From contig CANJVG010000006.1 in the NCBI GenBank assembly GCA_947478005.1, positions 35 through 64,034 on the forward strand: 64,000 nt of DNA. The letters run 5' to 3'. Within the stretch, counting starts at the first letter, position 1; every line of letters begins with the position of its first letter. The notes beneath the pieces are model-generated. The model was not told where the DNA came from. It made no database searches and saw only the letters and a list, made by a program, of their open reading frames with translations. The DNA is from Bacteroidota bacterium (GTDB lineage Bacteria; Bacteroidota; Bacteroidia; Chitinophagales; LD1). The translations under genes were made by a program, and so were the position numbers. Positions 1-64,000 of this stretch are shown here, one piece after another.

Positions 1-206
1 CCCGAGAAACTCCTAGGATCTGTGCGCAAGATACGCCATAATCCATGGAATAAGGAATAGGCACATAGGCTCATTTTGCAGAAAGAGGGCGTTTTATATG
101 ATTTTAGATGTTGGAAGGCGGATTTCGGAGTTCGGAGTTGAACAGCCGAATGCCGAATACAGGTTAACGCAAAGGACGCGAAGGCATGGCGCAGAGATGC
201 GCAAAG

Positions 207-245
207 AAACAGCCGAAGCACCCGCCCCGGCTGTTTGTTTTTAAT
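207..245 (+). terminator. Terminator-like hairpin AAACAGCCG / CGGCTGTTT followed by a T-rich tract
   Basis: There is a perfect 9-bp stem at 207-215 and 228-236 with a 12-nt loop, followed by GTTTTTAATTT. No gene inside the window can be assigned to it. Confidence 0.35.
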
Positions 246-260
246 TTGTAATTTTTAATT

Positions 261-287
261 CTTCAATTGGCCCCAAGCCAATTGAAG
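261..287. repeat. Perfect palindrome CTTCAATTGGC-cccaa-GCCAATTGAAG
   Basis: The 11-bp arms are exact reverse complements. The site is intergenic and AT-rich DNA precedes it. Confidence 0.6.
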
Positions 288-400
288 ATAACCTTCCCCG
301 CAACCAAACCTGTAGCCGCGACTGTGCTCACAAACATATCGGCAAAGCCAATATGAGGCGGTCGTACGAGGCCGTAGGCCAGCAGCGAACCGAACACGTT

Positions 401-466
401 CTTCTAAGTCTTCCGGCTCTGCGGATGACTTGGAAGTTCAAATGAAACAGCAAGTCTATGACTTGC
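401..466 (+). repeat. Orphan REP element (two-hairpin unit) of the same family as the REPs flanking the RAYT gene
   Basis: Hairpin 1 is CTTCTAAGTC...GACTTGGAAG with loop ttccggctctgcggat. Hairpin 2 is GCAAGTC-tat-GACTTGC. Both are colinear with 26707-26773. Confidence 0.75.
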
Positions 467-491
467 GACCCTGCTCGAGTGATGGGCTGAG
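467..491 (+). repeat. 25-nt module GACCCTGCTCGAGTGATGGGCTGAG with a second copy at 26292-26316
   Basis: 22 of 25 positions are identical between the two copies. This copy directly abuts REP copy A. Confidence 0.55.
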
Positions 492-992
492 TTACGAAAG
501 ACTGTGCAACACAGACGCTTCAAATAAAAAAAGCCACATTATAACCCTATAGCTTAACCAGGCTAATGCTGCCATGCATAGTAAGAGTAGCAGCATAACT
601 GGTATTATTAGCTTCCATGCACTACCCCCATGGCGGCCCTGCATATAGTGTTGGCGCATCAGCCTGATATTGCGTTCGTTTGCTTTAAAGGCCACATCAA
701 AAACATCCCCCAGCACAGGGATAGAGCCAACCAATGCATCCATCCAAATATTGAAGGCCATTCGGGCCAGCACAAAACCGCTGGCACCGTTTTCTGCCAG
801 CAGCAAAACCATATACTCCGAAACTAAAAAAGTTCCAAAGTCGCCCACCCCAGGTATAATCCCCAGCAATGCATCTAATCCAAACCGTAGGTTCGTTCCC
901 GGAATCCGGAATTGCGAATCCATCAGTTTAGCCAGTCTTTCTAAGTTCACAATGGCCGACCTTTGTTTTTCGGTTATCTGCATGTGAGTCAA
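492..992 (-). CDS. DUF4112-like small membrane protein
   Basis: The 166-aa ORF has the motif DALLGIIPGVGD...IPVLGDVFDVAFKAN and a C-terminal TM segment. Confidence 0.6.
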   Translation of the reverse strand: MTHMQITEKQRSAIVNLERLAKLMDSQFRIPGTNLRFGLDALLGIIPGVGDFGTFLVSEYMVLLLAENGASGFVLARMAFNIWMDALVGSIPVLGDVFDVAFKANERNIRLMRQHYMQGRHGGSAWKLIIPVMLLLLLCMAALAWLSYRVIMWLFLFEASVLHSLS

Positions 993-1185
993 TTTGATGG
1001 GAATTTATCTGCCAATATAGTGTCTTTTCTGTTTATTGCCTTATTAGGGTTCTAGTGTTGGCGCTGCGCGGGTAAAGACCAACCATGCACTTGATTAGAA
1101 ACGAAATGCCCACAGTACCCAAAACTTATTTTAATAACTGCTGTTAATTATATTAGTGGCCTAATTCACCCACAAAGCAACAACA

Positions 1186-1437
1186 ATGAATAAATTTATG
1201 ATTGACATCCTTTTGCAAGGATTAGATAATGAAACAAGAATGAAATTATTGCCTAAAGAACAGGAAATGATAAAAGAGTGGCAGGACAGCGGGACCCTTT
1301 TGGCCTCCTATATTAAGGCCGACACAGCCGGAATCTATTTGGTTTTAATAGCGGAGGATAAAGCAGATGCAGACAGGAAGCTTTCCACCCTGCCCTACTA
1401 CCCTTATATGAAAATTGAAATCACGACACTTAGGTAA
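1186..1437 (+). CDS. Muconolactone delta-isomerase-like small alpha/beta protein
   Basis: This is an 83-aa ORF. Its C-terminal LPYYPYMKIEITTL resembles the CatC LPLFPYMDIEV motif. Confidence 0.5.
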   Translation: MNKFMIDILLQGLDNETRMKLLPKEQEMIKEWQDSGTLLASYIKADTAGIYLVLIAEDKADADRKLSTLPYYPYMKIEITTLR

Positions 1438-1711
1438 GAAGAGAATAAGAAACATTGTCCTTTCCCCTCTCCCGAAACTATTGATAGAAGGATTAAATGC
1501 GCTTGCCCAGCGTTGGGACATGTCTAAAACGGATCAGGAAATTTCTGTTCCAACCCTAATCCTTTGCGGCAGCGAGGATACTGTAACGCTACCATCCGAG
1601 TCAGATTTGATGCATCGTAATATCCCCAATTCGCCATTGCATTTTAAAGACAGGGCCGGTCACCTGTCTAATCTCGAACAGCCCGATGAGTTTAATCTGA
1701 ATATGGCCTGA
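1415..1711 (+). pseudogene. 3' remnant of an alpha/beta-hydrolase gene (the N-terminal two thirds are missing)
   Basis: The translation ...VPTLILCGSEDTVTLP...DRAGHLSNLEQPDEFN is the typical C-terminal Asp/His region of the fold. There is no nucleophile-elbow region upstream. Confidence 0.55.
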
Positions 1712-1827
1712 TTATCTTGCTTTTATGTAATAAGGGAGTGGTTGTCCTAATGCTCTTAGCTAAATTATTTGCTGTCTTTTTGTCATCGGTCTGTAAATAT
1801 TTAGTTTATTTTTTTTAGAGTTTATCT

Positions 1828-1835
1828 TATATTTG
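1828..1835 (+). promoter_or_regulatory. Bacteroidota -7 box TATATTTG (TAnnTTTG)
   Basis: The match to the consensus is exact and lies 29 nt upstream of the ATG at 1864. This favours 1864 over 1843 as the start. Confidence 0.4.
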
Positions 1836-1863
1836 CTTCATAATGATACCTAAAAATAAATCA

Positions 1864-3681
1864 ATGAAGAAACATGTACTCCTTCTAATCGTGCTAAGCA
1901 TTTTTGCAGCCGATAATCTTTCCGCTCAACTTTCTGCCACTACCTCTTCCACTAACCCCAGTTGTGCCAATAATAATGGGGTAGCTACAGTAAACCCTGC
2001 GGGAGGCAATGCCTACACGTATAAGTGGAGCAACGGAGCTACCACCGCTTCTGCTACAGGTTTAGCGGCAGGAACCTATACCGTTACGGTTTATTCATCA
2101 GCGGGAACCGTTTGGGATACACTTTATCTCGAAACTTTTGATGCAACCCAAACTTGGACATTGAACATCTCTACCGGAACCAACGGTGCCGACCCTAATT
2201 TCTGGACTGTATCGGATGCAGAAGGTGGCGTTGCCCCTCCCGGTTGCGGTACAGCCAGCAACGGAAATAAGACGATGCACATTACTAGCGTTTTTAACTC
2301 TTCTGGTGGGGCTGCTTATGACGCAGGTGGCTTGTGTGGGTTTTATTTTTGTCCACAAACAAGCGCAGCTGCAGAGTCACCAAATATTGCCACTACCGGT
2401 GCTACCAATCTGGTGTTAAGCTACGATTTTATTGGTGGTGGCCAGGGGCTAACGGATAATGCATCAACGCTTTATAGTATTAATGGGGGTACTAATTTTA
2501 CTTCCATCGACCCTTCTCTAAAATCAGGAACTGCCGGTTGCGCTGGTCAAGGTAAATGGACCAAGCGTTCGCTTAACTTGCCGACAAACTGTAATAATTT
2601 AAACAACTTTAAACTGCGTTTTAATTGGGTGAATAATGATGACGGAGTAGGTACCGACCCATCTGTAGCCATTAATAATGTAATGATTCGCGATTCTTTG
2701 CCGGGTACTGCAGACTCTGTTGTAAAAACAGTTACGCTCACCTTGCCTGTAGGTCCTCACTTTGCAACCAATGCATTATCGGTAGCAAATCCAGGATGCA
2801 ATCAGTCAAACGGTTCCATCAATAATATGGGTGTAACTGGTGGTACTACTCCTTATTCGCTGGCATGGTCGCTGGGAGGTGTGCAGATTGGTACCTCTAA
2901 TTCTATTGCCAACCTAGGTGCAGGCACTTATACTTTTGAAGTAACCGATGGCAACGGTTGTGTTATTGACACAGCTTTTACCTTGGTACCCACAACAGCC
3001 GGTGGACCAACAGCGATTACAACCAATAAAGTAATTTTCTGCGCTTATGATACTGCAACTGTTTGTGTTACTAACACTACTAATATAGTTTCTTATGCCT
3101 GGAATTTGGGTGGTACAACCGCCTGTATTAAGGCAACTACTGCGGGCAACTACCGCGTAACTGTTACTGATAATAACGGTTGCACAGCAGTATCTAACCA
3201 GTTGACCATCTCTGTTTATCCGTTGCCTCCGGTTTCCATTTCAGTAAATGGCGACACGCTTACAGCCGTAGGCGCTGTATCCTACCAGTGGTATCGCAAT
3301 AATGTAATTATTCCCGGTGCGATTGACTCGATTTATAAAGCAGCAGCTCCCGGCTCTTATACCGTTAGAATTGGCGATTCCAATGGTTGTCAGGTGGTTT
3401 CAAACGCAGTGATTATTTCGGGTATAAATGATTTGAAAACTACACTTGATTTTGAGATTTATCCAAACCCAATCACATCCGGTAACTGGACATTGGCGGC
3501 TGCTAAAGAACTGATGGGCGCACAGGCTGAAATTGTAGATGTAAATGGAAGGCTGGTTTATAAAGCCGAAATTAATCAACTCAAGACAGAGATAAATACC
3601 GGTCAACTCTCGGATGGTATTTACTTTATTAAAATCAGCAGTGGCAAAACTACCGTAACCCGCAAGTTGATTAAACTATAA
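1864..3681 (+). CDS. T9SS-secreted protein with SprB/Ig-like Cys-containing repeats and a type A C-terminal sorting domain
   Basis: The signal peptide is MKKHVLLLIVLSIFAADNLSAQ. It has repeats of the form C..NG...V...GG..PY.Y.W and the C-terminus IYPNPITSG...GIYFIKI...KLIKL. Confidence 0.8.
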   Translation: MKKHVLLLIVLSIFAADNLSAQLSATTSSTNPSCANNNGVATVNPAGGNAYTYKWSNGATTASATGLAAGTYTVTVYSSAGTVWDTLYLETFDATQTWTLNISTGTNGADPNFWTVSDAEGGVAPPGCGTASNGNKTMHITSVFNSSGGAAYDAGGLCGFYFCPQTSAAAESPNIATTGATNLVLSYDFIGGGQGLTDNASTLYSINGGTNFTSIDPSLKSGTAGCAGQGKWTKRSLNLPTNCNNLNNFKLRFNWVNNDDGVGTDPSVAINNVMIRDSLPGTADSVVKTVTLTLPVGPHFATNALSVANPGCNQSNGSINNMGVTGGTTPYSLAWSLGGVQIGTSNSIANLGAGTYTFEVTDGNGCVIDTAFTLVPTTAGGPTAITTNKVIFCAYDTATVCVTNTTNIVSYAWNLGGTTACIKATTAGNYRVTVTDNNGCTAVSNQLTISVYPLPPVSISVNGDTLTAVGAVSYQWYRNNVIIPGAIDSIYKAAAPGSYTVRIGDSNGCQVVSNAVIISGINDLKTTLDFEIYPNPITSGNWTLAAAKELMGAQAEIVDVNGRLVYKAEINQLKTEINTGQLSDGIYFIKISSGKTTVTRKLIKL

Positions 3682-3699
3682 ACAAGAGTTTATAAATTT

Positions 3700-3735
3700 A
3701 AAAGCGCTCCGATTTTGTCGGGGCGCTTTTTGTTT
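3700..3735 (+). terminator. Rho-independent terminator
   Basis: The stem is AAAGCGC(T)CCG / CGG(G)GCGCTTT, followed by TTGTTT. It lies 20 nt after the stop codon. Confidence 0.65.
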
Positions 3736-3841
3736 ACGCTAATTCAAATGGCAGAGAATTTCTTAAGGCAGAATTAGTTATTTGATTTTCAAACAGACGA
3801 AAGCCGGTAATTACATTTTAAGTGCAGCCTGAGTGAGGGCA

Positions 3842-4519
3842 TTACAAACTCCAATCAATTACTCCCTTGCCTTGCTGTTTCAACAGTTCATTTGTTTTGG
3901 AGAAATGTCTGCAACCATAAAATGCCCCACCCGCAAGAGGGGAGGGGTGTGCGGCTTCCAACACAAAATGCTTGGTCGAATCAATCAATATATTCTTCGC
4001 CTTGGCAAAGTTTCCCCACAACAGGAATATGATACCCGCTTTCTCCTCCGATATTTTTTGAATCAAAGCATCCGTAAAGGTATGCCAACCGCAATTAGCG
4101 TGTGAATTGGCTTCACCGGCATTAACAGTTAGCGAGGCATTGAGCAACAACACCCCCTGCCTGGCCCACTTTTCCAAATTGCCATGCGTTGGCGGCTCTA
4201 TACCCAAATCAGTTTTTATTTCTTTAAATATATTTTTGAGTGATGGCGGAGCAACAACACCATATGGAACAGAGAAACACAAACCATGCGCCTGTCCCGC
4301 CCCGTGATAGGGGTCTTGACCGATAATGACTACTTTGACCTGATCAAACGGAGTAAGGTTAAATGCATTGAAAATAAGAGAGCCTTGGGGATATACTATT
4401 TTCCCTTTTGCTTTTTGCACCACTATAAACTGTTTGATACCCGAGAAATAGGGTTTCTGAAACTCCTCATTCAGAACTTTTTTCCAACTCTCCTCTATTT
4501 GAACGGCATCTGCGGACAT
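3842..4519 (-). CDS. ung: Uracil-DNA glycosylase, family 1
   Basis: The motifs GQDPYHGAGQAHGLCFSV and HPSPL are present. The start is moved to the internal MSADAV because the upstream extension looks like non-coding DNA. Confidence 0.9.
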   Translation of the reverse strand: MSADAVQIEESWKKVLNEEFQKPYFSGIKQFIVVQKAKGKIVYPQGSLIFNAFNLTPFDQVKVVIIGQDPYHGAGQAHGLCFSVPYGVVAPPSLKNIFKEIKTDLGIEPPTHGNLEKWARQGVLLLNASLTVNAGEANSHANCGWHTFTDALIQKISEEKAGIIFLLWGNFAKAKNILIDSTKHFVLEAAHPSPLAGGAFYGCRHFSKTNELLKQQGKGVIDWSL

Positions 4520-4540
4520 TGTTTGATTTATCTGGTTCAA

Positions 4541-4580
4541 ACAAAATAAAAAAGCGGAAACCTTTCGGCTTCCGCTTTCA
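4541..4580 (-). terminator. Rho-independent terminator of the lipoprotein gene
   Basis: On the minus strand the stem is AAGCGGAAGCC...GGTTTCCGCTT, followed by TTTTTTATTTT. It lies 20 nt after the stop at 4600. Confidence 0.7.
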
Positions 4581-4599
4581 AAATTATGCAAAAGGTTCT

Positions 4600-5562
4600 T
4601 TAGAAATAAGGAATTACTGCATTACCGGTTGCCTGACCCGAGTTATAATTCCATTCAAGTTTGATTCCATAAGCACCGCAACCGCTGCCATGAGAACTTC
4701 CATCTTCGTTTACTCCAAAGGTAGCAGTTACAGAGAAATTGGAAGTACTGCTCATATACTTACCTTCTGTGGGTTTCCACCATCCGCAAGTAGTTCCCGA
4801 TTTCCAAGGACTAATCATTTCGGTAATAAATGATGTGCCGAACCGGGTAGTTCCCCAGGAATCAATAGTTTTTCCGTTGATAGTTGTATCGCCATTTACC
4901 GTAGCGGCAAAGGTGGTGTAGTTAGTCACACTCCATGTAGTTAATCGAGCCGAGTTCCACGAATCAGTGGAGTCATTTTCAAATTTAACTGTCATATCGT
5001 AGGTTCTTTCCTTAATTCTGGCAGTTAAAGAGCCGCCCGAAAACCAGTAGGATATCCAATCAAATCCGTCAACATTTGTCAAATACTTTACTCCATTAAA
5101 GGTGAGGTAATGATTATTCAGGTTCACATAAATTACTTTATAGTCGGTATGGGTTATCTTCAATTTAGCACCTTGTTGACTCCATTTGGTGCCGTTTATC
5201 AACTCTACTTTTACTTCTCCGCTTCTTATTCTGCTTGGGCTTCCACAAGGGGTTATTCCGTCAAACGTAATAACGATGTACGGTTTCACTGCATCATGTT
5301 GATGGGTAGAGTCAATAGTGGCTCCGCATATACTCAACGCCTGCACACCATCGGTTTTTCCCGAAAAACCAGAGATATTATTAAGTGCATTGTTTACATC
5401 AGTATTTACATTATCCGATTCGTTTTTGGTGTTCGATACATCCTCATTATGCTGTTTTGCATTTGGATCAGCCGTGTGATTGGTAGTATCTGTTTTTTTG
5501 CAACTTGCCAGCCAAAATAAGCCGATTGCCAAGGTTGCGAATACGATTTTGTTCGTTTTCAT
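4600..5562 (-). CDS. Hypothetical lipoprotein
   Basis: The 320-aa ORF has a signal peptide with the lipobox LASC. No family was recognised. Confidence 0.6.
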   Translation of the reverse strand: MKTNKIVFATLAIGLFWLASCKKTDTTNHTADPNAKQHNEDVSNTKNESDNVNTDVNNALNNISGFSGKTDGVQALSICGATIDSTHQHDAVKPYIVITFDGITPCGSPSRIRSGEVKVELINGTKWSQQGAKLKITHTDYKVIYVNLNNHYLTFNGVKYLTNVDGFDWISYWFSGGSLTARIKERTYDMTVKFENDSTDSWNSARLTTWSVTNYTTFAATVNGDTTINGKTIDSWGTTRFGTSFITEMISPWKSGTTCGWWKPTEGKYMSSTSNFSVTATFGVNEDGSSHGSGCGAYGIKLEWNYNSGQATGNAVIPYF

Positions 5563-5778
5563 TTTGTGTTTGTTTTTTTAATAGAACGAAATTAGGTAAA
5601 GATTTAGTATGTACAAAACCATGTTTTTTTTCAAAAAAAATATGTGTGTAATGTTCATACTTATTCCAGGACACTACAAGGCTCGTAAACTTAAACAGGT
5701 TATTGTATGTGGGAAAGAAGGGGAACGGACTTTCCTATGGAATCAGTAGGCGAATATAAAGGGATGAATTTTTGAGGC

Positions 5779-6471
5779 TTACTTTCTTACTGTCCGCTGT
5801 TCGATCCGCTTTTCATAATTACTACCTTGAAATATGCGTTGTACAAAAATACCCGGTGTATGGATTTCATCGGCATTCAAAGCACCTGCCGGCACCAACT
5901 CCTCCACTTCTGCAATTGTGATTTTGCCAGCCATGGCCATCAATGGATTGAAATTACGAGAAGTGCCTCTGAAAATCAAATTACCTGCCGTATCGCCTTT
6001 CCACGCTTTCACGATAGCAAAGTCCGATTGAAAGGCATGTTCCATCAAATATTCCTTGCCATCAAATTCACGCGTTTCTTTGCCTATTGCAATTTCAGTT
6101 CCAACTCCTGCCGGTGTAAAAAAGGCCGGAATACCATAACCTGCCATCATACACCGGGTAGCTAAAGTCCCCTGAGGTATCAAATCCACCTCCAGTTCAC
6201 CCGAAAGTAATTGCCGTTCAAACTCTGCATTCTCACCCACATAGCTCGAAATCATCTTCTTCACCTGCCGTGTTTTCAACATTAACCCTATGCCAAAGTC
6301 ATCCACCCCTGCATTATTCGAAATGCAGGTAAGTCCTTTCACCCCTTTCCGAATTAAAGCCGAAATGGAGTTTTCCGGAATACCACACAAGCCAAAACCT
6401 CCTAGCATAATCACTGCGTTGTCGGCAATATCTTTTACCGCTTCATCTGCCCCGGTTACAACTTTGTTCAT
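5779..6471 (-). CDS. scoA: 3-oxoacid CoA-transferase subunit A
   Basis: The full length resembles ScoA/AtoD (GGFGLCGIPE, SNNAG, ENAEFERQ...). Confidence 0.85.
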   Translation of the reverse strand: MNKVVTGADEAVKDIADNAVIMLGGFGLCGIPENSISALIRKGVKGLTCISNNAGVDDFGIGLMLKTRQVKKMISSYVGENAEFERQLLSGELEVDLIPQGTLATRCMMAGYGIPAFFTPAGVGTEIAIGKETREFDGKEYLMEHAFQSDFAIVKAWKGDTAGNLIFRGTSRNFNPLMAMAGKITIAEVEELVPAGALNADEIHTPGIFVQRIFQGSNYEKRIEQRTVRK

Positions 6472-6500
6472 ACAATTTTCTTTCTGGTTGAAGAATGAAA

Positions 6501-8399
6501 TTAAAGACGAATTAATTTCTTAGTAATAGTCTGTTGTTTAGAGCTTACCTTCATCAGGTAAACGCCTTTAGCTGCTTCCAGCTCAATTGCCGTTTTCTGC
6601 GAAGTAATAATGGCTTTAAAAACCAAGCGACCATCAGCTTCAAAAACTTCCACAACACTTCCTATTAAATTCTCCCCAACGTTCAACTGCCAGCTACCGG
6701 CTGATAGAGGATTAGGATAAACAGTCACACCTTCGCTGGAGTTTAGTTTATCTATACTGGTAATTGTAATAGTCGTTGGATTTGACGTAGCGTGGCATCC
6801 GTTTGCATCTGTAACTTCAACTGTGTAATTTCCTGTAACCGTAGCCACATACAATGCTGAAGTGGCATTTGGAATAGGCGAATTGTTCAGATACCATTGA
6901 TATCCAGTTGCGTTATTCGAAGTAAGCGAATCACCATTGACGCTAATAGAAACTGAAGGCACCGGATAATAATTGAGGGGCAAATGGTTTGAAGTGGCTG
7001 TGCAATTTGCCTGGTCAGTAACGGTCACATAGTAGTTGCCGGCTTGTTTTGCAAAGATACAAGAGTCAGTGCCCCCTAAATTCCACAGATAGGAAACATA
7101 ACCTCCCGGAGCGCAAATCCTGGTACTGTCTCCTCCGCATAAAACAGTAGCTGCGGAACTGATAGTTACAGGCGTTAAACTGCTGGAAAGAATCTCTACA
7201 CTATCTACTGCACTGCAACCACCGCTTCCGGTCACCGTAACATGGTAAGTGCCTGCCGCCAAACCTCCAATCAAATTGTTCGTGCCTCCATTGCTCCAGG
7301 CATAACCATTTGCAGTACCATTCACAACGCTTACCCAAGCGCTACCATTACTATTTCCGCAGGTAGTATTGCTGGGCGTAATTGAAATAGAAAGGCTATT
7401 AACAGAAGTAACTGTTACAGAATCAATAGTAGTGCAAATACCTCCTCCATCAGTGGCAGTTACGTAATAGGTGCCGGCAGCGGACACAGTATCATTAGCT
7501 CCCGTTACACTGTTGCTCCAGGTATAAATTAAACCGGAAGTTGATGAGCTAGCCGTTAGAATTGAAGTTGCGTTAGAGCAGGTAATTTGTGCTGGAGTAT
7601 TAATACTAATAGAAGGAGAAACAAAAGGTTGGCAGTTATGATTTAAAGAAGCTATCCATGCCGCATTAGCTGCATTGTTAGGCAAGCCCGGAGTTTCATT
7701 GTTTAGAATGGCGCTGTCCACATAATTCGCAGCGTTGAATGGGTTATTGTCAACCATGTTTGCCATATAGATTACTTCGCCCGACTGCGACCCTGAGAAA
7801 AAAACATTCAACTTAGCAGAATCTCCGGTCCCTCCCCATCCTATAGCGTGATAAGGTATGGCATAATTAGCCGGGGAAACAGTATGAAAGGCGTCACCAC
7901 CGTTGGCCATTCCTAATATAACCCAGTTTCCTGTTGATGTATAAGTCGGACTGCCCAATGCATAAGAAACCATTGTCCCGGAACTGGCGGGAATGTTATT
8001 GTTCTTATCCAGTACTGCCGAGCTAATCGGCACAACATAAACACAGTTTCCGTTAACGTCATTGGTATCAACTCCTAATGCCGCAACAGCGGGGCTCATA
8101 TCCGCATCGTTATAAATAAGAATTAACGAGCCAATTTTAACACTGGCCCATTGAGCAATATTTGCAAACCGAACGTGCCCGCCTGCTATTCCGTTATTGC
8201 CGTGCCAACTGTTATTGTCATCAATTATCCATCCACGAAGGTCAACTGTGTTGGCGCCTCCGCAAACCGGAGTTCCTGTTACTAATAGCTCAACATATTC
8301 TTTTGTGCCTGTTCCTTGCGATAGCTCATTGATGATGAGTTGCGCCTGTGTAAACGAAAAAATAATTGATAACGAAAGTAGAAGATAAATTCTTTTCAT
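6501..8399 (-). CDS. Lamin-tail-domain (LTD) protein with SprB-like repeats and a T9SS type A sorting domain
   Basis: The N-terminus LIINELSQG...EYVELLV...VDLRGWII is LTD-like. The C-terminus is VYPNPLSAG...GVYLMKV...KLIRL. Confidence 0.75.
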   Translation of the reverse strand: MKRIYLLLSLSIIFSFTQAQLIINELSQGTGTKEYVELLVTGTPVCGGANTVDLRGWIIDDNNSWHGNNGIAGGHVRFANIAQWASVKIGSLILIYNDADMSPAVAALGVDTNDVNGNCVYVVPISSAVLDKNNNIPASSGTMVSYALGSPTYTSTGNWVILGMANGGDAFHTVSPANYAIPYHAIGWGGTGDSAKLNVFFSGSQSGEVIYMANMVDNNPFNAANYVDSAILNNETPGLPNNAANAAWIASLNHNCQPFVSPSISINTPAQITCSNATSILTASSSTSGLIYTWSNSVTGANDTVSAAGTYYVTATDGGGICTTIDSVTVTSVNSLSISITPSNTTCGNSNGSAWVSVVNGTANGYAWSNGGTNNLIGGLAAGTYHVTVTGSGGCSAVDSVEILSSSLTPVTISSAATVLCGGDSTRICAPGGYVSYLWNLGGTDSCIFAKQAGNYYVTVTDQANCTATSNHLPLNYYPVPSVSISVNGDSLTSNNATGYQWYLNNSPIPNATSALYVATVTGNYTVEVTDANGCHATSNPTTITITSIDKLNSSEGVTVYPNPLSAGSWQLNVGENLIGSVVEVFEADGRLVFKAIITSQKTAIELEAAKGVYLMKVSSKQQTITKKLIRL

Positions 8400-8529
8400 G
8401 CTTAATTTTTGAGGGCGCTAAAAAAGCGAATTATTTTATACCATCGCACATAAACTTACGTCCTTTTTAGCGCATTTATACCACCCTCGTCAGATAGATT
8501 TTGAAAGAATTAACCTTTCTATTTTTCTT

Positions 8530-8883
8530 TTGTTTAGAATTCATCTAAATTCGCACCGCGTGAGTGAAATACTAACAGAGGAACAAATTAAGACAGGCAT
8601 TATAGAAGTGCTGCGTACCGTATTCGATCCGGAGATACCCGTGAACATTTACGACCTCGGCCTGATTTATGAGATAAATGTCTTTCCTGATTTTAATGTA
8701 GAGGTCGTTATGACACTTACTTCGCCAAATTGCCCTGTGGCAGGAACTTTGCCGGGGGATGTAGAGCAAAAGGTAAAATCAGTCAATGGAGTAAACGAAG
8801 TAACAATGGAATTAGTTTTCGAACCGGCCTGGAATCAGGAAATGATGAGCGAAGAAGCGAAACTTGAGCTGGGTTTTATGTAA
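8530..8883 (+). CDS. DUF59/SufT-like Fe-S assembly protein
   Basis: The motif VFDPEIPVNIYDLGLIY...LTSPNCPV is present. The start is uncertain (TTG at 8530, or a GTG about 30 nt downstream). Confidence 0.75.
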   Translation: MFRIHLNSHRVSEILTEEQIKTGIIEVLRTVFDPEIPVNIYDLGLIYEINVFPDFNVEVVMTLTSPNCPVAGTLPGDVEQKVKSVNGVNEVTMELVFEPAWNQEMMSEEAKLELGFM

Positions 8884-8925
8884 GTAAATGAATTATTAAT
8901 CGTATAAAATTTAAAATCAAAAACC

Positions 8926-9342
8926 ATGTATCCTCAAGAATTAGTAGCCCCCATGAAAGCCGACTTAACTTCAGTTGGTTTTGAAGATTTATTAACCCCT
9001 GCAGATGTTGACATCGCGTTAACGCAAACAGAGGGAACCGTATTCCTTGTATTCAATTCTGTTTGTGGCTGCGCTGCTGGAGCCGCACGTCCGGCTTTAA
9101 AAGCCGTAGTGAAATCAGCTACTAAACTTCCTTCAAAGATGGTGACTGTGTTTGCCGGAGTTGACAAAGAAGCAGTAAACAAGGCACGTGAATATACTTT
9201 GCCTTATCCTCCGTCTTCTCCCTCTATGGCATTATTCAAAGACGGAAAACTGGTTCACTTTGTAGAACGTCATCAAATTGAAGGCAATTCGGCTGAAACT
9301 ATTACGGCACATCTTACCAAAGTATTTGAGCATTACTGCTAA
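8926..9342 (+). CDS. BrxA/BrxB-family bacilliredoxin (DUF1094)
   Basis: It is near-colinear with B. subtilis YphP: NSVCGCAAG, TVFAG.DKEA, PSSPSMAL, and a C-terminal HYC. Confidence 0.85.
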   Translation: MYPQELVAPMKADLTSVGFEDLLTPADVDIALTQTEGTVFLVFNSVCGCAAGAARPALKAVVKSATKLPSKMVTVFAGVDKEAVNKAREYTLPYPPSSPSMALFKDGKLVHFVERHQIEGNSAETITAHLTKVFEHYC

Positions 9343-9357
9343 TTGAATTGTAAATGA

Positions 9358-9407
9358 AAAGAGACGAAGTGCGGACGGGAACTGTCCGTGCTTCGTCTCT
9401 TTTTTTA
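9358..9407 (+). terminator. Rho-independent terminator
   Basis: A long stem GAGACGAAGTGCGGAC / GTCCGTGCTTCGTCTC is followed by T7. It lies inside the ORF-track N-terminal extension of the next gene, which argues for the 9448 start. Confidence 0.75.
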
Positions 9408-9447
9408 TGTTTGCCTCCCACAAATCCAAAATCTAAAAATCTCTCCC

Positions 9448-10536
9448 ATGTCTCGTTTCCATAAGTTGAAAGTAAGTGAAGTGAAAAATGAAATTGCCGA
9501 TGCTGTTTCGGTTTCATTCGAAGTGCCTGCTGCGTTAAAGGAGCAATTCAATTTCTTACCCGGTCAATACACTACCCTCAAGTTAAATATTAACGGAGAA
9601 CAGGTAAACCGCTCTTACTCCTTTTGCAGTTCGCCCTTTATGAATGAACCACTAACGATTGCTGTGAAGCGGGTGGCAGGTGGCAAAGGTTCTAATTTTA
9701 TCAACGACAATTTCAAACCGGGTGTAGAGATCGAAGCGATGGAGCCTATGGGGAATTTTCATTCTTCTATTGATTCAAATAATGAAAAGCAATACATTCT
9801 TTTTGGAGGAGGCTCCGGCATTACCCCGGTTATATCTATTCTCAAGTCTGTGTTGGCCAAAGAGCAGAAAAGCAAAGTGGTGCTGTTTTATGGTAACCGA
9901 AACACAAGCAGTATTATCTTTAAAGATAAGCTTGAATTACTTGCTGCTCAGTTTGGCGAAAGACTAAAGATAGTTCATGTGCTCGATGGTCCCGAAACCG
10001 GATGGACAGGCTATACCGGCTTCATCGTTAAAGATATGGCGCTGAAGTTACTTCGCGAAAACACCAATTTAAATTTTCAGCAGTCCGAGTTTTTTATTTG
10101 CGGTCCAACACCTATGATGAAAAGTGTAGAGGAAGCCCTGGCACTGTTGCAGATTCCAAAGGAGAAAGTTCATATTGAATACTTCACGGCCAAAGCAGAT
10201 GAAGACAAAAAGGCCGCTGATGTTGGAACCAATATAGTTAGCGAAGTTCCTTTTACGGGAAGAACCAAAGTAACAATTATATATGATGGCAACACCCGCG
10301 AGTTTGAAGTAAGTGAAAAGGAAACCATCCTGGAAGCTGCATTGGATGCCGGCTACGACCCGCCCTATTCTTGCATGGTAGCCGCCTGCTGTACCTGCCG
10401 GGCTAAGTTGATTTCGGGTAAGGTAGAAATGGATGACCGCGAAAGTTTAACCGATGCGGAAATTTCAAGAGGTTATGTGCTTACCTGCCAGAGCCATCCT
10501 AAGAGCCACGGAATTGTGGTGAACTACGATATGTAG
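9448..10536 (+). CDS. Ferredoxin-NAD(P) reductase, PaaE-like (FAD/NAD-binding plus a C-terminal 2Fe-2S ferredoxin domain)
   Basis: The motifs are RSYS (FAD), GGSGITP (NAD) and a C-terminal C..ACC.C...C cluster. Confidence 0.8.
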   Translation: MSRFHKLKVSEVKNEIADAVSVSFEVPAALKEQFNFLPGQYTTLKLNINGEQVNRSYSFCSSPFMNEPLTIAVKRVAGGKGSNFINDNFKPGVEIEAMEPMGNFHSSIDSNNEKQYILFGGGSGITPVISILKSVLAKEQKSKVVLFYGNRNTSSIIFKDKLELLAAQFGERLKIVHVLDGPETGWTGYTGFIVKDMALKLLRENTNLNFQQSEFFICGPTPMMKSVEEALALLQIPKEKVHIEYFTAKADEDKKAADVGTNIVSEVPFTGRTKVTIIYDGNTREFEVSEKETILEAALDAGYDPPYSCMVAACCTCRAKLISGKVEMDDRESLTDAEISRGYVLTCQSHPKSHGIVVNYDM

Positions 10537-10629
10537 GGAATCTTAACATCTTAGGAGACCTTTTTTAGTCTATTTTTTTCTCTATAGTTTAAATCTTCAA
10601 AAAGATATTTTAGCCAAAATATTTTCCGA

Positions 10630-12864
10630 ATGAAATTACAGTTTGATTTCAGCAATCCGTTTAAACTACTTTTCCTTTTATCGGCACTTGCCGTTTCCAT
10701 CATTCTTCCTTTTGCCAGCAAAGATGCAGGCATTACCGAAGATGAACCCCAGCATCTTGAACACGGAAAGAAAATATGTGCATGGTATACAGGAGAAGAT
10801 AAAACAGTGGGCGAATCTCCCTTCGATGCAAAGGGTCAATGGAAATATTATTCGGAAGGTACTGCCAGTAAAACTGCTATTAATATCTATGGAGGCTTCT
10901 TTGATTTAGTTGCCGAGGTTTTTCACCGCACGGTTTTCCGTAGTTTAGATGAATATGAATCGAAGCATATTCTCTCTGCTTTTTTCGGAGCATTGCTTTT
11001 TATTTTCACCGCCCTCATTGCTCAGCGAATATCCGAAAGCTGGGCGGTTGCCTTGCTCACCTTAGTCATCGCCACTTTCACTCCAAGGCTATTCGGTTAT
11101 TCGCTCAACAATCCTAAAGATATTCCGCTGGCCACTTTTTTTGCGTTCAGCATTCTGCAGATTATCTCATTTTTAAAAGAACTGCCACGTATTCGTACAG
11201 TCCGTCTGGTTCTGTTAGCGCTTAGTTTTTCACTCGCTATGGCGGTCAGGTCAGGAGCCATGATTCTGATTTTCTATTTTCTGCTGTTTCTTGCTTTCTA
11301 TTTCTTGCTCCAGATACTTTCCGGAGAAGTAGATAAAAAGTATATCGTCAAAACTTTTGCCCTGGCTATTGCCATATCCATAGCGGGTTATTTGGGCACC
11401 TCTCTATTCTGGCCGTGGGCAATGAACAATCCGTTGCTCAATCCGCTTCGCTCCATGTCTGTTTTCAAAAACTTCAACACCTTTATCATCAACGAGCTTT
11501 TTGAAGGGAAATGGATTGGCACCGGCAGGTTACCTTGGTATTTTGTTCCTAAATGGATATACATTACCCTTCCGGTTGTGTCGCTTTCGGGCTTAGCGCT
11601 GTTTCTTATTCTCATTCCCAAATTCATTAGAAAGGAGAACTGGCGAATCTCTGCTTATGCCCTGCTTTTCTTTTCGGCTGTGTTTCCGGTTCTTTCTATC
11701 ATCCTGGGTAATTCAAATATTTACAACAGTGCAAGGCATATCACTTTTGTTATTCCTTCCATCATTGTTTTAGCTTCATTGGGTTGGGCCGAAGTTTTTA
11801 AAACAGTACGCGATATTTATCTAAAACTATCGGTAGGTATTGCTTTTCTAATTATTCTTTCAGAACCGGTTCTGTTTATTTTCCATAATCATCCGGTGCA
11901 GGCGATGTATTTTTCTCCGTTGATAGGAGGCACCAAGGCGGCCTTCAAAAACTTTGAAATGGACTATTGGGGTGTATCCATAAAGCCCGCCTTCGACTGG
12001 ATTGAAAAACACGATTCAACAGCTACTGCTCAAAACAAAGGAAGAATACGTTTGTGGTATGGTGAGCAAGCCAAGCTAAACCATTTCACCGAAAAGAGTT
12101 CGCGCTTTGTAGCCGTTTTAGCAAATGAAGATTCCAGAGATTGGGATTACTTTATCCAAATGCCGGCCGAGGGCAAGTTTGCTCCCGATATTGTCTATCA
12201 CTGGCCGCCTAAAGGCACGGTGTGCGAAATAATGGCAGATAGTGCACCACTCTGTGCCATTATTAAAAACTATCGACTCGAAAATTCTTCGACTCCTGCT
12301 GCGAATAATGCCGCACCTGTTGCGGCTGCCGTTTCTGCTGACCCTGCGGCTAATGCTTTTAATGAAGGCATGAGTTATTACGGCAAGAAGAATTTCAATG
12401 CTGCTGTCCTTGCGTTTAAAAGAGCACATCAACTGGCCCCTAAAAACATGCTGATGATAAACAACGTGGTTGCTTGTTATAATGAACTGAACATGTTTGA
12501 CGAGGCCCTTGAATTTGGTGCCGTTGGCATCAAGGTGGACCCTAATTTTGAATTGCTCAAAAACAATCTGCGCGAAACACTAAAGGCTAAGCAGGTATTT
12601 AAGCCCGATGCTAATTACTATATCAACCTGAGCTATAACTACTATATGCAGCGCGAATTTGAAAAATGCATCGCTTCCTCTAAAATGATTCTAAAGTACC
12701 AGCCAAACAGCTATTTAGCATGGAACAATATATGTTCGGCTTATAACGAGTTGCACCAATATGCCAAGGCAGTAGAAGCTTGCGATAAAGGATTGAAACT
12801 CGCCCCGAAAGATGAATTGCTCAAAAACAACAAAGCAGCAGCATTGCAGGCAAAAGGCAAGTAA
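10630..12864 (+). CDS. Polytopic GT-C-type (family 39/PMT-like) glycosyltransferase-like membrane protein with C-terminal TPR repeats
   Basis: There are about 11 or more TM segments, an acidic EDE motif in the first loop, and TPR-like repeats over the last ~170 aa. Confidence 0.5.
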   Translation: MKLQFDFSNPFKLLFLLSALAVSIILPFASKDAGITEDEPQHLEHGKKICAWYTGEDKTVGESPFDAKGQWKYYSEGTASKTAINIYGGFFDLVAEVFHRTVFRSLDEYESKHILSAFFGALLFIFTALIAQRISESWAVALLTLVIATFTPRLFGYSLNNPKDIPLATFFAFSILQIISFLKELPRIRTVRLVLLALSFSLAMAVRSGAMILIFYFLLFLAFYFLLQILSGEVDKKYIVKTFALAIAISIAGYLGTSLFWPWAMNNPLLNPLRSMSVFKNFNTFIINELFEGKWIGTGRLPWYFVPKWIYITLPVVSLSGLALFLILIPKFIRKENWRISAYALLFFSAVFPVLSIILGNSNIYNSARHITFVIPSIIVLASLGWAEVFKTVRDIYLKLSVGIAFLIILSEPVLFIFHNHPVQAMYFSPLIGGTKAAFKNFEMDYWGVSIKPAFDWIEKHDSTATAQNKGRIRLWYGEQAKLNHFTEKSSRFVAVLANEDSRDWDYFIQMPAEGKFAPDIVYHWPPKGTVCEIMADSAPLCAIIKNYRLENSSTPAANNAAPVAAAVSADPAANAFNEGMSYYGKKNFNAAVLAFKRAHQLAPKNMLMINNVVACYNELNMFDEALEFGAVGIKVDPNFELLKNNLRETLKAKQVFKPDANYYINLSYNYYMQREFEKCIASSKMILKYQPNSYLAWNNICSAYNELHQYAKAVEACDKGLKLAPKDELLKNNKAAALQAKGK

Positions 12865-12951
12865 AATTTCAGATGCGATATTGCCTTTTACTACTCACTA
12901 CTGACCATTCACCACTAACTATTCAAATTTAGTTCGTAATATTGTTACATC

Positions 12952-13704
12952 ATGTCTTTTAAATTTCTCTGTTTCTCGGTTCTTCTTTTTCTGGCGGTAG
13001 CGGTAAACGCACAACGCAATGGGCATGAAATAGACCCGCAGGATTATCAATATAAGCACGAGGCCTCGGGTGGTTTAAGAGTGCAAACCAATGGCGTTAC
13101 GCTGTATGCCCAATATGGTTGGATCAAGGATATTTACCGCACACGTTTGTTGCAAATAGATTACACCTACAATCTTAGTCTTACCGATAAAAAGCTCAAA
13201 GCAAAGAATCAAAACAGTCGCGATTATTTGTTTGGCGTCCAAAACAAGTTTCATGTCATTCGCCTTTCCTATGGGTTTATGCGGAATATTGCCGACAAGG
13301 CCAATCGCAATGGGGTGCGATTGAGTTTCGTTTTCTTTGGCGGCTTTTCACTGGGTTTGTTGAAGCCCTATTATCTTGATTTTAGAAACAACAGCGATGT
13401 TGGCCCACAACTTCGGCATGAGGGCTATTCGGCAGCCAATGCCGCCAATTTTTTAAATAATGATTCTATCGAGGGTGCTTCGCCCATAAGGTATGGACTG
13501 AATAAAATGCAGCCGGTGCCGGGCTTGAACCTGCGGGCGGGGTTAAACTTCGATTGGGGCACAAAGGATGCTATTGTAAAATCACTCGAGGCAGGGGTGG
13601 TGCTCGATGCTTATTATAAGCAACTGCCTTTGTTGGTCAATAACCACAACCGTTTCTATCAAATTGGTTTCTATCTGTCGTTCCACTTAGGAAAACGCTG
13701 GTAG
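12952..13704 (+). CDS. Hypothetical outer-membrane beta-barrel protein
   Basis: It has a signal peptide ending NAQ, alternating hydrophobic beta-strand patterns, and an aromatic-rich C-terminus. Confidence 0.45.
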   Translation: MSFKFLCFSVLLFLAVAVNAQRNGHEIDPQDYQYKHEASGGLRVQTNGVTLYAQYGWIKDIYRTRLLQIDYTYNLSLTDKKLKAKNQNSRDYLFGVQNKFHVIRLSYGFMRNIADKANRNGVRLSFVFFGGFSLGLLKPYYLDFRNNSDVGPQLRHEGYSAANAANFLNNDSIEGASPIRYGLNKMQPVPGLNLRAGLNFDWGTKDAIVKSLEAGVVLDAYYKQLPLLVNNHNRFYQIGFYLSFHLGKRW

Positions 13705-13975
13705 TTGGTCTGTTTTTTATGACTGATAGTTGGTTTTTAAAACCGCTATATTGTTTTCTTTATCCTTTATGGATGATTCTCCAACGGTATTCCCCTCAAC
13801 CACTTTCTTTGCTGAAATGCTGTGAAAGTTTCCTTCGTTACTGATGGTCTAACAGACGCAATCTTTACCTGCCATTCGCATTTTAAAAATTTGAATTAGG
13901 GATATTTGAATGGGAATGGTCGTTTTTATTGCAGAATCGAAACGTTTTAGAGGTGAATTGAAGGAGTTTACAGTT

Positions 13976-14206
13976 GAGAATAAGTATTCCTGAAACAGGA
14001 ATACTTATTCTCAACCCAGGAATAGTTATTCTCAGGATAGGAATAGTTATTCCTGTTTTAGAAATACTTATTCCTAAGTTAGGAGTACTTATTCTCGTTA
14101 CAGGAATAGATATTCTTGAAATAGGAATACTTATTCTCAACTCAGAAATAGTTATTCTCAGGATAGGAATAGTTATTCCTGTCTTAGGAATAACTATTCC
14201 TAAGTT
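13976..14206. repeat. Tandem array 1: 11 x 21 bp, consensus AGGAATA-NN-TATTCYY-N5
   Basis: Unit starts were indexed at 13976, 13997, 14018 ... 14186 with no phase drift. Three units are perfect 7-2-7 palindromes. Confidence 0.9.
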
Positions 14207-14506
14207 GTGTTGATGGCTTGCAAAGGCTTTACATTTACCTTCCTATGGTTGTAGCGAACGGTTGAAACATGGATGGCAGCGGCAGAAATAATAACTCCGA
14301 TGCACCGACTCTGGATGATTGCTATGCAAACAAGAAGGCGAATGTGCCAAACTAAAATCAGAACGCTCCGATTATCAGTTTCCGAATTTCAATGAATGGG
14401 TTTGTCCTTTGACCTCCTGTTCCCAAGAAACGGCTTTCTGTTTTTGTCTGACAGGGACTGCCTTTGAACACAGGCCATCTGCAACCATTCATCTCACATT
14501 TTAATC

Positions 14507-14514
14507 TACATTTG
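14507..14514 (+). promoter_or_regulatory. Candidate -7 box TACATTTG
   Basis: It matches TAnnTTTG and lies 25 nt upstream of the ATG at 14539. No clear -33 TTG is present. Confidence 0.3.
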
Positions 14515-14538
14515 TTACTCTATATAATTCCAATCTTC

Positions 14539-17500
14539 ATGATGAAAAGGTACCCGCTGATTTTTGCTTTTGTAATGGCGCTGTTTGTTTCGCTGAACGC
14601 CCAGGTGGTTATCAACGAATTTTCGGCTGCCAACAAAACAGACTATGCCGATGTAAGCGGTAATTATTACGATTGGATAGAGCTATATAACCCCACTGCT
14701 TCTGCCGTAAATATTGGCGGCTGGTTTTTGGCCGATAACCCCGGCAACTTGGTTAAATGGCCAATTCCGGCTGGCGTTACTATTCCGTCTCATGGCTTCA
14801 AAGTTTTTTTCTGTTCCAATTTAGATGGTCTGTTCAACGGACAATACCACACCAATTTCAAACTCACTCAATCCGATACTTCGGAAGTAATTATTCTTTC
14901 GAATGCCTCGGTAACTATTGTTGATTCCATCACTCTTTTCCCTAACCGGGTAGACCAGTCGCGCGGTAGAAACGCAGATGGTTCGTTGGTATGGGGCGTG
15001 TATCAAAATTCCACTCCTAATGCTACTAACAATGTGCAAACGGCTTACACCGATTATGTGCCCAAGGTGCAGTTCAGTTTACCCGCAGGGTTTTACACAG
15101 GCACGCAGTCGGTTTCGCTTAGTTGCCCAATGGCCAACACCAAGATTCGCTATACCACCAACGGTTCTAACCCAACCACTGCTTCAACGCTTTATACAGG
15201 ACCCATCAGCGTTTCCGCCAATACCGTTATTCGCGCAAGAGCCTATGACAATGCCGGTCTTTATGTCGGCAGTTTCACCGAAAACAATACCTACTTTATA
15301 AATGAAACGCATACCCTGCCCGTTTTGTCACTTGCATCTGACCAGTTCAATAATTTGTTTCAGAGCAACGTAAATTCCATTGTGGGCAGCATGGAATATT
15401 TCGGTACCAACGGCAGTCAGATTTTTGAAATAGAAAGTGAATATTCTCCGCATGGAAACGATTCCTGGGCCTATCCGCAAAAGGGGATGGATTTTAATGT
15501 AGAAGATGAATACGGCACCGGTAAAGACATAAACTATAAAATGTTTAGCACCACTCCGCGCCATCACTACAACTGGTTGATTTTGAAAGCGGCTGCGAGT
15601 GATAATTTCCCCGGCAATTTGCCCAATCCCGCAGCGCATATTCGTGATGCCTATGTGCAAACCCTGGCTGAAAAATTCAAGCTCAATGTTGATTTAAGAA
15701 GAATGGAACATTGTTTGCTCTTCATCAACGGTCAATACTGGGGCGTGTATGAAATTCGCGATAAGGTGGATAAGGATTATTTCGATTACTACTACAACCA
15801 AAGCGAGAAGTACGTTGACAATCTGAACTATTGGGGCAGCATGATTATTCGGCAAGGCAGCGATACCGCCTGGAACAATCTTTACAATTTTGTCATCAGC
15901 AATAACCTGGCTATTCCTGCCAATTACACTTTCGTTACCGATAGACTGAATGTGATGAGCATGATTGATGCCATTGCTATTGGACTTTATACAGTCGACA
16001 GCGATTGGCTGAATTGGAACACCGCCTGGTGGCGTGGGCGCAAGCAGCCAAACATACAAAAGTGGAAATACTGGTTGTGGGATGAAGACAATACCTTCGA
16101 TTTAGGAGAGGATTTTACCGGATGGGGTAACACCGGCAACACAGCTAATCCTTGCGATATAAATACAGCAAGTGGAGGAGGACCCGATTTCAGCAATCTG
16201 AATATTGGTCCCGCTATGGGGCATATTGTCATCTTCAATGCACTGATGCAGAACCCTGCCTTCAAGCAACTGTACATTAATCGTTTTGCCGATTTAATTA
16301 ACACTGCGTTCAGTTGCACCAACATGACCAATCACCTCGATACGATGATTGCACGCATTCAGCCCGAAATGCAACGGCAATGTACGCGTTGGAGCGGAAG
16401 CTACACCCAGTGGCAACAGAATGTGCAGTATCTGCGCAATCAAATCACCGGTCGATGTGCGTTTATTGGAGGTGCGATGGACACTTGCTATCATGTAACA
16501 GGACCTTATCCATTGGTGGTGAATACTTTTCCTGCAAACAGCGGTACTGTTACCGTGAATACGATTACCCCTACTGTTTATCCATGGTACTCGACCTATT
16601 TTGGCGGAGTTGATTTGGTTTTCAAAGCAAATGCCAATGTAGGCTATCAGTTCTCGCATTGGACGATTCAAAACCATACAATCACTCCGGGCATTGCTAA
16701 TGATAGTATATGGTTTAATCTGTTGAACACGGGTGATAGCCTCACGGCTGTTTTCATCCGTACCGATTCAGTTCACCTTACGGTGCTTACCAATCCCGTA
16801 GCTGCGGGCAATATTTCGGTGAATGGCATTATGCCTTCTTCTTATCCATATACTTTCACTTTTGCTGATAGCACGGTATTGACAATTACAGAAACAGCGA
16901 ATACCGGATTTATCTTTAATAACTGGACTATTCTTCATCATGTACTCCTGCCAAATAATAATGCTCAGAATGTGGGCTTCATGATTTTGGATAATGATAC
17001 CCTCACCGCAAATTACACTGTGATTCCTGATAGTGCGAACCTAACGGTAATGGCTAATATTCCTGCTGCGGGAACTGTCACTGTGAATTCCAGTGTTGTA
17101 TCTGTTTATCCTACAGTTCTACGTTATCAAGGCGGAACTCTCCTGAATATTTCTGTTACTCCAAATATTGGTTACAATTTCGTAAACTGGACGTTGAATC
17201 ATCATGTTATAAATCCGAACAACACGGCCATCAACGGCACTTTCACCATCAATCAGGATGATACGCTCACAGCAGTTTTTGCCGCCATTCCGGATAGTGT
17301 TGATTTAACCGTGTTGGAGAATATTTCCGGTGCTGGTTTTGTAGCGGTTAATTCAGCATTTATATCGGCTTACCCTACAGTGTTGCGTTTTGAATCAGGA
17401 ATCTTGCTAAATATTTCTGCCACTCCGAATATCGGATATAACTTTGTGAATTGGACATTGAACCACCATGTCGTAAGTCCGAACAACAACGCCATTACCG

Positions 17501-19221
17501 GTACATTTACGATTACCCAAGATGATACACTCACGGCTAATTATTCGGTTATTCCTGACAGTGCTGATTTAACGGTGATGGCAAACATTCCTGCCGGTGG
17601 TAGCGTTACGGTAAACGGAAATGTAGTTACTACCTATCCTACTACAAACCGATACGCGAGTGCTACGCTGTTGAATTTGTCTGCTACGCCTAATGTGGGT
17701 TATAACTTTGTGAATTGGAGCTTAAATCACCATGTTGTTAATCCGAATAACAACGCCATCAGCGGTTCGTTTACGATTAGCCAGATAGATACACTCACGG
17801 CTAATTTTGCGCTGGTGCCTGACAGCGCCAATCTGGTGGTGGTGGCCAATATTCCTGCCGGTGGCAGTGTCAATCTTAACGCGAATATCATCTCCACATA
17901 TCCTACACTCATTCATCAGGCAACCGGATTGCTGATGAACATTACGGCTCTGCCGAATACAGGTTATAGCTTTGTAAACTGGTCAATTGCTCATCACACC
18001 ATCAATCCGAACACGAATGCTTCCACCGCTTCATTCACTTTCACACAAAGTGATACGCTGTTTGTGAACTTTCAGGCAAACGTGGCCAATCACAATGTGG
18101 TTGTTCAGGCTCTTCCCGCTAACGGTGGAGATGTAACTGTGAACGGCACTTTGTATGCTCATCCGAATTATCCCTACGCCTTGAGTGTGGCAGATGGAAG
18201 TGTTTTAAACGTTGGTGCTACTGCAAGCAATGGTTTTCAGTTTACCGGATGGCATGTGGTCTATGCTGCTGCTTTACCATCAGCTACTGCCAACCCCATG
18301 AGTTGCACGATTACTCAGAGTGATACTATCTACGCTCAGTTTGCCCAGATTCCTGTGCCTGATTCATTTAATATTACCGTGCAGGCAGTTCCTGCCACAG
18401 GCGGAGATGTTTCGGTGAATGGAGTTTCATATCCAAGCCCGGGTTATCCTTATACGCTTCGCGTAGAAACAGGAACACAATTAACCGTGAACGAAACTCC
18501 GAATCCTACTTATCACTTTATTAACTGGCAGTTGTTGCATCATAGTCCTATCCCGAATGCCACTGCTCTTCCTATGAGTTTCACGGTGGTTCAGGACGAT
18601 ACTATTTATGCTTATTACACACAGGATTCAATTGCTATTTGGGTAGATGTTTGGGCTGGGGGACAGCATAATCCTTTTGCGGGTAATGTAAAGGTGGCCG
18701 GTGTTACTCCGGTTTCTTATCCTGCCATTTTCAAGTTTACCGATGGAACCAACATTGACTTTGAAGCAACGGGCAAAACCCTCACCACGCTTAATCATAC
18801 CTACAACTATGTGTTCGACCATTACGATTTCATTTATCACACACCGTCTCCCGATAGCCTGACCTCGGTGGTGTTTATTACTGCACAAAAATCGGATACT
18901 GTGTTTGTCTGGTTTAAAGATGAAGTAATCAACAACGATACTGCACTGCATGTAATTTTCCCATCGGGCTTTTCACCGGATAATAATGGCGTGAATGATG
19001 AGTTCCGTGCCATCACGAATGAAACACTCGACCCTTTCAATATGAAGATTTACAATCGTTGGGGACAACTGGTTTTCGAATCGCACAACGTTAGTCGTGG
19101 TTGGAATGGGGAATTTGAGAACAAGAAATGCGATATTGGTATCTATGCTTACACTGTAGTAGCAAAACGCCTGAATGGGGAGGAGATACTGAAGAAGGGA
19201 ACCATTACCCTAGTTCGATAA
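14539..19221 (+). CDS. Giant secreted protein: LTD + chitobiase-C-like domain + CotH kinase-family domain + about 10 divergent InlB B-repeats + T9SS type B (gliding-motility-associated) C-terminal domain
   Basis: It has a signal peptide MMKRYPLIF...NAQ, the LTD motif VVINEF...WIELYN...IGGWFL, the CotH-like region RDAYVQTLAEKF...INGQYWGVYEIRDKVDKDYF, about 92-aa repeats (...GY.F.NW......P.N......FT...DTLTA.F), and the C-terminus FSPDNNGVNDEF...IYNRWGQLVFES...GWNG. Confidence 0.8.
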   Translation: MMKRYPLIFAFVMALFVSLNAQVVINEFSAANKTDYADVSGNYYDWIELYNPTASAVNIGGWFLADNPGNLVKWPIPAGVTIPSHGFKVFFCSNLDGLFNGQYHTNFKLTQSDTSEVIILSNASVTIVDSITLFPNRVDQSRGRNADGSLVWGVYQNSTPNATNNVQTAYTDYVPKVQFSLPAGFYTGTQSVSLSCPMANTKIRYTTNGSNPTTASTLYTGPISVSANTVIRARAYDNAGLYVGSFTENNTYFINETHTLPVLSLASDQFNNLFQSNVNSIVGSMEYFGTNGSQIFEIESEYSPHGNDSWAYPQKGMDFNVEDEYGTGKDINYKMFSTTPRHHYNWLILKAAASDNFPGNLPNPAAHIRDAYVQTLAEKFKLNVDLRRMEHCLLFINGQYWGVYEIRDKVDKDYFDYYYNQSEKYVDNLNYWGSMIIRQGSDTAWNNLYNFVISNNLAIPANYTFVTDRLNVMSMIDAIAIGLYTVDSDWLNWNTAWWRGRKQPNIQKWKYWLWDEDNTFDLGEDFTGWGNTGNTANPCDINTASGGGPDFSNLNIGPAMGHIVIFNALMQNPAFKQLYINRFADLINTAFSCTNMTNHLDTMIARIQPEMQRQCTRWSGSYTQWQQNVQYLRNQITGRCAFIGGAMDTCYHVTGPYPLVVNTFPANSGTVTVNTITPTVYPWYSTYFGGVDLVFKANANVGYQFSHWTIQNHTITPGIANDSIWFNLLNTGDSLTAVFIRTDSVHLTVLTNPVAAGNISVNGIMPSSYPYTFTFADSTVLTITETANTGFIFNNWTILHHVLLPNNNAQNVGFMILDNDTLTANYTVIPDSANLTVMANIPAAGTVTVNSSVVSVYPTVLRYQGGTLLNISVTPNIGYNFVNWTLNHHVINPNNTAINGTFTINQDDTLTAVFAAIPDSVDLTVLENISGAGFVAVNSAFISAYPTVLRFESGILLNISATPNIGYNFVNWTLNHHVVSPNNNAITGTFTITQDDTLTANYSVIPDSADLTVMANIPAGGSVTVNGNVVTTYPTTNRYASATLLNLSATPNVGYNFVNWSLNHHVVNPNNNAISGSFTISQIDTLTANFALVPDSANLVVVANIPAGGSVNLNANIISTYPTLIHQATGLLMNITALPNTGYSFVNWSIAHHTINPNTNASTASFTFTQSDTLFVNFQANVANHNVVVQALPANGGDVTVNGTLYAHPNYPYALSVADGSVLNVGATASNGFQFTGWHVVYAAALPSATANPMSCTITQSDTIYAQFAQIPVPDSFNITVQAVPATGGDVSVNGVSYPSPGYPYTLRVETGTQLTVNETPNPTYHFINWQLLHHSPIPNATALPMSFTVVQDDTIYAYYTQDSIAIWVDVWAGGQHNPFAGNVKVAGVTPVSYPAIFKFTDGTNIDFEATGKTLTTLNHTYNYVFDHYDFIYHTPSPDSLTSVVFITAQKSDTVFVWFKDEVINNDTALHVIFPSGFSPDNNGVNDEFRAITNETLDPFNMKIYNRWGQLVFESHNVSRGWNGEFENKKCDIGIYAYTVVAKRLNGEEILKKGTITLVR
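16500..18930 (+). repeat. Intragenic tandem repeats (about 276 bp units) encoding InlB-B-like domains
   Basis: Blocks recur with moderate nucleotide identity, for example CCAAATATTGGTTACAATTTCGTAAACTGGAC and CCGAATATCGGATATAACTTTGTGAATTGGAC. Confidence 0.7.
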
Positions 19222-19290
19222 GGTAGTATGCGGCTTCTCTTTTGCAGTTCGATTAAATTTTCATTTTCGTTTTTCATTTAAATTAATTCA

Positions 19291-19785
19291 ATGAGCACTA
19301 CTGCAAACATCCTTGCCGACACTTATGAAATGGCTTATGGTTTGGTGAAGTATTACACCGGCAACCTGAAAGAAGTTGACCCGCACAAAAACTGGGAAGT
19401 GAACGGAGCCAAGCTAAACAGCCTTGCCTGGTTGAACGCGCACCTCTGCTGGAGCGAAGATTTTCTTTTGATAAAAGCTACCGGAGGAATATCACCGGAA
19501 GTGAACTGGCTGGAGCATTATAGCTTTGGCAGCGATGGTAGCCTTCACGAACCCAAGGTAGATATGAAGGCAATCCTCAATGACCGCAAGATTATTCACG
19601 AAGCGGCTATGGCGCACATTCGCAGTTTGAGCGATGAAGATTTGGAAAAAGACAACCCGCTGGGTTTGGCATTCTCACAAAGCAAAAGTATAAAGACCAT
19701 TATTCAACATGCCATTCGCCATGAAGGTTCACATGCCGGTCAGTTAGGTTGGCTGTGTAAAATCAACGGAGTCAAGATGGTTTAA
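19291..19785 (+). CDS. DinB-family (DinB_2-like) protein
   Basis: The 164-aa ORF shows a four-helix pattern with conserved His residues (HLCW..., HAIRHEGSHAGQ). Confidence 0.6.
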   Translation: MSTTANILADTYEMAYGLVKYYTGNLKEVDPHKNWEVNGAKLNSLAWLNAHLCWSEDFLLIKATGGISPEVNWLEHYSFGSDGSLHEPKVDMKAILNDRKIIHEAAMAHIRSLSDEDLEKDNPLGLAFSQSKSIKTIIQHAIRHEGSHAGQLGWLCKINGVKMV

Positions 19786-19842
19786 TGCTTTTAGCTTTCC
19801 TTGTTTATAATTTAGTATTCAACTATTCACTCTTTACTTTTC

Positions 19843-21666
19843 ATGAAAAAGATTTCTCCCTTGCTCATTATTGTGTTGCTTTCTTCGTGTAACAATAGAA
19901 TGCAAACAAAAACATACACGGCAGCTGAGATTGCTGCCGAATCCAAAAAGCTTAATGATTTCCTCGATGTGAAATTTGATGAAGCTGTAGCGCGCAGTCC
20001 GGAAACAGCTTCGTCCTTTGGTTTGAAAACCGGTTACGATAGCTGGAGCGACCGCAGTGATGAAAATGGAGATAAAGAGTTTGCAATTCAGAAAGCTGTG
20101 GTTGATACCATTCTTGCCAAATTCAATTTAGATGCTTTGGATGCGCAAACGAAGCTGAGTGTCCGCATGTTGCAGGAAGATGTAAAACGCACCGAAGAAG
20201 GTTTGAAGTGGCGTCACTTTGGCTACGAGATTACGCAAATGGGCGGTGTGCATAATGATTTGCCTTCTTTCCTCATCAACATTCACCGTGTTGATTCATT
20301 GGCCGATGCGCAGGCGTATCTTTCCCGTTTGAAGAAGATAGATAAGGTCTTCGACCAAACCCTGGATGATTTGAAAAAGAGCGAAGCGCTGGGTGCTATT
20401 CCTCCTTATTTCACCTTTCATTATGTAACTGATGATTTGAAAGCGTTTATCGCTTCGCTGGATAAGAAAGATGACAGCAATGTTTTGCTGGCTGATTTTT
20501 CAGCGAAAGTAATTGCATTGAATATGGAGAAGGCAGAAAAGGATAAATTGATTACTGAAGCTTCCGATGTTTTGAAGACCATCGTGAAATCTTCTTATCA
20601 AAAATTACTCGATTACTGGACTGCCCTTGAACCAAAGGCAAAAGAAAAGGGAAGCAACGGAGTTTGGAGTTTAAAGAATGGTGCGGAATTTTATGCCAGT
20701 CAATTACATTTTCATACAACTACTGATATGACACCTGACCAGGTGTATGAAACCGGTTTGAAAGAAGTAGCGCGCATTCAGGATGAGATGCGCGTGATTA
20801 TGAAAACCGTTAAGTTTAAGAGCGACTCGTTGCAGGAGTTTTTTGATTTTGTGCGTACAGATGCACAGTTTAAATATTCGAACGATGAAAAAGGCAAGAA
20901 GCAATTGCTGGCCGATGCCAATAATTATATTGACAGCATGCGCGTGAAGTTACCGGACTTATTCTCCACACTTCCTAAAGCACCGTTGGTAGTAAAACAA
21001 GTGGAAGCATTTCGTGAGAAAAGTGCCGGTGGTGCTTTTTATGAAGATGCTGCGGAAGATGGTTCTCGTCCAGGGAGATATTATGTGAACACCTATAACA
21101 TGGCTGACGAACCTAAATATCAAATGGAAGCCCTGACTTATCACGAAGCTATTCCGGGGCATCACATGCAAATCAGTATATCGCAGGAATTGAAAGGAGT
21201 GCCTAAGTTCCGCAGACACGAGTTCTTTACAGCTTATGTAGAAGGTTGGGGATTGTATGCTGAGCAGTTGGGCAAGGATGTTGGAAAATATCAGGACCCT
21301 TATTCCGATTTCGGAAGGTTGAGTATGGAGATTTTCCGCGCTGCACGATTAGTGGTAGATGCAGGTATTCATACCAAGCACTGGACACGCGAACAGGCCA
21401 TCGAATACTTTTTGAAGAATACAGCTAACGCCAAGGGCGATATTGAACATGAAATTGAGCGTTACGTCCTTTGGCCGGGTCAGGCTACCGGTTATAAAAT
21501 CGGTATGCTGAAGATTCTTGAGCTGCGCGAACATGCGAAGAAAGAGTTGGGAAACAAATTCGACATCCGTCAGTTTCATGATGTGGTGTTGACGAATGGG
21601 GCCGTTTCACTTTCTACTTTGGAAGAACTAGTGAACGATTGGATTGCAAAAACAAAGAAGAGTTAG
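19843..21666 (+). CDS. DUF885-family lipoprotein (putative metallopeptidase-like)
   Basis: It has the lipobox LLSSC, the HEAIPGHH motif, and a length typical of DUF885. Confidence 0.7.
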   Translation: MKKISPLLIIVLLSSCNNRMQTKTYTAAEIAAESKKLNDFLDVKFDEAVARSPETASSFGLKTGYDSWSDRSDENGDKEFAIQKAVVDTILAKFNLDALDAQTKLSVRMLQEDVKRTEEGLKWRHFGYEITQMGGVHNDLPSFLINIHRVDSLADAQAYLSRLKKIDKVFDQTLDDLKKSEALGAIPPYFTFHYVTDDLKAFIASLDKKDDSNVLLADFSAKVIALNMEKAEKDKLITEASDVLKTIVKSSYQKLLDYWTALEPKAKEKGSNGVWSLKNGAEFYASQLHFHTTTDMTPDQVYETGLKEVARIQDEMRVIMKTVKFKSDSLQEFFDFVRTDAQFKYSNDEKGKKQLLADANNYIDSMRVKLPDLFSTLPKAPLVVKQVEAFREKSAGGAFYEDAAEDGSRPGRYYVNTYNMADEPKYQMEALTYHEAIPGHHMQISISQELKGVPKFRRHEFFTAYVEGWGLYAEQLGKDVGKYQDPYSDFGRLSMEIFRAARLVVDAGIHTKHWTREQAIEYFLKNTANAKGDIEHEIERYVLWPGQATGYKIGMLKILELREHAKKELGNKFDIRQFHDVVLTNGAVSLSTLEELVNDWIAKTKKS

Positions 21667-21693
21667 TATTCATTTTAAAAACCAATAATCATT

Positions 21694-23520
21694 ATGGCAT
21701 CTAAATTAACAGGCGGATCTTTCTTACTTAAGAACACCAACATAGCCGATGTTTTTATTCCCGAGGAATTTACCGAGGAACAAAAAATGGTTTACAACAC
21801 CGTAAAGGATTTCATGCTGAAAGAAGTGCATGGACTCGGCATTGCCAAAGTAGCGGGTTTAGATGCCGAGAAGGATAAAGACCTGGTGATGGAGATTTTT
21901 AAGAAAGCATCGGCTCTTGGTTTGTGTGGAGTTTCGGTTGATGAAAAATATGGTGGTGGAGGATTGGATTTTAATACCGCTTTGCTTTTTACCGAAGGCC
22001 TTGCCGGTGGTTTTTCTTTTGCAACCACTATAGGGTGCCAAACTTCTATTGGTTCTTTACCCATCACCTGGTATGGCACCGAAGAGCAAAAACAAAAATA
22101 CTTACCGGGCATTGCAAGTGGCGAAAAGGGTTGTTCGTATTGTTTGACCGAGCCAAGTGCGGGCTCTGATGCCAACAGCGGAAAGACCCATGCGGTATTG
22201 AATGCCGAAGGCACTCACTACATTATGAACGGACAAAAGATGTGGATTACCAACGGTGGTTTTGCCGAGGTGTTTACGGTGTTTGCCAAGATTGATAAGG
22301 ACGAAAAACTTTCTGCCTTTATAGTGGAGAAAGACTTTGGAGGAATTTCGATAGGCAAGGAAGAAAAGAAGATGGGTATTAAGGCTTCCTCAACCGTGCA
22401 GGTTTTTTTCAATAATGTAAAGATTCCGAAAGAGAATTTGCTGGGCGAAAGAGGAAAGGGATTCAATATGGCGCTGAACATTCTGAACAGCGGACGTATT
22501 AAGATAGCTGCCGGTGGGGTAGGGGGGATGAAGTTCGGGATGGATAAAACAGTGGAGTATTGCAAAACAAGAATTCAGTTCAATAAACCTATTGCTGAGT
22601 TCGGAGCCATGAAACAAAAGCTTGGCATTATTGCTGCCAATCTGTTTGCGATTGAAGCAGGCGTATATCGCGTAGGTGCCGATGTAGATAAAAAGCACGA
22701 TGAGCTGTTGAAGAACGCCCGCCTGACTGACGCAGTCGGGCAGGGCACAAGCCCCAACGAAGCCAAGATTAACTCCATGCGCGAATACGCCATTGAGTGC
22801 GCTATATTGAAAGTGCTGGGTAGCGAGGCCATGTGCAACACCGGTGACGAAGCCATTCAGATATTTGGCGGCATGGGTTACAGTATGGAAACTGGTGTGG
22901 AGATGGCTTACCGCGATGCGCGCATTACCAAGATATATGAGGGCACCAACGAGATTAACAGAATGCTCACGCTGGCCGAGTTTTATAAACGCTCGTTCGT
23001 AACCAAGGAGTTGAAGATGGGCGATGCGAAGAGTTTTATTCCTTCTACTATTCTCAAAAACTTCAACCCCTTCAGTGGTGGCGGTTTCTTAGAAACCGAA
23101 TTTGAATTTGTAAATAACCTCAAAGCCATCTTCCTGATCATTACCGGTGCTGCGGGTGCTAAACTGAAAGAGAAACTGGTAGATGAACAGGAAATAGTCA
23201 TGAACCTGGCCGATATTCTTTCGATGGCTTTTGTTACAGAATCTGCTTTTCTGCGTGTGAAGAAACTGAGCGAGAAACCCGGTATGAACAAAGCAGAACT
23301 GGAGGTGAAGACCAAGATGGCGCAGTTGTATTTATACGATGCGCTGGATGTGGTTCGCAAATCGGCCAACAATGCTATTGACAGCTATGCCAAGGGAGCG
23401 GAGAAGGCCAGCCTGAAATACTTAATGCGCAGAATGCTGCGCAGTTACAACATCAACCCCAAGGATGTGCGCAGACAAGTGGCAGATTATATGTTGGAGA
23501 AGAACGGGTATAATTTTTAA
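21694..23520 (+). CDS. Long-form acyl-CoA dehydrogenase
   Basis: The ACAD N, M and C domains are recognisable (CLTEPSAGSD, WITNGG, YEGTNEI) and there is an extra C-terminal helical domain. Confidence 0.8.
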   Translation: MASKLTGGSFLLKNTNIADVFIPEEFTEEQKMVYNTVKDFMLKEVHGLGIAKVAGLDAEKDKDLVMEIFKKASALGLCGVSVDEKYGGGGLDFNTALLFTEGLAGGFSFATTIGCQTSIGSLPITWYGTEEQKQKYLPGIASGEKGCSYCLTEPSAGSDANSGKTHAVLNAEGTHYIMNGQKMWITNGGFAEVFTVFAKIDKDEKLSAFIVEKDFGGISIGKEEKKMGIKASSTVQVFFNNVKIPKENLLGERGKGFNMALNILNSGRIKIAAGGVGGMKFGMDKTVEYCKTRIQFNKPIAEFGAMKQKLGIIAANLFAIEAGVYRVGADVDKKHDELLKNARLTDAVGQGTSPNEAKINSMREYAIECAILKVLGSEAMCNTGDEAIQIFGGMGYSMETGVEMAYRDARITKIYEGTNEINRMLTLAEFYKRSFVTKELKMGDAKSFIPSTILKNFNPFSGGGFLETEFEFVNNLKAIFLIITGAAGAKLKEKLVDEQEIVMNLADILSMAFVTESAFLRVKKLSEKPGMNKAELEVKTKMAQLYLYDALDVVRKSANNAIDSYAKGAEKASLKYLMRRMLRSYNINPKDVRRQVADYMLEKNGYNF

Positions 23521-23550
23521 GAGGAGACACAAGACGATAGACCAACGACA

Positions 23551-23594
23551 AAACAAAAAGCGTCCCGACATTTCTGCGGGACGCTTTTGTTTTA
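23551..23594. terminator. Bidirectional rho-independent terminator
   Basis: The stem AAAAGCGTCCCG / CGGGACGCTTTT is flanked by an A-tract and a T-tract. It lies between convergent genes. Confidence 0.7.
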
Positions 23595-23615
23595 AGGGCG
23601 GTGGTTCATCAATTT

Positions 23616-24239
23616 TTACAGCACCTTGCACGAAGCAATATCACTCCAAGGGCCGCTGCCCGCTGTGTTTACACAAGCTACCCGAACGTGAACCATACTG
23701 CCACTCGTTAAACCGGTGAGGGTAATTTTTGATTTACTTGTTTCACCTTTCAATTGCCAGGTTATAAGGTCATAAGAAACGCTTATCTTCTTAATACCCG
23801 ACTTAGCCAAAGGCTTCCACTTTAAATTAACCTCGCCTTCATTAATAGTTGGCTGAATAGTTAATCCGGTTAGCGGCCCTGCTTTAGTAGTTTTAGTTCG
23901 CGGATTGCTGATTTCAAAACCGCTGCTCAAAATTTTCTCTTCATCGCCTTTTGCTGTAGTTATTACATAACCCTGCAACTGCTCCATAGTAGCGTCCAGT
24001 ATAGCCACCTTATTGTCGCGCTCTTTGGTCTTGATTTTAGAACCGTCCATAGCTCCCTGTGCAGCTTCTACATCATCGGCTGCCTTGGTTACATCGGCCA
24101 ATGCCGGAACCGGTGAAGGATAATTGCCGTTGCCGGTCATCTTATCTACAATGTGATTGGCTTTGTTTGCTTTTTTAAGTGGGGAAAGACCTGAATAACC
24201 CAACTTTACAATGAAAAATACGAAATACCTTTTTAGCAT
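23616..24239 (-). CDS. Hypothetical protein with a C-terminal fibronectin type III-like domain
   Basis: The C-terminus shows an FN3 pattern (...NLKWKPL...ITLTGLTSGS.V.VRV.AVNTAG.GPWSD). The N-terminal boundary is uncertain. Confidence 0.5.
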   Translation of the reverse strand: MLKRYFVFFIVKLGYSGLSPLKKANKANHIVDKMTGNGNYPSPVPALADVTKAADDVEAAQGAMDGSKIKTKERDNKVAILDATMEQLQGYVITTAKGDEEKILSSGFEISNPRTKTTKAGPLTGLTIQPTINEGEVNLKWKPLAKSGIKKISVSYDLITWQLKGETSKSKITLTGLTSGSMVHVRVACVNTAGSGPWSDIASCKVL

Positions 24240-24514
24240 AATTTGCTGTTTTAAATTTTTGTTTAGTTAAAAAATAATTACCGTTCCTTAGCTAAGAACG
24301 CCTGCTTTTGTGTAGCACCCCTTTGTTTGTTTTTTTAAGGATGTTTCCGTTTTTGCAGACGGGAAAATTATTCGGCAAACGCGAAAAAAAGTTTCAACTT
24401 TTTACTGAATACAAATAACTTTTGTTCAATACAAAAAATAACTTGAGTCACTCAAAAAGCAACTTGTAGACCACAAACTAAAGCAGAAGGAGAGATGAAT
24501 ATTTTGACCGATTT

Positions 24515-24800
24515 ATGCTTATAAATCGAAGATAACTAAGCATAAATCAACGAACTTTGCTTATAAAGCGAGGATTCTTAAGCATAAATCAATGAACCTT
24601 GCTTATAGATCGAAGATTTATAACTATAAATCGATGAACTATGCTTAAAGATGACCGAACTATGCTTATAAATCGAAGATTACTAAGCATAAATCAACGA
24701 ACCTCGCTTATAAATCGATGATTCTTAAACATAAATCAACGAACTATGAGTATAGATGGAGCCGTTATAACTATGAAACGAAGATTTATAAGCAATAGGC
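24515..24800. repeat. Tandem array 2: about 13 x 21 bp (42-bp super-period), core ATAAATCRAMGA
   Basis: The core was indexed at 24521, 24542, 24563 ... 24773 in exact +21 steps. TGCTTA and TAAGCA alternate between successive units. Confidence 0.85.
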
Positions 24801-24858
24801 GAGCCCGGCAGGCCAATATCTGCACCTAACAATAGGATGAAACTGAAATTTGAAAAAA

Positions 24859-24901
24859 CTTCCTCCTATATTCGTATAACGGAAAATAGGAGGGAGTTTT
24901 T
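24859..24901 (+). terminator. Terminator-like hairpin downstream of array 2
   Basis: The stem CCTCCTAT / ATAGGAGG (extendable) is followed by GAGTTTTT. No CDS lies upstream on this strand. Confidence 0.4.
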
Positions 24902-24952
24902 GAGGATCAAACTTCCTCTATAATAAAGTTAGCGGCAACCAAGTAAAAAGAC

Positions 24953-25561
24953 ATGAAGACACTGATTTATTTATTGATAGCTATAACTATTGCAACATCT
25001 TGTAATGGACCACAAAAGACGGAGGAAATAAAGAACATTGATATAATTAAAACTGTCAATAAAGACTCTCTCATCAAAGCATTATATCAATATGGAGAGC
25101 CATATTTTAAAAATAATTCGTTAGACAATATTTTTGCTTTAAAGGGTAGACCTAAACACATATCAACCATCTCTTTGGGTGAGGAAAACGAAATTGCCGA
25201 TTCTTTACTTACAGTTTATTATGACTTTTTTGAATTTAGGTTTTGGAAACGTGCTAACACAAAACCAGAATTAGCAAGCGTGGAATTTTTTGATAAAAAA
25301 GCCTTATTACCTGGAGAAATTAGTGTCGAAAAAACAACGCGACTAGACATTATCAACAGTTTAGGGCTTCCTGACAGTGATCATAATGATCCTGGTAGGT
25401 CAATGACAAAATCAGGAGATACAATTGTTTACGGCACACTGTCAGGGGCTGGTGACACGGTGTCTTTCACATACTATATAAATATTGACGAGTATGCAAT
25501 CGGTTTTGCTATGACAAAAGATACCCTTCGAAAAATTTCGTGGTCAAAAAATCCATACTAA
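24953..25561 (+). CDS. Hypothetical lipoprotein (island ORF 1)
   Basis: The 202-aa ORF has the lipobox IATSC and AT-rich codon usage. No family was recognised. Confidence 0.55.
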   Translation: MKTLIYLLIAITIATSCNGPQKTEEIKNIDIIKTVNKDSLIKALYQYGEPYFKNNSLDNIFALKGRPKHISTISLGEENEIADSLLTVYYDFFEFRFWKRANTKPELASVEFFDKKALLPGEISVEKTTRLDIINSLGLPDSDHNDPGRSMTKSGDTIVYGTLSGAGDTVSFTYYINIDEYAIGFAMTKDTLRKISWSKNPY

Positions 25562-25745
25562 TGAAAACTAATTGGTGTGCTGCTAACAGCACATTTGCAA
25601 TAGACGGGGTTTCGTGCTTCGCAGACAGTTTTGTGGTTACTGAGAATTTTTATCTTCGCATGAACGTTTGTGCTGGAATGCCCCCCATCGCAAATCTGCA
25701 AAACGTTGTACACAATGCTTTTGAACTACTCCTAACCATCTCAAA

Positions 25746-26228
25746 ATGAAAAAATGTAGCTGCGGTGAATATTCAGATATTGAATTAATAAGAAAGGCAA
25801 TTAACGAAAGAATTAAGAAGAGTAAGGATTTAAAAAAGCAACTTAAATTAGTTTCAAAGTCAGATACAGAAAATATTTTGTTTGTTTGTGAAATTTGTAA
25901 TCAATTCTGGCAAAGCAGCAGGGCTTGGAATTGGGGAAATGATGAATATTTATTTAAAGTACCAATAATTGAATTACAGGATTGGATCCAGAATCAATTT
26001 ATGGCCCCAGATGAGATGTTAATTTATAGTGCTGGCATGAGTGTTTATATGGAAAGTAATATAAATTCATTTGTAGATGGAAATGAAAAATGCATTAAGG
26101 ATGATTGTATTGAAAAGTCATTGAAAGGAGGCAAACTCTGTAAAAATCATTTTATTGAAAACTTAGGAGTTGTAGGATTAATACCTAAAAGACCAAAAGG
26201 TAGATTATTTAAGCCATATCAAGATTAA
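25746..26228 (+). CDS. Hypothetical Cys-rich (putative zinc-binding) protein (island ORF 2)
   Basis: The 160-aa ORF carries CxC...CxxC plus a C-x4-C-x10-C-x2-H pattern. No family was recognised. Confidence 0.5.
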   Translation: MKKCSCGEYSDIELIRKAINERIKKSKDLKKQLKLVSKSDTENILFVCEICNQFWQSSRAWNWGNDEYLFKVPIIELQDWIQNQFMAPDEMLIYSAGMSVYMESNINSFVDGNEKCIKDDCIEKSLKGGKLCKNHFIENLGVVGLIPKRPKGRLFKPYQD

Positions 26229-26291
26229 GAAGAACCGTTGCCAAAACAGAACAAAATCCTACTTTTCGTCCTCGAAGGGCCTCTACCTCGT

Positions 26292-26316
26292 GACCCTGCG
26301 CGAGTGAAGGGCTAAG
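26292..26316 (+). repeat. Second copy of the 25-nt module GACCCTGCGCGAGTGAAGGGCTAAG
   Basis: It is 22/25 identical to 467-491. Confidence 0.55.
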
Positions 26317-26342
26317 TGAATAGAGTAGAGAAGCAATCTTTT

Positions 26343-26363
26343 GCATTGAGTTTCTCTTTCTTA
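26343..26363 (+). repeat. Left copy of the 21-nt direct repeat GCATTGAGTTTCTCTTTCTTA
   Basis: It is 20/21 identical to 27475-27495, which overlaps the stop codon of the M1 peptidase gene. Confidence 0.8.
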
Positions 26364-26482
26364 GTTTAGTTTATTATTTGCGGACAAGTAGCGTGGTTTA
26401 ATGCATCATTTCATTAACCCGAGAAACATTAGCGGCAACCTTTTAGCCAGTACAAGCTTCAAACGACAGTGCAATAAAAACA

Positions 26483-26734
26483 ATGATTAGTTTAAACGGA
26501 TACGATTACAAGAATTGGCAAGACTACTTCAGGACAACATTTGAGACGACAAAAAAGTATAGCCGAGTTGAAGAAGGACTTCGTGGACAGACTATTATTG
26601 AAAAATATATTCCACTTGATGGGAGTGATAAAACAGAAATTAAAGTTGGCTATTTAGACGAGACGCTCATATATTGGAAATTTCAAAATCCTTTGACACA
26701 CCTGTTCTTCCAAGTCTTCCGGCTCTGCGGGTGA
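26483..26734 (+). CDS. Hypothetical small protein (island ORF 3) whose 3' end runs into a REP
   Basis: This is an 83-aa ORF. The last ~9 codons (FFQVFRLCG) are encoded by REP copy B, so the native C-terminus is probably lost. Confidence 0.35.
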   Translation: MISLNGYDYKNWQDYFRTTFETTKKYSRVEEGLRGQTIIEKYIPLDGSDKTEIKVGYLDETLIYWKFQNPLTHLFFQVFRLCG

Positions 26735-26773
26735 CTTGGAAGTTCCAATGGAAACAGGAAGTCTGTGACTTCC
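26707..26773 (+). repeat. REP copy B (downstream flank of RAYT)
   Basis: Hairpin 1 is CTTCCAAGTC...GACTTGGAAG. Hairpin 2 is GGAAGTC-tgt-GACTTCC. It ends 6 nt from the RAYT stop codon. Confidence 0.8.
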
Positions 26774-26779
26774 TGAGCG

Positions 26780-27343
26780 CTACGGATAATATACCTCATC
26801 TAAAATAGTTATAGGCAACAGTCCCTTTTCACCCGCATAATCCTTGGCACTGGAATAAACATATCGTTGAGCTGTATCTACTAATTTAGCTGTAACCGGG
26901 TTCTCGTGTATATATTCCACCTTTTGTTTCACAAACTTACTGCTCTCTAACGCTATTGGATGATTTTCCTGTTGCCAAAATTGATAGTTGGTATTGTTGC
27001 TGTTCTTTTTGCCAGCCGACTGAAATAACCAAAGCATCCAGTTGCGTCTGCTTTCTGTATTTAGCTTAATAGCTTCAATAATTTTGGAGGAGGTGAATTT
27101 TTTAAAGTCGCGCATAATATCGGAAAAGCTATCGGTGCCTTTTCTTGAAATAACCAAATGAATATGGTTGGGCATTATTACCCAGGCATGCAATACTAAT
27201 CCCTTCTTATCTATGCAATACTGCAAACTTTCAATTACAATGTCGCAGTAGATACTGCGGGTAAAAACATCTACCCATTCAACTACAGCACAGGTGGTAA
27301 AGTAAACGCCATCGGCATCATCAAATTTGTAAGCGAAGCCCAT
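26780..27343 (-). CDS. rayT: REP-associated tyrosine transposase (IS200/IS605 Y1 HUH superfamily)
   Basis: The 187-aa ORF has the HUH motif PNHIHLVISR and a C-terminal Tyr region RYVYSSAKDY. It is flanked by inverted REP hairpins. Confidence 0.8.
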   Translation of the reverse strand: MGFAYKFDDADGVYFTTCAVVEWVDVFTRSIYCDIVIESLQYCIDKKGLVLHAWVIMPNHIHLVISRKGTDSFSDIMRDFKKFTSSKIIEAIKLNTESRRNWMLWLFQSAGKKNSNNTNYQFWQQENHPIALESSKFVKQKVEYIHENPVTAKLVDTAQRYVYSSAKDYAGEKGLLPITILDEVYYP

Positions 27344-27395
27344 TAAACGAAGCTAAAAATAATTAGTGAAGGTGGTGTATATGTTTAACTGCTTT

Positions 27396-27462
27396 TGAAG
27401 TCGCAGACTTCAAAATTTCATTAAAACTTCCAAGTCACCCGCAGAGCCGGAAGACTTGGAAG
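27396..27462 (-). repeat. REP copy C (upstream flank of RAYT, inverted relative to B)
   Basis: The reverse complement carries CTTCCAAGTC-ttccggctctgcgggt-GACTTGGAAG and TGAAGTC-tgc-GACTTCA. Confidence 0.8.
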
Positions 27463-27474
27463 AACAAGTCATAA

Positions 27475-27495
27475 GCATTCAGTTTCTCTTTCTTA
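27475..27495 (+). repeat. Right copy of the 21-nt direct repeat GCATTCAGTTTCTCTTTCTTA
   Basis: See 26343-26363. Confidence 0.8.
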
Positions 27496-29943
27496 TTTCA
27501 ACTGCGCCTCTATAATCTTAGTTTCCCAGTCCTTCCATGTGTTGGCCTTAAAGATGTTCCTGGCCATTTCTGCATTGGTGGAGGTCTTCAACAAAGACTT
27601 TAGACACCTTGCTGCCGGATTTGCCAATCGACTGTTGGTATAGGTACAGGCGTTGAAAAGGTTTTTAATTATTTCTTCATTGCAATAGTCCAACCGTTCG
27701 ATGGCATCAAAAGCACGTCCCCGGGTTCTGAATTCAAAACGATTAGAACTGTAATCAGTTAATTGTTTTCTCGCTTCTTCTATACCGGTGGTGCCGTATT
27801 TGATTTTCATTTCCAGCCAGGCCATGCGCAGATTATTATTGATGCCGTAGAGGTTATCTGTTTCTGCCAGATAGGTTTCCGCTCTGTCAGGAAACTGCTT
27901 GCAAAGTTTGCGAAGAGCAGTTTCGCAGTTTATGTAGGAAGTGTCGTTTAGCAGGATTTGTACATCCGGCATTAACGATAAGGGGAAAGTATCAAGGTAG
28001 TCAATCACACTTCTGCGAACCATCATATCTTTGTCGTGTAAAGCAGTGCGTAGTAAATTAATAGAGGCCGGATTATTATCTTTAGAAAGCTGCAACACAA
28101 TTTCCGCCTGAAGGGTTTGGAAGTTATTCTTGGCAAAAGCAGCCAGCAGCAAATCACGCTTTCTTTCTACAGATGTATCGAGCAAAGCATGTAAGGCATC
28201 GTAGCGGTCAATGAAATGTTTTGCATTCAGCAATTGAGAGGACAGTTCTTCAAAACTCTTTTTGAATTCTACCGTTTTCAAAACAGAGGAACCGGGATCG
28301 AAGAGCACGTAATCAATTTCGGCACCGATTGTAGCGTTTAAGTAAACGGTATCAGCCGCGCGACTTACCCACTCTCTGGAACCGGAAAACGAACCATCTT
28401 TGAAATGCACTTCAAACACAACCGGCATTTTGAAGTAACCCGTCAGTTCATCGACTTTCTGTTTTTGATTTACAAAAAATGCAACGCGCTCCTTTTGTCT
28501 CTGGTAGCTAACTTCAAATTGGGGGAAACCTGCCCGTGAAATCCATTCATCAAAAAACCAATCGAGGTTTACCCCGGCAGTTTCCATAAAGGTCATTTTG
28601 AAATCGCTGGTAAGCACGTTTGCGTATGCATGCTTCCTAAGGTAATTTGTTACGCTACGTTTATAAACAGAATCGCCCACAACATAACGAATCATGTCAA
28701 TCACCGCACTGCCTTTGGGATAGTGACGATTGCTACCACCCATTGTGTGGGCGACAGGATACCGGTTAATTCTGTCAGCGTTCATCGCGTTGTTCTGTTC
28801 CATTCTCCGGTCCCATTCATAACGGTCTTCGCCAAGCACATGATGAACGAATTGTTTGGCATAATAGGTTGCAAAGCTCTCATGCAGCCAATGGTGCGTG
28901 CCGCTGTATTCGGTAATGTAATCGCCAAACCATTGGTGAGTCAACTCATGGGTATTGGTAGAAAGGTAGGGGCGCTCTAAAACAGTGCGCTTGTCGTTCA
29001 ACAGGAAGTCTCCATAAATTGTGGCCGTGGTGTTTTCCATAGCACCATACATAAAATCCTGCACAGGAACATTGCAATAGGTTTCCCACGGATAATGAAC
29101 CCCTGTTTGTTCGCTTAGCCAATCCATCATCTCAGCGCTGTATTGATAGGTTGGAACCACAGTTTCGGGATGGTCGGCATAATAGTATTGGCGGCTGACC
29201 ATTCCATTCTTACTCTTGTAATCTTTGTAAGCGTATTTATCAATGCCTATCATGATTAGATAGGGAACCATCGGTTTACTCATAGCGTAATGCCAGGTGG
29301 CGGTGCCATCGATATTTTTCTTTTTCTCTTTAAGCACACCATTCGAAACAACCGTGTAAGCAGAATCAAAAGTGATTGTCGTTTCGGTAATCATTTTATC
29401 ATTGACATCATCGTAACATGGAATCCAATGACGATTGTCAATGCCTTGTCCCTGTGTCCATATTTGTTTGCGCGTGAAGTAGCGGTCATTTGTGGTGTTC
29501 TTTGCGTCTACATTCCAACCAATGAAATACAAACCTTTTCTAGGTGTGGCTTCGTAGCTTATTTCCAGCTTGTATTGTTTGTTCCAATCTAAAGAAGGCA
29601 GAAAGCGAACAATTAAACCAAAACTATCAGTCGTGAATTTAGCTTCTTTCCCATCGAGCAAAACGGTTTTGATTTTAATATCCGGAGCATTCAGGAACAA
29701 AGTATCAACCACGTATTGAATCGGACGGAAATCATATTTCACATTGCCAATCACCTTACCTTCCTTTGTATCAAATCTCACATCCAGATTCATTTTGATG
29801 AAGTCCACATTGTGTTCGCGTATTCTTCCGTTGTCATCGCGCAGGTAACAGATAGAGGTGTCCTGAGCAAGAGAAGATTTAATACTAAAAATTGAAAATT
29901 GAAAGGCAAACAGGACTGAGAGAACTGAAAGTTGGATATTCAT
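27493..29943 (-). CDS. M1-family zinc metallopeptidase (aminopeptidase N-like) with C-terminal HEAT/ARM-like repeats
   Basis: The GAMEN motif (YGAMENTT), HELTHQW...18...E (HEXXH-E) and a signal peptide are present. Confidence 0.85.
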   Translation of the reverse strand: MNIQLSVLSVLFAFQFSIFSIKSSLAQDTSICYLRDDNGRIREHNVDFIKMNLDVRFDTKEGKVIGNVKYDFRPIQYVVDTLFLNAPDIKIKTVLLDGKEAKFTTDSFGLIVRFLPSLDWNKQYKLEISYEATPRKGLYFIGWNVDAKNTTNDRYFTRKQIWTQGQGIDNRHWIPCYDDVNDKMITETTITFDSAYTVVSNGVLKEKKKNIDGTATWHYAMSKPMVPYLIMIGIDKYAYKDYKSKNGMVSRQYYYADHPETVVPTYQYSAEMMDWLSEQTGVHYPWETYCNVPVQDFMYGAMENTTATIYGDFLLNDKRTVLERPYLSTNTHELTHQWFGDYITEYSGTHHWLHESFATYYAKQFVHHVLGEDRYEWDRRMEQNNAMNADRINRYPVAHTMGGSNRHYPKGSAVIDMIRYVVGDSVYKRSVTNYLRKHAYANVLTSDFKMTFMETAGVNLDWFFDEWISRAGFPQFEVSYQRQKERVAFFVNQKQKVDELTGYFKMPVVFEVHFKDGSFSGSREWVSRAADTVYLNATIGAEIDYVLFDPGSSVLKTVEFKKSFEELSSQLLNAKHFIDRYDALHALLDTSVERKRDLLLAAFAKNNFQTLQAEIVLQLSKDNNPASINLLRTALHDKDMMVRRSVIDYLDTFPLSLMPDVQILLNDTSYINCETALRKLCKQFPDRAETYLAETDNLYGINNNLRMAWLEMKIKYGTTGIEEARKQLTDYSSNRFEFRTRGRAFDAIERLDYCNEEIIKNLFNACTYTNSRLANPAARCLKSLLKTSTNAEMARNIFKANTWKDWETKIIEAQLK

Positions 29944-29951
29944 TGTAGTAT

Positions 29952-30500
29952 TTACTTTATCAATTTGCTGATTGCTTTGAATTCTTCAGTGCCTGCTTTG
30001 TCTAAAAGCATAAACAGAATCATTTCGGTGGACACAATAAAAGCACCTGCCTGGCGCATTCTTTCTAAAGCCAATTGTTTATTCTCGGGTGTTCGTGATG
30101 AAACAGCATCGGCCACAACGTGAACCTCATAACCCGCTTTCAACGCATCTAAAGTTGTTTTTAAGACACAGATATGCGATTCGGCTCCGCAAATAATCAG
30201 TGATTTTACGTTCGTTAATTTCAGTTGATCGCTTACTGGTTCACTAAGCAAACAACTGAAACAAACCTTCTCGATGATATTGGCATTCTCAGGCAGTAAG
30301 ACTTCCTTACAAGTGTTGCCCAATCCTTTTGGATATTGCTCGGTGATAATCGTTTCAAGGTTTAGTATCTCTGCTCCGCGCAATAGTTTGTTTACATTTT
30401 CAAACACCTGTTCCTTTCCATGTATAACAGGCATTAGTCTTTCCTGCACGTCAATTACTAATAAGGCGGTGGTTTCGCGTTGTGCAATACCCAGATTCAT
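29952..30500 (-). CDS. Isochorismatase-family cysteine hydrolase
   Basis: The motifs LLVIDVQE, IICGAESHICV and an Asp-Lys-Cys pattern are present. Confidence 0.75.
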   Translation of the reverse strand: MNLGIAQRETTALLVIDVQERLMPVIHGKEQVFENVNKLLRGAEILNLETIITEQYPKGLGNTCKEVLLPENANIIEKVCFSCLLSEPVSDQLKLTNVKSLIICGAESHICVLKTTLDALKAGYEVHVVADAVSSRTPENKQLALERMRQAGAFIVSTEMILFMLLDKAGTEEFKAISKLIK

Positions 30501-30521
30501 AATTTGTAGTTTAAGTTTAAG

Positions 30522-32252
30522 TTACATTGAAATAGAACCCTTTCTGAAATCTGTCTTCCCGATAATGGCATTAATAATATAAGGCGTTCCTTTGCGTGAA
30601 AGTGTTTTTGCTTCTATCACTGCTGCATTGAACTGGTCAAGGCTTTCTACCCGAACACCTTCCGCACCAAATGCTTTGCCTATGTTTTGATAATCACTGA
30701 ATGCAAGATTTATAGCGCAATCGCTTTGGAGAAATTCCACCTGGTCGCGCGCTATCTGGCTCCAGCAAGCATCGTTGCCAATAACAGAAATTACAGGAAG
30801 GTTGTGACGAACGAAAGTGTCGTATTCCATCAAACTGTAGCCCGCACTTCCATCTCCGTAAATAATCCATACATCTTTTTCAGGAAAAACGAGCTTAGCA
30901 CCCAACGCAAAACCTGCCCCTACTCCCAAAGTTCCAAACACACCAGGGTCGAGCCAGCTTAATGGTTTGCGGGGGCGAAGGGTGTAAGCTGAAGTGGCTA
31001 CAAAGTCCCCACCATCAGCAATAAGAATTGTATTTTCATCTAACTGAGGTTCTAGGTCGCGGAAGAGTTTAATTGGATTGATTCCGCGATTGACTTCCGC
31101 GTTGGCCTGCTCATTAATATTGGCCTCGCGTTTAGCATCACGTGCGCGAAGCGTTTCTAACCATGAACCATAATTGCCCTGATACTTTTGCGAAAGAGCG
31201 ATAATGAAATCCTGTGGGTCGGCATGAATAGCGAGAGTGGGAGTTTTGTTCTTAGTCAAATCCTCTTTGCTGCGATTGATGGAAATAAACTTTCTTCCTC
31301 CAATATGGTTTCCATAATCTAAACGAAAATCGTTTGGCACTCCGGCCAGAATAATCAAGTCAGATTCCTTGATGCAATCTTTTCGGTGATGGCGCATTTG
31401 CAAATCGTTCTCTTTACCCAACAGTCCTCTTCCCATTCCACTGAGGTAAACCGGAATGCCGAGTTTGCTTACTGCATTGGCCAACTCATTTGCTTTCTGT
31501 GGGTTCATCATCGCTCCGCTGCCAATTAGCATTACGGGCTTTGATGCCGCTTTAATCTTTGCAATAGCTTTGTCAACCTGAGAAGAAGAATGCTTTGGAT
31601 AGTTCGGCTTAACGAGTGGTGTATTAAAGTTTACACTTTCTTTTCCCGCAAACAGATTCTTTGCGTGGTTGTTGATATACCATTGCACCACACGCTCTTG
31701 TAAGTTCTTCGGTGGCTCTTCTTTGCTCTTGGCGCCATACCAACTGCGCACCAATTCTTCGCCATACAAAGTATCAATGGGACATTCTACATAAACCGGT
31801 CCGGGAACGCCTTCTTGTGCTATGGCAAATGCTTTTTCAAGGGTAGGAACAATCTCTTTCACCTTCGAAATAGTAGTGCTGTATTTGCACACCGCTTTCA
31901 TAATGGAGAGCTGGTCAATATCCTGCAAACTTCCTCTTCCCTTTAAGATAGTAGCTGCACCTCCTCCTAATAGAATCAAAGGCGATTGTGCCAGTGCGGC
32001 ATTCTTAACTGCGGTAATCGTATTGGTTAAGCCGGGGCCTGCCGTAACAACTGCTACACCGGGAATACCCGTTAAACGCGAAACAGCATCGGCAGCGAAT
32101 ACACTGTTTACTTCATGGCGGGTGTCAACGACTCTTATGCCGAGCTTTTGTGCTGAAACAAAAATGGGCGAAACGTGTCCGCCACAAAGAGTGAATAAAA
32201 ACTTCACGCCTTGTTTCTGTAATACTTTTGCAATGATTTCGCCTCCGTTCAT
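30522..32252 (-). CDS. Thiamine-diphosphate-dependent enzyme (acetolactate synthase / 2-hydroxyacyl-CoA lyase / oxalyl-CoA decarboxylase-like)
   Basis: The N-terminus is MNGGEIIAKVLQKQGVKFLFTLCGG and the TPP-binding motif GDGSAGYS...NN-like is present. The start is moved to the internal Met at 32252. Confidence 0.75.
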   Translation of the reverse strand: MNGGEIIAKVLQKQGVKFLFTLCGGHVSPIFVSAQKLGIRVVDTRHEVNSVFAADAVSRLTGIPGVAVVTAGPGLTNTITAVKNAALAQSPLILLGGGAATILKGRGSLQDIDQLSIMKAVCKYSTTISKVKEIVPTLEKAFAIAQEGVPGPVYVECPIDTLYGEELVRSWYGAKSKEEPPKNLQERVVQWYINNHAKNLFAGKESVNFNTPLVKPNYPKHSSSQVDKAIAKIKAASKPVMLIGSGAMMNPQKANELANAVSKLGIPVYLSGMGRGLLGKENDLQMRHHRKDCIKESDLIILAGVPNDFRLDYGNHIGGRKFISINRSKEDLTKNKTPTLAIHADPQDFIIALSQKYQGNYGSWLETLRARDAKREANINEQANAEVNRGINPIKLFRDLEPQLDENTILIADGGDFVATSAYTLRPRKPLSWLDPGVFGTLGVGAGFALGAKLVFPEKDVWIIYGDGSAGYSLMEYDTFVRHNLPVISVIGNDACWSQIARDQVEFLQSDCAINLAFSDYQNIGKAFGAEGVRVESLDQFNAAVIEAKTLSRKGTPYIINAIIGKTDFRKGSISM

Positions 32253-32428
32253 AGCTGTTATTTCTAGTGTGATAATATGGTGGTGAAAATAAGAAGCACC
32301 CTTAACTTTCAAAGAGGACTTTTGTTACCCATAAAGGACAGTGCCACTGTGGGTCGTTGATTGCTTCCATTCCATCCTTCTGCATTTTGCCTATCCTTGA
32401 TTTTTTAATTCACGTACAAATTAAAGAC

Positions 32429-34873
32429 ATGCAGGTTTTAAAATTCGGGGGAACATCGGTTGCGAATGCAGTGAACATAAGCAAAGCGGTAGCAATTATT
32501 CGGAAGGCGGTAGCGAAAGGAAAAACAACGGTAGTGGTTTCTGCTTTAGGCGGTACTACTGATGTGTTGATAGATGCCGGAAAGTTGGCTGCAGCGGGTA
32601 ACGAAACATATTTGGAGAAACTGAAAACGATTGAGAACCGACATATACAAACCATTCAGGAATTAATTCCTGTGTCGGCACACAGTGCCATTCTGAGTGC
32701 AATAAAGAAACAATTGAACGAACTGGAGTCGGTGTGTGAAGGTGTGTTTCTGCTTCGTGAATTGACTCCACGTTCCTTGGACAGGATTGTAAGCTTCGGA
32801 GAGTTGATGTCGAGTATGATTGTGTCTCATAAACTGACATGCGAAAAAATAGAGCACGTTTGGAAAGATTCAAGGGAGATTATTTTTACTGATTCGAACT
32901 ATACGCATGCGGCTGTTGACTTTGCAAAGACCGACAAAGCGATTCTTGATTTTACAAAACAGCATCCTTCCTCTATCTATCTTTTGCCCGGCTTTATATC
33001 ATCCGATGCCAACGGAGTAACAACCACGCTGGGTCGTGGCGGTTCTGATTATACGGCAGCTATTGTTGCCGCAGCATTGAAAGCAAGTGTTTTGGAAATA
33101 TGGACAGACGTAAGTGGTATGATGACTGCGGACCCTCGCCTTGTGAGCAACGCCAAAGTAATACCGCATATTTCTTATCAGGAAGCGATGGAGCTTTCGC
33201 ATTTTGGAGCTAAGGTTATTTATCCGCCAACTATTCAGCCGGTGATGGTGCTAGGCATACCGCTGTGGGTAAAGAACACGTTTGCACCTGATGATGAAGG
33301 AACACTTGTGGAGAATAAGAACGTAAGAAACTCAAACGTAGTCAGTGGCTTATCAAGTATCGGAAAGATTTCTATGCTGTTGCTGGAAGGCGGAGGAATG
33401 ATTGGTATTCCGGGTTTCTCCAAGCGATTATTCGGGGCATTAGCGAATGAAAAGATAAATGTGATTCTGATTACACAGAGTTCTTCAGAACATTCCATTT
33501 GTGTGGCTATTGATGAATTGAATGAAGCAAGGGCGAAGAAAGCGGTGGATACAGAATTTGAATTTGAAATCTCAACCGGCAGGTTAGAGCCGTTGAATAT
33601 TGAAAGTGGCTTAGCAATCGTAGCGCTGGTAGGCGAAAACATGCGCAATCATTCAGGTGTGAGCGGAAGAATGTTCGGTGCATTGGGAAAGAACGGGGTG
33701 AATATCCGGGCTATTGCGCAGGGTTCTTCAGAGAAAAACATCTCCGCAGTTATACAGGCAGGAGATATAAAGAAGGCTATCAACGTAATGCACGAGGAGT
33801 TTTTCGAAACTACTTTCAAACAAATCAATCTGTTTATTGCGGGTGCCGGTAATGTAGGCAAGCGTTTATTAGAACAACTGAAGACACAGCAGAATTATTT
33901 GCAACAACATCTTCGTTTGAATGTTCGGGTGGCAGCTATAGCCAATAGCAAACAGGTAGCTCTGAATGAAGAAGGTATTGACTTAACGAACTGGGAAACG
34001 GAATTAAAAAATGCCGCCCCAATGAACTTGAAAGAAATGGTTCAGTTTATTCATGAAAAGAATTTACGCAATTCTGTCTTTGTAGATGTAACGGCTAATG
34101 AAGAGGTTGCGAACAGCTATGTTTCCCTTTTAGAAAAAAGTATTTCGGTGGTGGCATGCAATAAAGTTGCAGCAGCTTCATCTTATAAAAACTACAGCAG
34201 CCTCAAAACAACTGCCCGCGAGCACAACACCTCCTTCCTTTTCGAAACGAATGTAGGCGCAGGCTTACCGGTTATTGGCACTCTTAATGATTTGATAAGC
34301 AGTGGCGATGAGGTGCAGAAGATGCAGGCGGTGCTATCGGGCACACTCAACTTTGTTTTCAATAATTATGATGGTACCAAAACCTTTGCCTCGGTAGTCA
34401 AGCAAGCGCAGGACGAAGGCTATACTGAGCCTGACCCTCGATTGGATTTAGGTGGAACTGATGTGATGCGTAAGATATTAATTCTTGCGCGCGAAGCAGG
34501 TTACAAGATGGAGATGGAGGAGATTTCGAACAGTATGTTTCTGCCTGCTTCGTGTATGAAAGGAACGGTGGCTGATTTCTACGTTGAATTGGAGAAACAG
34601 GAAGCGCATTTCAAGAAGCTGTATGAAGAAGCTGCAGCTAAGAACTGCAAACTAAAGTTTGTGGCCCAGCTGGAAGGCGGTAAAGCCTCTGTAGGTTTGC
34701 AGCATATCGATAAGGAACATGACTTTTATCATCTTTATGGAAAGGATAACGTGGTTTTATTCTACACTCGAAGATATTCACAACAACCCTTAGTTATTAA
34801 AGGGGCAGGAGCAGGAGCCGAGGTAACAGCTTCTGGTGTATTTGCCGATATTATTCGAGCCGCTAAAGGATAA
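32429..34873 (+). CDS. thrA: Bifunctional aspartate kinase / homoserine dehydrogenase I
   Basis: The N-terminus is MQVLKFGGTSVAN, followed by ACT domains and a C-terminal HSDH domain (GAGNVG...). The start is moved to 32429. Confidence 0.9.
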   Translation: MQVLKFGGTSVANAVNISKAVAIIRKAVAKGKTTVVVSALGGTTDVLIDAGKLAAAGNETYLEKLKTIENRHIQTIQELIPVSAHSAILSAIKKQLNELESVCEGVFLLRELTPRSLDRIVSFGELMSSMIVSHKLTCEKIEHVWKDSREIIFTDSNYTHAAVDFAKTDKAILDFTKQHPSSIYLLPGFISSDANGVTTTLGRGGSDYTAAIVAAALKASVLEIWTDVSGMMTADPRLVSNAKVIPHISYQEAMELSHFGAKVIYPPTIQPVMVLGIPLWVKNTFAPDDEGTLVENKNVRNSNVVSGLSSIGKISMLLLEGGGMIGIPGFSKRLFGALANEKINVILITQSSSEHSICVAIDELNEARAKKAVDTEFEFEISTGRLEPLNIESGLAIVALVGENMRNHSGVSGRMFGALGKNGVNIRAIAQGSSEKNISAVIQAGDIKKAINVMHEEFFETTFKQINLFIAGAGNVGKRLLEQLKTQQNYLQQHLRLNVRVAAIANSKQVALNEEGIDLTNWETELKNAAPMNLKEMVQFIHEKNLRNSVFVDVTANEEVANSYVSLLEKSISVVACNKVAAASSYKNYSSLKTTAREHNTSFLFETNVGAGLPVIGTLNDLISSGDEVQKMQAVLSGTLNFVFNNYDGTKTFASVVKQAQDEGYTEPDPRLDLGGTDVMRKILILAREAGYKMEMEEISNSMFLPASCMKGTVADFYVELEKQEAHFKKLYEEAAAKNCKLKFVAQLEGGKASVGLQHIDKEHDFYHLYGKDNVVLFYTRRYSQQPLVIKGAGAGAEVTASGVFADIIRAAKG

Positions 34874-34918
34874 GCTGTTTAGCATAAGGTCAGTCGTCAA
34901 TAAAATTACTTTTGCCCC

Positions 34919-35860
34919 ATGCTGCGTTATAAAGCCGATATAAGAACTCTGTTTTTTGTTACTCTATACTTTACGGTAGCGATTGCCCCGTGGTTTCTTT
35001 GGAACGATATGGAGACCTGGCAAATTGCAGGCTGGGTGGCACTCAACTGTTTTGTTTCATTCATCTGCGCTACCATCGTTCACAATACTATTCATGTGCC
35101 TATCTTCACCAAGCGCTGGATGAATAAGGTGTTCCAGGTGGTACTTTCATTTACTTACGGACATTCGACCAGCGCTTATGTGCCGGGGCATAATTTCAGC
35201 CATCACAAGTACACGCAAACGAAGAAAGATGCTATTCGCACCAGCAAGGCGCGTTTTAAACTCAACATTCTCAATCAGTTGTTTTTCTTCTTCATCATGA
35301 GTGGTGATATTTTGAAAGGCGAAATTCGGTTTGCCAGAAAAATGTATTACGAGCGCCCCGAATGGTTTAGACAATACTTATTTGAGATGATATTGGTGAT
35401 AGGTTCAAAGGTGATACTGGCCATTATTAATTGGAAATGCTTTTTGCTTTTTGTGGCTATTCCGCATCAATATGCTGCCTGGGGTATTGTGGGCACTAAC
35501 TATTTTCAACACGATGGCTGCGATGAGGAACACCCCTATAACCACAGCCGCAATTTTACAGGCAAGGCGCTTAACTGGTTTTTGTTTAACAATGGCTACC
35601 ATGGTGCCCACCACATGAAACCGAACCTTCATTGGAGTTTGTATCCCGAATATCACGCCAAAAATCTGAGGCCTTTTATTCATCCGGAACTGGACAAGGA
35701 GTCTTTGCTGGCCTATCTTATAAGCGCACACATTTACCCCGCTAAGCGATTGGACTACCTCGGCAATGCCGTTGTGCTACCTCCGGTGGAAGCTGATGAA
35801 GATTGGGTGGGATCGGTTAAGGTGCAGGATCATGTTACTGATATGGCTGGTTCTTACTAA
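34919..35860 (+). CDS. Membrane fatty-acid desaturase family protein
   Basis: It has three His boxes (HNTIH, HNFSHH, HGAHH) and TM segments. Confidence 0.8.
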   Translation: MLRYKADIRTLFFVTLYFTVAIAPWFLWNDMETWQIAGWVALNCFVSFICATIVHNTIHVPIFTKRWMNKVFQVVLSFTYGHSTSAYVPGHNFSHHKYTQTKKDAIRTSKARFKLNILNQLFFFFIMSGDILKGEIRFARKMYYERPEWFRQYLFEMILVIGSKVILAIINWKCFLLFVAIPHQYAAWGIVGTNYFQHDGCDEEHPYNHSRNFTGKALNWFLFNNGYHGAHHMKPNLHWSLYPEYHAKNLRPFIHPELDKESLLAYLISAHIYPAKRLDYLGNAVVLPPVEADEDWVGSVKVQDHVTDMAGSY

Positions 35861-35994
35861 TATCTTTCTAATTCTTGTTTTATTTTTGCGGGTACAAGTA
35901 TTAAAATGAGCACCAATCGTTGGATACTTACCGTTGCAGAATATGTGGCTATAAATCGTACCTCTTCTTGTACCTCAATCAGCAAATACCAGTT

Positions 35995-38900
35995 TTAGTT
36001 AATTGGCAAGGTAAAGTAAAAAGTGGCGCCTTCGTCTACTTTCGACACAGCCCATATTTCTCCATGGTGCCTTTCGATTATTCTTTTGGCAACCGTTAGT
36101 CCGACTCCTGTTCCTTCAAATTCCTGAAGGCTGTGGAGACGCTGAAATGGCGTAAACAACCGGTCGTAGAATTCCATATCGAAACCAGTTCCGTTATCTT
36201 TAACGTAAAATACAAACTCTTTTTCCGTTTCTTTATAACCGACTTTAATTTGGGGATTAGTCTTTTTAGACGAATACTTTATCGCATTCGACAATAAATT
36301 TAAAATTACCTGCTGCAACATTGACTCATCGGCCTTTACTAATGGGAGTGGATCAATCTCAATAGCTGCATTATTAGGAGATTGTGCCTGAAGATTCTTC
36401 CAAATAGTAGAGAATAATTCATTCATGTTTACTTCGGAAGTGTGCAACTTTTCTTTGCTGAATCTTGCAAGTTTCAACAGATCTTCAACAATGACATACA
36501 TCCGCTTACCCGTAATTTCAATATGGCTGAATAAATCCTGAACTTCCGGTCGAAGGGAACGGCCATATTCTTTGCTTATCATGCGCGATATACCAATTAA
36601 GGTACGTAGGGGAGAGCGCAAATCATGCGACACCGAATAGGAGAATGCTTCAAGAGCTGTGTTGGCTTCTAATAATTCAGTGGTTCGCTCTCTTACACGC
36701 AATTCCAATTGCTCGTTTGTGTTTTTAATCAGGTCCTCTACCTTTTTGCGCAGAGTAATGTCACGTACAATCCCGTCAATACGTACTAATTTGTCGGCAT
36801 TGTCTAATGAGGGTTTAATTGAAGCATGAATCCAACGAATTTCCAGGTCTTTGCGAATAATTCTGTATTCCATTTCGAATGGTTCGCCCTCTTCCATGCT
36901 TGCATAAGCCCCATCTAAAATATGAGCATCGTCCTGATGCATTACTTTTTTCCAAAGGTTTGGATCGCTGAAAAAATCGGCCGGTGGATAGCCATATAGT
37001 TTTTCGCAGGCAGGCGACATTTGCGTGGTTCGATAGTTAACCATATCCACTGAAAAGAGTACTTCATCAATTGAATTGAAAAGTGTCTGCAATTCGCGCG
37101 TAAGACTATCGAGTTTTTGAAGTGTCTCTCTATGTACCGTAAAATCTTCCAGAAAACCATGCCAAATTATTGTCCCATCTTCCTTTTTTTCAGGTATTGA
37201 AGATCCTTTAAACCATTTTATTTCTCCAGTCTTTGTAATGTTTCGGTAGTCCACATTCCAAGGTGTTAGGTTTTGCCTTGATTCTTCAATCGATTGCATC
37301 AGCAACGGAAGATCTTCTGGATGTACCGAAGAAAATGGAATGGAAACATCATTTGAAATCTGCTCGGGTGTTACTCCCTGCAAAATCTGTTCAATACCTT
37401 TGCTCATGAAAGGGAAAGACATAGTCCCATCAGGTGCCATTTTAAATTGATAGATGGCTACCGAAACTTTTTCCGTAAGTTTTCGCAGCTTTTCATGGCT
37501 TTGCTGCAATGCATCTTCCGCCAATTTGCGTTTTGTGATATCGGAACTAAAAACCGCAATACCGGTTACCTCATTATCTTTTACAATAGGATTATATCTT
37601 ACCGAATACCAATACGTGTTTCCCTCCAACGTATACTCTTCCTCTAAGGTTAAATTTTCTCCATTCAAAGCTCTGCTGTAAATGGCCTTTAAAGTAGGAC
37701 GAAAATCTTCCCGAACCGTATCTAAACTCGCTTCTCCTATAACAGGATATCGTTTGGAAAAAAAGTGAAATTCTTCTGTAAATGCTTTGTTGAAGGATAC
37801 AAAGCGCTCTTCTCTGTCTATCGACCATATACTATCGGACGTGTTGTCGAAAACACTTGATAAATTACGTTCACTTTCCTGTAGCATTTCTTCCGCCAGT
37901 TTTTGCTCGGTAATATTGGTAGCAAAGATGGCGATGCCGGTTACTTTGCCCTGCTGAACAATTGGATTGTACCGAACCCAGAAACAATGCTTTTGTCCAT
38001 GAAATATATAGTGTTCTTCATCTGTAAAATATTCTCCGTTCAGGGCACGGTCATATTTTGCTTTTAAATCAGGGCGAAACATTTCGGGCACCGTATCGGT
38101 ATTCACTTCGCCAATTATCGGGTCACGGAAAGTAAACGACCTGAATCGTTCTGCGAACGGTTTATTAAATGAAACTAAACGGTGCTCTCTATCAACCGAC
38201 CAAATGCTATCAGAAGTATTATCAAAAACACTCAACAAATTACGTTCGCTTTCCTGCAATTTTTCTTCGGCCAACTTACGGTCTGTAATGTCCAGATGGG
38301 TTACCACAATCATTGGCTTATCAGAGTAAAAATGCTTTACCCTCATGGCAAACCACCGATCTTCATCCGGTGCATGACAGGGGTATTCCATATAGAACAC
38401 TGGTAAATTATTATTAAGCACAGCCTGCATGCCGCTTAAGGCATCACTTGCAATCCGGTCGCCTGCATCAGCTGCTTTTTGGCAAACCTCAAAGTAATTA
38501 CTTCCCTTTCCGCTTCCCAGCATCAAAGTATCCCCGTTTTCGTTTGCAAAAGCATTCCAAGCCTGATTCACTTCTACTATTTGCCCATTTTTATCGACTA
38601 CTGCAATGTGCGCACTGAGGGAGGATAAGACACCTTTATGAAAAGCCTCGCTTTTGGACAAGGCGAGTTCAATTTCCTTTCTTTCGGTTATGTCGCGAAA
38701 GTTGACAATAAATAAAACTAAGCCAAAGGCAATAAGCGACCACAGCGCAATGTAATAGGAGTTCAGTCCTTCTTCAGTTTCTTTTTCCTTTTCTTTTAAG
38801 GCTAAAACCTCCTGTTGCTGAATGGCAGAAATATGCTTGCCTACCGATTCCATGACGAGATTGCGATAGGGTTGCGAGACTAAAGCTACCACCGGATTCA

Positions 38901-39300
38901 ACCCTTTTTTAGCGCGTAGATCTATCAGTTGCTCCGAATAATCCATCCGCTTGTTAAGGTAATATTCCAGCGAATCCACATTTGCCCTCAAAGAAGGGCT
39001 TTGCAGACCGAGTTGTTTTAGTTGCTTAAGGTGCAAAAATACCGTATCTGCCGCTGCTGAATATTTATCTACAAAAGAGCTATCAGCTGTAAGAGAATAA
39101 CCATAGGCATAACCACGGCTGTCGCGTATGCCCGAAGAAATGATTCCTGTTTCTTTTGTTACCTCATGATGAAAACTGGCATCCGCTATCTCCTCGTCAT
39201 ACCGCTCTTTGCTTTCATAGGCGTAGTATACCAATGCTGTCAGAATGACGACACTCGTAAGGAAATAAGCAATTTGTATTCTGGCAAAGGTAAATTTCAT
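35995..39300 (-). CDS. Sensor histidine kinase: N-terminal CHASE3-like periplasmic domain, TM, about 5 PAS domains, HisKA, HATPase_c
   Basis: The H-box FSYSVSHDLRSPL and the N/G boxes (LLSNAIKYS, DNGTGF, GTGVGL) are present. Two adjacent PAS modules are clear duplicates (LAEE.LQESERNL.SVFDNTSDSIWS.DRE). Confidence 0.85.
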   Translation of the reverse strand: MKFTFARIQIAYFLTSVVILTALVYYAYESKERYDEEIADASFHHEVTKETGIISSGIRDSRGYAYGYSLTADSSFVDKYSAAADTVFLHLKQLKQLGLQSPSLRANVDSLEYYLNKRMDYSEQLIDLRAKKGLNPVVALVSQPYRNLVMESVGKHISAIQQQEVLALKEKEKETEEGLNSYYIALWSLIAFGLVLFIVNFRDITERKEIELALSKSEAFHKGVLSSLSAHIAVVDKNGQIVEVNQAWNAFANENGDTLMLGSGKGSNYFEVCQKAADAGDRIASDALSGMQAVLNNNLPVFYMEYPCHAPDEDRWFAMRVKHFYSDKPMIVVTHLDITDRKLAEEKLQESERNLLSVFDNTSDSIWSVDREHRLVSFNKPFAERFRSFTFRDPIIGEVNTDTVPEMFRPDLKAKYDRALNGEYFTDEEHYIFHGQKHCFWVRYNPIVQQGKVTGIAIFATNITEQKLAEEMLQESERNLSSVFDNTSDSIWSIDREERFVSFNKAFTEEFHFFSKRYPVIGEASLDTVREDFRPTLKAIYSRALNGENLTLEEEYTLEGNTYWYSVRYNPIVKDNEVTGIAVFSSDITKRKLAEDALQQSHEKLRKLTEKVSVAIYQFKMAPDGTMSFPFMSKGIEQILQGVTPEQISNDVSIPFSSVHPEDLPLLMQSIEESRQNLTPWNVDYRNITKTGEIKWFKGSSIPEKKEDGTIIWHGFLEDFTVHRETLQKLDSLTRELQTLFNSIDEVLFSVDMVNYRTTQMSPACEKLYGYPPADFFSDPNLWKKVMHQDDAHILDGAYASMEEGEPFEMEYRIIRKDLEIRWIHASIKPSLDNADKLVRIDGIVRDITLRKKVEDLIKNTNEQLELRVRERTTELLEANTALEAFSYSVSHDLRSPLRTLIGISRMISKEYGRSLRPEVQDLFSHIEITGKRMYVIVEDLLKLARFSKEKLHTSEVNMNELFSTIWKNLQAQSPNNAAIEIDPLPLVKADESMLQQVILNLLSNAIKYSSKKTNPQIKVGYKETEKEFVFYVKDNGTGFDMEFYDRLFTPFQRLHSLQEFEGTGVGLTVAKRIIERHHGEIWAVSKVDEGATFYFTLPIN

Positions 39301-39520
39301 AGTTTCCTACTAAAAAAGATAACAATGGTTCAAAGAAGCAATTCAGAATAACAACCGGGTAAAAAAACTATCGGCTAAAAATGTAATCAGATAAACGAAT
39401 AAATTATCCATCTAATCCTGTAAAACTAAGAAAAATGTTATAACACACGTAAAGGGCCCTATAAATTAAGTCAAAAATAATAACTGTTTCTCCCCATTGT
39501 CAACCGGGAACTGCGGCTAA

Positions 39521-40084
39521 TCAGCCTCCTTGTTTCCGGCCCTTCATCAGTTCCTTCACCATTCCATTTTCTACCTGTTTCGATATTTTATTCAGCAGTC
39601 TCATGTGGCGCTTGTAATGCTGCAGCAGGTTATCGGTCAGCGGTACCTCAAAAGAAAACTCGGCTTCGAACTCGTCCTTATTCATCGTTGTCTTTAGATT
39701 CTGTTTTCTTGCCAGTTCCGCTATTCTCATTAGGGCTACTACCGGATTTAAAATCGTATTTGGAAAATCTTCAAACGAAGAACTAAAAGAATAGTATATA
39801 ACTACCTTTCCCCCTGCAACCTCGAGCCAAACCGAATCCAATAAATCCATACAGCCTTTTGGGTCAAGAATCAAGTGAAATTCAAAACAACGGGGTACTG
39901 CAGCTGCTTTGAAATTCAGAAAATCTTCAGGCGCCAGATGGATTTGTATGTAATCTAATGCAGCAATGTAAATTTCTGGGTGAAGAAACTTTCCTTTATA
40001 CTTGACAAGATACTCGGAGTTTTCTGTCGCCTCTGTCTTCTGTATTATCTCCAATACCGGCACCGTATTTTTACTTGCTTTCAT
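39521..40084 (-). CDS. Hypothetical protein
   Basis: This is a 187-aa ORF with no recognised motif. Confidence 0.4.
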   Translation of the reverse strand: MKASKNTVPVLEIIQKTEATENSEYLVKYKGKFLHPEIYIAALDYIQIHLAPEDFLNFKAAAVPRCFEFHLILDPKGCMDLLDSVWLEVAGGKVVIYYSFSSSFEDFPNTILNPVVALMRIAELARKQNLKTTMNKDEFEAEFSFEVPLTDNLLQHYKRHMRLLNKISKQVENGMVKELMKGRKQGG

Positions 40085-40340
40085 GGCTTAATTTTACAAA
40101 AAAATCTTTTCCTATTTTATGTGCCTTGTAAAATCGTTAATAACACACTTCTGTTTTTCGCAGGGCTGGTTAAACCTAAAAGACATTAACCCAATGCGAT
40201 AGATGGAGTTTACAACAACCATAGAACCCAAGCATTCCTCACGTGCATGACTAAACTCAGCCTTTTTTTTCGTCAAAATCATACCATCATGAAAATTTTA
40301 GGCAGACCATTGCCGGTCAAATTTTCAAATGCATTGAACG

Positions 40341-41720
40341 ATGAAAAAAGAAAGAACCTTAGCCGAACCTTTTAGAATTAAGATGATAGAACCATTGCGA
40401 ATGACCACCGTGGAATATCGCAAAAAGGCTCTGCAGAAAGCCGGTTACAATCCGTTTTTGCTAAGCAGCGATGATGTGTACATTGATTTGCTGACCGACA
40501 GTGGAACGAGCGCTATGAGCGACCGACAATGGAGTGCCATGATGCTGGGTGATGAAAGTTATGCCGGTGCAAGAAGTTGGGAAAAGCTCGAAGCTGAAGT
40601 GAAGGACCTGACGGGTATGCACTATGTATTGCCTGCTCATCAGGGCCGTGCGGCTGAAAGAATTTTATACAGTTTGTTGGGAGGAAAAGACAAGGTGTTT
40701 ATCAGCAACACACACTTCGACACTACCCGTGCCAATATCGAATTCACCGGTGCACTGGCCATTGATTGTATGGATGAGAACTTGTTGAATGCCGAGGCGG
40801 AGCTTCCCTTTAAAGGCAATATAGACATAGAACAGGCTCGCGCTACGGTTTTAAAATACGGAAAGGAAAATATCGGTGCCGTGATTCTCACCGTTACCAA
40901 TAATTCATCGGGCGGACAGCCCGTGAGCATGGAAAACGCCCGACAGGTAAAGGCACTCTGCGATGAATTCGGCCTGCTATTCGTGCTCGATGGATGCCGC
41001 ATTGCCGAAAACAGTTACTTTATAAAACATCGCGAAGGCGGCCTGGAAAACCTCGATTATCGCACCATTGCGCAGCAGATGCTTTCGCTTTGCGATGCAT
41101 TTATTATGAGTGCCAAAAAAGATGGTCTGGTGAACATGGGTGGTCTGTTGGTCTTGCGCCAACAAAAGCTGGCCGAAAAATGCACCAACCTCCTGATTAT
41201 TTCCGAAGGCTTTGCCACTTATGGCGGACTCAGCGGTCGCGATATGGAAGCCATGGCGGTTGGATTGCGCGAGGTTTTTGACCCTGACTATCTGCATTAT
41301 CGCATCAAAAGTACCGAGTATCTGGGTCAACATCTGCACCGGAAAGGAGTACCCCTGATTCGGCCTTATGGTGGCCATGCCATTTATCTCGATGCCGGAA
41401 AGTTCTATGACCATATTCCCGTTCATCAGTTTCCGGGGCAGGCCCTTGTTTGCGATTTATACGAGCAGGGTGGAATACGATGTGTGGAAGTTGGCTCGGT
41501 GATGTTTGGAAAATACGATGAGCAGCGAAACCATATTCCTCCCAAAAATGAATTGGTGCGCCTGGCCATTCCGCGAAGGGTTTATACCCAAAGCCATATC
41601 GATTATGTGATTGATGTTTTTGACGATATTCTGGAAATGAAAGCTCAATCGCGAGGATTAAAGATTGCTTACGAGCCAACTTTTTTGCGGCACTTTACTG
41701 CCAGGTTTGATAGAATTTGA
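40341..41720 (+). CDS. tnaA: Tryptophanase-like beta-eliminating lyase (tryptophanase or tyrosine phenol-lyase)
   Basis: It is colinear with TnaA/TPL: EPFRIKMIEP, DLLTDSGT, the SAKKD PLP-lysine motif, and YEP..LRHFTARF. Several segments look closer to TnaA. Confidence 0.8.
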   Translation: MKKERTLAEPFRIKMIEPLRMTTVEYRKKALQKAGYNPFLLSSDDVYIDLLTDSGTSAMSDRQWSAMMLGDESYAGARSWEKLEAEVKDLTGMHYVLPAHQGRAAERILYSLLGGKDKVFISNTHFDTTRANIEFTGALAIDCMDENLLNAEAELPFKGNIDIEQARATVLKYGKENIGAVILTVTNNSSGGQPVSMENARQVKALCDEFGLLFVLDGCRIAENSYFIKHREGGLENLDYRTIAQQMLSLCDAFIMSAKKDGLVNMGGLLVLRQQKLAEKCTNLLIISEGFATYGGLSGRDMEAMAVGLREVFDPDYLHYRIKSTEYLGQHLHRKGVPLIRPYGGHAIYLDAGKFYDHIPVHQFPGQALVCDLYEQGGIRCVEVGSVMFGKYDEQRNHIPPKNELVRLAIPRRVYTQSHIDYVIDVFDDILEMKAQSRGLKIAYEPTFLRHFTARFDRI

Positions 41721-41865
41721 GCAACTGCTTTCTCCCTTTTTTGGGTTGGTTACCATTATGATAGATGAATTAGCCGAGCCGCACTTCAGCCCGACCATTT
41801 AGCCCATCAACCTGCTCATTACACCATTTAACCCCTCCCTTTTGCCCCTTACCCCTCTCGTTTTC

Positions 41866-42033
41866 GCGGTAAACCAAGCCGGTTTGCCCGTAAGTTGTAT
41901 CGGTTTAGCGGTAAACTATCTCGGTTTACGCGTAAACCAATCCGGTTTGCTCATAAACGGTCTCAGTTTAACGGTAAACTATGTCAGTATGACAGTAACC
42001 GAACCCGGTTTAACGGTAAATTCCATAAATATA
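41866..42033. repeat. Tandem array 3: 8 x 21 bp, GTAAAC-N7-GTTTAC-N2
   Basis: GTAAAC-like cores were indexed at 41869, 41890, 41911, 41932, 41953, 41974, 41995 and 42016. Confidence 0.85.
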
Positions 42034-42234
42034 AGCCGAAAATAACTGATTTTAGCAAAAAATAGGTTTAAAACCATTAATTGTTAAACGAATTAGCATC
42101 CCAACCTCCATTTAAACACTACTATCCGCATGTAACTATTGCACAAGTTTTTACATTTGAGTTTCGGATATAATAATGTTAGCGCAAGTTTAACGCACCT
42201 TGACAATGACCGTTTAAGATTAAATTTGTTGACT

Positions 42235-43137
42235 ATGAGAACACTTTTACTTTCAATTACGATGACACTTGTAACCGTCACTTCATTTAGTCAGACACCG
42301 CAGAGTAACTTTAGTTTTGCCGATTCATCTGCCGTATGGACTCAATGCCACACTATTTTTCTTGAAGGGCCACAAGGAACTTGGGGAGTTCAACAGACCG
42401 ATACTTACAGGGCAAACCAAGATTCGTTTTTCAATAATTTGAGTTATCAAAAAATAACATCGGGATTTGTTTCGGCATCCGCATTTGTAAGACAGGATTC
42501 AACAAGGAAAATTTTTCTTTATGACTTGGAATTGCAATCGGACAGAATGATTTACGACTTTGGTCTAAATCAAGGCGATACCCTGCGGCTTTATAAACCA
42601 GCTTCATTTTTTCAAGGTGCAGACACACTCAAGTTAGTAGTTGATTCAACTGATTCTGTTGTATACGGTGTATCAAGAAAAAGAATGTTTATGCGATGTA
42701 TTACAGGGACTTATTGCAGTTGGTTTACAAATGACATCATAATTGAAGGTATTGGCAGTTTAAATAGTCATTTTTTAAGTCCATACATTTATGAGTTCTT
42801 GTCCATTCCTGGAGAAGCGTTCAGGCTATTGAATTTTGAAGAAAATGGGAGTACATACAGCTTTTCAGATAGTTGTGGAACCGTTGATATTTCCGAAATT
42901 TCATCGAATAAAATAAAAATCTATCCCAACCCTTTCTTTAATCAACTCACTTTCTCTCATGCCGACAACGCGCAGACAACAATTTCTCTTTACAACTTTC
43001 TCGGACAGCGAGTATTGCAACAGACATTTACAAAATCCACGACAATAAACACGGAGCAGCTTTCAGAAGGCATTTACTTTTATGAGTTATGGAGCAATAA
43101 AGGAACACTGAAAACCGGAAAGCTCGTCAAGCAATGA
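42235..43137 (+). CDS. T9SS type A sorting-domain protein of unknown function
   Basis: The signal peptide is MRTLLLSITMTLVTVTSFSQ and the C-terminus is IYPNPFFNQ...GIYFYEL...KLVKQ. The start is moved to 42235. Confidence 0.7.
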   Translation: MRTLLLSITMTLVTVTSFSQTPQSNFSFADSSAVWTQCHTIFLEGPQGTWGVQQTDTYRANQDSFFNNLSYQKITSGFVSASAFVRQDSTRKIFLYDLELQSDRMIYDFGLNQGDTLRLYKPASFFQGADTLKLVVDSTDSVVYGVSRKRMFMRCITGTYCSWFTNDIIIEGIGSLNSHFLSPYIYEFLSIPGEAFRLLNFEENGSTYSFSDSCGTVDISEISSNKIKIYPNPFFNQLTFSHADNAQTTISLYNFLGQRVLQQTFTKSTTINTEQLSEGIYFYELWSNKGTLKTGKLVKQ

Positions 43138-43490
43138 CGAGAGAAAAATGCTCCTCCAAGTCTTTCACCATGATGTCATTTAAAAAATTGCCCTTGCCCC
43201 AATCCACCTTCCTCCGCTATTATATCCTCCTGGTAACTGTAAGCAATCTGTTTACTGCTATATGGACGATATTCTCCGATAGTATGGGCATTTACATTGC
43301 CTTCTTTTTTCTGGTGCCGCTCAATCTGCTGTTTATGTTGTTGGGGCTTATAGCGGTTGTTTTTATGCAGATAAAGAAATACCCGATTAGTTATTGGCAG
43401 CATTATCTGCTCGTAATTCTTACTCCTGTTGCAGCGCAGCTAATTGCTACAGGGCTTATAAATGCCTTTGCTCCTAATGTGGGTTGTTAA
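43134..43490 (+). CDS. Hypothetical small membrane protein
   Basis: The 118-aa ORF has 3-4 TM segments and an ATGA overlap with the preceding gene. Confidence 0.45.
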   Translation: MTREKCSSKSFTMMSFKKLPLPQSTFLRYYILLVTVSNLFTAIWTIFSDSMGIYIAFFFLVPLNLLFMLLGLIAVVFMQIKKYPISYWQHYLLVILTPVAAQLIATGLINAFAPNVGC

Positions 43491-43624
43491 GTATGGTTTG
43501 GAATTAAGTAGAGATGGAGAGCCCTATTCGCAATTTTCCGGTGTCAGTATTTACTAAGCTCCGGAACCATATTCAATTGCCTTGGTAAAACTGCTTATTT
43601 AACAGATAATTGGATGATTTTTAG

Positions 43625-43935
43625 TAACATCATTACGATAGCATCGATCATAACCATTTCACTTCGCAACATCATTACGATAGCATCGATCGTAACCATT
43701 TCACTTCGTAACATCATTACGATAGCATCGATTGTAACCATTTCACTTCGTAACATCATTACGATAGCATCGATCGTAACCATTTCACTTCGTAACATCA
43801 TTACGATAGCATCTATCGTAACCATTTCACTTCGTAACATCATTACGATAGCATCGATCGTAACCATTTCACTTCATAACATCATTATGATAGCATCGAT
43901 CGTAACCATTTCACGTCCTAACATCATCATTTCAG
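43625..43935. repeat. Tandem array 4: 7 full + 1 partial 42-bp units, TAACATCATTACGATAGCATCGATCGTAACCATTTCACTTCG
   Basis: Unit starts fall at 43625, 43667, 43709, 43751, 43793, 43835, 43877 and 43919. Most units carry only 1-2 mismatches, and the last full unit has about 4. Confidence 0.9.
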
Positions 43936-44219
43936 CATTTTACAAGGAAATTTCACTCCGAAACGTAAGGATCTTCGATAAATCAGTCCAATGTTCAGAA
44001 GCGTTTTTAAGGATTACAGAATATGGAAAGGCTTTAATTCTTTTGAATTTGGGGGAAATTCTGTACTAATTCACCATTTTTAGGCAGATTTTGTAATATA
44101 TCTACCTATTTGATAAGAAAGGAAGAATAAAAGATGGCGGAATGCATATTTGAATACAAACTGGTTCCGGCTGTTAAGACCGTTCAGTTCTGCAATCACT
44201 AATCGAATTGGCTTTCTTC

Positions 44220-45590
44220 TTATAACAGATTCGAAAGCAAAGAAGGGAAGATGCCCAGCAGGAGGATTAAAGCCACACAAACGGCAATAACCAGGCTGTA
44301 AGCAGGCTTTAGTTTAATCACAGGTTCGTTAGAATCCTTGGTGTACATCGCCAACACCACTTTCATGTAGTAATAAACACCCACAATAGAATTGATAACG
44401 GCTACAATAGTCAAACCAAGGTGTCCGTTGCGGATAGCTTCGCTGAAGATGAAATACTTACCAAAGAAGCCTGCAAAAGGAGGAATACCCGCCATAGATA
44501 GCATAGCAATAGTTAAAGCAGCGGCCAGCATCGGTTTCTTTTTACCCAACCCGTTGAAGGCTTCAATCTTTTCAGAACCCGTGTTTTGAGCTACTACTAT
44601 CGCTATCGAAAAAGCGGCAATAGAAGAAATACCATAAGCCACGGAATAGAAGAAAACAGCATTGGCGGTGTTGCCGTAAAGCGAAAGAATACCCAGTAAT
44701 AAATAGCCCGCATGAGAAATACCTGAGAAAGCCAGCATTCGTTTGAATGAATCTTGATTAAGAGCCGTAAAGTTACCGATGATGATAGTAAGCACTGCCA
44801 CTGCCGAAAGTACCCATGCATAAGAAGGAATGGAAACAATAAAGCACGAACTAAATAAACGATAGAAAGCAGCAAAGGCAGCAATCTTAGCCACCGTTGC
44901 CATAAAGGCCGTAGTTAAGGTTGGTGAACCTTCATAAACATCCGGTGCCCAAAAATGAAAAGGAGCGGCCGATACTTTAAACAACATACCCACCAGAATC
45001 ATTCCTACACCCAGGGTAAACAAAACAGAAGGATGCACTGCGGCAGTATAAGCAGCGATTTGTCCAAGGTCAAAAGAACCTGTTTCGCCATAAATAAGGG
45101 CAATACCGAAGAGCAAAATACCCGATGCAAAGCTTCCCATCAGGAAGTATTTCATACCCGCCTCATTACTGCGCAGTTCTTTCTTTTTGCTACCCGCCAA
45201 TATGTAAAGCGAAATAGAAAGTACTTCAATGCCCAGGAAGAACATGGCCATATTGCCAAATGAAACCAATGCCAAAGCACCGCTTAAGGTAAAGATGATA
45301 ATGGCTAAGTAATCGCTGATTTTCGATTCTTCGTTTTTATAGAAGTTGCCTGCCAGCAAAGTGATGAAGATACCTAGCAACAAAAGCAAACCAGAAAAAG
45401 CCACAGAATAGTTATCAATCACCACCATGTTGTGGTAGAAGCCTGCGTTCTTTCCCCAATCAGCCACGTTGAATCCGAAAATGACACAAAGCCCGAGCAC
45501 CGCAATCGGCAAAATAAGTTTGCGCAGGTTTGCCATCTCTGCAAGCATGCAAAGAAGACCAAGAGCTGATGTGTATATGAGGGTATTCAT
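44220..45590 (-). CDS. nuoN: NADH-quinone oxidoreductase subunit N
   Basis: It is a polytopic antiporter-like subunit and the last gene of the nuo cluster. Confidence 0.85.
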   Translation of the reverse strand: MNTLIYTSALGLLCMLAEMANLRKLILPIAVLGLCVIFGFNVADWGKNAGFYHNMVVIDNYSVAFSGLLLLLGIFITLLAGNFYKNEESKISDYLAIIIFTLSGALALVSFGNMAMFFLGIEVLSISLYILAGSKKKELRSNEAGMKYFLMGSFASGILLFGIALIYGETGSFDLGQIAAYTAAVHPSVLFTLGVGMILVGMLFKVSAAPFHFWAPDVYEGSPTLTTAFMATVAKIAAFAAFYRLFSSCFIVSIPSYAWVLSAVAVLTIIIGNFTALNQDSFKRMLAFSGISHAGYLLLGILSLYGNTANAVFFYSVAYGISSIAAFSIAIVVAQNTGSEKIEAFNGLGKKKPMLAAALTIAMLSMAGIPPFAGFFGKYFIFSEAIRNGHLGLTIVAVINSIVGVYYYMKVVLAMYTKDSNEPVIKLKPAYSLVIAVCVALILLLGIFPSLLSNLL

Positions 45591-45593
45591 CTT

Positions 45594-47045
45594 TTATCGT
45601 AAACTATAATTCAGTATCAAATCCAAACTCGGCTGCATCATATTCATCATCATTTTTGGAGCTAAACCAAATTCGAAAATGGCAATCGTTATGAAAACAA
45701 AAACAAGCATTTCTTTCCAGTTCAAATCTTCGAAGCTTGCAGTCAGCGAATTGGTTTCACCTAACATAACCAGTTGATACATACGCAGCATATAAACTGC
45801 CCCAAGAATAATCGTCAATCCTGCAATGGCAGCTAACCAGGTATTGTATTCATAAACACCATAAAGCAATAAAAACTCACCGATGAATGCATTGGTAGTA
45901 GGTAAAGCAACACTGGCTAAAACAACAAGAATGAAACAGGCCGCAAATTTAGGAGCCACGTTTCTGATTCCGCCCAGTTGTGAAATAGAGAGAGTGCCGG
46001 TGCGCTGTAAAATAATTTCCGCAGCAAAGAACAATCCTACCACATTAAACCCGTGCGCAAACATTTGTACGGCCGCACCTTGAAAACCTTCACGAGTTAA
46101 AGTAAAAACACCCGCAGTAATTAAACCAACGTGAGCAAATGAAGAGTAGGCGAGGAGCTTCTTTAAATCATCCTGCTTGATAGCTATCACGGAACCGTAG
46201 ATAACGCCTATCACAGCAAAAACTAAAACCAAAGGAGTCCAAAGAGCTACACCATGAGGCGCGATAGGAAGTAACCAACGCAACAAACCGTAGATACCCA
46301 TCTTGAGCATAATACCGGCCAGCAACATAGTTCCTGCGCTTGGCGATTCTTTATAAGTATCAGGCTGCCAGGTGTGGAAAGGAAACACCGGAATCTTAAT
46401 AGCAAATGCAAGGAAGAACGCCCAAAACAAAATGGACTGTTCGTTATCTGATAAAGCCGAACCGTAAAGCGCGCTGATAGAGAAACTTCCTACATGCTGA
46501 TACAGATAGATAAAGCCAAGCAGCATGAAAAGAGAACCGGCTAAGGTATAGACGAAGAACTTGAATATAGCGCGCTGACGAAAAGCAGCATCTTGATTTT
46601 CGCCCCAAAGCAAGGCAATGAAATAGATAGGAATCAAGGCCAACTCCCAGAAAACATAAAACAGAAATCCATCGCTTGCCAAAAACACTCCTAACAAACC
46701 AAACTCCATTAATAGAACAAGCGAGAAGAAAGACTTGGCGTTGTCTATTTCTTTGCGGTAGGTAGTGAAGATGATTAACGGAACTAAGAATGTGGTAAGT
46801 GCCACCAACATAAAACTCAACCCGTCTAACGAAAGCGAGAAACTAATAGCAGGGTTCGTAATCCAGGCATGTGCGTAGGTAATTGGATTCAATCCTCCCT
46901 GCATGAACGGACGCTTAAAAAGAATGCAGGCTACAAAAGTAGCTGCGCCTCCTGCCAAAGCAACATACTTCGCGTATCTGTCGCCACTTAAATAAGTGAA
47001 CAGAGCAAAAACTAAAGGAAGAAAAAGAAGTATAATTAAAAGCAT
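45594..47045 (-). CDS. nuoM: NADH-quinone oxidoreductase subunit M
   Basis: It is an antiporter-like subunit and its position between nuoL and nuoN fits. Confidence 0.85.
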   Translation of the reverse strand: MLLIILLFLPLVFALFTYLSGDRYAKYVALAGGAATFVACILFKRPFMQGGLNPITYAHAWITNPAISFSLSLDGLSFMLVALTTFLVPLIIFTTYRKEIDNAKSFFSLVLLMEFGLLGVFLASDGFLFYVFWELALIPIYFIALLWGENQDAAFRQRAIFKFFVYTLAGSLFMLLGFIYLYQHVGSFSISALYGSALSDNEQSILFWAFFLAFAIKIPVFPFHTWQPDTYKESPSAGTMLLAGIMLKMGIYGLLRWLLPIAPHGVALWTPLVLVFAVIGVIYGSVIAIKQDDLKKLLAYSSFAHVGLITAGVFTLTREGFQGAAVQMFAHGFNVVGLFFAAEIILQRTGTLSISQLGGIRNVAPKFAACFILVVLASVALPTTNAFIGEFLLLYGVYEYNTWLAAIAGLTIILGAVYMLRMYQLVMLGETNSLTASFEDLNWKEMLVFVFITIAIFEFGLAPKMMMNMMQPSLDLILNYSLR

Positions 47046-47048
47046 TCT

Positions 47049-48959
47049 CTATCTTATGATAAACACGTAAAAAAACATCGCCACTATACTCAACACCATA
47101 GCCAGTAAATAAAAACCGATATAACCGCTCTGTAACTTGCGAATCTGTCCACCCACCATCAACGAAACACGGCCACTCCAGTTCACTGCACCATCCACCA
47201 CTAATCTATCCACCACATCATGGAATATTTCTGAAAGAAATAGTATCGGCTTTACAAAAAGTAAATTGTAAATCTCATCTACATAATACTTGTTGTAAAC
47301 TATTTTGCCTAAGCCGGATTGTTCTTCATCTTTTACAGGAAGCGCTTTTCCCGAAACGTTTTTTGTGTAGGCATAACCGATAGAAAGTAAAGCTCCGATA
47401 AATGCACCGGCCATTAAAGCCAATTCAGTTCCGTGTGAAAGACCTTCATGAGCAGCGCCTTCACCACCGTGATTAGCAGAAGCAAGAACAGGACTTAAGA
47501 ATTCCTTTAAGAAATGCTTAGCCTGAAACACTTCCGGTAAACCTAAAGCACCGCCAACTGCAGCAAGCAATGCAAGCACGATCAACGGGAAAGTAATTAA
47601 AGCAGGTGATTCATGTAAGTGATGCTTCTGTTCATCCGTTCCTCTGAATTCACCGGTGAAGGTGAGAAATACTAAACGGAACATATAGAAGGCAGTCATT
47701 AAAGAAGCTAAGGATGCTACAGCCCACAAAACTTTATTGTGTTCAAATGCAGCCGCCAGAATTTCATCTTTCGAAAAGAAACCACTGAAAGGAAATACAC
47801 CGGATATGGCTAAAGACGAAATCAGGAAAGTCCAGAAGGTGATGGGCATATATTTCTTCAAACCACCCATGTTGCGGATATCCTGTTCGCCATGCAAAGC
47901 ATGTATCACAGAGCCTGAACCTAAGAACAAACAGGCTTTAAAGAAGGCGTGAGTAACCACATGAAATACACCCGAAGTAAACGCGCCAACGCCTAATGCC
48001 ATAAACATTAAACCTAACTGCGAAACAGTAGAGTAGGCCAATACCTTCTTAATATCATTTTGCATTAAGCCGATAGTTGCAGCAAACAAAGCCGTAGCTA
48101 CTCCGATGAAGGCAATAAACTGCATAGTCTCCGGTGCAAGAACATAAAGGAAATTGGCGCGGACAATCATATAGATGCCGGCAGTAACCATCGTTGCAGC
48201 ATGAATAAGTGCTGATACCGGAGTTGGTCCGGCCATTGCATCCGGTAACCAGGTATAAAGAGGCAGTTGAGCCGATTTACCCATGGCTCCTACAAAAAGT
48301 AAAAGGGTGATGGCCACAATCAATCCGTGTGAAATAGTAGAAGTAGCTAAAGCTGTTTGTATCGTTCCGAAATGAAGCGAGTGAAAGTTATACAACAACA
48401 AAAATATACCCAGCAGGAACCCTAAGTCACCAATACGGTTCATCACAAATGCTTTCTTGGCAGCATTGTTATAGTCCTGATTCTTGAACCAGAAGCCAAT
48501 AAGCAGATAAGAACAAAGACCTACACCTTCCCAACCGATAAAGGTAATCAGGAAGTTATTCCCGAGAACCAGCAAAAGCATGAAGAAGATGAAGAGATTC
48601 AGATAAGAGAAGAATACATGGAACTTCTCATCATCGTGCATGTAGCTGATAGAGTAGATATGAATCAGGAAACCAATCCCTGTAACCACCATTAACCAGG
48701 TAGCAGAGAGTTGATCTAACAACAAACCAAAGGTGATGGTGAAGTCAGGAAGGGCAATCCAATCGTAAACGTTTACGTCAATCTTCTGTTGTGAACCGTT
48801 TACAAAACCAATAAAAAAGATAGTGGATAGAACAAATGAAACGAAGATAGTTCCCGAACCAATAATGCCCGAAACTGTCTTAGGCAACTTCTTTCCAACC
48901 AAAGCATTGATAAGAAAACCGAGAAGAGGAAGAAGTATGATTATTAAAAGATAGCTCAC
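47049..48959 (-). CDS. nuoL: NADH-quinone oxidoreductase subunit L
   Basis: The 636-aa antiporter-like subunit has a C-terminal lateral-helix region. Confidence 0.85.
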   Translation of the reverse strand: MSYLLIIILLPLLGFLINALVGKKLPKTVSGIIGSGTIFVSFVLSTIFFIGFVNGSQQKIDVNVYDWIALPDFTITFGLLLDQLSATWLMVVTGIGFLIHIYSISYMHDDEKFHVFFSYLNLFIFFMLLLVLGNNFLITFIGWEGVGLCSYLLIGFWFKNQDYNNAAKKAFVMNRIGDLGFLLGIFLLLYNFHSLHFGTIQTALATSTISHGLIVAITLLLFVGAMGKSAQLPLYTWLPDAMAGPTPVSALIHAATMVTAGIYMIVRANFLYVLAPETMQFIAFIGVATALFAATIGLMQNDIKKVLAYSTVSQLGLMFMALGVGAFTSGVFHVVTHAFFKACLFLGSGSVIHALHGEQDIRNMGGLKKYMPITFWTFLISSLAISGVFPFSGFFSKDEILAAAFEHNKVLWAVASLASLMTAFYMFRLVFLTFTGEFRGTDEQKHHLHESPALITFPLIVLALLAAVGGALGLPEVFQAKHFLKEFLSPVLASANHGGEGAAHEGLSHGTELALMAGAFIGALLSIGYAYTKNVSGKALPVKDEEQSGLGKIVYNKYYVDEIYNLLFVKPILFLSEIFHDVVDRLVVDGAVNWSGRVSLMVGGQIRKLQSGYIGFYLLAMVLSIVAMFFYVFIIR

Positions 48960-48974
48960 TGTATGGTCTTGCGT

Positions 48975-49304
48975 CTAGTTCTTCAAAGATTTCAATTCAT
49001 CAATATCTACTGTATGCACATTTCTGAATATCGTTACCAGAATGGCTAATCCTACCGCTACTTCTGCTGCCGCTACAGCCATTACAAAGAATACAAACAC
49101 CTGTCCGCTAGCATCATTGTGGTAAGTAGAAAAAGCCACGAGCAAAAGATTGACAGAGTTCAGCATCAACTCCACACTCATGAAAATGATAATGGCATTT
49201 CTGCGGAACAAAACACCTAACACCCCGATGCAAAACAACACCGCACTAATGAAAATGTAGTATTGAATAGGAACCACCGAAAATATGTTGAGTAATAAAT
49301 TCAT
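48975..49304 (-). CDS. nuoK: NADH-quinone oxidoreductase subunit K
   Basis: The 109-aa protein has 3 TM segments. TAATG coupling links its start to the nuoJ stop. Confidence 0.85.
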
Positions 49305-49810
49305 TAGGCGGTTTGTCCTTTTTCTTTCTTAGTTAACAATACGGCACCAATCATAGCACTCAGAAATAAGACCGAAGAAAATTCAAACGGGAATAGATAT
49401 TCATCCAGCAATACTTTCCCAAGAACCTTAATAGTTCCTATAGAAATCTCTTGAGTCAATGGAACCTGGAGGTTGTCGGCTTTTTTCAGTACGGCCACTA
49501 AAACCAACATTAATAAGCCGCTCGCAATAACTGCACTTATCTTAGCGACTGCCGGTTTATGTTGTTCGGTTTCATCGTTTAAGTTCATCAACATCAACGT
49601 TGAAAGAAACAACACCATAATGGCGCCTGCATAAACAATGATATGGACGATAGCCAGAAATTCTGCATTCAGTAGCATATAATGTCCGGCAATAGCAAAG
49701 AAACAACCAATCAGGTAAATAACCGAGTGAATCGGATTCTTCGATAGCACTGTCATTAAAGCGCAGAAGATGGCAACGAAAGAAAGGAATAAAAAAACGT
49801 AGAGGGTCAT
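49304..49810 (-). CDS. nuoJ: NADH-quinone oxidoreductase subunit J
   Basis: It is a 168-aa membrane subunit in the expected position. Confidence 0.8.
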
Positions 49811-49830
49811 TTAGTCTTTGTCGAGGGGAT

Positions 49831-50340
49831 TTATTCTACTTTCATTACTAATTTATCCTTTCCGTATATGAATCCTTCACGTCTGTAATCAGCTGCAGGC
49901 ATATCCTGAGTTAGGAAGATGGCCTCTTTCGGGCAGGCTTCTTCACAAAGACCACAGTAAATGCAGCGCAACATATTTATCTCGTAAGTTTCGGCATACT
50001 TTTCTTCACGGTATAAATTCTCTTCGCCTTTTTTGCGCTCACCTGAAGTCATAGTGATAGCTTCTGCAGGACAACTCAAAGCACATAAACCACAAGCGGT
50101 ACAACGCTCTGCACCATTCTCATCGCGCATTAATATATGACGACCACGATACACTGGTGAAAACTCACGCTTAACTTCCGGATATTGAATAGTAACTTTC
50201 TTTTTAAAGAAATGGCGAAGGGTAATTCCCATACCTTTGGCAATAGCCGGCAGATACAATTTCTCCATGAAAGTCATATCCTTGTTCGATACGTCTTTCT
50301 TTCTACCTGAAAGGGATATGGATTTAAATTCTGTAGCCAT
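49831..50340 (-). CDS. nuoI: NADH-quinone oxidoreductase subunit I
   Basis: It has two CxxCxxCxxxCP 4Fe-4S motifs. Confidence 0.9.
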   Translation of the reverse strand: MATEFKSISLSGRKKDVSNKDMTFMEKLYLPAIAKGMGITLRHFFKKKVTIQYPEVKREFSPVYRGRHILMRDENGAERCTACGLCALSCPAEAITMTSGERKKGEENLYREEKYAETYEINMLRCIYCGLCEEACPKEAIFLTQDMPAADYRREGFIYGKDKLVMKVE

Positions 50341-50408
50341 TTTTTAGCGGTGCAAAAATATTTTTCTGCTCCTATTTTTAAGCGATTGCGCTATTCTGTT
50401 TTCAACAA

Positions 50409-51473
50409 TTATTTGCCCGTCAATAAAATCACTGCACCGGTCGCTACTATATTAAATATAGACACCGGAATCAAAATCTTCCAACCTAAATTCATCAATT
50501 GGTCATAACGGAATCTGGGAACAGTCCAGCGCACCCACATGTAAAAGAAGATACCGAATAATGTTTTAACGAACATCACTCCAACACCAATAAGTGCCGC
50601 TCCGTTCATTCCTAAGGTTCTAAATGCCCAATCCATACCAGGGTAATTAAACCCGCCAAAAAAGATTATCGCAATCAGGGCCGATGAAATGAACATGTTG
50701 ATGTACTCAGCAAACAGGAAGAAGCCGAGTTTCATAGAAGAATATTCAGTGTGGTAGCCACCTATTAATTCAGCTTCACATTCCGGCAAATCGAATGGGG
50801 TGCGATTAGTTTCGGCAAAGGCACAAATAAGGAATACTAAAAAAGCTATTGGTTGCTTAAACACATTCCATGAGAACCAAGGGATGCTTCCGCTCCAATC
50901 AATAAAACCGTGTTGCTGATCTACAATGCTGCGAAGGCTCAATGTTCCAGTCATCATTAAGATAGCAATAATGGAAAGTCCCATCGCTACTTCATAAGAA
51001 ATCATTTGCGAAGAAGCGCGCACTGCTCCCAATAAAGAGAACTTATTATTAGAGGCCCAACCGCCCAACATGATGCCGTAAACTCCAATGCTTACCACAC
51101 CAAACACAAACAGAATCGCGATATTTATATCAGCCGCCTGTAATTTTACTATTCGACCAAACACCATAAGTGTATCACCCCATGGAATTACCGAACTGGT
51201 AATTAAGGCGGTTGTCATAAATAAAAATGGCCCAAAGATGAAAAGGAACTTGTTGGGTGTATCGGGAATGAAATCTTCTTTGGTAAACATCTTTACCCCG
51301 TCAGCCAGCGGTTGAAGTATACCACCTGGACCGGCACGGTTAGGGCCTAATCTATCCTGAAAATAGGAAGCGAATATCCGTTCGCCAAAAGTAGAATACA
51401 GCGCCACCAACATGGTAATGCCGAACACTACAAGTATGACTGCCGATTTTTCTATAAGGAATCCAATATCCAT
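50409..51473 (-). CDS. nuoH: NADH-quinone oxidoreductase subunit H
   Basis: The motifs RLGPNR.GP.G.LQP.AD and ETNR.PFDL.E.E.EL are present. Confidence 0.9.
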   Translation of the reverse strand: MDIGFLIEKSAVILVVFGITMLVALYSTFGERIFASYFQDRLGPNRAGPGGILQPLADGVKMFTKEDFIPDTPNKFLFIFGPFLFMTTALITSSVIPWGDTLMVFGRIVKLQAADINIAILFVFGVVSIGVYGIMLGGWASNNKFSLLGAVRASSQMISYEVAMGLSIIAILMMTGTLSLRSIVDQQHGFIDWSGSIPWFSWNVFKQPIAFLVFLICAFAETNRTPFDLPECEAELIGGYHTEYSSMKLGFFLFAEYINMFISSALIAIIFFGGFNYPGMDWAFRTLGMNGAALIGVGVMFVKTLFGIFFYMWVRWTVPRFRYDQLMNLGWKILIPVSIFNIVATGAVILLTGK

Positions 51474-51482
51474 TTAATCTAT

Positions 51483-52544
51483 TTATTTTCCGTCACTCAA
51501 TTGCGCCTCTTTCTCATTAAAATTCGTTCCGTTCATGCTGATGGCTTTGCGGTCTTCTACTCTACCGGTCATTAAACGAGGGTCTGCATCTATTTCCACT
51601 TTCGCGGTTTGCTTCATATATTTACCCTGATTAATAACACTCCATCCTTCCATTTTGCGCGGACCTTCAACTGTCCATTCCTTAACATCCTTGGTTTCAA
51701 AGCGGCAGGTGTTGCAGATAAATTCCGGTTTACCGTTTGCATCGCTTTCAACTTCATGGTAAACATCCTTGCGGGCTGTAACTCGGTAAATTTCATTGCC
51801 AAACATCCACACAGTAGTTTTCCCGGCACAAGTTGGACAATCGCGATGAGCATCAAACGGCTTTAGAAACCAAACACGGCTCTTGAAACGGAAGGTCTTA
51901 TCTGTCAACGCACCTACCGGGCAAACATCGATCATATTGCCGCTCATTTCGTTGGTTACGGCATTCTGTATATAAGTAGATATTTCAGCCGCATCGCCAC
52001 GGTTCATGATACCATGCACGCGATTATCGGTGAGCTGGTCGGCAACATAAGTGCAACGGTAACAAAGAATGCAACGTTTCATGTGCAGTTGTATCTTATC
52101 GCCAATATCTATCCTGTCAAACGTTCTTCTTTCTTCCTGGTAACGGGTTTTGGCTACTCCATAATTAAAACCAAGATTCTGTAAATCGCATTCTCCTGCC
52201 TGGTCGCAGATAGGGCAATCAAGCGGGTGGTTAATCAATAAAAACTCAACCACACCTTTGCGCATGTCCTGCACCTTAGGGCTAGTCATATTCTTCACCT
52301 CCATACCATCTGCAATGGGTGTGCAGCAACTGGCCTGCAACTTAGGCATAGGGTTTGGATTGGCATCACTTCCTTTAGATATCTCAACCAAACAGACACG
52401 ACATTTGCCCCCGCTTCCTTTTAGTTTGCTGTAATAACACATAGCAGGCGGCACTAGGTCTCCACCAATCTTGCGCGCGGCATTCAGGATGGTTGTGCCA
52501 GGTTCTACTTCTACGGTTACTCCGTCAATGGTTACTTTAGCCAT
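51483..52544 (-). CDS. nuoG: NADH-quinone oxidoreductase subunit G, short form (2Fe-2S plus 4Fe-4S N-terminal domains only)
   Basis: The motifs are MAKVTIDG...C..C.VE and HPLDCPICDQAGECDLQ. At 353 aa it lacks the molybdopterin-like domain. Confidence 0.85.
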   Translation of the reverse strand: MAKVTIDGVTVEVEPGTTILNAARKIGGDLVPPAMCYYSKLKGSGGKCRVCLVEISKGSDANPNPMPKLQASCCTPIADGMEVKNMTSPKVQDMRKGVVEFLLINHPLDCPICDQAGECDLQNLGFNYGVAKTRYQEERRTFDRIDIGDKIQLHMKRCILCYRCTYVADQLTDNRVHGIMNRGDAAEISTYIQNAVTNEMSGNMIDVCPVGALTDKTFRFKSRVWFLKPFDAHRDCPTCAGKTTVWMFGNEIYRVTARKDVYHEVESDANGKPEFICNTCRFETKDVKEWTVEGPRKMEGWSVINQGKYMKQTAKVEIDADPRLMTGRVEDRKAISMNGTNFNEKEAQLSDGK

Positions 52545-52820
52545 ACTTTAATTGACATTGAAATTCGAGCGCGAATGTAATTTCACCAAACAATTATTCA
52601 AAAGAATCTTTCAACACAGATTTCAGTAAGTACTATATTTCGGTTTGATAAGGGTGTCTAAACTTTTCGAGTTAAGAACCTTCTACTTCGAAAATTAAGA
52701 TGGTTTAGCACAAAGGGTGCTAAGTAAGTTCCAAAACGATGGATTTTGGGGGAAATGGAAGTTAATGGTGATTAGGAGCGGCTAGTAATGCCGCCTTTTA
52801 TTTCTTTATATTCGTGCTAA

Positions 52821-53360
52821 ATGTATTACCTATCCAAACTTATTTTTTGGTCTTTTGGGTGGAAAACGAAAGGTAATTTGCCTGCCTTGAAGAAGTATGT
52901 AATTATTGCAGCGCCACATACCAGTGCGTGGGACCTTCTCTTCGGCCTTTGTGCTATTTATATTTATAGGTTAAAACTTTCCTTTTTTGTAAAGAAGGAA
53001 GCATTCGATTCGCCTCTTGGTTTCCTGTTTCGAGCAATCGGTGCTGTTCCTGTTGATCGTTCATCTAAGCATAATTTAGTGCAGCAAGCCGTCAAAATGT
53101 TTGAGGCAAAGGAGAATTTTATCCTCGCTCTCGCACCTGAAGGCACCCGTGAATACGTGGCTAAATGGAAAACGGGTTTCTATTATATTGCCTTGGAAGC
53201 TAAGGTGCCTATTCTATGCAGTTATTTAGATTTTGAGCATAGGATTGTAGGCATTGGTACTACCATCTATCCCAGCGGAGATTTGGAAAAAGATATGGAG
53301 CAGATTTTAAACTTTTACCGCCCTATTAAAGGCAAGCATCCTGAAAAAGGAGTGCGTTAA
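52821..53360 (+). CDS. Lysophospholipid (1-acyl-sn-glycerol-3-phosphate) acyltransferase family protein
   Basis: The HX4D motif (HTSAWD) and the PEGTR motif are present. Confidence 0.7.
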   Translation: MYYLSKLIFWSFGWKTKGNLPALKKYVIIAAPHTSAWDLLFGLCAIYIYRLKLSFFVKKEAFDSPLGFLFRAIGAVPVDRSSKHNLVQQAVKMFEAKENFILALAPEGTREYVAKWKTGFYYIALEAKVPILCSYLDFEHRIVGIGTTIYPSGDLEKDMEQILNFYRPIKGKHPEKGVR

Positions 53361-53363
53361 TAA

Positions 53364-54212
53364 CTACCAAACAGTAATAGATTTGTTGATTCCATTTACG
53401 GTCACCGCCAATGTGTTCTCACAAGTGCCATTGCCATAATCAATAGCCAATTCACTTCCATTCGTATTCTTCAGTTTCTCCTTACCTGAGATAAAAGTGT
53501 TGAGGCAACCGAGCTCAAGTTTTTTGTAAAGTGGAGTAATAGTTTCTGATGTAAAAGTAACTCCGTTTTTATTCGTTCCGCTCACCGAGCCACTCACGGC
53601 ATATTCTTTATTCCACCAACTGTTGCCGGTTGGATGGAGCAATGATATGGTACGCTCACAAGTCCAGTAAGCAGTTCCATTTTCGCGTTGCAGATAGCCA
53701 TTCTGAACAGTTTGTGTAAAGGTGCTGTCGCTCGTGCGAACAATGGTTTGCAGGCCTGCTAATTTATACATCTTACTTCCATCGCCCACATAGTATTCAT
53801 CGGCTGAGGTAATGGTGAGGAGGAGGTTACATCCGGTCTCACTAAAACGATTGCTCATGCCCACATGAATTTTTCCCGCACGATAGCGCCCATCACGACA
53901 AGGAATACCCTTGTAACTGGAACCGTGGTCAAGAGTTCCATAGTCAATGACGCAGGCGATTCCATCCAAATCGGTAAAGATAGAGTCCTCGAAAGCAATG
54001 GTTGCTCCATCCGGCAAAATCAAATTTTCCTGTTTCCCTGTCTTGGCATCAGTAGCCAAAAAATCAGCCGATACTTCATACACTTGTGCAAACTCGGTTT
54101 CCATAGCGCTGTTATCTTCGGCACTTAACACACTTTCATCCTGTTCTTTTTTACAAGAGCCAACGGTAAGAAATACGCAAAGAACAAAAACGATAGGGTA
54201 AACTGATTTCAT
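53364..54212 (-). CDS. Hypothetical lipoprotein
   Basis: The start is moved to MKSVYPIVFVLCVFLTVGSC, which carries a lipobox. No family was recognised. Confidence 0.55.
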   Translation of the reverse strand: MKSVYPIVFVLCVFLTVGSCKKEQDESVLSAEDNSAMETEFAQVYEVSADFLATDAKTGKQENLILPDGATIAFEDSIFTDLDGIACVIDYGTLDHGSSYKGIPCRDGRYRAGKIHVGMSNRFSETGCNLLLTITSADEYYVGDGSKMYKLAGLQTIVRTSDSTFTQTVQNGYLQRENGTAYWTCERTISLLHPTGNSWWNKEYAVSGSVSGTNKNGVTFTSETITPLYKKLELGCLNTFISGKEKLKNTNGSELAIDYGNGTCENTLAVTVNGINKSITVW

Positions 54213-54419
54213 AAACTGTGTTTTATGGTTTTGAATGTAACAAAAATAGAAAGATAACGTGATAGTAAGAGTGAGCCAACAGTTAAATAATATAATAGTC
54301 ATTCCTTCGCTTGTCAACTGCAAGGGTATGAGTAATGTAAAACGGCCATTCGTAATCATTCATTCTAAATCTTCAAATCCTTTATATATTCATCGCTTCT
54401 TTTAAAACTGATTTAATAA

Positions 54420-56264
54420 ATGAAAAAGCTAAACCGGCTTTTTTTATTTTTTATGCTTGGCTCGGTCATCTCGCAAGTATTTGCGCAGAGTCCTTATGAT
54501 GATGAAGTATGTTTAGATAAAACAGTAAAACAATTAAGACGCGAAGACCAAAAGCGGAAATTAGTAGAGGGCATGGACAAAACCCTCATCATAGCTTCCT
54601 ATCTCAACTATAGCGACCGCACTGTTGACCGTATCATCACCGGTAAAGATGCCTTTGAACCCTACCGTGGTAAACTGATTCGGAATATTGATGTAAAAGT
54701 GATTCAACCTTATGGAGTTACCATTGAGAAACCTGAAGGCAATAAGTTTTCAAGGTTTCAAAAGTTTGCCAACAGCATTCAATTCAAAACAAAAGAATGG
54801 GTGGTGCGCAACGATATTCTTTTTAAAGAAGGCGATGAGGTGAACCCCATCATCTTTGCCGATACCGAACGAAATTTATGGGAACGCAGAACTTTTAAAG
54901 ACCTGAAATTATTCATTATTCCTGTAGATGGCAGCGACAATCTGGTGGATGTTTTGGTGATGTTGCAAGACCGATGGAGTTGGGGCGTAAATTTCAGCGT
55001 TCAATTTGAAAAGGTTACAGCGGGCATCCAGTTTAAGAACCTATTTGGTCTGCCTCAATCATTTTCCAGTGATTTAGCGCTTAATTATCGAAAGGATAAT
55101 CTTTATACCGTGTCCGGAATTTATCAGTATTCCAATATCAAGCACTCTCAAATAGATATAAGCGCCTCTTACAAATATTCATCCTTGAACAAGGGCGGAA
55201 AGATTTCTATCAATCGCGATTTCTTTTCGGCCAACAGCAAATGGGCAGGACATATTAATGCAGGTATTTATCGGGAAAGTGCGAGTGTGCCTAATTTGCT
55301 CGCAAGCTCCATTGCTACCAATGTTTTCTATAACACTCAGGACATTTGGTTAGCTACTTCTATTAAAATGCCTGGTCTTTCAAAGGGACGTTTTGATTTA
55401 GTGAGACTTATTCTTTCCGGTCGAATGAAGCGCTATGATTACATGAGCAGGCCCTTCGTTCGCAGTCCGGATGGTACCCAAACGTTTATTAACAGGACAT
55501 ACTTTTTGGGCAGTATTGGGTTTGCCAATTGGGATTATTACGTTGACCATTCCGTCTATCATCTCGACCAGGCCGAATACTTTTCTAAAGGGTTAAACGG
55601 TGCTCTTATTGGCGGTTTCGATTATGATGAAGAGTTGCAAAAACGTTTTTATGCAGGCTTTCAGTTAGATTATGGAAAGCGATTAGGTAAGATCGGTTAC
55701 TTGGACACAAGAGCTTCCTATGGCGGTTTTATCAAGAAGAATTCCTATCAGCAAGTTTTATTTAAACTATCCGAGAAATTCTATTCAGCACCTGTGAAAT
55801 TGGGTCCTAAGTTTATGATGCGCAACTTTATCTCTGCAGGCATAAATTTAGGGTTCAATCGCCCGATTGGCAGAGAGTTAGTAGTTAATAGCACGAACGG
55901 ATTGCGAGGTATTTATCAGAATTATATCCGTGGTTCACGCAGTTATGTATTTAACTTTGAAACTGCTGTTTATCCTACTTTCAAAATACTTGGATTTTCA
56001 TCAGCAGCCTTCATGTTTGCGGATATAGCTATTGTTCAAAATGGTTCAGCCAGTGCCTATCAGTTAAGTCAGGGCTATGGAGTAGGGGTGCGTTTGCGCA
56101 ATCTTAAATTTGGTATCGACTATTTTGAACTAACCTTTGCATACTATCCCGACCTGAAGATCCCTCAGTTAAAACCTTTCTCTTTTATGGCTGATTTCAG
56201 GAATCAACGTGCCATTGACCAAAGCAATCTTTTCGAACCTAATGTACTTTCGCCTGAATACTGA
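54420..56264 (+). CDS. Putative Omp85/BamA-superfamily-like outer-membrane protein
   Basis: It has a signal peptide, a POTRA-like N-terminal segment and a long beta-strand-rich C-terminal region. The assignment is tentative. Confidence 0.4.
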   Translation: MKKLNRLFLFFMLGSVISQVFAQSPYDDEVCLDKTVKQLRREDQKRKLVEGMDKTLIIASYLNYSDRTVDRIITGKDAFEPYRGKLIRNIDVKVIQPYGVTIEKPEGNKFSRFQKFANSIQFKTKEWVVRNDILFKEGDEVNPIIFADTERNLWERRTFKDLKLFIIPVDGSDNLVDVLVMLQDRWSWGVNFSVQFEKVTAGIQFKNLFGLPQSFSSDLALNYRKDNLYTVSGIYQYSNIKHSQIDISASYKYSSLNKGGKISINRDFFSANSKWAGHINAGIYRESASVPNLLASSIATNVFYNTQDIWLATSIKMPGLSKGRFDLVRLILSGRMKRYDYMSRPFVRSPDGTQTFINRTYFLGSIGFANWDYYVDHSVYHLDQAEYFSKGLNGALIGGFDYDEELQKRFYAGFQLDYGKRLGKIGYLDTRASYGGFIKKNSYQQVLFKLSEKFYSAPVKLGPKFMMRNFISAGINLGFNRPIGRELVVNSTNGLRGIYQNYIRGSRSYVFNFETAVYPTFKILGFSSAAFMFADIAIVQNGSASAYQLSQGYGVGVRLRNLKFGIDYFELTFAYYPDLKIPQLKPFSFMADFRNQRAIDQSNLFEPNVLSPEY

Positions 56265-56378
56265 TTCAGCCATTTTTAATTAAACTGTACAGGCGCATAC
56301 TATTTGTGAATAAATAGGCGTTATAATATAGAGTGTCAGAACCCACTTCTCCTCATATTGGTTGCAGATTTTAAAACT

Positions 56379-58916
56379 ATGGAAGAAATTAAACCTACTC
56401 TTAAAAAGAAGAAGGCCACGGAAGTGCCTTTTGAAATGGATAATATATCAGTAGAGAAACCATTGAAAACACCCAAGGATAAGAAGCCTTCCGCAAAAAA
56501 AGCGAAGGAAGAAACTTCAGATGAAATGGAGTCAAAATGGTGGAACGATGGTCGTTTATTTAAGTTAGGAGGGCTCACTCTTATTCTTACTTCGTTCATA
56601 CTTCTGGTAGCGTTTACTTCCTATCTTTTCACATTGGCCGATGACCAAAGTGAAGTGTTAAGTAATGGTGTGGCAACCCTTACCGATAGTTCTTTACAAG
56701 TGAAAAATGCTCTAGGAAGATTGGGTGCCTGGTTGGCGAATCTTTTCATCAACAATTTATTTGGCCTTTCTTCCTATCTGTTTGTAGTCATGACTTTTGC
56801 CATTGGATTTAATTGGCTTGTTCGCAAAAATATATTTCCTGCATTTCGTGTAATGCTCTATTCATTTATTGGCGTAGTTTGGTTTTCATCGGCACTGGCT
56901 TTTGCCAACTCACTTATATACCCGACCGGTATTTTGAATTGGGGCGGGGCTTTTGGAAATTATCTTACCGGTGAAGCAGGCTACCTTACAGGTTTGCTTA
57001 AACCTGTAGGTGTTGGTGCCTTATTAGTTTCCACAGCGCTTGTTTTTGCCATTGTAGTCTACAATATCAATTTTGATTTCATTCTTAAAGCCTTTGATTT
57101 TTCAAAGAAGAATGAAGCTGAAGAATTAGCCACAGCAGCCGTTGCTTCCACAAAAGCAGTTCCTGTGTTTAAAGATAATTCGGAAAGTATTTTTGCGAAG
57201 GATAACTTGTTGGAGCTTACTAAAACACCTGTCCATTTAGAAGTGGCACAGGCAGTGGAAGATGATATGGAATTTAAAGTAGTGAATAATGATTTGGAAA
57301 TTAAACGGGGAGAAGAAGATGACCTTGATTTGGAGTTGGAAGTAGGGGAGGTAATCGAGGAGACGGTAGTTGCCGCAAACGTTGGAGCTATCGGAACGAA
57401 TTTTGATCCGACACTAGATCTATCCAATTATAAATATCCAGGTCTTGAGTTGCTGGAAGAGCATGGCAGCGATAAGGTAAAGATAGATGCAGAAGAGTTG
57501 GAACGCAACAAAACGCAAATCATCTCTACCCTGAACAATTATCAAATTGAAATTTCGAAGATAAAGGCAACCATAGGACCTACCGTTACACTTTATGAAA
57601 TTGTACCCGCTCCCGGTGTGCGTATTTCTAAGATTAAAAACCTGGAGGATGACATAGCCCTCAGTTTAGCGGCTCTAGGTATTCGTATCATAGCTCCGAT
57701 ACCGGGCAAAGGAACGATTGGCATTGAAGTTCCGAATGCGCATAAGGAGGTGGTGTCTATGCGCTCGTTATTAGCATCTGAAAAGTTCCAGAACTCTACA
57801 GCAGACTTGCCGATTTGTTTAGGCAAATCAATTTCAAATGAAATCTTTGTGGCAGATTTAGCCAAGATGCCTCACTTGTTGATGGCAGGTGCTACGGGTC
57901 AAGGAAAATCAGTTGGTATCAATTCAATTCTGGTTTCGCTTCTATACAAAAAACATCCTTCCCAATTAAAGTTCATTCTTGTTGACCCGAAGAAGGTGGA
58001 GTTAAGTTTGTATGAAACTCTGGAGAAACACTTTCTGGCTAAACTTCCGAACGAAGCCGATGCTATTATCACTGATACGAAGAAGGTTGTAACCACATTG
58101 AATGCGCTTTGTCTCGAAATGGATGACCGCTATAACTTATTGAAGAAAGCGAGTTGCAGAAACCTGAAAGAGTACAACCATAAGTTTGTAAATCGCCAGT
58201 TAAATCCTCAAAACGGACATAAGTTTCTACCCTACATCGTATTGATTGTCGATGAATTTGCAGATTTAATTATGACTGCCGGTAAGGAAGTGGAGATGCC
58301 GATTGCCCGTTTAGCGCAATTGGCTCGTGCCATAGGAATTCACTTAATCCTTGCCACCCAACGACCTTCTGTAAATATTATTACCGGAACAATCAAGGCG
58401 AATTTTCCTGCTCGTATTGCTTTCAAAACAACTTCCAAGATTGATTCAAGAACCATTCTTGACACCGGAGGTGCAGAACAATTAATTGGTCGTGGTGATA
58501 TGTTGCTTTCCCTGGGTAGCGATACCATTCGTTTGCAATGCGGTTTTGTAGATACTCCTGAAGTTGAAAAAATCCGTGACTTTATTGCAGATCAACAAGG
58601 TTATGCCCATGCATTTGAATTGCCGGAATACGTTGACTTGAATGCCAAAGATGGCGAAGACTATTTTGCGGAGGGTGAACGGGATGATATGTTTGATGAT
58701 GCTGCCCGTGTGATAGTACAAAACCAAATGGGCTCTACTTCTCTTATTCAACGCAGATTGAAACTTGGTTATAACCGTGCGGGAAGATTGATGGATCAAT
58801 TGCAGGAGGCGGGCATTGTAGGCGATAACCTTGGCACCAAGGCCAGGGAGGTAAAATTTAAGACAGAAACAGAATTGGAACAGTATTTGCAAAAGCTAAA
58901 AGAACAGGCACTCTAA
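56379..58916 (+). CDS. ftsK: DNA translocase FtsK
   Basis: It has N-terminal TM segments, an acidic linker, Walker A GATGQGKSV, Walker B VDEFADL, and the gamma domain STSLIQRRLKLGYNRAGRLMDQL. Confidence 0.9.
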   Translation: MEEIKPTLKKKKATEVPFEMDNISVEKPLKTPKDKKPSAKKAKEETSDEMESKWWNDGRLFKLGGLTLILTSFILLVAFTSYLFTLADDQSEVLSNGVATLTDSSLQVKNALGRLGAWLANLFINNLFGLSSYLFVVMTFAIGFNWLVRKNIFPAFRVMLYSFIGVVWFSSALAFANSLIYPTGILNWGGAFGNYLTGEAGYLTGLLKPVGVGALLVSTALVFAIVVYNINFDFILKAFDFSKKNEAEELATAAVASTKAVPVFKDNSESIFAKDNLLELTKTPVHLEVAQAVEDDMEFKVVNNDLEIKRGEEDDLDLELEVGEVIEETVVAANVGAIGTNFDPTLDLSNYKYPGLELLEEHGSDKVKIDAEELERNKTQIISTLNNYQIEISKIKATIGPTVTLYEIVPAPGVRISKIKNLEDDIALSLAALGIRIIAPIPGKGTIGIEVPNAHKEVVSMRSLLASEKFQNSTADLPICLGKSISNEIFVADLAKMPHLLMAGATGQGKSVGINSILVSLLYKKHPSQLKFILVDPKKVELSLYETLEKHFLAKLPNEADAIITDTKKVVTTLNALCLEMDDRYNLLKKASCRNLKEYNHKFVNRQLNPQNGHKFLPYIVLIVDEFADLIMTAGKEVEMPIARLAQLARAIGIHLILATQRPSVNIITGTIKANFPARIAFKTTSKIDSRTILDTGGAEQLIGRGDMLLSLGSDTIRLQCGFVDTPEVEKIRDFIADQQGYAHAFELPEYVDLNAKDGEDYFAEGERDDMFDDAARVIVQNQMGSTSLIQRRLKLGYNRAGRLMDQLQEAGIVGDNLGTKAREVKFKTETELEQYLQKLKEQAL

Positions 58917-58963
58917 TTGAGCTAAAACTCACCGGTCTGTTGTTTTTAAATCAATCTGAAATT

Positions 58964-59644
58964 ATGCTTAGGCAAATAACTCTTTTCTTCCTCTTTCTTA
59001 TTTCTGCAACTGCTACCTTTTCTCAAACTTCAAACTCCGGTAATGATACTGAGGCATCTAACCTATTGAAGCGCGTAAGTGAAAAATACAAGGCATACAA
59101 AAACATTTCCGCTGAGTTTAAATTGGTTATTCAGCGCCCAAAGTTGAAGCCAGAGGAAGGCGATAAAAAATATACGGACACCCTAAAGGGAAAAATTCAG
59201 ATGCAGGGACCAAAGTTTAATATTGATATTAAAGGTCAGCGCATCATCTGCGATGGCAAAAATATCTGGACATATTCAGCTAAAGACAAGGAGACTCAAA
59301 TAAACTATTTTGAAGAAACAGATGACATTTTTTCTCCGTCAAAGATATTCAGTTTGTATAAGGATGGAATTATGTATCAGGTGAAGGAAAAGAAGGAAGT
59401 AAACGGCAAAAGCATTACAGTAATAGAGATGAGTCCACCAAGTAAAAAGGCTTCTTACTTTAAAATTGATGTAAGTATCGATGAAGCCACCTTACAATTG
59501 ATGGAATCAAAAATCTATGAGAAAAACGGGGTTCGTTATGTTTATAAATTCATCAGGCAAACTTCGGATGCCAACCTAAGTGACGAATTCTTTACCTTCG
59601 ATGCAAAGAAATTTCCGGGAGTGAAGGTTGTTGATTTAAGATAG
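58964..59644 (+). CDS. lolA: Outer-membrane lipoprotein carrier protein LolA-like
   Basis: It has a signal peptide, a size and beta-rich pattern typical of LolA, and the conserved ftsK-lolA adjacency. Confidence 0.7.
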   Translation: MLRQITLFFLFLISATATFSQTSNSGNDTEASNLLKRVSEKYKAYKNISAEFKLVIQRPKLKPEEGDKKYTDTLKGKIQMQGPKFNIDIKGQRIICDGKNIWTYSAKDKETQINYFEETDDIFSPSKIFSLYKDGIMYQVKEKKEVNGKSITVIEMSPPSKKASYFKIDVSIDEATLQLMESKIYEKNGVRYVYKFIRQTSDANLSDEFFTFDAKKFPGVKVVDLR

Positions 59645-59693
59645 TTGGAAACTACTCAGGTTACCGCATTAGATGGAGGTAAAGCCTCTTAAT

Positions 59694-60929
59694 TTAACTC
59701 GCTGCGTTTAAAATATTCTTTCGAAGGGAATTAGAATATCCAATGACAATAAACAAAGAAACAATGGAAGATGTATAGAGCAAATATTCATCAACACCTA
59801 TTTGGAAGTTTAGAAAAAATACAAGCGTTAACTTTAATAAACATAGCAACTGATATTCTATCCGCACATCAGGGTTCCATTTTTTTAAAGCAAAGGCAAA
59901 AATTAATGTAGCTACTAAAGTTACCGGAACTGACATTCCTTTAAAAATGATTCCCGGTTGAGCGAAAAATTTAGCCATTCCTAATTTATTGTTCAATTCT
60001 TCTATTGAAGTTAAATTAGTGTTGTTATTTAATGCATCCCGGTATTTAAACGGTATGGAAGCCATGTTAACTATCTCATCAAAGGTTCCTGAAAAAAGGA
60101 TTATCAGCAGAACCGTGGTTATGCTATAGAATAAAATTTTCCTAAGATCAGTTTTGTACAGCGGAAGTAATAGTATAACCGCGGAGGGAATCATAATGAC
60201 GGGTAAAAACCGGCTTAAAAGACATAGGGCTAGAGCAATGCCCACCAAGTTCCAATTTGTCCATATCAATGCCACGCATATCAAAGTATAGTATAGAATC
60301 ACTACTCCCTCTTCCGTTTGCGTAAAGTACCAACAACCTTGACTTATGAGTCTGTTTATAAGCAACGCTAACGAAGGTAAAATAGCCAATTGCCAAGTCC
60401 ATTTTATCCCGCTTCGGTGGACGGATATAAAAGCCAATAAAATAGATAGAATAACGAATAGAAATGAAGCCCAACGCAAATCTTGACCTAAGGCAATAGG
60501 TAACGCATATGGCAACCACATGGCAGGTAAATATGGAGCGGAAGAATCAACACCCCATACCTCCGTAATCTTGGCATATATCTTTGCATCTCCTGATAAA
60601 AAACGTTCGGCCATTACTTTTACAAAGAGCAACATGTCAGCGTGCTCTTTGATAGGGGGAGGGCCTTGCAATACATCTAACCGGAATAAATTGAACATCC
60701 AGTTGGCGAAAAGCAGGAAGAAACCGACTTGAACAACGGTAACTATTCGGTTAGTGATTTGTTTTTCAGCTTGAATAGAAAAAAACAGCGGGAAGACTGC
60801 TATCAGTATTCCTGAAAAAAAATAGGCTAATGAGCCTGCTGTGAAAAAAGGTAGAGCGGTGTAATAGCAAAAGGTTTCTACCAGGAGCAGAACACAAAGA
60901 AACGGAAACGTCCATTTGGATTTGAACAT
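59694..60929 (-). CDS. Hypothetical polytopic membrane protein (GT-C/DUF2029-like is possible)
   Basis: The 411-aa ORF has at least 10 predicted TM segments. No motif could be assigned with confidence. Confidence 0.45.
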   Translation of the reverse strand: MFKSKWTFPFLCVLLLVETFCYYTALPFFTAGSLAYFFSGILIAVFPLFFSIQAEKQITNRIVTVVQVGFFLLFANWMFNLFRLDVLQGPPPIKEHADMLLFVKVMAERFLSGDAKIYAKITEVWGVDSSAPYLPAMWLPYALPIALGQDLRWASFLFVILSILLAFISVHRSGIKWTWQLAILPSLALLINRLISQGCWYFTQTEEGVVILYYTLICVALIWTNWNLVGIALALCLLSRFLPVIMIPSAVILLLPLYKTDLRKILFYSITTVLLIILFSGTFDEIVNMASIPFKYRDALNNNTNLTSIEELNNKLGMAKFFAQPGIIFKGMSVPVTLVATLIFAFALKKWNPDVRIEYQLLCLLKLTLVFFLNFQIGVDEYLLYTSSIVSLFIVIGYSNSLRKNILNAAS

Positions 60930-60981
60930 AATTCAGAGGGCAAAATAAGGGCCTATAAATTTAGTCGAAAGTATGAGTTAC

Positions 60982-61389
60982 TTATTTGTCGAAGACAGTA
61001 ACGCTTACGCTGTTCGAAAGCCCGTCATTTTTGGTAACTGTAAAAGTATATCGTTCTGTTGTACCGGAATCCCCCGCTACATACGAATAATAATGGCTGA
61101 AATATTGTGTAACCAACGTGATGTCTTGAATCGTGCTATCGGCTCCGCCATTTATGCTACGGGAAATTTTACAGGAACTTAGCAGGCCTTCTGTGCCGGT
61201 CTTGGAAGCATTAATACCAATATTGAAAACAGTGCCATGAGCAAGGGCGGTATCGGTATAAACAAAAGCTGAGCCTTTGGTAAAGGCTATGGTTGGGGGT
61301 GTTTTTTTCTCTCCATCACAAGATGAAAAAAGCAGAATAAACCCGATAGAAATAGTAGCGAAGTAAAGAGAGATAACTTTATTGTTCAT
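60982..61389 (-). CDS. Hypothetical lipoprotein
   Basis: The 135-aa ORF has the lipobox LFSSC. Confidence 0.5.
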   Translation of the reverse strand: MNNKVISLYFATISIGFILLFSSCDGEKKTPPTIAFTKGSAFVYTDTALAHGTVFNIGINASKTGTEGLLSSCKISRSINGGADSTIQDITLVTQYFSHYYSYVAGDSGTTERYTFTVTKNDGLSNSVSVTVFDK

Positions 61390-61458
61390 GCCTTTTTTAT
61401 GAGTCGCGAAAATAACCTATCCATTGATTTTTAAAGAGATTTTACTGCTTCGGCTTGT

Positions 61459-63852
61459 TTACTGCTTCACAAGTTTCTTCGTCACTCTTCCGGTTTTGTT
61501 TTCAAGGGTGACGAAGTAAACGCCCGGAGATAGATTTCGGATGTCGAATTGCGGATTGCGCCCGCCCGACTGAACGTCATCAGTCGTTCGGGCGGGGATT
61601 TGAACAGCCGAATGCAATACTTCTCTTCCGGTGATGTCGGTAATCGTAAGATTGCTTCCAATCATGCTTTCATCAACACTTATTCGAACCGACTCAGTCG
61701 CAGGATTTGGATTCAATCCGAAATCCGCATTCTGAATTCCGAGATTGGCAACGCCTGTGGCAAGAGCGATTGTATTGCTCGTAGTATTCGTAACCACCGG
61801 ACTATTGAAATCGAAATAGATAAAGGCGGTGTTGTTGATGCTAGTGCCTATTGGCAGGTTGTCTTTGAGCTTGACTTTGTATTGCACATAGCCGCGGCTT
61901 AGTGGTTCGTTGGTGTTGCTGTCGGGGAGGTTGATGTTGGGGAAGTTGAAGCGGAGGTTGTTGCCTTTTAGCTGCACCATCGGTTGGTGGCTGTAGGCGA
62001 GTAGCTGAAAGCTGGCGGCATCTATATTACTATCGAGCGTATCGGTTACATAAATATGTTGCGCCTCGGCAGTGCCGGTGTTTTGGAAATGGATGGTGTA
62101 GGTAAGCCAATGGGTAGCGGTGTCTATATTACCTGCGGGGTAAACTTCTTTTTCATTAGGGTCCCAAGAACCAATTACGGTGAAGCAATGCGTAAGAATA
62201 TTATTGGCAGGGTTATTATCTCCGGCTATTGGGTTTACTATTAGGGTAAAACAAATCTGTGAACCCAACACAGCCGTAGTATCGGTAGCTACATTGATAT
62301 TAAAATCATGAAAGAAATTAACCGCACCAAAATCTGCAATGCTCCAGGTGATGGTATCGTTTACAATGCTTGTTGGTGTAAGTGCCCCGCTGGCAGCAGA
62401 AGCATAATGGGCTGCTCCGTTTATGATTAATTGAACACTGCCGCTGGTGCCTGCGGCACAGTGGGCACCATAAAAGTTGGTGGCATCGCCAGCGGAGACA
62501 TTTACTTTTCTGACGCGGCCCGGAACAAATCCACTATAAATACTTTGAGCAACTAAATCAAAACCCGGCTTGCAACGCAAACCAAAATTCATATCCGTAT
62601 CAAATGAATCGAGTGCAGTTATATTAGAAGTATAATAACCGCTATCGGGACAGGCAAATATGAAAGGCAGGTTGGTTGTATCAATCGAATAGGAATAGGT
62701 ACCTAAATCCGTATCGAAAGAATAGCTACCTGTTGGTATATTCTGTTGCTGTTGCAGGATTCCGTTTTGGTAGAGTTGCATTTTTACATTTAAGAAGGCA
62801 TTATTCTCTCCAGTATCATAGGAGCAATTGGCGTTACCATCTACATAAATGTTACCAGTGATATTCCAATAAACTGCGCAGCCATGAGTGTTGGAAACAT
62901 TACAGAGAGGAACAGTATTTAAGACCGGATAACTAGAAACATTGAATTGAGGATAATTAGGCAAACAGGTAATACCAGTGTTCCCGAAATTGAAATCCTT
63001 GATTTTTTTTAGCTGAGGCAAACAGAAAAGCTGTTGATTATTATGACAGTAGAAAACATTTAAAGAATCAGGCAATTCTGATAAAGAACTGAGTTGGTTG
63101 TAATAGCAATAAAGTTGTGTCAACGAATAAGGTAAGGCAGGTAAACTGCTTATTTGGTTATAAGAGCAATCAAGCCATGTTAACGAATTGGGCAAGACAG
63201 GTAAACTATTAAGCTGGTTGCTTTGGCAAACAAGCTGTGTCAACGAATGAGGTAAGGCAGGTAAAACGTTAAGTTGGTTGTGATTGCAAGTAAGACTCGT
63301 TAAAGAATTGGGTAAGGCTGGTAAACTTGTGAGTTGGTTGCTTTCGCAATATAGCGTAGTCAACGAATTAGGTAAGGTGGGCAAACTGGTGAGTGGGTTG
63401 TAAGAGCATCTAAGATATGTTAGCGAATTGGGTAAGGCAGGTAAACTGGTAAATTGGTTGTTATCGCACGAAAGTTGTCTCAAGAAATTGGGCAAGGTAG
63501 GTAAGCTGCTAAGTTGGCTGTTCCCGCACCAAAGCACAGTCAGCGAATTAGGCAAAGGAGGTAAAATGTTTAGTTGGTTGGCAACGCAAAAAAGCGTATC
63601 TAAATTATCAAAGTATTGTATGCCGGTGAGGTCAGTAATTTGTTGCCAGGAGCAGTCAATCCCACCTGCGCTTATTACGGCATTGCAAGTAGTATCCATA
63701 AAATTTCCATTCATACATGAGGAGAACCCATTTGTATTAAGCCATGCTCTAAAGTTTGCATCCGGAATACTCACCCACTGCGCTTTAGAGACAAAAGACA
63801 TTAGACACAAGACAGAGGACAATACAAGTGTTCTGAGGAGATTTCTTTGCAT
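61459..63852 (-). CDS. Leucine-rich-repeat protein (about 9-10 x 20-aa LPxLPxSLTxLxCxxNQLxS repeats) with a central DPNEK-containing beta-rich region and a T9SS type A sorting domain
   Basis: It has a signal peptide ending KAQ, LRRs over aa 76-275, and the C-terminus NPNPATES...GVYFVTL...KLVKQ. Confidence 0.8.
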   Translation of the reverse strand: MQRNLLRTLVLSSVLCLMSFVSKAQWVSIPDANFRAWLNTNGFSSCMNGNFMDTTCNAVISAGGIDCSWQQITDLTGIQYFDNLDTLFCVANQLNILPPLPNSLTVLWCGNSQLSSLPTLPNFLRQLSCDNNQFTSLPALPNSLTYLRCSYNPLTSLPTLPNSLTTLYCESNQLTSLPALPNSLTSLTCNHNQLNVLPALPHSLTQLVCQSNQLNSLPVLPNSLTWLDCSYNQISSLPALPYSLTQLYCYYNQLSSLSELPDSLNVFYCHNNQQLFCLPQLKKIKDFNFGNTGITCLPNYPQFNVSSYPVLNTVPLCNVSNTHGCAVYWNITGNIYVDGNANCSYDTGENNAFLNVKMQLYQNGILQQQQNIPTGSYSFDTDLGTYSYSIDTTNLPFIFACPDSGYYTSNITALDSFDTDMNFGLRCKPGFDLVAQSIYSGFVPGRVRKVNVSAGDATNFYGAHCAAGTSGSVQLIINGAAHYASAASGALTPTSIVNDTITWSIADFGAVNFFHDFNINVATDTTAVLGSQICFTLIVNPIAGDNNPANNILTHCFTVIGSWDPNEKEVYPAGNIDTATHWLTYTIHFQNTGTAEAQHIYVTDTLDSNIDAASFQLLAYSHQPMVQLKGNNLRFNFPNINLPDSNTNEPLSRGYVQYKVKLKDNLPIGTSINNTAFIYFDFNSPVVTNTTSNTIALATGVANLGIQNADFGLNPNPATESVRISVDESMIGSNLTITDITGREVLHSAVQIPARTTDDVQSGGRNPQFDIRNLSPGVYFVTLENKTGRVTKKLVKQ
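61561..61596. repeat. 36-nt GC-rich palindromic insert (CCCGCCCGA...TCGGGCGGG) in frame inside the sorting domain
   Basis: A perfect 9-bp outer stem plus an inner CTGA/TCAG pairing encodes PARTTDDVQSGG. It interrupts the heptamer tract 61533-61603. Confidence 0.8.
63027..63627 (-). repeat. Intragenic 60-bp tandem repeats encoding the LRRs
   Basis: Successive 60-nt sequence lines from 63121 to 63541 start with near-identical CAACGAATNRGGTAAGGC. Confidence 0.85.
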
Positions 63853-64000
63853 GAGGGTTTGGTTTTACGTTTAGTAAAAGTAAGATTTTTTGTTGCAGAG
63901 GTTATTTGTTGGGGTGGTGATGGGATTTTGTGTTTGCCGGTCAGACTGACGTCAGACCGGGGTTCTATTTCTTGGGAGGTGGATGGGATTTTTCTACATG

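Follow-up and report, generated by a model that had tools for sequence, protein, structure and literature searches.

Four sequence-unrelated intergenic tandem arrays share a 21-bp register in an uncultured Chitinophagales bacterium

We analyzed a 64-kb stretch of DNA from an uncultured Chitinophagales bacterium (termed the window), in which four non-coding tandem arrays (A1 to A4) lie inside 30 kb, all in a 21-bp register. Their context is chromosomal, with the nuo operon, ftsK, and a thrA-like gene, and the array neighbors include genes for an outer-membrane-like protein and a small membrane protein. Domain scans of the 64-kb window found no genes for transcription factors, Rep, or Par proteins (parA, parB, parM, parR, or Par domains), and searches of plasmid and viral collections gave no matches; a phage or plasmid origin is not supported. 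The window also encodes a RAYT, a Y1 enzyme (26780-27343; NF047646, 101.9 bits), flanked by a 36-nt REP (CTTCCAAGTC-N16-GACTTGGAAG) with a solo copy at 401-436. The only other large tandem repeats are both coding and fall outside the 21-bp rule: 63092-63521 (60/120 bp), made of 60-bp LRR units, and 17425-17982 (264 bp), made of 264-bp Ig-like units.

Tandem Repeats Finder (TRF), run on the window, recovered all four arrays, at 13978-14201 (periods of 21, 42, and 63 bp), 24505-24794 (21, 42, 105, and 147 bp), 41856-42020 (21 and 63 bp), and 43624-43927 (42 bp). Array coordinates are given without a strand. In autocorrelation, the top six lags of each of A1, A2, and A3 were all multiples of 21, and the three strong lags of A4 were 42, 84, and 126. 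Core spacing and autocorrelation showed zero drift across the four arrays, so the exact 21- or 42-bp phase described in a first-pass annotation stands. The same annotation held the arrays to be mutually unrelated, which the 5-mer and flank comparisons confirmed: no 5-mer was common to more than two of six arrays (these four and two from relatives, described below), which is below the shuffled expectation, and the flanks were without similarity and without terminal inverted repeats. When sought across the 64 kb, each core was found inside its own array only, with no single copies elsewhere.

A typical unit consists of a conserved core of 12-16 bp, usually dyad-symmetric, followed by a freely varying linker of 5-9 bp. 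This unit-position heterogeneity was supported at P = 0.0004 for A1, 0.0006 for A2, 0.054 for A3, and 0.003 and < 0.0002 for the arrays of the two relatives (L174 and L176, respectively), whereas core and linker in A4 do not contrast. Units within an array diverge by 20-40%. The arrays grew, through slippage or unequal exchange, as blocks of 3, 5, or 6 complete units were duplicated, and they carry higher-order periods of 63, 105, 126, and 147 bp. Since 21 bp corresponds to two turns of B-DNA, every core lies on the same side of the helix.

A1 (13976-14206) contains 11 units of 21 bp, and an independent assembly (L168) spans the same 11. The units combine a 7-2-7 inverted-heptamer core (AGGAATA-NN-TATTCyT) with a free linker of 5 bp, each of the 11 cores being 21 bp from the next. 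A block of 126 bp (6 units) was duplicated, units 1-5 pairing with 7-11; the six ancestral units hold the arms, and their linkers are unrelated. The three strain SNPs lie at the center, in the linker, or restore a consensus arm. A Bacteroidota-type -7 promoter box (TACATTTG, 14507-14514, plus strand) of a CotH/T9SS cargo gene lies 300 bp downstream. This box and the TTAC that follows it are kept in a syntenic relative (L177), where A1 itself is missing and the intergenic region measures 170 bp vs 760 bp; this absence indicates that A1 has no conserved regulatory role.

A3 (41856-42033) lies after the lyase gene of the window and comprises 8 units of 21 bp, each a 7-2-7 palindrome (GGTTTAC-NN-GTAAACC) with a 5-bp linker. 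The 8 cores all follow at 21-bp steps, with a higher-order repeat of 63 bp (3 units), and four independent Logan assemblies carry the array at 100% identity. A T9SS cargo gene with a called start at 42235 is preceded by two candidate -7 boxes (TACATTTG at 42152 and TAAATTTG at 42221; 42152-42228, plus strand), 120-190 bp downstream of A3. The -7 boxes thus follow A1 and A3 at distances of 120-300 bp, and both arrays are built from inverted half-sites, as first noticed, in the form of inverted heptamers with 5 bp between units. In both, wherever a unit departs from the dyad only one arm is changed, with 0 compensatory pairs.

A2 (24515-24800), identified by TRF, autocorrelation, position heterogeneity, and core spacing, has about 13 units of 21 bp and is intergenic between divergent genes. 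Its units share a direct core (ATAAATCnAnGA), and the preceding 6-mer flips orientation, which verifies the TGCTTA/TAAGCA alternation initially proposed. There are 11 cores, spaced by 21 or 42 bp, and a duplicated block of 105 bp (5 units) pairs units 3-7 with 8-12. A4 (43624-43935) consists of 7.4 units of 42 bp (TRF: 95% matches, 0 indels) with 7 cores all 42 bp apart, and lies between convergent genes encoding a 118-aa membrane protein and nuoN; the 95% identity of its units indicates a young array. Short-read contigs break at A4, and one contig (L166) has only 2.6 units joined to a different left flank, which could reflect true variation or a mis-join. Across the four arrays, orientation relative to genes is inconsistent (co-directional, divergent, and convergent). 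The proposed association with downstream genes for exported proteins is weak, given the divergent position of A2, the convergent position of A4, and the frequency of T9SS cargo genes in the window.

In other Bacteroidota loci (2.28 Mb; n = 17 arrays), the density of non-coding arrays is about 8-fold lower than in the window, which has 4 per 64 kb vs 0.48 expected from those loci (Poisson P = 0.0015). All 4 window arrays are multiples of 21, vs at most 2 of the 17 background arrays (Fisher P = 0.0025). These tests exclude a chance origin of the density and shared period, with P values that carry the post hoc selection of the window on account of the period coincidence. Two relatives (L174 and L176) each have one array of their own, of unrelated sequence and phased at multiples of 21 bp, which gives an unbiased replicate of 2/2 (P = 0.035) and constitutes in miniature the check for period enrichment that the first-pass annotation called for. 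The same rule with unrelated sequences is thus seen in three genomes; with the window and relatives combined, 6/6 arrays are multiples of 21, vs at most 2/17 in the background (P = 0.0003), and core motifs in the six arrays are spaced by 21, 42, 63, or 84 bp only. The array of L176 lies directly before a gene for a CsoR-like repressor. Arrays are missing at syntenic or nearby sites of relatives. The arrays are not assembly artefacts, A1 and A3 being reproduced by independent assemblies with equal copy numbers, although these assemblies probably sample one population.

We compared the arrays with known repeat classes. CRISPR, in which repeats of about 23-55 bp alternate with unique spacers of comparable length and cas genes or a leader lie close by, was rejected, in agreement with the first-pass annotation: a full unit here measures 21 or 42 bp, its variable part spans no more than 5-9 bp and reappears within the duplicated blocks, unique spacers are lacking, and no Cas domains were found in the scanned ORFs or the contig Pfam list. 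REPs are elements of 20-40 nt, dispersed in many copies, that match the hairpins flanking a RAYT gene. The arrays resemble REP/BIME systems as intergenic clusters of short palindromic units in a window that encodes a REP-flanked RAYT. In contrast to REPs, each kind of array unit, a 16-bp dyad, is found at a single locus and undispersed within the 64 kb, and the RAYT of the window has a different 36-nt REP, whose hairpin is unrelated to A1-A4; the arrays are therefore not REPs. The earlier argument that they could not be REPs because they are tandem reached the right conclusion on the wrong ground, since BIMEs are tandem clusters of REPs.

Plasmid and phage iterons (pSC101, F, P1, R6K, RK2 type) are repeats of 17-22 bp in about two-turn phase, with a conserved core and variable spacer, on which proteins form cooperative arrays on one DNA face; they adjoin their own rep gene and origin, and all iterons of one replicon share sequence. 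The arrays share the phase and the core/spacer organization, but there are four of them, mutually unrelated and set among chromosomal housekeeping genes (nuo operon, ftsK), and the window lacks a rep gene. The iteron comparison made at first reading is thus fair as a functional analogy and fails as family membership; with no regulator, Rep, or Par gene in the window, "operator" or "iteron" denotes a likeness of form. Partition centromeres (F sopC, 12 x 43 bp; R1 parC; the 20-bp repeats of pSK41; the heptad arrays of pSM19035) are likewise tandem helically phased units with a short inverted-repeat core. A4, with its near-identical units, resembles sopC in form, but the arrays have no par genes near, occur several times per 30 kb, and are not kept in relatives.

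VNTRs or minisatellites are enriched in prokaryotic intergenic DNA (PMC12418385). The arrays fit this broad class, being head-to-tail non-coding units of at least 10 bp that duplicate in blocks, break short-read assemblies, and are lineage-specific; however, VNTRs have assorted periods per genome, whereas the non-coding arrays of the window and of two relatives share one two-turn period. An intergenic minisatellite already described from Bacteroidota is BrickBuilt of Porphyromonas gingivalis, which is confined to intergenic DNA and consists of tandem units about 23 nt long, located 49-591 nt from neighboring genes (PMC4596501), so that the initial claim of no described Bacteroidota class does not hold. 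A1-A4 likewise consist of strictly intergenic tandem units, here of 21 or 42 bp, without unique spacers. In BrickBuilt a single sequence family recurs 19 times in a genome, with leader, tail, and inverted-repeat ends (PMC4596501). A BrickBuilt-like MITE was rejected because the arrays each have their own sequence and share no flanks or k-mers, lack terminal inverted repeats, and have a period of 21, not 23.

Together with its recurrence in two relatives, the shared register suggests either scaffolds on which proteins would bind in phase or a process that makes repeats of one particular period. Our leading interpretation, which we consider possible rather than probable, is by analogy that of putative iteron- or operator-like arrays that would display their binding sites along a single helical face. 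Each array would be born locally as a fast-turning-over non-coding minisatellite. A dimeric sequence-specific DNA-binding protein, one per array, would then polymerize cooperatively on the cores, in the manner of plasmid iterons, operator arrays, and partition centromeres, and the assembly might modulate in cis nearby promoters or the local DNA topology. Cooperative binding would select for an exact two-turn period. Dyads of 16 bp such as those of A1 and A3 are typical of operators of helix-turn-helix dimers, and their one-sided departures without compensation fit sequence recognition better than hairpin maintenance. The exact phase, the placement of the three strain SNPs in A1, the -7 boxes, the CsoR-like neighbor in L176, and the recurrence in three genomes also count in favor of binding scaffolds, as does the core/linker contrast, which plain duplication and drift do not predict. 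Against them, a different protein would be required for each of the four arrays, no gene for a transcription factor, Rep, or Par lies in the window, no solo cores occur elsewhere in the window, A1 is absent from the syntenic site in L177, and A4 sits between convergent genes without the contrast. Moreover, background non-coding arrays at 22-26 bp indicate that cooperative binding alone fails to explain the exact 21 of this lineage.

A close rival, which we consider slightly less likely, is that the arrays are minisatellites, either selfish or without function, made under a 21-bp "ruler" that is particular to the lineage and indifferent to sequence. A mutational or enzymatic process, for instance staggered nicks at a distance of 21 bp or biased slippage, would seed 21- or 42-bp duplications of arbitrary local sequence, which unequal exchange would then enlarge. 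This would suit a single period in unrelated sequences of three genomes, the rapid turnover, the inconsistent placement relative to genes, the higher-order block duplications and conversion-type SNPs, the young A4, and the lack of a cognate protein gene nearby; the RAYT shows that repeat-active enzymes exist in the genome. On the other hand, the contrast between conserved core and free linker in four arrays is unexpected under neutral duplication and drift, target-site-like flanks and terminal repeats are absent, and we know of no enzyme that makes 21-bp duplications. An unlikely form of such a ruler is an abundant architectural or filament-forming DNA-binding protein that selects for any two-turn periodic DNA, or an enzymatic process that duplicates exactly 21 or 42 bp. 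If true, the ruler would give rise to many unrelated arrays in helical phase along the chromosome and preserve them; these would form a new class of chromosomal element in bacteria, with period and not sequence as the defining trait.

We consider it quite improbable that the arrays act as ssDNA or RNA, as REP/BIME-like hairpins serving as mRNA 3' stabilizers, terminators, gyrase sites, or RAYT substrates. In favor of this, both A1 and A3 are palindromes, RNA folding is strong for A1 (-105 kcal/mol, z = -13) and A2 (z = -5.8), the genome has a genuine RAYT/REP system, and a 943-bp BIME-like hairpin cluster lies just downstream of the lyase gene in a relative (L008), matching the place of A3. 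Nevertheless, the stems are weak (5-7 bp with loops of 2-4 nt), the folds of A3 (z = -2.5) and A4 (z = -3.2) barely exceed those of shuffled sequences, and an Rfam search of the arrays returned nothing credible. The array units are neither dispersed nor related to the RAYT-flanking REP, A1 and A3 lack compensatory changes, and the L008 cluster is irregularly spaced, without a strict period.

There is only a slim chance that intrinsic curvature, from in-phase bends every two turns, is the selected property. Two wedge models predict stronger curvature for A3 than for any other segment of the window (170 and 116 degrees across 126 bp; top 0.1-0.3%), and A3 lies upstream of a candidate promoter. 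The predictions for A1, A2, and A4 are unremarkable (15th-89th percentile, varying with the wedge model), so curvature is not common to the arrays and the suggested shared helical-face phasing does not extend to bent DNA; nor is the 10.5-bp harmonic of A/T content consistently dominant.

It is also very unlikely that the arrays encode small proteins with heptad or 14-residue repeats, 21 bp being 7 codons. All periods are multiples of 3, and the stop-free frames reported on both strands are genuine, yet they are confined to the arrays and close at their edges, which bears out their non-coding status: no ORF extends past an array with homologs and a coding signature. Unit variation sorts by core and linker, not by codon position. 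A gene caller predicted a 151-aa ORF across A4 (43614-44069), which had no homolog among 5.8 billion proteins except a truncated copy of itself. The codon-usage score of its non-repeat tail (-0.02) is below that of every real gene (0.32 ± 0.07), and AlphaFold2 gave a single trivial helix with five discordant models (pLDDT 86 down to 30, pTM 0.45); the ORF is probably spurious. Similarly, an 81-aa ORF was called over the L176 array, which is open in four frames.

Coincidence or assembly artefact as the origin of the shared period is barely credible: the post hoc flagging of the window, the replicate of just two arrays, and the general commonness of 21-26 bp periods among non-coding arrays speak for it, but the combined comparison speaks against coincidence, independent assemblers and samples (including L174 and L175) recovered the arrays, and the unit divergence means that a k-mer artefact cannot generate them.

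Directly to the left of A2, a degenerate stretch with a period of about 21 bp (24381-24485, no strand assigned; an A-tract, then AACTT) gives weak evidence of a further repeat. Within it, TRF reports 2.2 copies of period 21 at 24431-24477, and the stretch may be an eroded older array.

Intergenic tandem repeats are common in bacteria, and most of them are without explanation. The first-pass annotation described four unrelated intergenic arrays phased at 21 bp, and TRF recovered all four: A1 (13976-14206), A2 (24515-24800), A3 (41856-42033), and A4 (43624-43935). In the autocorrelation of A1, A2, and A3 the top six lags are all multiples of 21, and the three strong lags of A4 are 42, 84, and 126. 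The spacing of the core, i.e. the conserved 12-16 bp of each unit, shows no drift: it is 21 bp in 10/10 intervals of A1 and 7/7 of A3, 42 bp in 6/6 of A4, and either 21 or 42 bp in every interval of A2. The two remaining large repeats of the window are coding, so all of its non-coding arrays obey the multiple-of-21 rule. One of these coding repeats (63092-63521), with a 60/120-bp period off that rule, specifies 20-residue LRR units in a 797-aa T9SS cargo protein (LRR_4, DUF7619, and Por_Secre_tail); the other (17425-17982, 264 bp) specifies Flg_new_2/InlB B-repeat domains of a 1,585-aa LTD-CotH-CHU_C cargo protein. A1-A4 have no sequence, flanks, or terminal repeats in common, and their units are found nowhere else in the 64 kb outside their own array. 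We class the arrays as bacterial intergenic minisatellites set apart by a common period, not by a common sequence.

The window covers nearly all of a 64-kb metagenomic scaffold (ENA ERZ28612979, MEHR18-2 scaffold_4243), of which NCBI also holds a 64,725-bp copy. The sequence of A3 is 100% identical across four independent Logan assemblies from two studies, and A1 is spanned in one further assembly, again with 11 units. Other short-read contigs stop within A1 or at A4, as true repeats would predict. Given that the units of A1-A3 diverge 20-40% from one another, a k-mer artefact could not make these arrays; they are real and not assembly products. On one contig from another sample (L166, ENA ERZ27263765 k141_3092763), the last 2.6 units of A4 and 339 bp of its right flank match window 43819-44274 with 100% identity and are joined to a wholly different left flank with a tsaD-like gene on it; the junction reflects either a structural variant that breaks at the array or a mis-join by the assembler.

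A1 and A3 follow one plan in unrelated sequences, with 7-bp inverted arms, 2 bp between them, and then a 5-bp linker (AGGAATA-NN-TATTCyT+5 and GGTTTAC-NN-GTAAACC+5, respectively). In the A2 unit, a direct core (ATAAATCnAnGA) follows a 6-mer whose orientation alternates from unit to unit, and A4 consists of 42-bp units with 95% identity and is a young array. Most of the variation is held by the linkers, the freely varying remaining 5-9 bp of the unit (P = 0.0004 for A1, 0.0006 for A2, and 0.054 for A3); the cores are constrained relative to them. Each array expanded via duplication of whole-unit blocks, of 6 units in A1, 5 in A2, and 3 in A3, and the odd 5-unit block of A2 indicates that the working register is 21 bp, not 42. 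Between two assemblies, A1 differs by three SNPs, all within the array, and 3.6 kb of flank shows none. Of these SNPs, two (14057 and 14146) make a unit identical to its block-duplicate partner, and the third falls in the variable centre of a core. Other differences between assemblies are clustered at 13590-13617 (4-5 SNPs in 28 bp, at the 3' end of an OMP-like gene) and at 46407-46434 (3 SNPs in 28 bp, in the gene beside nuoN, 45594-47045), with identical sequence outside these clusters, a pattern suggestive of short tracts of recombination or conversion between strains. Directly left of A2, a degenerate periodicity of ~ 21 bp (an A-tract followed by AACTT) at 24381-24485 may be an eroded older array.

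In order to place the period against a background, we ran TRF on 160 loci (2.28 Mb) of other Bacteroidota, fetched via the lyase and NuoN proteins. These contain about 17 non-coding arrays of at least 60 bp, or one per 134 kb, with periods of 7, 14, 21?, 21/22, 22, 23, 23/46, 24, 25, 26, 33, 36, 55, 76, 116, 207, and 56-319. Against this background, the density of the window, four arrays in 64 kb, has a Poisson P of 0.0015, and multiples of 21 account for 4/4 window arrays versus at most 2/17 background arrays (Fisher P = 0.0025). Period-21 matches in the background are mostly two-copy in-frame duplications within long ORFs.

Closer relatives were gathered via the DUF885 protein, as an unbiased replicate. 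Two of these loci have arrays of their own. In L176 (GCA_964493695.1, 79% identity), ~ 14 units of 21 bp (CCGAGATGGTTACCCAGGGAG), which include a TACCC-A-GGG motif, lie at 21033-21327, and the gene directly downstream encodes a CsoR-like metal repressor (PF02583). In L174/L175 (80% identity; L174 is contig Ga0082021_1064123, and the two come from a JGI and a Logan assembly), ~ 20 units of 21 bp with a 42-bp alternation, reported by TRF as periods 84 and 105, lie at 7523-7940 of L174, between an Endonuclease_NS gene and DHFR. Neither array is related in sequence to the other or to A1-A4, and window 24381-24485 does not resemble the L174 array significantly (P = 0.34). The contrast between core and linker recurs in both (P = 0.003 for L174 and below 0.0002 for L176). 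With 2/2 of the relatives' arrays at multiples of 21 (P = 0.035), the 21-bp rule holds for the window and extends, modestly, to relatives; in three genomes, the arrays repeat at exactly two helical turns. No account of 21-bp-phased arrays in Bacteroidota turned up in the literature. No non-coding arrays were found in L173, L177, L178, and L180-L184 (about 125 kb together), so the trait is patchily distributed; the array-free relatives include GCA_046329515.1 and JBGAUW01.

Gene order is poorly conserved among the relatives, and L177 is the only syntenic one that allows an orthologous site to be compared. The OMP-like gene, the CotH cargo gene, DinB, and DUF885 are shared with the window in synteny, but the intergenic region of L177 measures 170 bp and is array-free, versus 760 bp in the window, and the intergenic DNA of the two at the A1 site cannot be aligned. 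The absence of A1 from this syntenic site indicates that it was gained recently. An array was also absent from the corresponding position of L086, the closest NuoN relative (73% identity). The arrays are independent, recent, and non-coding.

The Bacteroidota -7 box of the CotH gene, which is kept in L177, follows 300 bp downstream of the end of A1. A T9SS cargo gene has its -7 boxes 120-190 bp downstream of the end of A3. The genes on either side of A2 diverge, and no -7 box can be recognised there; those around A4 converge. The window carries a chromosomal gene set (nuo operon, ftsK, aspartokinase-homoserine dehydrogenase, acyl-CoA dehydrogenase, and many T9SS cargo proteins) and no tRNAs. 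Its nearest genomes are uncultured Chitinophagales MAGs (85% amino-acid identity for the lyase gene), and the lineage is seldom represented in sequence collections.

Several known classes of element do not fit. With linkers of just 5-9 bp and no cas genes, the arrays are not CRISPR, as had been noted from the sequence. A mobile family resembling BrickBuilt MITEs is rejected as well: BrickBuilt elements have a common family, leader, tail, and terminal inverted repeats (PMC4596501), whereas A1-A4 have none of these, nor shared flanks or dispersed units. No k-mer is common to the six arrays, which speaks against their sharing a motif or being bound by one protein. A phage origin is not supported by IMG/VR, which held no array matches and gave a single 27-bp chance match in a coding region, and a plasmid origin is not supported either, as no array matched plasmids. 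REP/BIME elements are excluded because the REP of the window differs in sequence from the arrays.

This REP belongs to a genuine REP/RAYT system in a Chitinophagales genome. The RAYT gene (REP-associated tyrosine transposase; 26780-27343, minus strand; Pfam Y1_Tnp; NCBIfam NF047646, 101.9 bits) lies between 73-nt inverted repeats with 88% complementarity (26700-27469), each containing a 36-nt hairpin (CTTCCAAGTC-N16-GACTTGGAAG), and a third, solo REP copy lies at 401-436.

We tentatively favor a model in which the arrays are one-face scaffolds of binding sites: the cores would be sites lying all on one face of the helix, on which dimeric DNA-binding proteins would assemble cooperatively. In working form this matches iterons, operator arrays, and partition centromeres. 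The iteron-like reading of the first-pass annotation is plausible, but membership in these families fails because rep, par, or regulator genes are absent. No transcription factor, Rep, or Par protein is encoded within the 64-kb window, no regulators lie near the arrays, and searches of PDB and NCBIfam with uncharacterised neighbour proteins were empty.

The main rival, which we regard as only slightly less likely, is that the arrays are selfish or neutral minisatellites made under a 21-bp ruler, a lineage-specific, sequence-independent process setting the repeat period. It accounts better than the binding-scaffold model for the shared period and the rapid turnover, but less well for the conserved cores. 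A minor alternative is that the arrays act as RNA or single-stranded hairpins. A1 overall is strongly self-complementary (z = -13); compensatory changes were not found in the arms of A1 and A3, and known RNA families are rejected, with no Rfam match at gathering thresholds and chance-level matches only at E up to 1. Curvature also carries little weight. A3 (41856-42033) is the most curved segment of the window in both the Trifonov and the De Santis wedge models (~ 170 and 116 degrees over 126 bp), but it alone is predicted to be strongly bent; A1, A2, and A4 have ordinary predicted curvature, and the 10.5-bp A/T harmonic is inconsistent. Curvature as a property common to all four is rejected. 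A coding function is similarly minor: the open frames terminate at the array edges, and the codon score of the repeat part does not discriminate, since every stop-free frame gets a positive score. The A4 ORF lacks homologues among 5.8 billion proteins, its tail has codon usage of the non-coding type, and AF2 gave one trivial helix with discordant models, an uninformative result. Chance is a slight contender for the shared period, with P = 0.0003 for all six arrays pooled.

Several unrelated arrays with a single exact two-turn period in one lineage move the question from the sequence to whatever measures the period. Should they be protein scaffolds, they would represent chromosomal counterparts of iterons and centromeres and could lead to new DNA-binding proteins from an uncultured group; should a mutational ruler make them, they would point to a new mechanism of repeat genesis. 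In practice, such arrays break short-read assemblies and yield spurious ORF calls in metagenome catalogues.

Other repeats occupy similar sites. A4 lies directly downstream of nuoN, and non-coding arrays also occur 0.2-2 kb downstream of nuoN in three unrelated Bacteroidota contigs, with periods of 76 bp (L125, 11528-11796), 116 bp (L102, 7947-8248), and 55 bp (L097, 13492-13600); repeats may be tolerated recurrently at this site, or the agreement may be coincidental. In the Chitinophagales MAG STL-BAC27 (L008), a 943-bp BIME-like cluster (11423-12365) with ~ 15 copies of a hairpin (AACCTCGAAGGtgctaCCTTCGAGGTT), irregularly spaced at 56, 57, 102, and 104 bp, lies just downstream of the lyase gene, the site that A3 takes after the window lyase gene. 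Lastly, the window contains two paralogous SprB-repeat/Por_Secre_tail cargo genes (1843-3681 and 6501-8399; 42% identity over 312 aa) on opposite strands with 3 kb between them, and the first has orthologues at 62-66% identity in several MAGs.

Follow-up and report, generated by a model that had tools for sequence, protein, structure and literature searches.

Array 1, a run of eleven head-to-tail 21-bp units in the 64,000-nucleotide stretch of DNA analyzed here (the window), shows a pattern that argues for constraint on both sequence and spacing, as for dyad-symmetric protein sites on one helix face, because its core positions contrast with the rest of the unit, indels and compensatory changes are absent and the variation has no codon periodicity. 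The explanation that we favor, with a confidence that falls a little short of even, is a homotypic, two-helical-turn–phased array of predicted sites for a dimeric protein that grew by in-register duplication. We infer a protein as the source of the constraint, cooperative binding and the CotH promoter as the target.

Table 1. Coordinates of array 1, its surroundings and the other arrays of the window.
Feature	Position	Strand	Remarks
Upstream gene, 250-aa protein	12952..13704	+	unmatched in Pfam and NCBIfam
Non-repetitive left flank of the 834-bp gap	13705..13975	.	unlike flanks of other arrays
Left-end perfect 20-3-20 palindrome	13973..14015	.	unit 1 is an exact inverted copy of unit 2, including flanking bases
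Array 1, 11 head-to-tail 21-bp units	13976..14206	.	core AGGAATA-NN-TATTC(YY) and variable 5-bp spacer
Four-unit block, first copy	13997..14080	.	repeated 126 bp downstream
Four-unit block, second copy	14123..14206	.	78/84 identical to first copy
Right-end perfect 17-5-17 palindrome	14164..14202	.	units 10 and 11
Non-repetitive right flank, array 1 to gene start	14207..14538	.	used in flank comparison
Only Bacteroidetes-type -7 box in the gap, TACATTTG = TAnnTTTG	14507..14514	+	24 bp before ATG, 300 bp downstream of array 1
Downstream gene, 1560-aa LTD / CotH / InlB-B-repeat / CHU_C (T9SS-sorted) protein	14539..19221	+	domain matches
Array 2, 21/42-bp, ATGCTTATAAATCGA / TAAGCATAAATCAA alternating	24505..24794	.	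divergent gap, fn3 gene (-) / 202-aa ORF (+)
Array 3, 8 units, 7-2-7+5 geometry	41859..42026	.	core GGTTTAC-NN-GTAAACC; ~210 bp upstream of Por_Secre_tail (T9SS) gene
Array 4, 42 bp x 7.2 copies, 95% identity	43624..43927	.	between convergent genes

Anatomy of array 1

The units start at 13976 + 21k, the last at 14186, without a phase slip, and the flanks before 13976 and after 14206 match the unit pattern at only 2–5 of 14 bases. Allowing up to two mismatches, AGGAATANNTATTCCT had 10 matches in the window, nine of them inside array 1, compared with 0.37 ± 0.60 expected from shuffled sequence (none of 100 shuffles reached 10). The eleven phased palindromic units claimed in the original prediction were thus borne out, and unit alignment likewise upheld the perfect 7-2-7 palindromes (AGGAATA NN TATTCCT) at 14039, 14165 and 14186. 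The remaining eight units match 11–13 of the 14 specified bases and are 1–3 nt off; a deviation of 1–2 nt, as predicted, applies to most of them but not to those at 14081 and 14144, which are 3 nt off each. TRF reported a period of 21 with 10.7 copies and higher-order periods of 42 and 63. With 11 x 21 bp, array 1 has the several head-to-tail units of at least 10 bp that define a tandem-repeat minisatellite.

Substitutions cluster by position (P = 0.0004): the 12 core positions are 93% pairwise identical between units and the other nine 40%. Conservation is mirror-symmetric, with the inner five bases of each arm (GAATA/TATTC) near-invariant and the outer two looser, and drift has left the central 2 bp and the 5-bp spacers close to random. 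Off-consensus arms take the form TATTCTC in five units and AGAAATA in two. Judged as an operator array, the information profile shows half-sites conserved in dyad symmetry around and between which the bases are free, and the exact 21-bp register gives integral helical spacing across all 11 units. No indel was found between units and no compensatory stem change in any of them, all departures from the palindrome being one-sided and breaking the pairing. The absence of compensated departures indicates a constraint on the bases as such and not on pairing alone, which weakens the generic cruciform or hairpin formers that had been predicted as the other option beside protein sites.

The left-end palindrome (Table 1) is the first hairpin in both the RNA and the DNA folds, and the right-end one was called terminator-like in a consensus scan, but the T tract after it is weak. 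The higher-order repeat of the four-unit block points to growth of the array by in-register block duplication.

An independent Logan assembly of another run (L002) contains the same 11 units, and array 1 is therefore not an assembly artefact. This assembly differs from the window at three positions in 3,885 bp, all within array 1, and two of the three make one unit identical to its paralogue, which resembles gene conversion. The unit number was 11 in both assemblies compared, and short-read contigs break inside the array. Across Logan and ENA, every contig of this species is almost the same, so that these data are uninformative on the copy-number dynamics of array 1.

Genomic context and promoter signals

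Array 1 lies in an 834-bp intergenic gap (13705–14538) and ends 332 bp before the ATG (14539) of the LTD-CotH gene, in agreement with the predicted gap and with the predicted distance of about 330 bp to the 1560-aa protein. The -7 consensus of Bacteroidetes sigma-A promoters is TAnnTTTG, and no such box was found inside array 1. A sigma-70 consensus scan gave nothing beyond shuffle expectation. The idea of a sigma-54 enhancer was rejected, the -24/-12 promoter being absent between the array and the gene. A fixed promoter phase was also set aside: counted from the palindrome centres, the -7 box lies at 25x21+2 for array 1 and at 14x21+0 for array 3, but the cases are too few and the freedom of choice too large. 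The link of array 1 to the LTD-CotH gene is positional only.

The window is chromosomal, as it carries nuo, thrA, ftsK and lolA. Scanning of its proteins identified no transcription-factor domain, so that the search for co-occurring HTH regulators proposed with the prediction yielded none among the proteins scanned; neither a ParA nor a ParB domain was identified among those scanned with Pfam, and the neighbouring proteins scanned contain no rep, par or transposase domain. A genuine RAYT gene is located at 26780–27343, 12.6 kb from array 1, and is flanked by its own REP (CTTCCAAGTC..GACTTGGAAG), which is present in three copies in the window and is unrelated to array 1.

Conservation and occurrence of the motif elsewhere

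Related loci were retrieved using the 250-aa upstream protein as an anchor. The orthologous junctions between this gene and CotH in L010, L019 and L088/L089 have the same gene order with a gap of ~100 bp, from which array 1 and its motif are absent; relative to these, the 834-bp gap is an insertion. Because relatives with the same gene order lack both array and motif, array 1 is a lineage-specific acquisition and is not a conserved CotH regulator. As for the proposed comparison of unit number in related strains, the independent assembly L002 has 11 units, and the array is missing in L010, L019 and L088/L089.

The proposed search for further sites of the motif found none above chance in the window or in 1.27 Mb from relatives. 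The sole AGGAATANNTATTCCT-type match outside array 1 in the window has two mismatches and lies inside a nuo gene, and the Chitinophagales loci within a 1.3-Mb set gave eight matches with up to two mismatches, about the chance rate. Neither the array nor its dimer pattern matched any of 72,556 plasmids and 50,697 phages or IMG/VR. No flank similarity was detected among the four arrays of the window with blastn-short or permissive blastn, nor between these flanks and 80 related loci.

A wider class of 21/42/63-bp arrays

In 1.33 Mb from about 80 related genomes, all non-coding periodic regions have a period of 21, 42 or 63, the integer lengths that keep exact helical phase, and none has a period of 10/11 or 31/32. 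Each array has its own, different core sequence, and every array examined combines conserved blocks with variable positions. Across 11 arrays (array 1 and ten others; 2,394 bp), 366 substitutions relative to the consensus, corresponding to at least 191 events, were accompanied by no net indel and no register shift, which suggests that unit length is under constraint. Dyad symmetry tested on consensus units was significant only in arrays 3 and 4, and its absence in L015, L018 (1936) and L024, which are not palindromic, makes palindromy a feature of array 1 and not a property of the class. The decisive class feature is the 21-bp period, not palindromy.

Intrinsic curvature was examined with a wedge model and rejected: array 1 is predicted to be straight. 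Its end-to-end/contour ratio is 0.95 (genomic mean, 0.92), and 88% of tandems built from shuffled units are less straight. Only some arrays are predicted to be curved (array 3, L011 and L015), so that curvature does not unify the class.

The arrays occur in any intergenic context, divergent (array 2, L011), convergent (array 4) or within the rpoB-rpoC spacer of another Bacteroidota organism (L101/L102). The latter array varies between samples (L101 and L102), with nine units in one and eight in the other, and is missing in a relative that falls into the same RpoC cluster at 90% identity and has a spacer of 35 bp. In four further samples, arrays 3 and 4 are unchanged or almost so. Genes for T9SS cargo or outer-membrane-type proteins lie downstream of array 1 (CHU_C), array 3 (Por_Secre_tail), L011 (LRR-Por_Secre_tail), L018 20112 (Por_Secre_tail), L018 1936 (DUF5686) and L015 (CarboxypepD_reg), and other arrays flank sufB, asnB or rpoC. 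A 151-aa ORF called over array 4 has no family match, and this "gene" is a spurious ORF call.

Tentatively, these observations could reflect a general class of two-helical-turn "private operator arrays" in Chitinophagales and some other Bacteroidota, with tens per genome and about 6–14 units of exactly 21 (or 42) bp each. Every array would have its own constrained bipartite core and free spacers, its phase would be kept by selection, and it would either have a cognate regulator from an expanded family that assembles on it into long cooperative filaments, much as in homotypic enhancer clusters or transcription-factor sponges, or be built by a dedicated machinery with a 21-bp ruler. Array 1 would be the CotH-adjacent member of this class.

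Proposed phased sites for a dimeric protein

Under the explanation that we favor, array 1 would be a cluster of eleven operator-like sites, each a dyad-symmetric pair of 5–7-bp half-sites (AGGAATA / TATTCCT), and the exact two-helical-turn spacing makes all of them face one side of the helix. Most probably, adjacent sites would be filled by dimers of a sequence-specific DNA-binding protein whose gene lies elsewhere in the genome. With a dimer on every 21 bp, a cooperative nucleoprotein stretch of about 230 bp would form, 300–530 bp ahead of the promoter of the LTD-CotH gene, whose product is secreted by T9SS. This stretch may be a platform, regulatory or architectural, that acts from upstream, or it may titrate the binding protein away. 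The array probably grew by in-register duplication of one or several units, including the four-unit block duplicated at 126 bp, and is one instance of the phased class common in these Chitinophagales, in which each core is private.

Regulators that bind as dimers or have two domains typically cover about two turns of DNA; OmpR F1-F3 sites and tandem pho boxes are spaced by 20–22 bp, AraC I1-I2 by 21 bp, LytTR repeats by 9+12 = 21 bp and plasmid iterons by about 22 bp. The LytTR consensus ([TA][AC][CA]GTTN[AG][TG]) was compared by eye and rejected, with only partial core matches and no LytTR gene seen in the window. The predicted array of dimeric-protein sites stands as to its anatomy, which fits in two-turn spacing, absence of indels and contrast between core and spacer, whereas neither a binder nor a transcription-factor domain was found among the window proteins scanned. 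Against protein sites speak the lack of above-chance motif matches outside array 1 in the window and in relatives, the missing array at the orthologous junctions of L010, L019 and L088/L089, and the 300 bp to the only recognizable promoter box, a long way for a classical activator or repressor in bacteria. Moreover, the arrays of the class lie in intergenic regions of all kinds, the convergent gap of array 4 and the rpoB-rpoC spacer included, and all differ in sequence, so that many cognate proteins would be needed. For a single bacterial regulator, eleven sites in tandem would also be out of the ordinary.

Alternative explanations

The main rival is a self-propagating or neutral minisatellite without a trans-acting partner, which we regard as possible, if doubtful. 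Slippage and unequal recombination in register would have multiplied a 21-bp unit where intergenic DNA tolerates it, effects on neighbours would be incidental and the preference for 21 bp would stem from a mutational or physical ruler of the lineage and not from function. Several observations agree with this: array 1 is species-specific and missing in relatives, shows block duplication at 126 bp and holds all three L002 differences, two of them conversion-like; its motif is found nowhere else above chance; the rpoB-rpoC array varies between nine and eight units and is missing in a relative of the same RpoC cluster (35-bp spacer); and arrays occupy every intergenic type, with a sequence unique to each. 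However, neutral decay should strike all positions, and the core and the remaining positions differ as described above; conversion tracts would homogenise spacers along with cores. Indels generally arise at about a tenth of the substitution rate, at which the lack of a single one among at least 191 substitution events in 11 arrays is unexpected, and plain slippage does not account for an exclusive period of 21, 42 or 63.

A contingency (VNTR) element, in which changes in unit number alter expression of an adjacent gene for a surface or secreted protein and so create population heterogeneity, is unlikely. The copy-number polymorphism between L101 and L102 would suit it, as would the position of many class arrays upstream of genes for T9SS cargo or outer-membrane-type proteins, but that apparent enrichment is confounded by long intergenic regions, and other arrays flank sufB, asnB or rpoC. 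Parallels would be promoter-repeat phase variation in Haemophilus or Neisseria and the BrickBuilt minisatellite of P. gingivalis. BrickBuilt often flanks PorSS-CTD genes and carries promoter activity (PMC4596501). Array 1 has no internal -7 box. A gain or loss of 21 bp keeps helical phase and barely alters a distance of 300 bp; moreover, array 1 has an equal copy number in independent assemblies, and arrays 3 and 4 are the same or almost the same in the four further samples.

We consider it somewhat less probable still that array 1 acts, like REP/BIME, as an array of RNA or single-stranded DNA hairpins, transcribed either with the upstream gene, as its 3' region, or with CotH, as its 5' leader, with stacked hairpins that stabilise, terminate or process the transcript, or that it extrudes cruciforms. 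The predicted RNA fold is strong (-109 kcal/mol, z = -13.6; single-stranded DNA, z = -10.1), which is a trivial consequence of a repeated palindrome. Further points on this side are the perfect 20-bp and 17-bp stems at the ends of array 1, the terminator-like call at 14164–14202 and the similar array inside the rpoB-rpoC operon, which must be transcribed. Yet the deviations disrupt pairing and are compensated in no unit, a 2-nt loop cannot be closed by the 7-2-7 stem, and an exact 21-nt period has no rationale at the RNA level. Arrays are also found in divergent promoter gaps (array 2, L011), three are not palindromic (L015, L018 1936, L024) and the only recognizable promoter lies downstream of array 1. 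Rfam 15 gave no match at the gathering score anywhere in the window.

A mobile or extrachromosomal-type element, be it a BrickBuilt-like minisatellite borne on a MITE, REP/RAYT repeats, plasmid iterons or a sopC-like partition centromere, is very improbable, and this reading is largely refuted. The gap is inserted relative to the ~100-bp gap of relatives, a true RAYT gene lies 12.6 kb away, the tandem 16-bp 7-2-7 palindrome recalls sopC and phased 21–22-bp units recall iterons. Nevertheless, the flanks of the four arrays share nothing, and the inverted repeats are the array's own palindromic units, with no separate terminal inverted repeats; a MITE-borne minisatellite was rejected for this lack outside the units and for want of a shared leader or tail. 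REP/BIME membership fails because the motif is confined to array 1 and the RAYT gene is flanked by a different, unrelated REP. The window is chromosomal, without plasmid, phage or IMG/VR match and without rep, par or transposase domains in the neighbouring proteins scanned. Plasmid iterons were rejected on these grounds and because the neighbours are a 250-aa protein without a family and CotH, and a sopC/parS-type centromere because ParA/ParB domains are absent among the window proteins scanned.

That array 1 encodes a heptad-repeat peptide is scarcely credible: 21 bp equal seven codons and both strands are open (ORFs 13974–14213 on the plus and 13883–14140 on the minus strand) with an I/L/V/G/P-rich 7-residue repeat, but the open frame is a by-product of a stop-free unit, variable positions form contiguous blocks, variation by codon position is 13/19/19 without third-position excess, starts are TTG and the gene caller placed no gene on the array.

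Significance

If array 1 and its like are protein-binding platforms, they would constitute an unusual bacterial regulatory architecture, with about ten identical operators in strict helical phase that lie far upstream of genes for secreted or surface proteins and are gained and lost at the species level. The class rule (periods of only 21, 42 or 63 bp, no indels and a private core per array) is testable in public genomes and points to a physical ruler, two B-DNA turns per unit, that shapes repeat evolution lineage-wide. If neutral, the arrays would be a clean natural example of constraint-shaped minisatellites and possible strain-typing markers. Because they break short-read assemblies and create spurious ORF calls, their recognition would improve annotation of Bacteroidota MAGs.

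Comparison with known systems

Two further repeat types were set aside. A CRISPR array was rejected because the units vary over no more than 5 bp (+2) and the proteins scanned have no Cas domain. RNA repeats of type III toxin-antitoxin systems (ToxI-like), with units of ~34–45 nt ahead of a terminator and a gene for a small toxin, do not match a 21-nt unit followed, 332 bp away, by a gene for a 1560-aa secreted CotH protein.

Promoter VNTR contingency loci, such as the 7-bp repeats of Haemophilus hmw and TAAA of Neisseria nadA, have units of 1–7 bp that alter promoter spacing or phase. Array 1 resembles them as a tandem repeat upstream of a surface-protein gene, and copy number varies in L101/L102, but its own units are 21 bp, phase-neutral and far upstream, and no variation was seen. 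REP/BIME of E. coli and Pseudomonas are likewise tandem extragenic palindromes in alternating orientation with two alternating spacer lengths that are tolerated in operons; in contrast to array 1, whose motif is confined to the array, REPs are dispersed copies of one RAYT-linked sequence. In plasmid iterons, units of 17–22 bp repeat roughly every two turns, the core being conserved and the spacer variable. The sopC centromere of F comprises 12 tandem 43-bp units, each with a 16-bp palindrome (7-2-7) to which a dimeric HTH protein binds. Unlike these, array 1 is chromosomal, has no plasmid or phage match and is one of four unrelated arrays within 64 kb.

OmpR, pho box, AraC and LytTR regulators place one dimer or two-domain monomer per ~20–22 bp, and the OmpR/AraC/LytTR-type regulators form large paralogous families in which the geometry is common and the core differs per member. 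Array 1 shares with OmpR F1-F2-F3 and C1-C3, tandem pho boxes, AraC I1-I2 and LytTR 9+12 the ~20–22 bp per site, the same helix face and the conserved bipartite core, between whose blocks the bases are free; the known phased sites number two to four directly at a promoter, whereas the 11 sites of array 1 lie 300 bp upstream and are not found elsewhere. Membership of these regulons cannot be claimed.

Phased 21-bp arrays in Chitinophagales were not found described in the full-text literature, where the nearest counterparts are BrickBuilt (23-nt) and PgRS/MITE464 (41-nt), minisatellites of Porphyromonas gingivalis (Klein et al. 2015, PMC4596501). All BrickBuilt copies, 19 per genome, belong to a single sequence family with a shared leader and tail, IS5-like terminal inverted repeats and 0–6% indels (PMC4596501), whereas the arrays described here have private sequences, unrelated flanks, an exact 21n period and no indels. 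Nonetheless, they have much in common with BrickBuilt and PgRS: both occur in the same phylum as strictly intergenic tandem arrays (up to ~23 units in P. gingivalis) with a unit of about two or four helical turns, combine conserved with non-conserved unit positions, often adjoin T9SS-CTD genes and are species-restricted.

Structure and locus of array 1

Array 1, the palindrome array at 13976-14206, is a run of eleven 21-bp AGGAATA-NN-TATTCYY-N5 units that stay in exact register when sliced from 13976 in steps of 21, and was described by TRF as period 21 with 10.7 copies and higher-order periods of 42 and 63. The perfect 16-bp palindromes originally predicted at 14039, 14165 and 14186 were all recovered by slicing. 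The other eight units do deviate, but the proposed limit of 1-2 nt was too narrow, as they agree with the palindrome at 11-13 of its 14 specified bases. No unit match was present in the sequence flanking the array on either side. When AGGAATANNTATTCCT was searched with up to two mismatches, nine of ten matches in the window fell inside array 1 (shuffle expectation 0.37 for the total; 0 of 100 shuffles reached 10). The array lies within the predicted 834-bp intergenic gap (13705-14538), upstream of a gene for a 1560-aa protein with LTD, CotH, InlB-B-repeat and CHU_C (type IX secretion, T9SS) domains. Within the gap, a Bacteroidetes-type -7 box occurs only once (TACATTTG at 14507), 24 bp upstream of the ATG and 300 bp beyond the array; no sigma-54 promoter was detected between the array and the CotH gene.

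The window represents nearly all of one 64-kb metagenome scaffold. An assembly artefact was ruled out by L002, an independent Logan assembly of this species in which all 11 units recur; three additional runs gave shorter contigs that break off within the array. The window and L002 differ at three positions in 3,885 bp, all within array 1 (14046, 14057 and 14146), involving one central N, one spacer base and one core base restored to consensus. Two of the three bring a unit into full identity with its paralogue 126 bp away, and the differences could reflect gene conversion or repeat-induced assembly noise.

The information profile showed conservation at unit positions 1-7 and 10-14, with the central dinucleotide and positions 15-21 free. 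Pairwise identity between units was 93% at the 12 core positions versus 40% at the other nine, and substitutions clustered by position (P = 0.0004). Conservation is mirror-symmetric: GAATA/TATTC hardly varies, and the two outermost bases of each arm are less constrained. Where an arm deviates (TATTCTC in five units, AGAAATA in two), the partner arm never carries a compensating change. At a larger scale, the four-unit block 13997-14080 recurs 126 bp downstream (78/84 identical), unit 1 repeats unit 2 exactly in inverted orientation, so that the two form a perfect 20-3-20 palindrome (13973-14015), and units 10 and 11 form a perfect 17-5-17 palindrome (14164-14202). A wedge model predicted the array to be straight. 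No Rfam family matched, and the gene caller placed no gene over the array; ORFs run through it as by-products because the unit is stop-free.

Array 1 in related genomes

Related loci were fetched by alignment of the 250-aa neighbour encoded upstream of the gap (80 from GTDB genomes, plus three closer contigs); some homologues of this neighbour carry Chitinophagales or Bacteroidetes as source name. Relatives with kept gene order (L010 and L019, where a CotH-type gene follows, and L088/L089, at 81% identity) have a gap of ~100 bp with neither array nor motif; array 1 is therefore a lineage-specific acquisition rather than a conserved CotH control element. The link to the LTD-CotH gene is positional. 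Across the 1.3-Mb locus set, Chitinophagales relatives gave eight motif matches with up to two mismatches, about the chance rate, and the remaining matches were confined to contigs retrieved with the motif itself; further sites did not exceed chance in the window or these loci. With saturated spacers and an intact core, the array has existed long enough for its neutral sites to become random, an age that agrees with amino-acid identity of ~80% in the nearest relatives.

A class of arrays with periods of 21, 42 and 63

When the window and all related loci (1.33 Mb) were scanned by lag autocorrelation, periodicity appeared solely at lags 21, 42 and 63, with two coding repeats as exceptions. The TRF period histogram and a finer-scale scan of the window follow the same rule; within the window, only the LRR and InlB repeats have a period outside the multiples of 21.

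Coordinates of repeat features in the window and in related or metagenome contigs
Feature	Location	Period or unit	Description
Array 2	24505-24794	21/42	
Array 3	41859-42026	21	GGTTTAC-NN-GTAAACC; 7-2-7+5 geometry as in array 1; eight units
Array 4	43624-43927	42 bp x 7.2 copies	95% identity; between convergent genes
Array in related Chitinophagales MAG	L010 9073-9271		
Array in related Chitinophagales MAG	L011 9996-10273		
Array in related Chitinophagales MAG	L015 16543-16777		
Array in related Chitinophagales MAG	L018 1936-2150		
Array in related Chitinophagales MAG	L018 20112-20370		
Array in related Chitinophagales MAG	L024 14404-14530		
rpoB-rpoC spacer array	L101 3961-4156 (Ga0209641_10006465)		
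rpoB-rpoC spacer array	L102 (Ga0209342_10030973)		
REP copy of RAYT	26707-26742		
REP copy of RAYT	27427-27462		
REP copy of RAYT	401-436		third copy
Coding tandem repeat	63092-63521	60-bp LRR units	in ORF 61459-63852 (-), LRR-DUF7619-Por_Secre_tail protein
Coding tandem repeat	17425-17982	264 bp	in CotH gene; matches InlB B-repeat domains

Array 2, in a divergent gap, separates an fn3 gene from three small ORFs without a family match; its 21-bp units alternate in a 42-bp (also 105/147-bp) higher-order pattern. A short 21-bp repeat of 2.2 copies (24431-24477) immediately precedes it. For array 3, strong curvature is predicted (end-to-end/contour 0.45); four other samples carry the array unchanged, and a Por_Secre_tail gene lies ~210 bp downstream of it. 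The final partial unit of array 4 resembles a unit minus exactly 21 bp, and the 151-aa ORF called over this array (43614-44069), with no Pfam match, is probably spurious. The six arrays from related MAGs are independent, with periods of 21 or 42 bp and a different unit in each, and no two lie at orthologous positions.

Conserved blocks and variable positions occur in every array of the class. No unit was out of register in 11 arrays (2,394 bp; 366 substitutions versus consensus; at least 191 events); were indels about one-tenth as frequent as substitutions, many register shifts would be predicted. Palindromy is not class-wide: it reaches significance for arrays 3 and 4, and L015, L018 (1936) and L024 lack it. 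The host gaps are co-directional, divergent or convergent, with no similarity among array flanks, and many of the genes that follow encode T9SS cargo or outer-membrane-type proteins; sufB and asnB are found there as well. Two other T9SS cargo genes have long upstream gaps (993-1842, gene 1843-3681 +; 8400-8925, gene 6501-8399 -) that hold no array, and the association with T9SS is therefore not obligatory.

Scanning JGI metagenomes for two consecutive array-1 core units identified two contigs from different samples, L101 and L102, in which the rpoB-rpoC spacer is filled by nine or eight copies, respectively, of GAGGAATRGYYATTCTTTCAC. These 21-bp units contain a palindrome, AGGAATRGYYATTCT, similar to that of array 1, with degenerate older units at the 3' side; a nearby fused LpxC-FabZ gene marks the host as Bacteroidota. 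In L103, a relative from the same 90%-identity RpoC cluster, the spacer is only 35 bp (5966-6000) and has no array. This comparison indicates that such arrays arise de novo and vary by whole units, and their location shows that they are tolerated within an essential operon. Separately, the metagenome contigs L097-L100 contain 2-4 AGGAATA-NN-TATTC units at 21-bp spacing in repeat-rich DNA; L098 (1544-1610; Ga0307516_10059404) has no ORF of at least 80 aa.

Interpretation of array 1

We tentatively regard array 1 as a homotypic phased array of putative sites for one dimeric DNA-binding protein, which would be aligned on a single helix face and may have grown by in-register duplication. This reading is suggested by the mirror-symmetric constrained core with free central and spacer bases, the lack of compensation between arms and the exact two-turn spacing without indels. 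The periods of 21, 42 and 63 also fit, because these are the integer lengths that hold helical phase across many units; with 10/11 or 31/32 the phase would drift. About two turns per dimer are covered by many bacterial regulators, including OmpR, PhoB, AraC, LytTR and iteron Rep proteins. However, the scanned window proteins yielded no transcription-factor domain and no candidate binder, the motif has no other occurrence above chance, array 1 is not conserved, the promoter is 300 bp away, and class arrays are sequence-private and placed anywhere. The protein-site proposal is the best available reading, though supported only indirectly.

The main rival, a minisatellite without a trans-acting partner, accounts for the turnover and placement of the arrays but leaves the core/spacer contrast, the indel deficit and the period rule unexplained, and we consider it unlikely. 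A contingency VNTR is a lesser rival; unit number, proposed for comparison among strains, is eleven in both the window and L002. Also lesser is an RNA or single-stranded DNA hairpin array. The single-strand fold is very stable (RNA z = -13.6, DNA z = -10.1) because a palindrome is repeated, and with no supporting covariation or arm compensation the original cruciform or hairpin alternative is weakened. A mobile or extrachromosomal-type element (unrelated array flanks, no inverted repeats outside the units, an unrelated RAYT REP, no plasmid, phage or IMG/VR match) and a coding repeat (no codon periodicity, 13/19/19) were largely excluded. The window does encode a genuine REP-associated tyrosine transposase (RAYT) at 26780-27343 (-) (NCBIfam NF047646, 101.9 bits, cut-off 80), bordered by 73-nt inverted repeats, each with a 15-6-15 hairpin CTTCCAAGTC..GACTTGGAAG; its REP is unrelated to the 21-bp arrays.

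Array 1 is best classed with phased binding-site arrays or minisatellites. Its main interest is that it belongs to a lineage-wide class with strict two-turn phasing, which merits systematic survey.

Comparison with known elements

For each of iterons, sopC, REP/BIME, CRISPR and ToxI-type repeats, a defining feature was looked for in array 1 or its surroundings and was absent, and no description of the 21-bp phased class was found in the literature searched. Among described elements, the 23-nt BrickBuilt and 41-nt PgRS minisatellites of P. gingivalis come closest (PMC4596501). Like the arrays, these belong to the same phylum, are intergenic, span about two or four turns per unit, combine conserved and variable unit positions and frequently lie beside T9SS-CTD genes (PMC4596501). 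However, they form multi-copy MITE families with a leader, a tail and terminal inverted repeats in common, and indels are tolerated in them (PMC4596501).

Follow-up and report, generated by a model that had tools for sequence, protein, structure and literature searches.

How did a 36-nt GC-rich palindrome come to lie in frame within the sorting domain of a secreted bacterial protein, and is the case a singular one? The locus belongs to a 64,000-nt stretch of a Bacteroidota contig (CANJVG010000006.1), which was analyzed as a whole and is referred to here as the window. An earlier note on this DNA had interpreted the palindrome as a miniature element inserted in frame beside a tract of heptanucleotides. 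The features involved are the following.

61459 to 63852, minus strand: host gene, encoding a 797-aa secreted LRR protein (LRR_4, DUF7619, and T9SS type A sorting domain)
61462 to 61710, minus strand: T9SS C-terminal sorting domain, residues 715 to 797 (Pfam and NCBIfam matches, AlphaFold model)
61561 to 61596, minus strand: 36-nt GC-rich palindromic element (family 1), recognized from its sequence, its folding, the gap relative to paralogues, and other loci
61533 to 61560, minus strand: degenerate heptamer tract coding for RNPQFDIRN, on one side of the insertion site and outside the element
61597 to 61603, minus strand: fifth "heptamer", Gln-Ile codons on the other side of the insert, pre-existing coding sequence

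On the plus strand, the element reads CCCGCCCGA CTGA ACGTCA TCAG TCGT TCGGGCGGG, and the sequences and coordinates given for it and its neighbors in the earlier note were correct to the base. It consists of a 9-bp outer stem, a 4-bp inner stem, a 4-nt bulge (TCGT), and a 6-nt loop. The 36-mer occurs once in the window (no match across 100 shuffles) and has a G+C content of 69%, compared with approximately 42% for the window. Folded as DNA, it has a calculated energy of −13.1 kcal/mol (z, −4.35); for RNA, the values of the two strands are −21.5 and −22.4 kcal/mol. In both cases, every shuffle folds worse. Translation of the minus strand yields PARTTDDVQSGG (residues 753 to 764 of the host protein), confirming that the 36 nt encode exactly 12 in-frame residues of the sorting domain.

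The C terminus of the host protein meets the test for a T9SS type A sorting domain, as both curated cut-offs are exceeded despite the insert: Por_Secre_tail (PF18962) scores 45.3 bits (cut-off, 27) and TIGR04183 scores 37.5 bits (cut-off, 23), with the Pfam match at residues 715 to 795 and the NCBIfam match at residues 715 to 797. The segment from GREV to GVYF spans 31 aa in the LRR protein, and its counterparts in the window's remaining three sorting domains span 18 to 19 aa, a spacing that the earlier note had reported and that holds. In the AlphaFold model, the beta-strand fold of the domain is confident except at the insert; within the domain, pLDDT falls below 50 solely at residues 754 to 763, between the strands at 744 to 749 and 768 to 770. 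The 12 residues are predicted to form a disordered surface loop, in which case the fold of the sorting domain, and presumably also secretion, would survive the insertion.

Alignment of the best 60 homologues, which had been proposed as a check, revealed that the 12 residues are not universal. Apart from the window protein, PARTTDDVQSGG is confined to a pair of near-identical genes (P0002 and P0011), and the closest homologues without the insert (P0003, P0004, P0006, P0009, and P0026) have HSAVQI directly followed by RNPQFDIRNL, leaving a clean 12-aa gap. At the DNA level, comparison with the closest paralogues revealed an exact 36-nt gap with identical flanks and no target-site duplication. 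The in-frame insertion inferred in the earlier note is thereby borne out: as far as aligned genes can show it, 36 nt were added precisely to the coding sequence of the sorting domain, with no target lost or duplicated.

The adjacent heptamer tract (GATTTCG GATGTCG AATTGCG GATTGCG at 61533 to 61560, with GATTTGA at 61597 to 61603) exists as described, but it is weak, and Tandem Repeats Finder at a score of 30 detected no array in it. The tract is present without the element in three loci (L003, L004, and L005), its length is equal in all five homologous genes that were compared as DNA, and the encoded residues are of equal length in close homologues. The suggestion that this tract is a slippage site is therefore unsupported, and we rejected it; the tract is ordinary, degenerate coding sequence of constant length that is shared with insert-free paralogues.

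Similarity to the arms of the 36-mer led to the identification of a second element in the window; a further site may be related.

22718 to 22744, plus strand: 27-nt palindromic element of family 2, related to the first, CCCGCCTGACTGACGCAGTCGGGCAGG, found by arm similarity
21694 to 23520, plus strand: host gene of the 27-nt element, encoding a 608-aa acyl-CoA dehydrogenase
63936 to 63962, no strand assigned: possible third, diverged copy, GCCGGTCAGACTGACGTCAGACCGGGG, intergenic, upstream of the LRR gene

No counterpart of the 27-nt element was found in shuffled sequences. It lies in frame and adds nine residues (ARLTDAVGQ) to the acyl-CoA dehydrogenase, and these residues are absent from all 120 closest homologues (identity up to 97%). 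Alignment of the window gene with the 97%-identical orthologue leaves a 27-nt gap, and an identical 27-mer occurs at approximately 15 unrelated sites of other species. By this comparison, a sister element is shown to have been inserted into a housekeeping gene of the same window. The site at 63936 to 63962 and the short variants of the family have a 12-nt core (GACTGACGTCAG) in common but differ in their outer arms; across 1.78 Mb, the core was confined to family members and this site. It is possibly a third copy of the family, in which its membership is not established.

The earlier note had named two refuting outcomes, and neither holds: the 12 residues are not universal among homologues, and the palindrome does have other copies. 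Besides the 27-mer in the window, two scans of public genomes and metagenomes identified the same element at no fewer than 240 loci: at least 119 in the genome scan, in which approximately 1 was expected by our own estimate, and at least 120 in the metagenome scan. Among the matches listed, carriers include Patescibacteria, Bacteroidota, Ignavibacteria, Planctomycetota, and other phyla. Almost all are metagenome-assembled genomes (MAGs), with two isolates (Larkinella arboricola DSM 21851 and Danxiaibacter flavus) and closed chromosomes also represented; CP181398.1 and OY762937.1 are examples of closed genomes with the element. Several MAGs hold copies on several contigs (up to five contigs in one MAG); copy number per genome, for which only a lower bound is available, appears low. 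The sites comprise intergenic DNA, tRNA gene fragments, and gene interiors, with essential genes among the latter. Judged from these matches, the element forms a family with hundreds of unrelated insertion sites, spread over many bacterial phyla, and the sorting-domain insert is thus not a one-off. The family was previously unremarked: in the literature searched, the arm sequences appear only as unrelated primers, and searches on palindromes of the candidate phyla radiation, or on GIY-YIG genes with tRNA and palindromes, yielded nothing on it.

Including variants, the elements range from 27 to 38 nt in length. The stems and the 4-nt bulge are conserved, and the loop is variable, with CGACTT, CGATGT, and CGACGT among its types; when a search held nothing constant but the inner part, 97 of 125 matches had CCCGCCC as their outer arm. 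Variants with another inner stem (TACCG/CGGTA) still pair. Where the arms vary, they do so by transitions on one side, without compensatory doubles, which led us to reject structural covariation and means that the sequence is conserved (by the youth of the copies or by protein recognition), not pairing alone. Six pairs of filled and empty sites could be compared, namely, the sorting domain, the acyl-CoA dehydrogenase, and four tRNA fragments relative to a nearby intact copy (L090, L116, L061, and L064), and all six revealed precise insertion with no duplication of more than 1 nt. The flanks showed no clear target consensus except for an excess of GA beside the element. Taking these results together, we consider it very probable that the 36-mer represents a solo copy of a mobile DNA element, very short and GC-rich, that forms a hairpin.

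Several established categories were examined and rejected. The test for a MITE (terminal inverted repeats with target-site duplication) was not met, given the lack of duplication in the six pairs and of solitary half-sites. Terminal inverted repeats of a larger transposon were excluded by the same lack of half-sites and by the scarcity of loci with two copies within 8 kb. A CRISPR repeat is incompatible with single dispersed copies (among the matches listed, only two loci had two copies, 91 and 120 nt apart, within tandem tRNA-like units), and a known RNA family was ruled out by the absence of any Rfam match at E values up to 10. A phage or plasmid vehicle was also rejected: there were 4 matches among 2.9 million viral contigs and none in plasmid and phage collections, so the vehicle of the spread across phyla is unidentified.

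The copies inside genes are constrained in length. In long open reading frames (ORFs), the length is divisible by three for 26 of 27 elements, compared with 67 of 95 elsewhere (Fisher P = 0.004), and variants of 28, 31, 32, 34, 35, and 38 nt lie almost exclusively outside genes. Four of the six frames of the element are open, and intragenic copies occur only in stop-free frames. The 39 intragenic 36-mers are read as PARTT (25 copies), PARLN (8 copies), PPERL (4 copies), or RPTE (2 copies), with a biased orientation (29 to 10). In the favored phase, the element lies between two host codons and contributes Pro-Ala-Arg...Ser-Gly-Gly, a short polar peptide with terminal glycines. The hosts, which are unrelated proteins, include TypA/BipA, DNA polymerase I, Mfd, TruB, an acyl-CoA synthetase, a GH130 enzyme, and a class I aminoacyl-tRNA synthetase; relative to Taq polymerase, the DNA polymerase I copy corresponds to an exact 12-aa gap. 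From the divisibility of the intragenic lengths by three, it appears that the ribosome translates the elements and that they are not removed, an inference made without RNA or peptide data.

These data bear on three other explanations. If the hairpin were removed after transcription, as a minimal intron or processing site, it would be phenotypically silent, and its very stable RNA fold (about −22 kcal/mol) and its occurrence within tRNA-like sequences are compatible with that idea. We nevertheless consider it most improbable, because the element respects length and reading frame inside genes, strongly favors the phase between codons, and lacks an Rfam match, so that the test for an intervening sequence is not met; moreover, most examined tRNA carriers are truncated 5' duplicates upstream of an intact copy without the element. 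Direct RNA evidence is lacking. An adaptive extension of the loop in one sorting-domain subfamily, with palindromy incidental or generated by local template switching, could account for a domain that still scores as Por_Secre_tail and for an insert that is identical at 36 of 36 positions in three genes from different assemblies, the flanks of which are approximately 88% identical (i.e., approximately 12% diverged). The same nucleotides and peptide, however, recur in unrelated proteins such as DNA polymerase I, BipA, and TruB as well as in noncoding DNA, the closest paralogues without the 12 residues come from the same metagenome, and the model assigns no structure to the insert. This explanation, to which we give very little credence, is largely refuted by the dispersed copies. 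The predominance of MAGs among the carriers might raise suspicion of an assembly or sequencing artifact (adapter sequence or a chimeric join, for example). The matches nevertheless come from independent projects and different assemblers, including the two isolates and closed chromosomes, the loop varies, reading frames are kept, and we know of no adapter sequence that matches the element; an artifact is refuted for practical purposes.

Many copies of the element are located in the D-loop of tRNA gene fragments adjoining small GIY-YIG nuclease genes; GGTTA^GAGC is a D-loop target sequence. A functional tRNA with a D-loop intron was rejected, as excision of the element yielded no tRNA for ARAGORN. 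Among the matches listed, 13 of 16 GIY-YIG ORFs in metagenome loci were within 150 nt of an element, and in most cassettes in which it could be located, the end of the element was 13 to 26 nt upstream of the start codon. The associated proteins, of which P0243 and P0332 are examples, have approximately 80 residues, with little beyond the catalytic domain. In an all-against-all comparison, GIY-YIG was the only recurrent neighbor family, and no transposase-like ORF recurred. In every GIY-YIG example examined, a palindrome of this type was in the D-loop or T-loop of the broken tRNA copy. The window itself contains neither a GIY-YIG gene nor a tRNA gene. When four cassettes were sampled by protein homology alone, independently of the element, all four contained an element-type palindrome, which makes the GIY-YIG nuclease the best candidate mobilizer; this role is inferred, with no transposition observed and no enzyme tested. 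The association may instead be indirect: insertion could simply favor the tRNA D-loop, and the broken tRNA copies that GIY-YIG cassettes create may be the only ones able to retain insertions. Both orientations of the element are seen beside GIY-YIG genes, a pattern that independent insertions would explain as readily as a fixed cassette would.

These observations suggest a possible mechanism in which a DNA hairpin or cruciform would be the form that spreads, and a trans-acting nuclease or recombinase would recognize it. The enzyme might be one of the approximately 80-residue GIY-YIG nucleases encoded within duplicated pieces of tRNA genes, in a relation resembling that of REP sequences to the RAYT transposase, and the element would have no function for the host protein, being merely tolerated. 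As a tentative and by no means secured hypothesis, the 27- to 36-nt palindromes are the nonautonomous partners of an undescribed selfish system, the autonomous form of which is the GIY-YIG gene in its duplicated tRNA piece ("REPtron-like", with GIY-YIG replacing the tyrosine transposase). Such a system would extend across Patescibacteria, Bacteroidota, Ignavibacteria, Planctomycetota, and possibly DPANN archaea and would routinely remodel essential proteins by loops of 9 to 12 residues between codons. A competing hypothesis, which we consider unlikely without dismissing it, is that an HUH/Y1 single-strand DNA transposase of the IS200/IS605 or RAYT type mobilizes the element and that the vicinity of GIY-YIG genes reflects a shared preference for tRNA. 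Y1 transposase substrates are hairpins with an asymmetric bulge and a free loop, as known from IS608 and RAYT biochemistry. The conserved asymmetric bulge and free loop of the element, its precise insertion without target duplication, the bias in intragenic orientation that strand-specific insertion would give, and the presence of both orientations beside GIY-YIG genes are consistent with this type of enzyme. It is disfavored by GIY-YIG being the sole recurrent neighbor family, with no recurring transposase-like ORF, and by the absence of a GTAG/CGTC tag and of a conserved flanking tetranucleotide or tail in the flanks of 94 and 124 copies. The element is also a single hairpin rather than two ends, and to our knowledge, no Y1 substrate for transposition has that form.

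Comparison with known systems places the element close to, but outside, described families. Rickettsia palindromic elements (RPEs), to which the earlier note had likened it, are palindromic repeats located in frame in many unrelated functional genes, where their peptide is tolerated, and they lack an internal transposase (PMC10969869, PMC3733652). The analogy stands in this respect, as the 36-nt element is also in frame in unrelated genes, tolerated, and without an encoded transposase; it does not extend to family membership. RPEs are about 150 bp long (PMC10969869), and even a range of about 100 to 150 bp is far from 27 to 38 nt; they are confined to Rickettsia and relatives, whereas the element occurs in many phyla; and no sequence resemblance is evident from published descriptions. 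Unlike RPEs, the 36-nt element is also found in tRNA gene fragments adjoining GIY-YIG genes. REPs are GC-rich imperfect palindromes of 20 to 40 bp with a free loop, mostly intergenic, with some in tRNA synthetase, TruB, and DNA repair genes (PMC3733652). The element meets this description and is likewise present in many copies, and its GIY-YIG arrangement resembles that of the repeat-flanked gene for the proposed trans-acting enzyme of REPs. In contrast to REPs, it lacks the GTAG/CGTC tag and the conserved tail, its 13-bp stem with a 4-nt bulge exceeds theirs in length, its copies are mostly single instead of inverted dimers, its sequence is common to several phyla instead of being species-specific, and its associated gene encodes a GIY-YIG nuclease rather than Y1, although a distant RAYT is not excluded.

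Yeast mitochondrial GC clusters can lie in frame inside the protein gene var1, and they insert at AT-rich sites, with short duplications. These clusters are short GC-rich palindromes that lie in a genome richer in AT and show polymorphism between strains (PMC4478555), all of which applies to the element; however, they are organellar, eukaryotic, and unrelated in sequence. The SegB gene of phage T4 is a free-standing GIY-YIG homing endonuclease gene among tRNA genes (PMC2330249). The common arrangement suggests nuclease-driven inheritance of the surrounding DNA, but SegB is larger, has a DNA-binding part, and is associated with neither a duplicated tRNA fragment nor a palindrome.

In-frame intragenic short palindromes are known mainly from Rickettsia and scattered REP cases, and how they move is unsettled. 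The same 36-nt sequence is found here in very distant phyla, including tiny Patescibacteria genomes, which provides a compact, sequence-defined system for studying hairpin transposition, the tolerance of proteins to random loops, and the crossing of phylum boundaries by DNA. With the systematic link to small GIY-YIG genes in broken tRNA duplicates, there is also a definite candidate enzyme that can be tested. For annotation, the element accounts for odd "PAR...SGG" insertions of 9 to 12 residues in metagenomic proteins and for tRNA-like fragments missed by tRNA finders.

A preference for insertion into pre-existing hairpin loops was also considered and rejected, since 23 of 126 junctions lie in predicted loops, compared with 16 to 25 in ten control sets. 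Individual striking insertions into hairpin loops were seen at L050, L095, and L015, and L076 contains a nested copy.

Re-reading the plus strand reproduced exactly the sequence and coordinates that the earlier note had reported for the palindrome and the heptamers on either side of it:

61533-61560, plus-strand reading: heptamers GATTTCG GATGTCG AATTGCG GATTGCG
61561-61596, plus-strand reading: 36-nt palindromic element CCCGCCCGACTGAACGTCATCAGTCGTTCGGGCGGG, read from the sequence
61597-61603, plus-strand reading: heptamer GATTTGA
61459..63852, minus strand: host gene of the 36-mer (797 aa; LRR_4 repeats, DUF7619, and a T9SS type A sorting domain at residues 715-797)

The 36-mer (G+C content of 69%, versus ~42% for the window) is single copy in the window, with no matches at ≤3 mismatches in shuffled sequences, and it folds far better than shuffles both as DNA (−13.1 kcal/mol; z, −4.35) and as RNA (−21.5 or −22.4 kcal/mol, depending on the strand). 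It can be read as an outer stem of 9 bp and an inner stem of 4 bp, with TCGT bulged out, or as a perfect 13 + 6 + 13 palindrome with four additional bases. Its translation, PARTTDDVQSGG, occupies residues 753-764 of the LRR protein. The stretch separating GREV from GVYF measures 31 aa in this protein, versus 18 to 19 aa in the other three sorting domains encoded by the window, and the spacing claimed previously was thus borne out. Modeling of the entire protein with AlphaFold, based on an alignment of 45 sequences (mean pLDDT, 86), placed the insert between strands 744-749 and 768-770. Because a pLDDT of <50 is confined, within an otherwise confidently predicted sorting domain, to residues 754-763 between these strands, the insert is predicted to be a floppy surface loop.

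The earlier note had proposed an alignment of homologous sorting domains, and the 12 residues indeed proved not to be universal. When the last 100 residues of the best 60 LRR-protein homologues were aligned, only the window protein and P0002/P0011 carried them; the closest other proteins (P0003, P0004, P0006, P0009, and P0026) read ...HSAVQI/RNPQFDIRNL... with a clean 12-residue gap. At the DNA level, exactly 36 nt are missing between CAAATC and CGCAATC from three homologous genes (L003, L004, and L005); the junction can be placed only to within one C, and alignment with these loci revealed no target-site duplication. P0002 (insert present) and P0003/P0026 (insert absent) come from the same metagenome and are therefore considered paralogues. 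The 36-mer is identical at 36/36 positions in the window and in the homologous genes L001 and L002, with ~88% identity over the surrounding 294 nt; by our calculation, the chance of this given such flanks is ~1%, which points to constraint on the element sequence or to recent copying. These comparisons show that the 36-mer is a true insertion in the sorting domain. The heptamer tract is found in insert-free paralogues too (more regularly in L005, i.e., CGCAATC CGCAATT CGCAATC CGCAATT), codes for RNPQFDIRN, is equal in length in all close homologues, and was not called as an array by Tandem Repeats Finder. For these reasons, it represents the pre-existing target site and lies outside the element, and the heptamer slippage raised as a speculation in the earlier note found no support. 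Separately, the intergenic DNA upstream of the paralogue without the insert in L003 and L004 (9365-9443) contains a tandem pair of 37-nt GC-rich palindromes, TGACCGGTATGCGGCCACGACTGGCTGGCCCCGGTCA and TGGCCGATGTGCGGCTACTGCTGGCTGGCCTCGGCCA.

A search with the 9-nt arm, allowing one mismatch, identified a second palindrome:

22718-22744: 27-nt palindrome CCCGCCTGACTGACGCAGTCGGGCAGG, in the acyl-CoA dehydrogenase gene (21694..23520), adding ARLTDAVGQ in frame

The two palindromes have 12/13 arm positions in common on each side, and they were the only element copies recovered by a fuzzy scan of the window (shuffles, 0). The nine residues are missing, exactly, from all 120 best acyl-CoA dehydrogenase homologues, and the solved homologues 3owa and 2z1q have a gap of 9 to 10 residues at this position. 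P0121, which is 97% identical and lacks ARLTDAVGQ, is 599 aa long, versus 608 aa for the window enzyme; DNA alignment with its contig showed a 27-nt gap and no duplication at the site. On these comparisons, the 27-mer is likewise a fresh in-frame insertion. An intergenic palindrome at 63936-63962, GCCGGTCAGACTGACGTCAGACCGGGG, about 85 to 110 nt upstream of the LRR gene start, has a 12-nt core, GACTGACGTCAG, in common with short variants of the element family. Its outer arms differ, and it may represent a third, diverged copy.

Scanning GTDB (one genome per species) with a pattern covering both window copies, CCCGCCYGACTGN{1,12}CAGTCGN{0,4}GGCRGG, yielded at least 119 loci, versus ~1 chance match by our estimate. 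Among the matches listed, the carriers were Patescibacteria (many classes), Bacteroidota (with Larkinella arboricola and Danxiaibacter flavus as two isolates), Ignavibacteria, Planctomycetota, Chlorobiota, and one Bdellovibrionales MAG; a 1-kb contig binned as Nanoarchaeota provides weak evidence for one more. The elements in these matches took two main forms: (i) family 1, the 36-mer type, with the consensus CCCGCCCGACTGAACGNNNTCAGTCGTTCGGGCGGG, in which stems and bulge are invariant and the loop varies (length variants of 30, 33, 34, 35, and 38 nt), and (ii) family 2, a 27-mer identical at about 15 sites, with every flank different. A metagenome scan in which only the inner part was fixed (GACTGAAYGNNNTCAGTCGTTCGGG) and the outer arm was unconstrained yielded at least 120 loci. 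Among the metagenome matches listed, the outer arm was CCCGCCC in 97/125 and CCTGCCC in 15/125, and the 3' end was CGGG in 113/125. Since the arm changes in these matches are one-sided transitions without compensatory partners, what is conserved is the element sequence per se, a pattern that young copies or protein recognition would produce. The median G+C content of the host loci listed in the two scans was 43%. The element is rare in viral contigs (4 matches) and absent from the plasmid and isolate-phage collections searched; it matched no Rfam family, and a literature search for the arm strings found them only as unrelated primers. In L076 (about 1200-1290), a copy is nested in the loop of a second, degenerate copy, CCCGCCCGACTGCTGA[element]CGCAGTCATGCGGACGGGG. 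A different GC-rich palindromic repeat, CCCGCCCGCCTGCCTGAACTGCCGAACGGCA..CAGGGATGA, occurs on two contigs of one Bacteroidota MAG (L008, about 3368-3410; L099, about 440-480).

Element length is a multiple of three in 26/27 copies in the interior of ORFs of ≥200 codons, versus 67/95 elsewhere (Fisher P = 0.004); the one nonconforming copy is close to a doubtful N terminus. The 36-mer can be read without a stop in four of its six frames, and TGA occurs in the other two. In the metagenome matches listed (L130 to L249), 39/123 copies lie within long ORFs, in the frames PARTT (25), PARLN (8), PPERL (4), and RPTE (2); 33 of these 39 sit exactly between two host codons, reading PAR...SGG, and 29 have the same orientation relative to the gene. 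Both selection on the peptide and strand-specific insertion remain possible explanations for this preference. The copies reside in unrelated proteins, many of them essential (TypA/BipA, DNA polymerase I, Mfd, acyl-CoA synthetase, a class I aminoacyl-tRNA synthetase, TruB, and a GH130 enzyme), and the DNA polymerase I copy corresponds to an exact 12-residue gap relative to Taq polymerase. Removal of the element at the RNA level is argued against by the lengths in multiples of three, the open frames, the codon phase, and the unrelated hosts, and the recurrence of the same pattern in unrelated proteins likewise argues against a function of the 12 residues specific to sorting domains. The intragenic elements are instead inferred to be translated and tolerated, which supports the main interpretation of the earlier note, i.e., a miniature palindromic element tolerated in frame.

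Many copies have flanks resembling a tRNA D-arm, in both orientations (e.g., GTAGCTCAGTTGGTTA-element-GAGCGC). Most of the tRNA-like carriers examined are not working tRNA genes, and in silico excision of the element did not yield a tRNA recognized by ARAGORN. L090, L116, L061, and L064 each have the element in a 5' tRNA fragment, with the intact, element-free version of the same tRNA a few tens of bases downstream; these precise pairs bring the filled/empty pairs to six, with the two from the window. In L010, L048, L065, L094, and L109, the element-bearing fragment and the intact tRNA flank an 80- to 97-codon GIY-YIG nuclease ORF. GIY-YIG was the sole protein family recurring beside elements in an all-against-all comparison. 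Among the metagenome matches listed, 13/16 GIY-YIG ORFs are ≤150 nt from an element, and in most cassettes where it could be located, 13 to 26 nt separate the element end from the start codon downstream of it, with the element in either orientation. As a control for ascertainment bias, four cassettes were picked by protein homology alone, and in each of the four, the broken tRNA copy contained a GC-rich palindrome whose arms were of the same type:

L254: D-loop palindrome CCCGCCCGTACCGAACGGTACGTTCGGGCGGG; outer arms and bulge unchanged, inner stem swapped in a compensatory manner
L252: variant with a long loop, where the D-arm begins
L258: D-loop palindrome CCTGCCTGCCGGCAGGCAGG
L250/L251: T-loop palindrome CCTGCCCGAATGACATCGGTCAGGCGGG, occurring twice in tandem in L251

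The L130 and L158 cassettes, present among the scan loci owing to another element copy located farther away, likewise show a GC-rich hairpin separating the tRNA fragment from the ORF. The broken tRNA copy in all these cassettes always has a GC-rich palindrome in the D-loop or T-loop. Because the homology-sampled cassettes and L130/L158 also carry palindromes, the link is systematic; its meaning is inferred. The nuclease might mobilize the palindromes, a role proposed for RAYT with respect to REPs; the palindrome might be a working part of the cassette (e.g., by disrupting a target site, stabilizing mRNA, or blocking deletion between the tRNA repeats); or tRNA loops might be favored targets, with insertions kept only by dead tRNA copies. 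No GIY-YIG or tRNA gene is present in the window, which does not cover the rest of the genome. The end of the ORF for the ~80-residue nuclease often overlaps the first bases of the intact tRNA, and L251 and L261 have two GIY-YIG ORFs in tandem. L055 (4357-4512), L051 (2531-2657), and L112 (about 4150-4275) contain tRNA-Val-like units in tandem that carry the element in the D-loop. The 5' acceptor strand is unpaired with the 3' strand in L055 and L112, and further small hairpins (CCGCCAAAGGCGG and CCGCCTCTGGCGG) replace the 5' acceptor and D-stem in L112; whether these units are pseudogenes or unusual tRNAs remains open.

No clear target consensus for insertion was found. GA is over-represented beside the element (50/248 outward dinucleotides), with much of the signal coming from tRNA sites, and short direct repeats of the GATTnnn type bracket several copies, among them the sorting-domain copy. 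A preference for the loops of existing hairpins failed a control test, and no half-sites of a larger parent transposon were found.

Rickettsia palindromic elements (RPEs) and intragenic REPs are short palindromes tolerated in frame in unrelated proteins (PMC10969869, PMC3733652). The window element works in a similar way, and the analogy with RPEs drawn in the earlier note holds to that extent, without extending to family membership. The element is far shorter than RPEs, lacks the GTAG or CGTC tag of REPs and has no RAYT neighbor, shows no target duplication, in contrast to MITEs, and has the same sequence in several phyla rather than being lineage specific, so that it is not a member of the RPE, REP, or MITE families. 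The wider finding is a cross-phylum family of 27- to 36-nt hairpin elements tied to GIY-YIG/tRNA cassettes; no description of it was found in the literature searched, and this part most deserves further work.

Two other repeats were observed. The region at 13970-14210 of the window contains dense nested inverted and direct repeats of the unit GGAATA(G/C)TTATTC(C/T), such as GTTGAGAATAAGTATTCCTG and CAGGAATACTTATTCTCAAC (20 nt; 100% complementary), unrelated to the GC-rich element. A terminator-like hairpin, AGCGTCCC(G)ACATTTCTGCGGGACGCT, with A and T runs on either side, occurs in nearly identical form 3' of the acyl-CoA dehydrogenase gene in the window (23559-23585) and 3' of the LRR gene in L001 (12584-12609) and L002 (5075-5100). 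Because these loci differ, it may be either a further small repeat family or a terminator module that the loci share.
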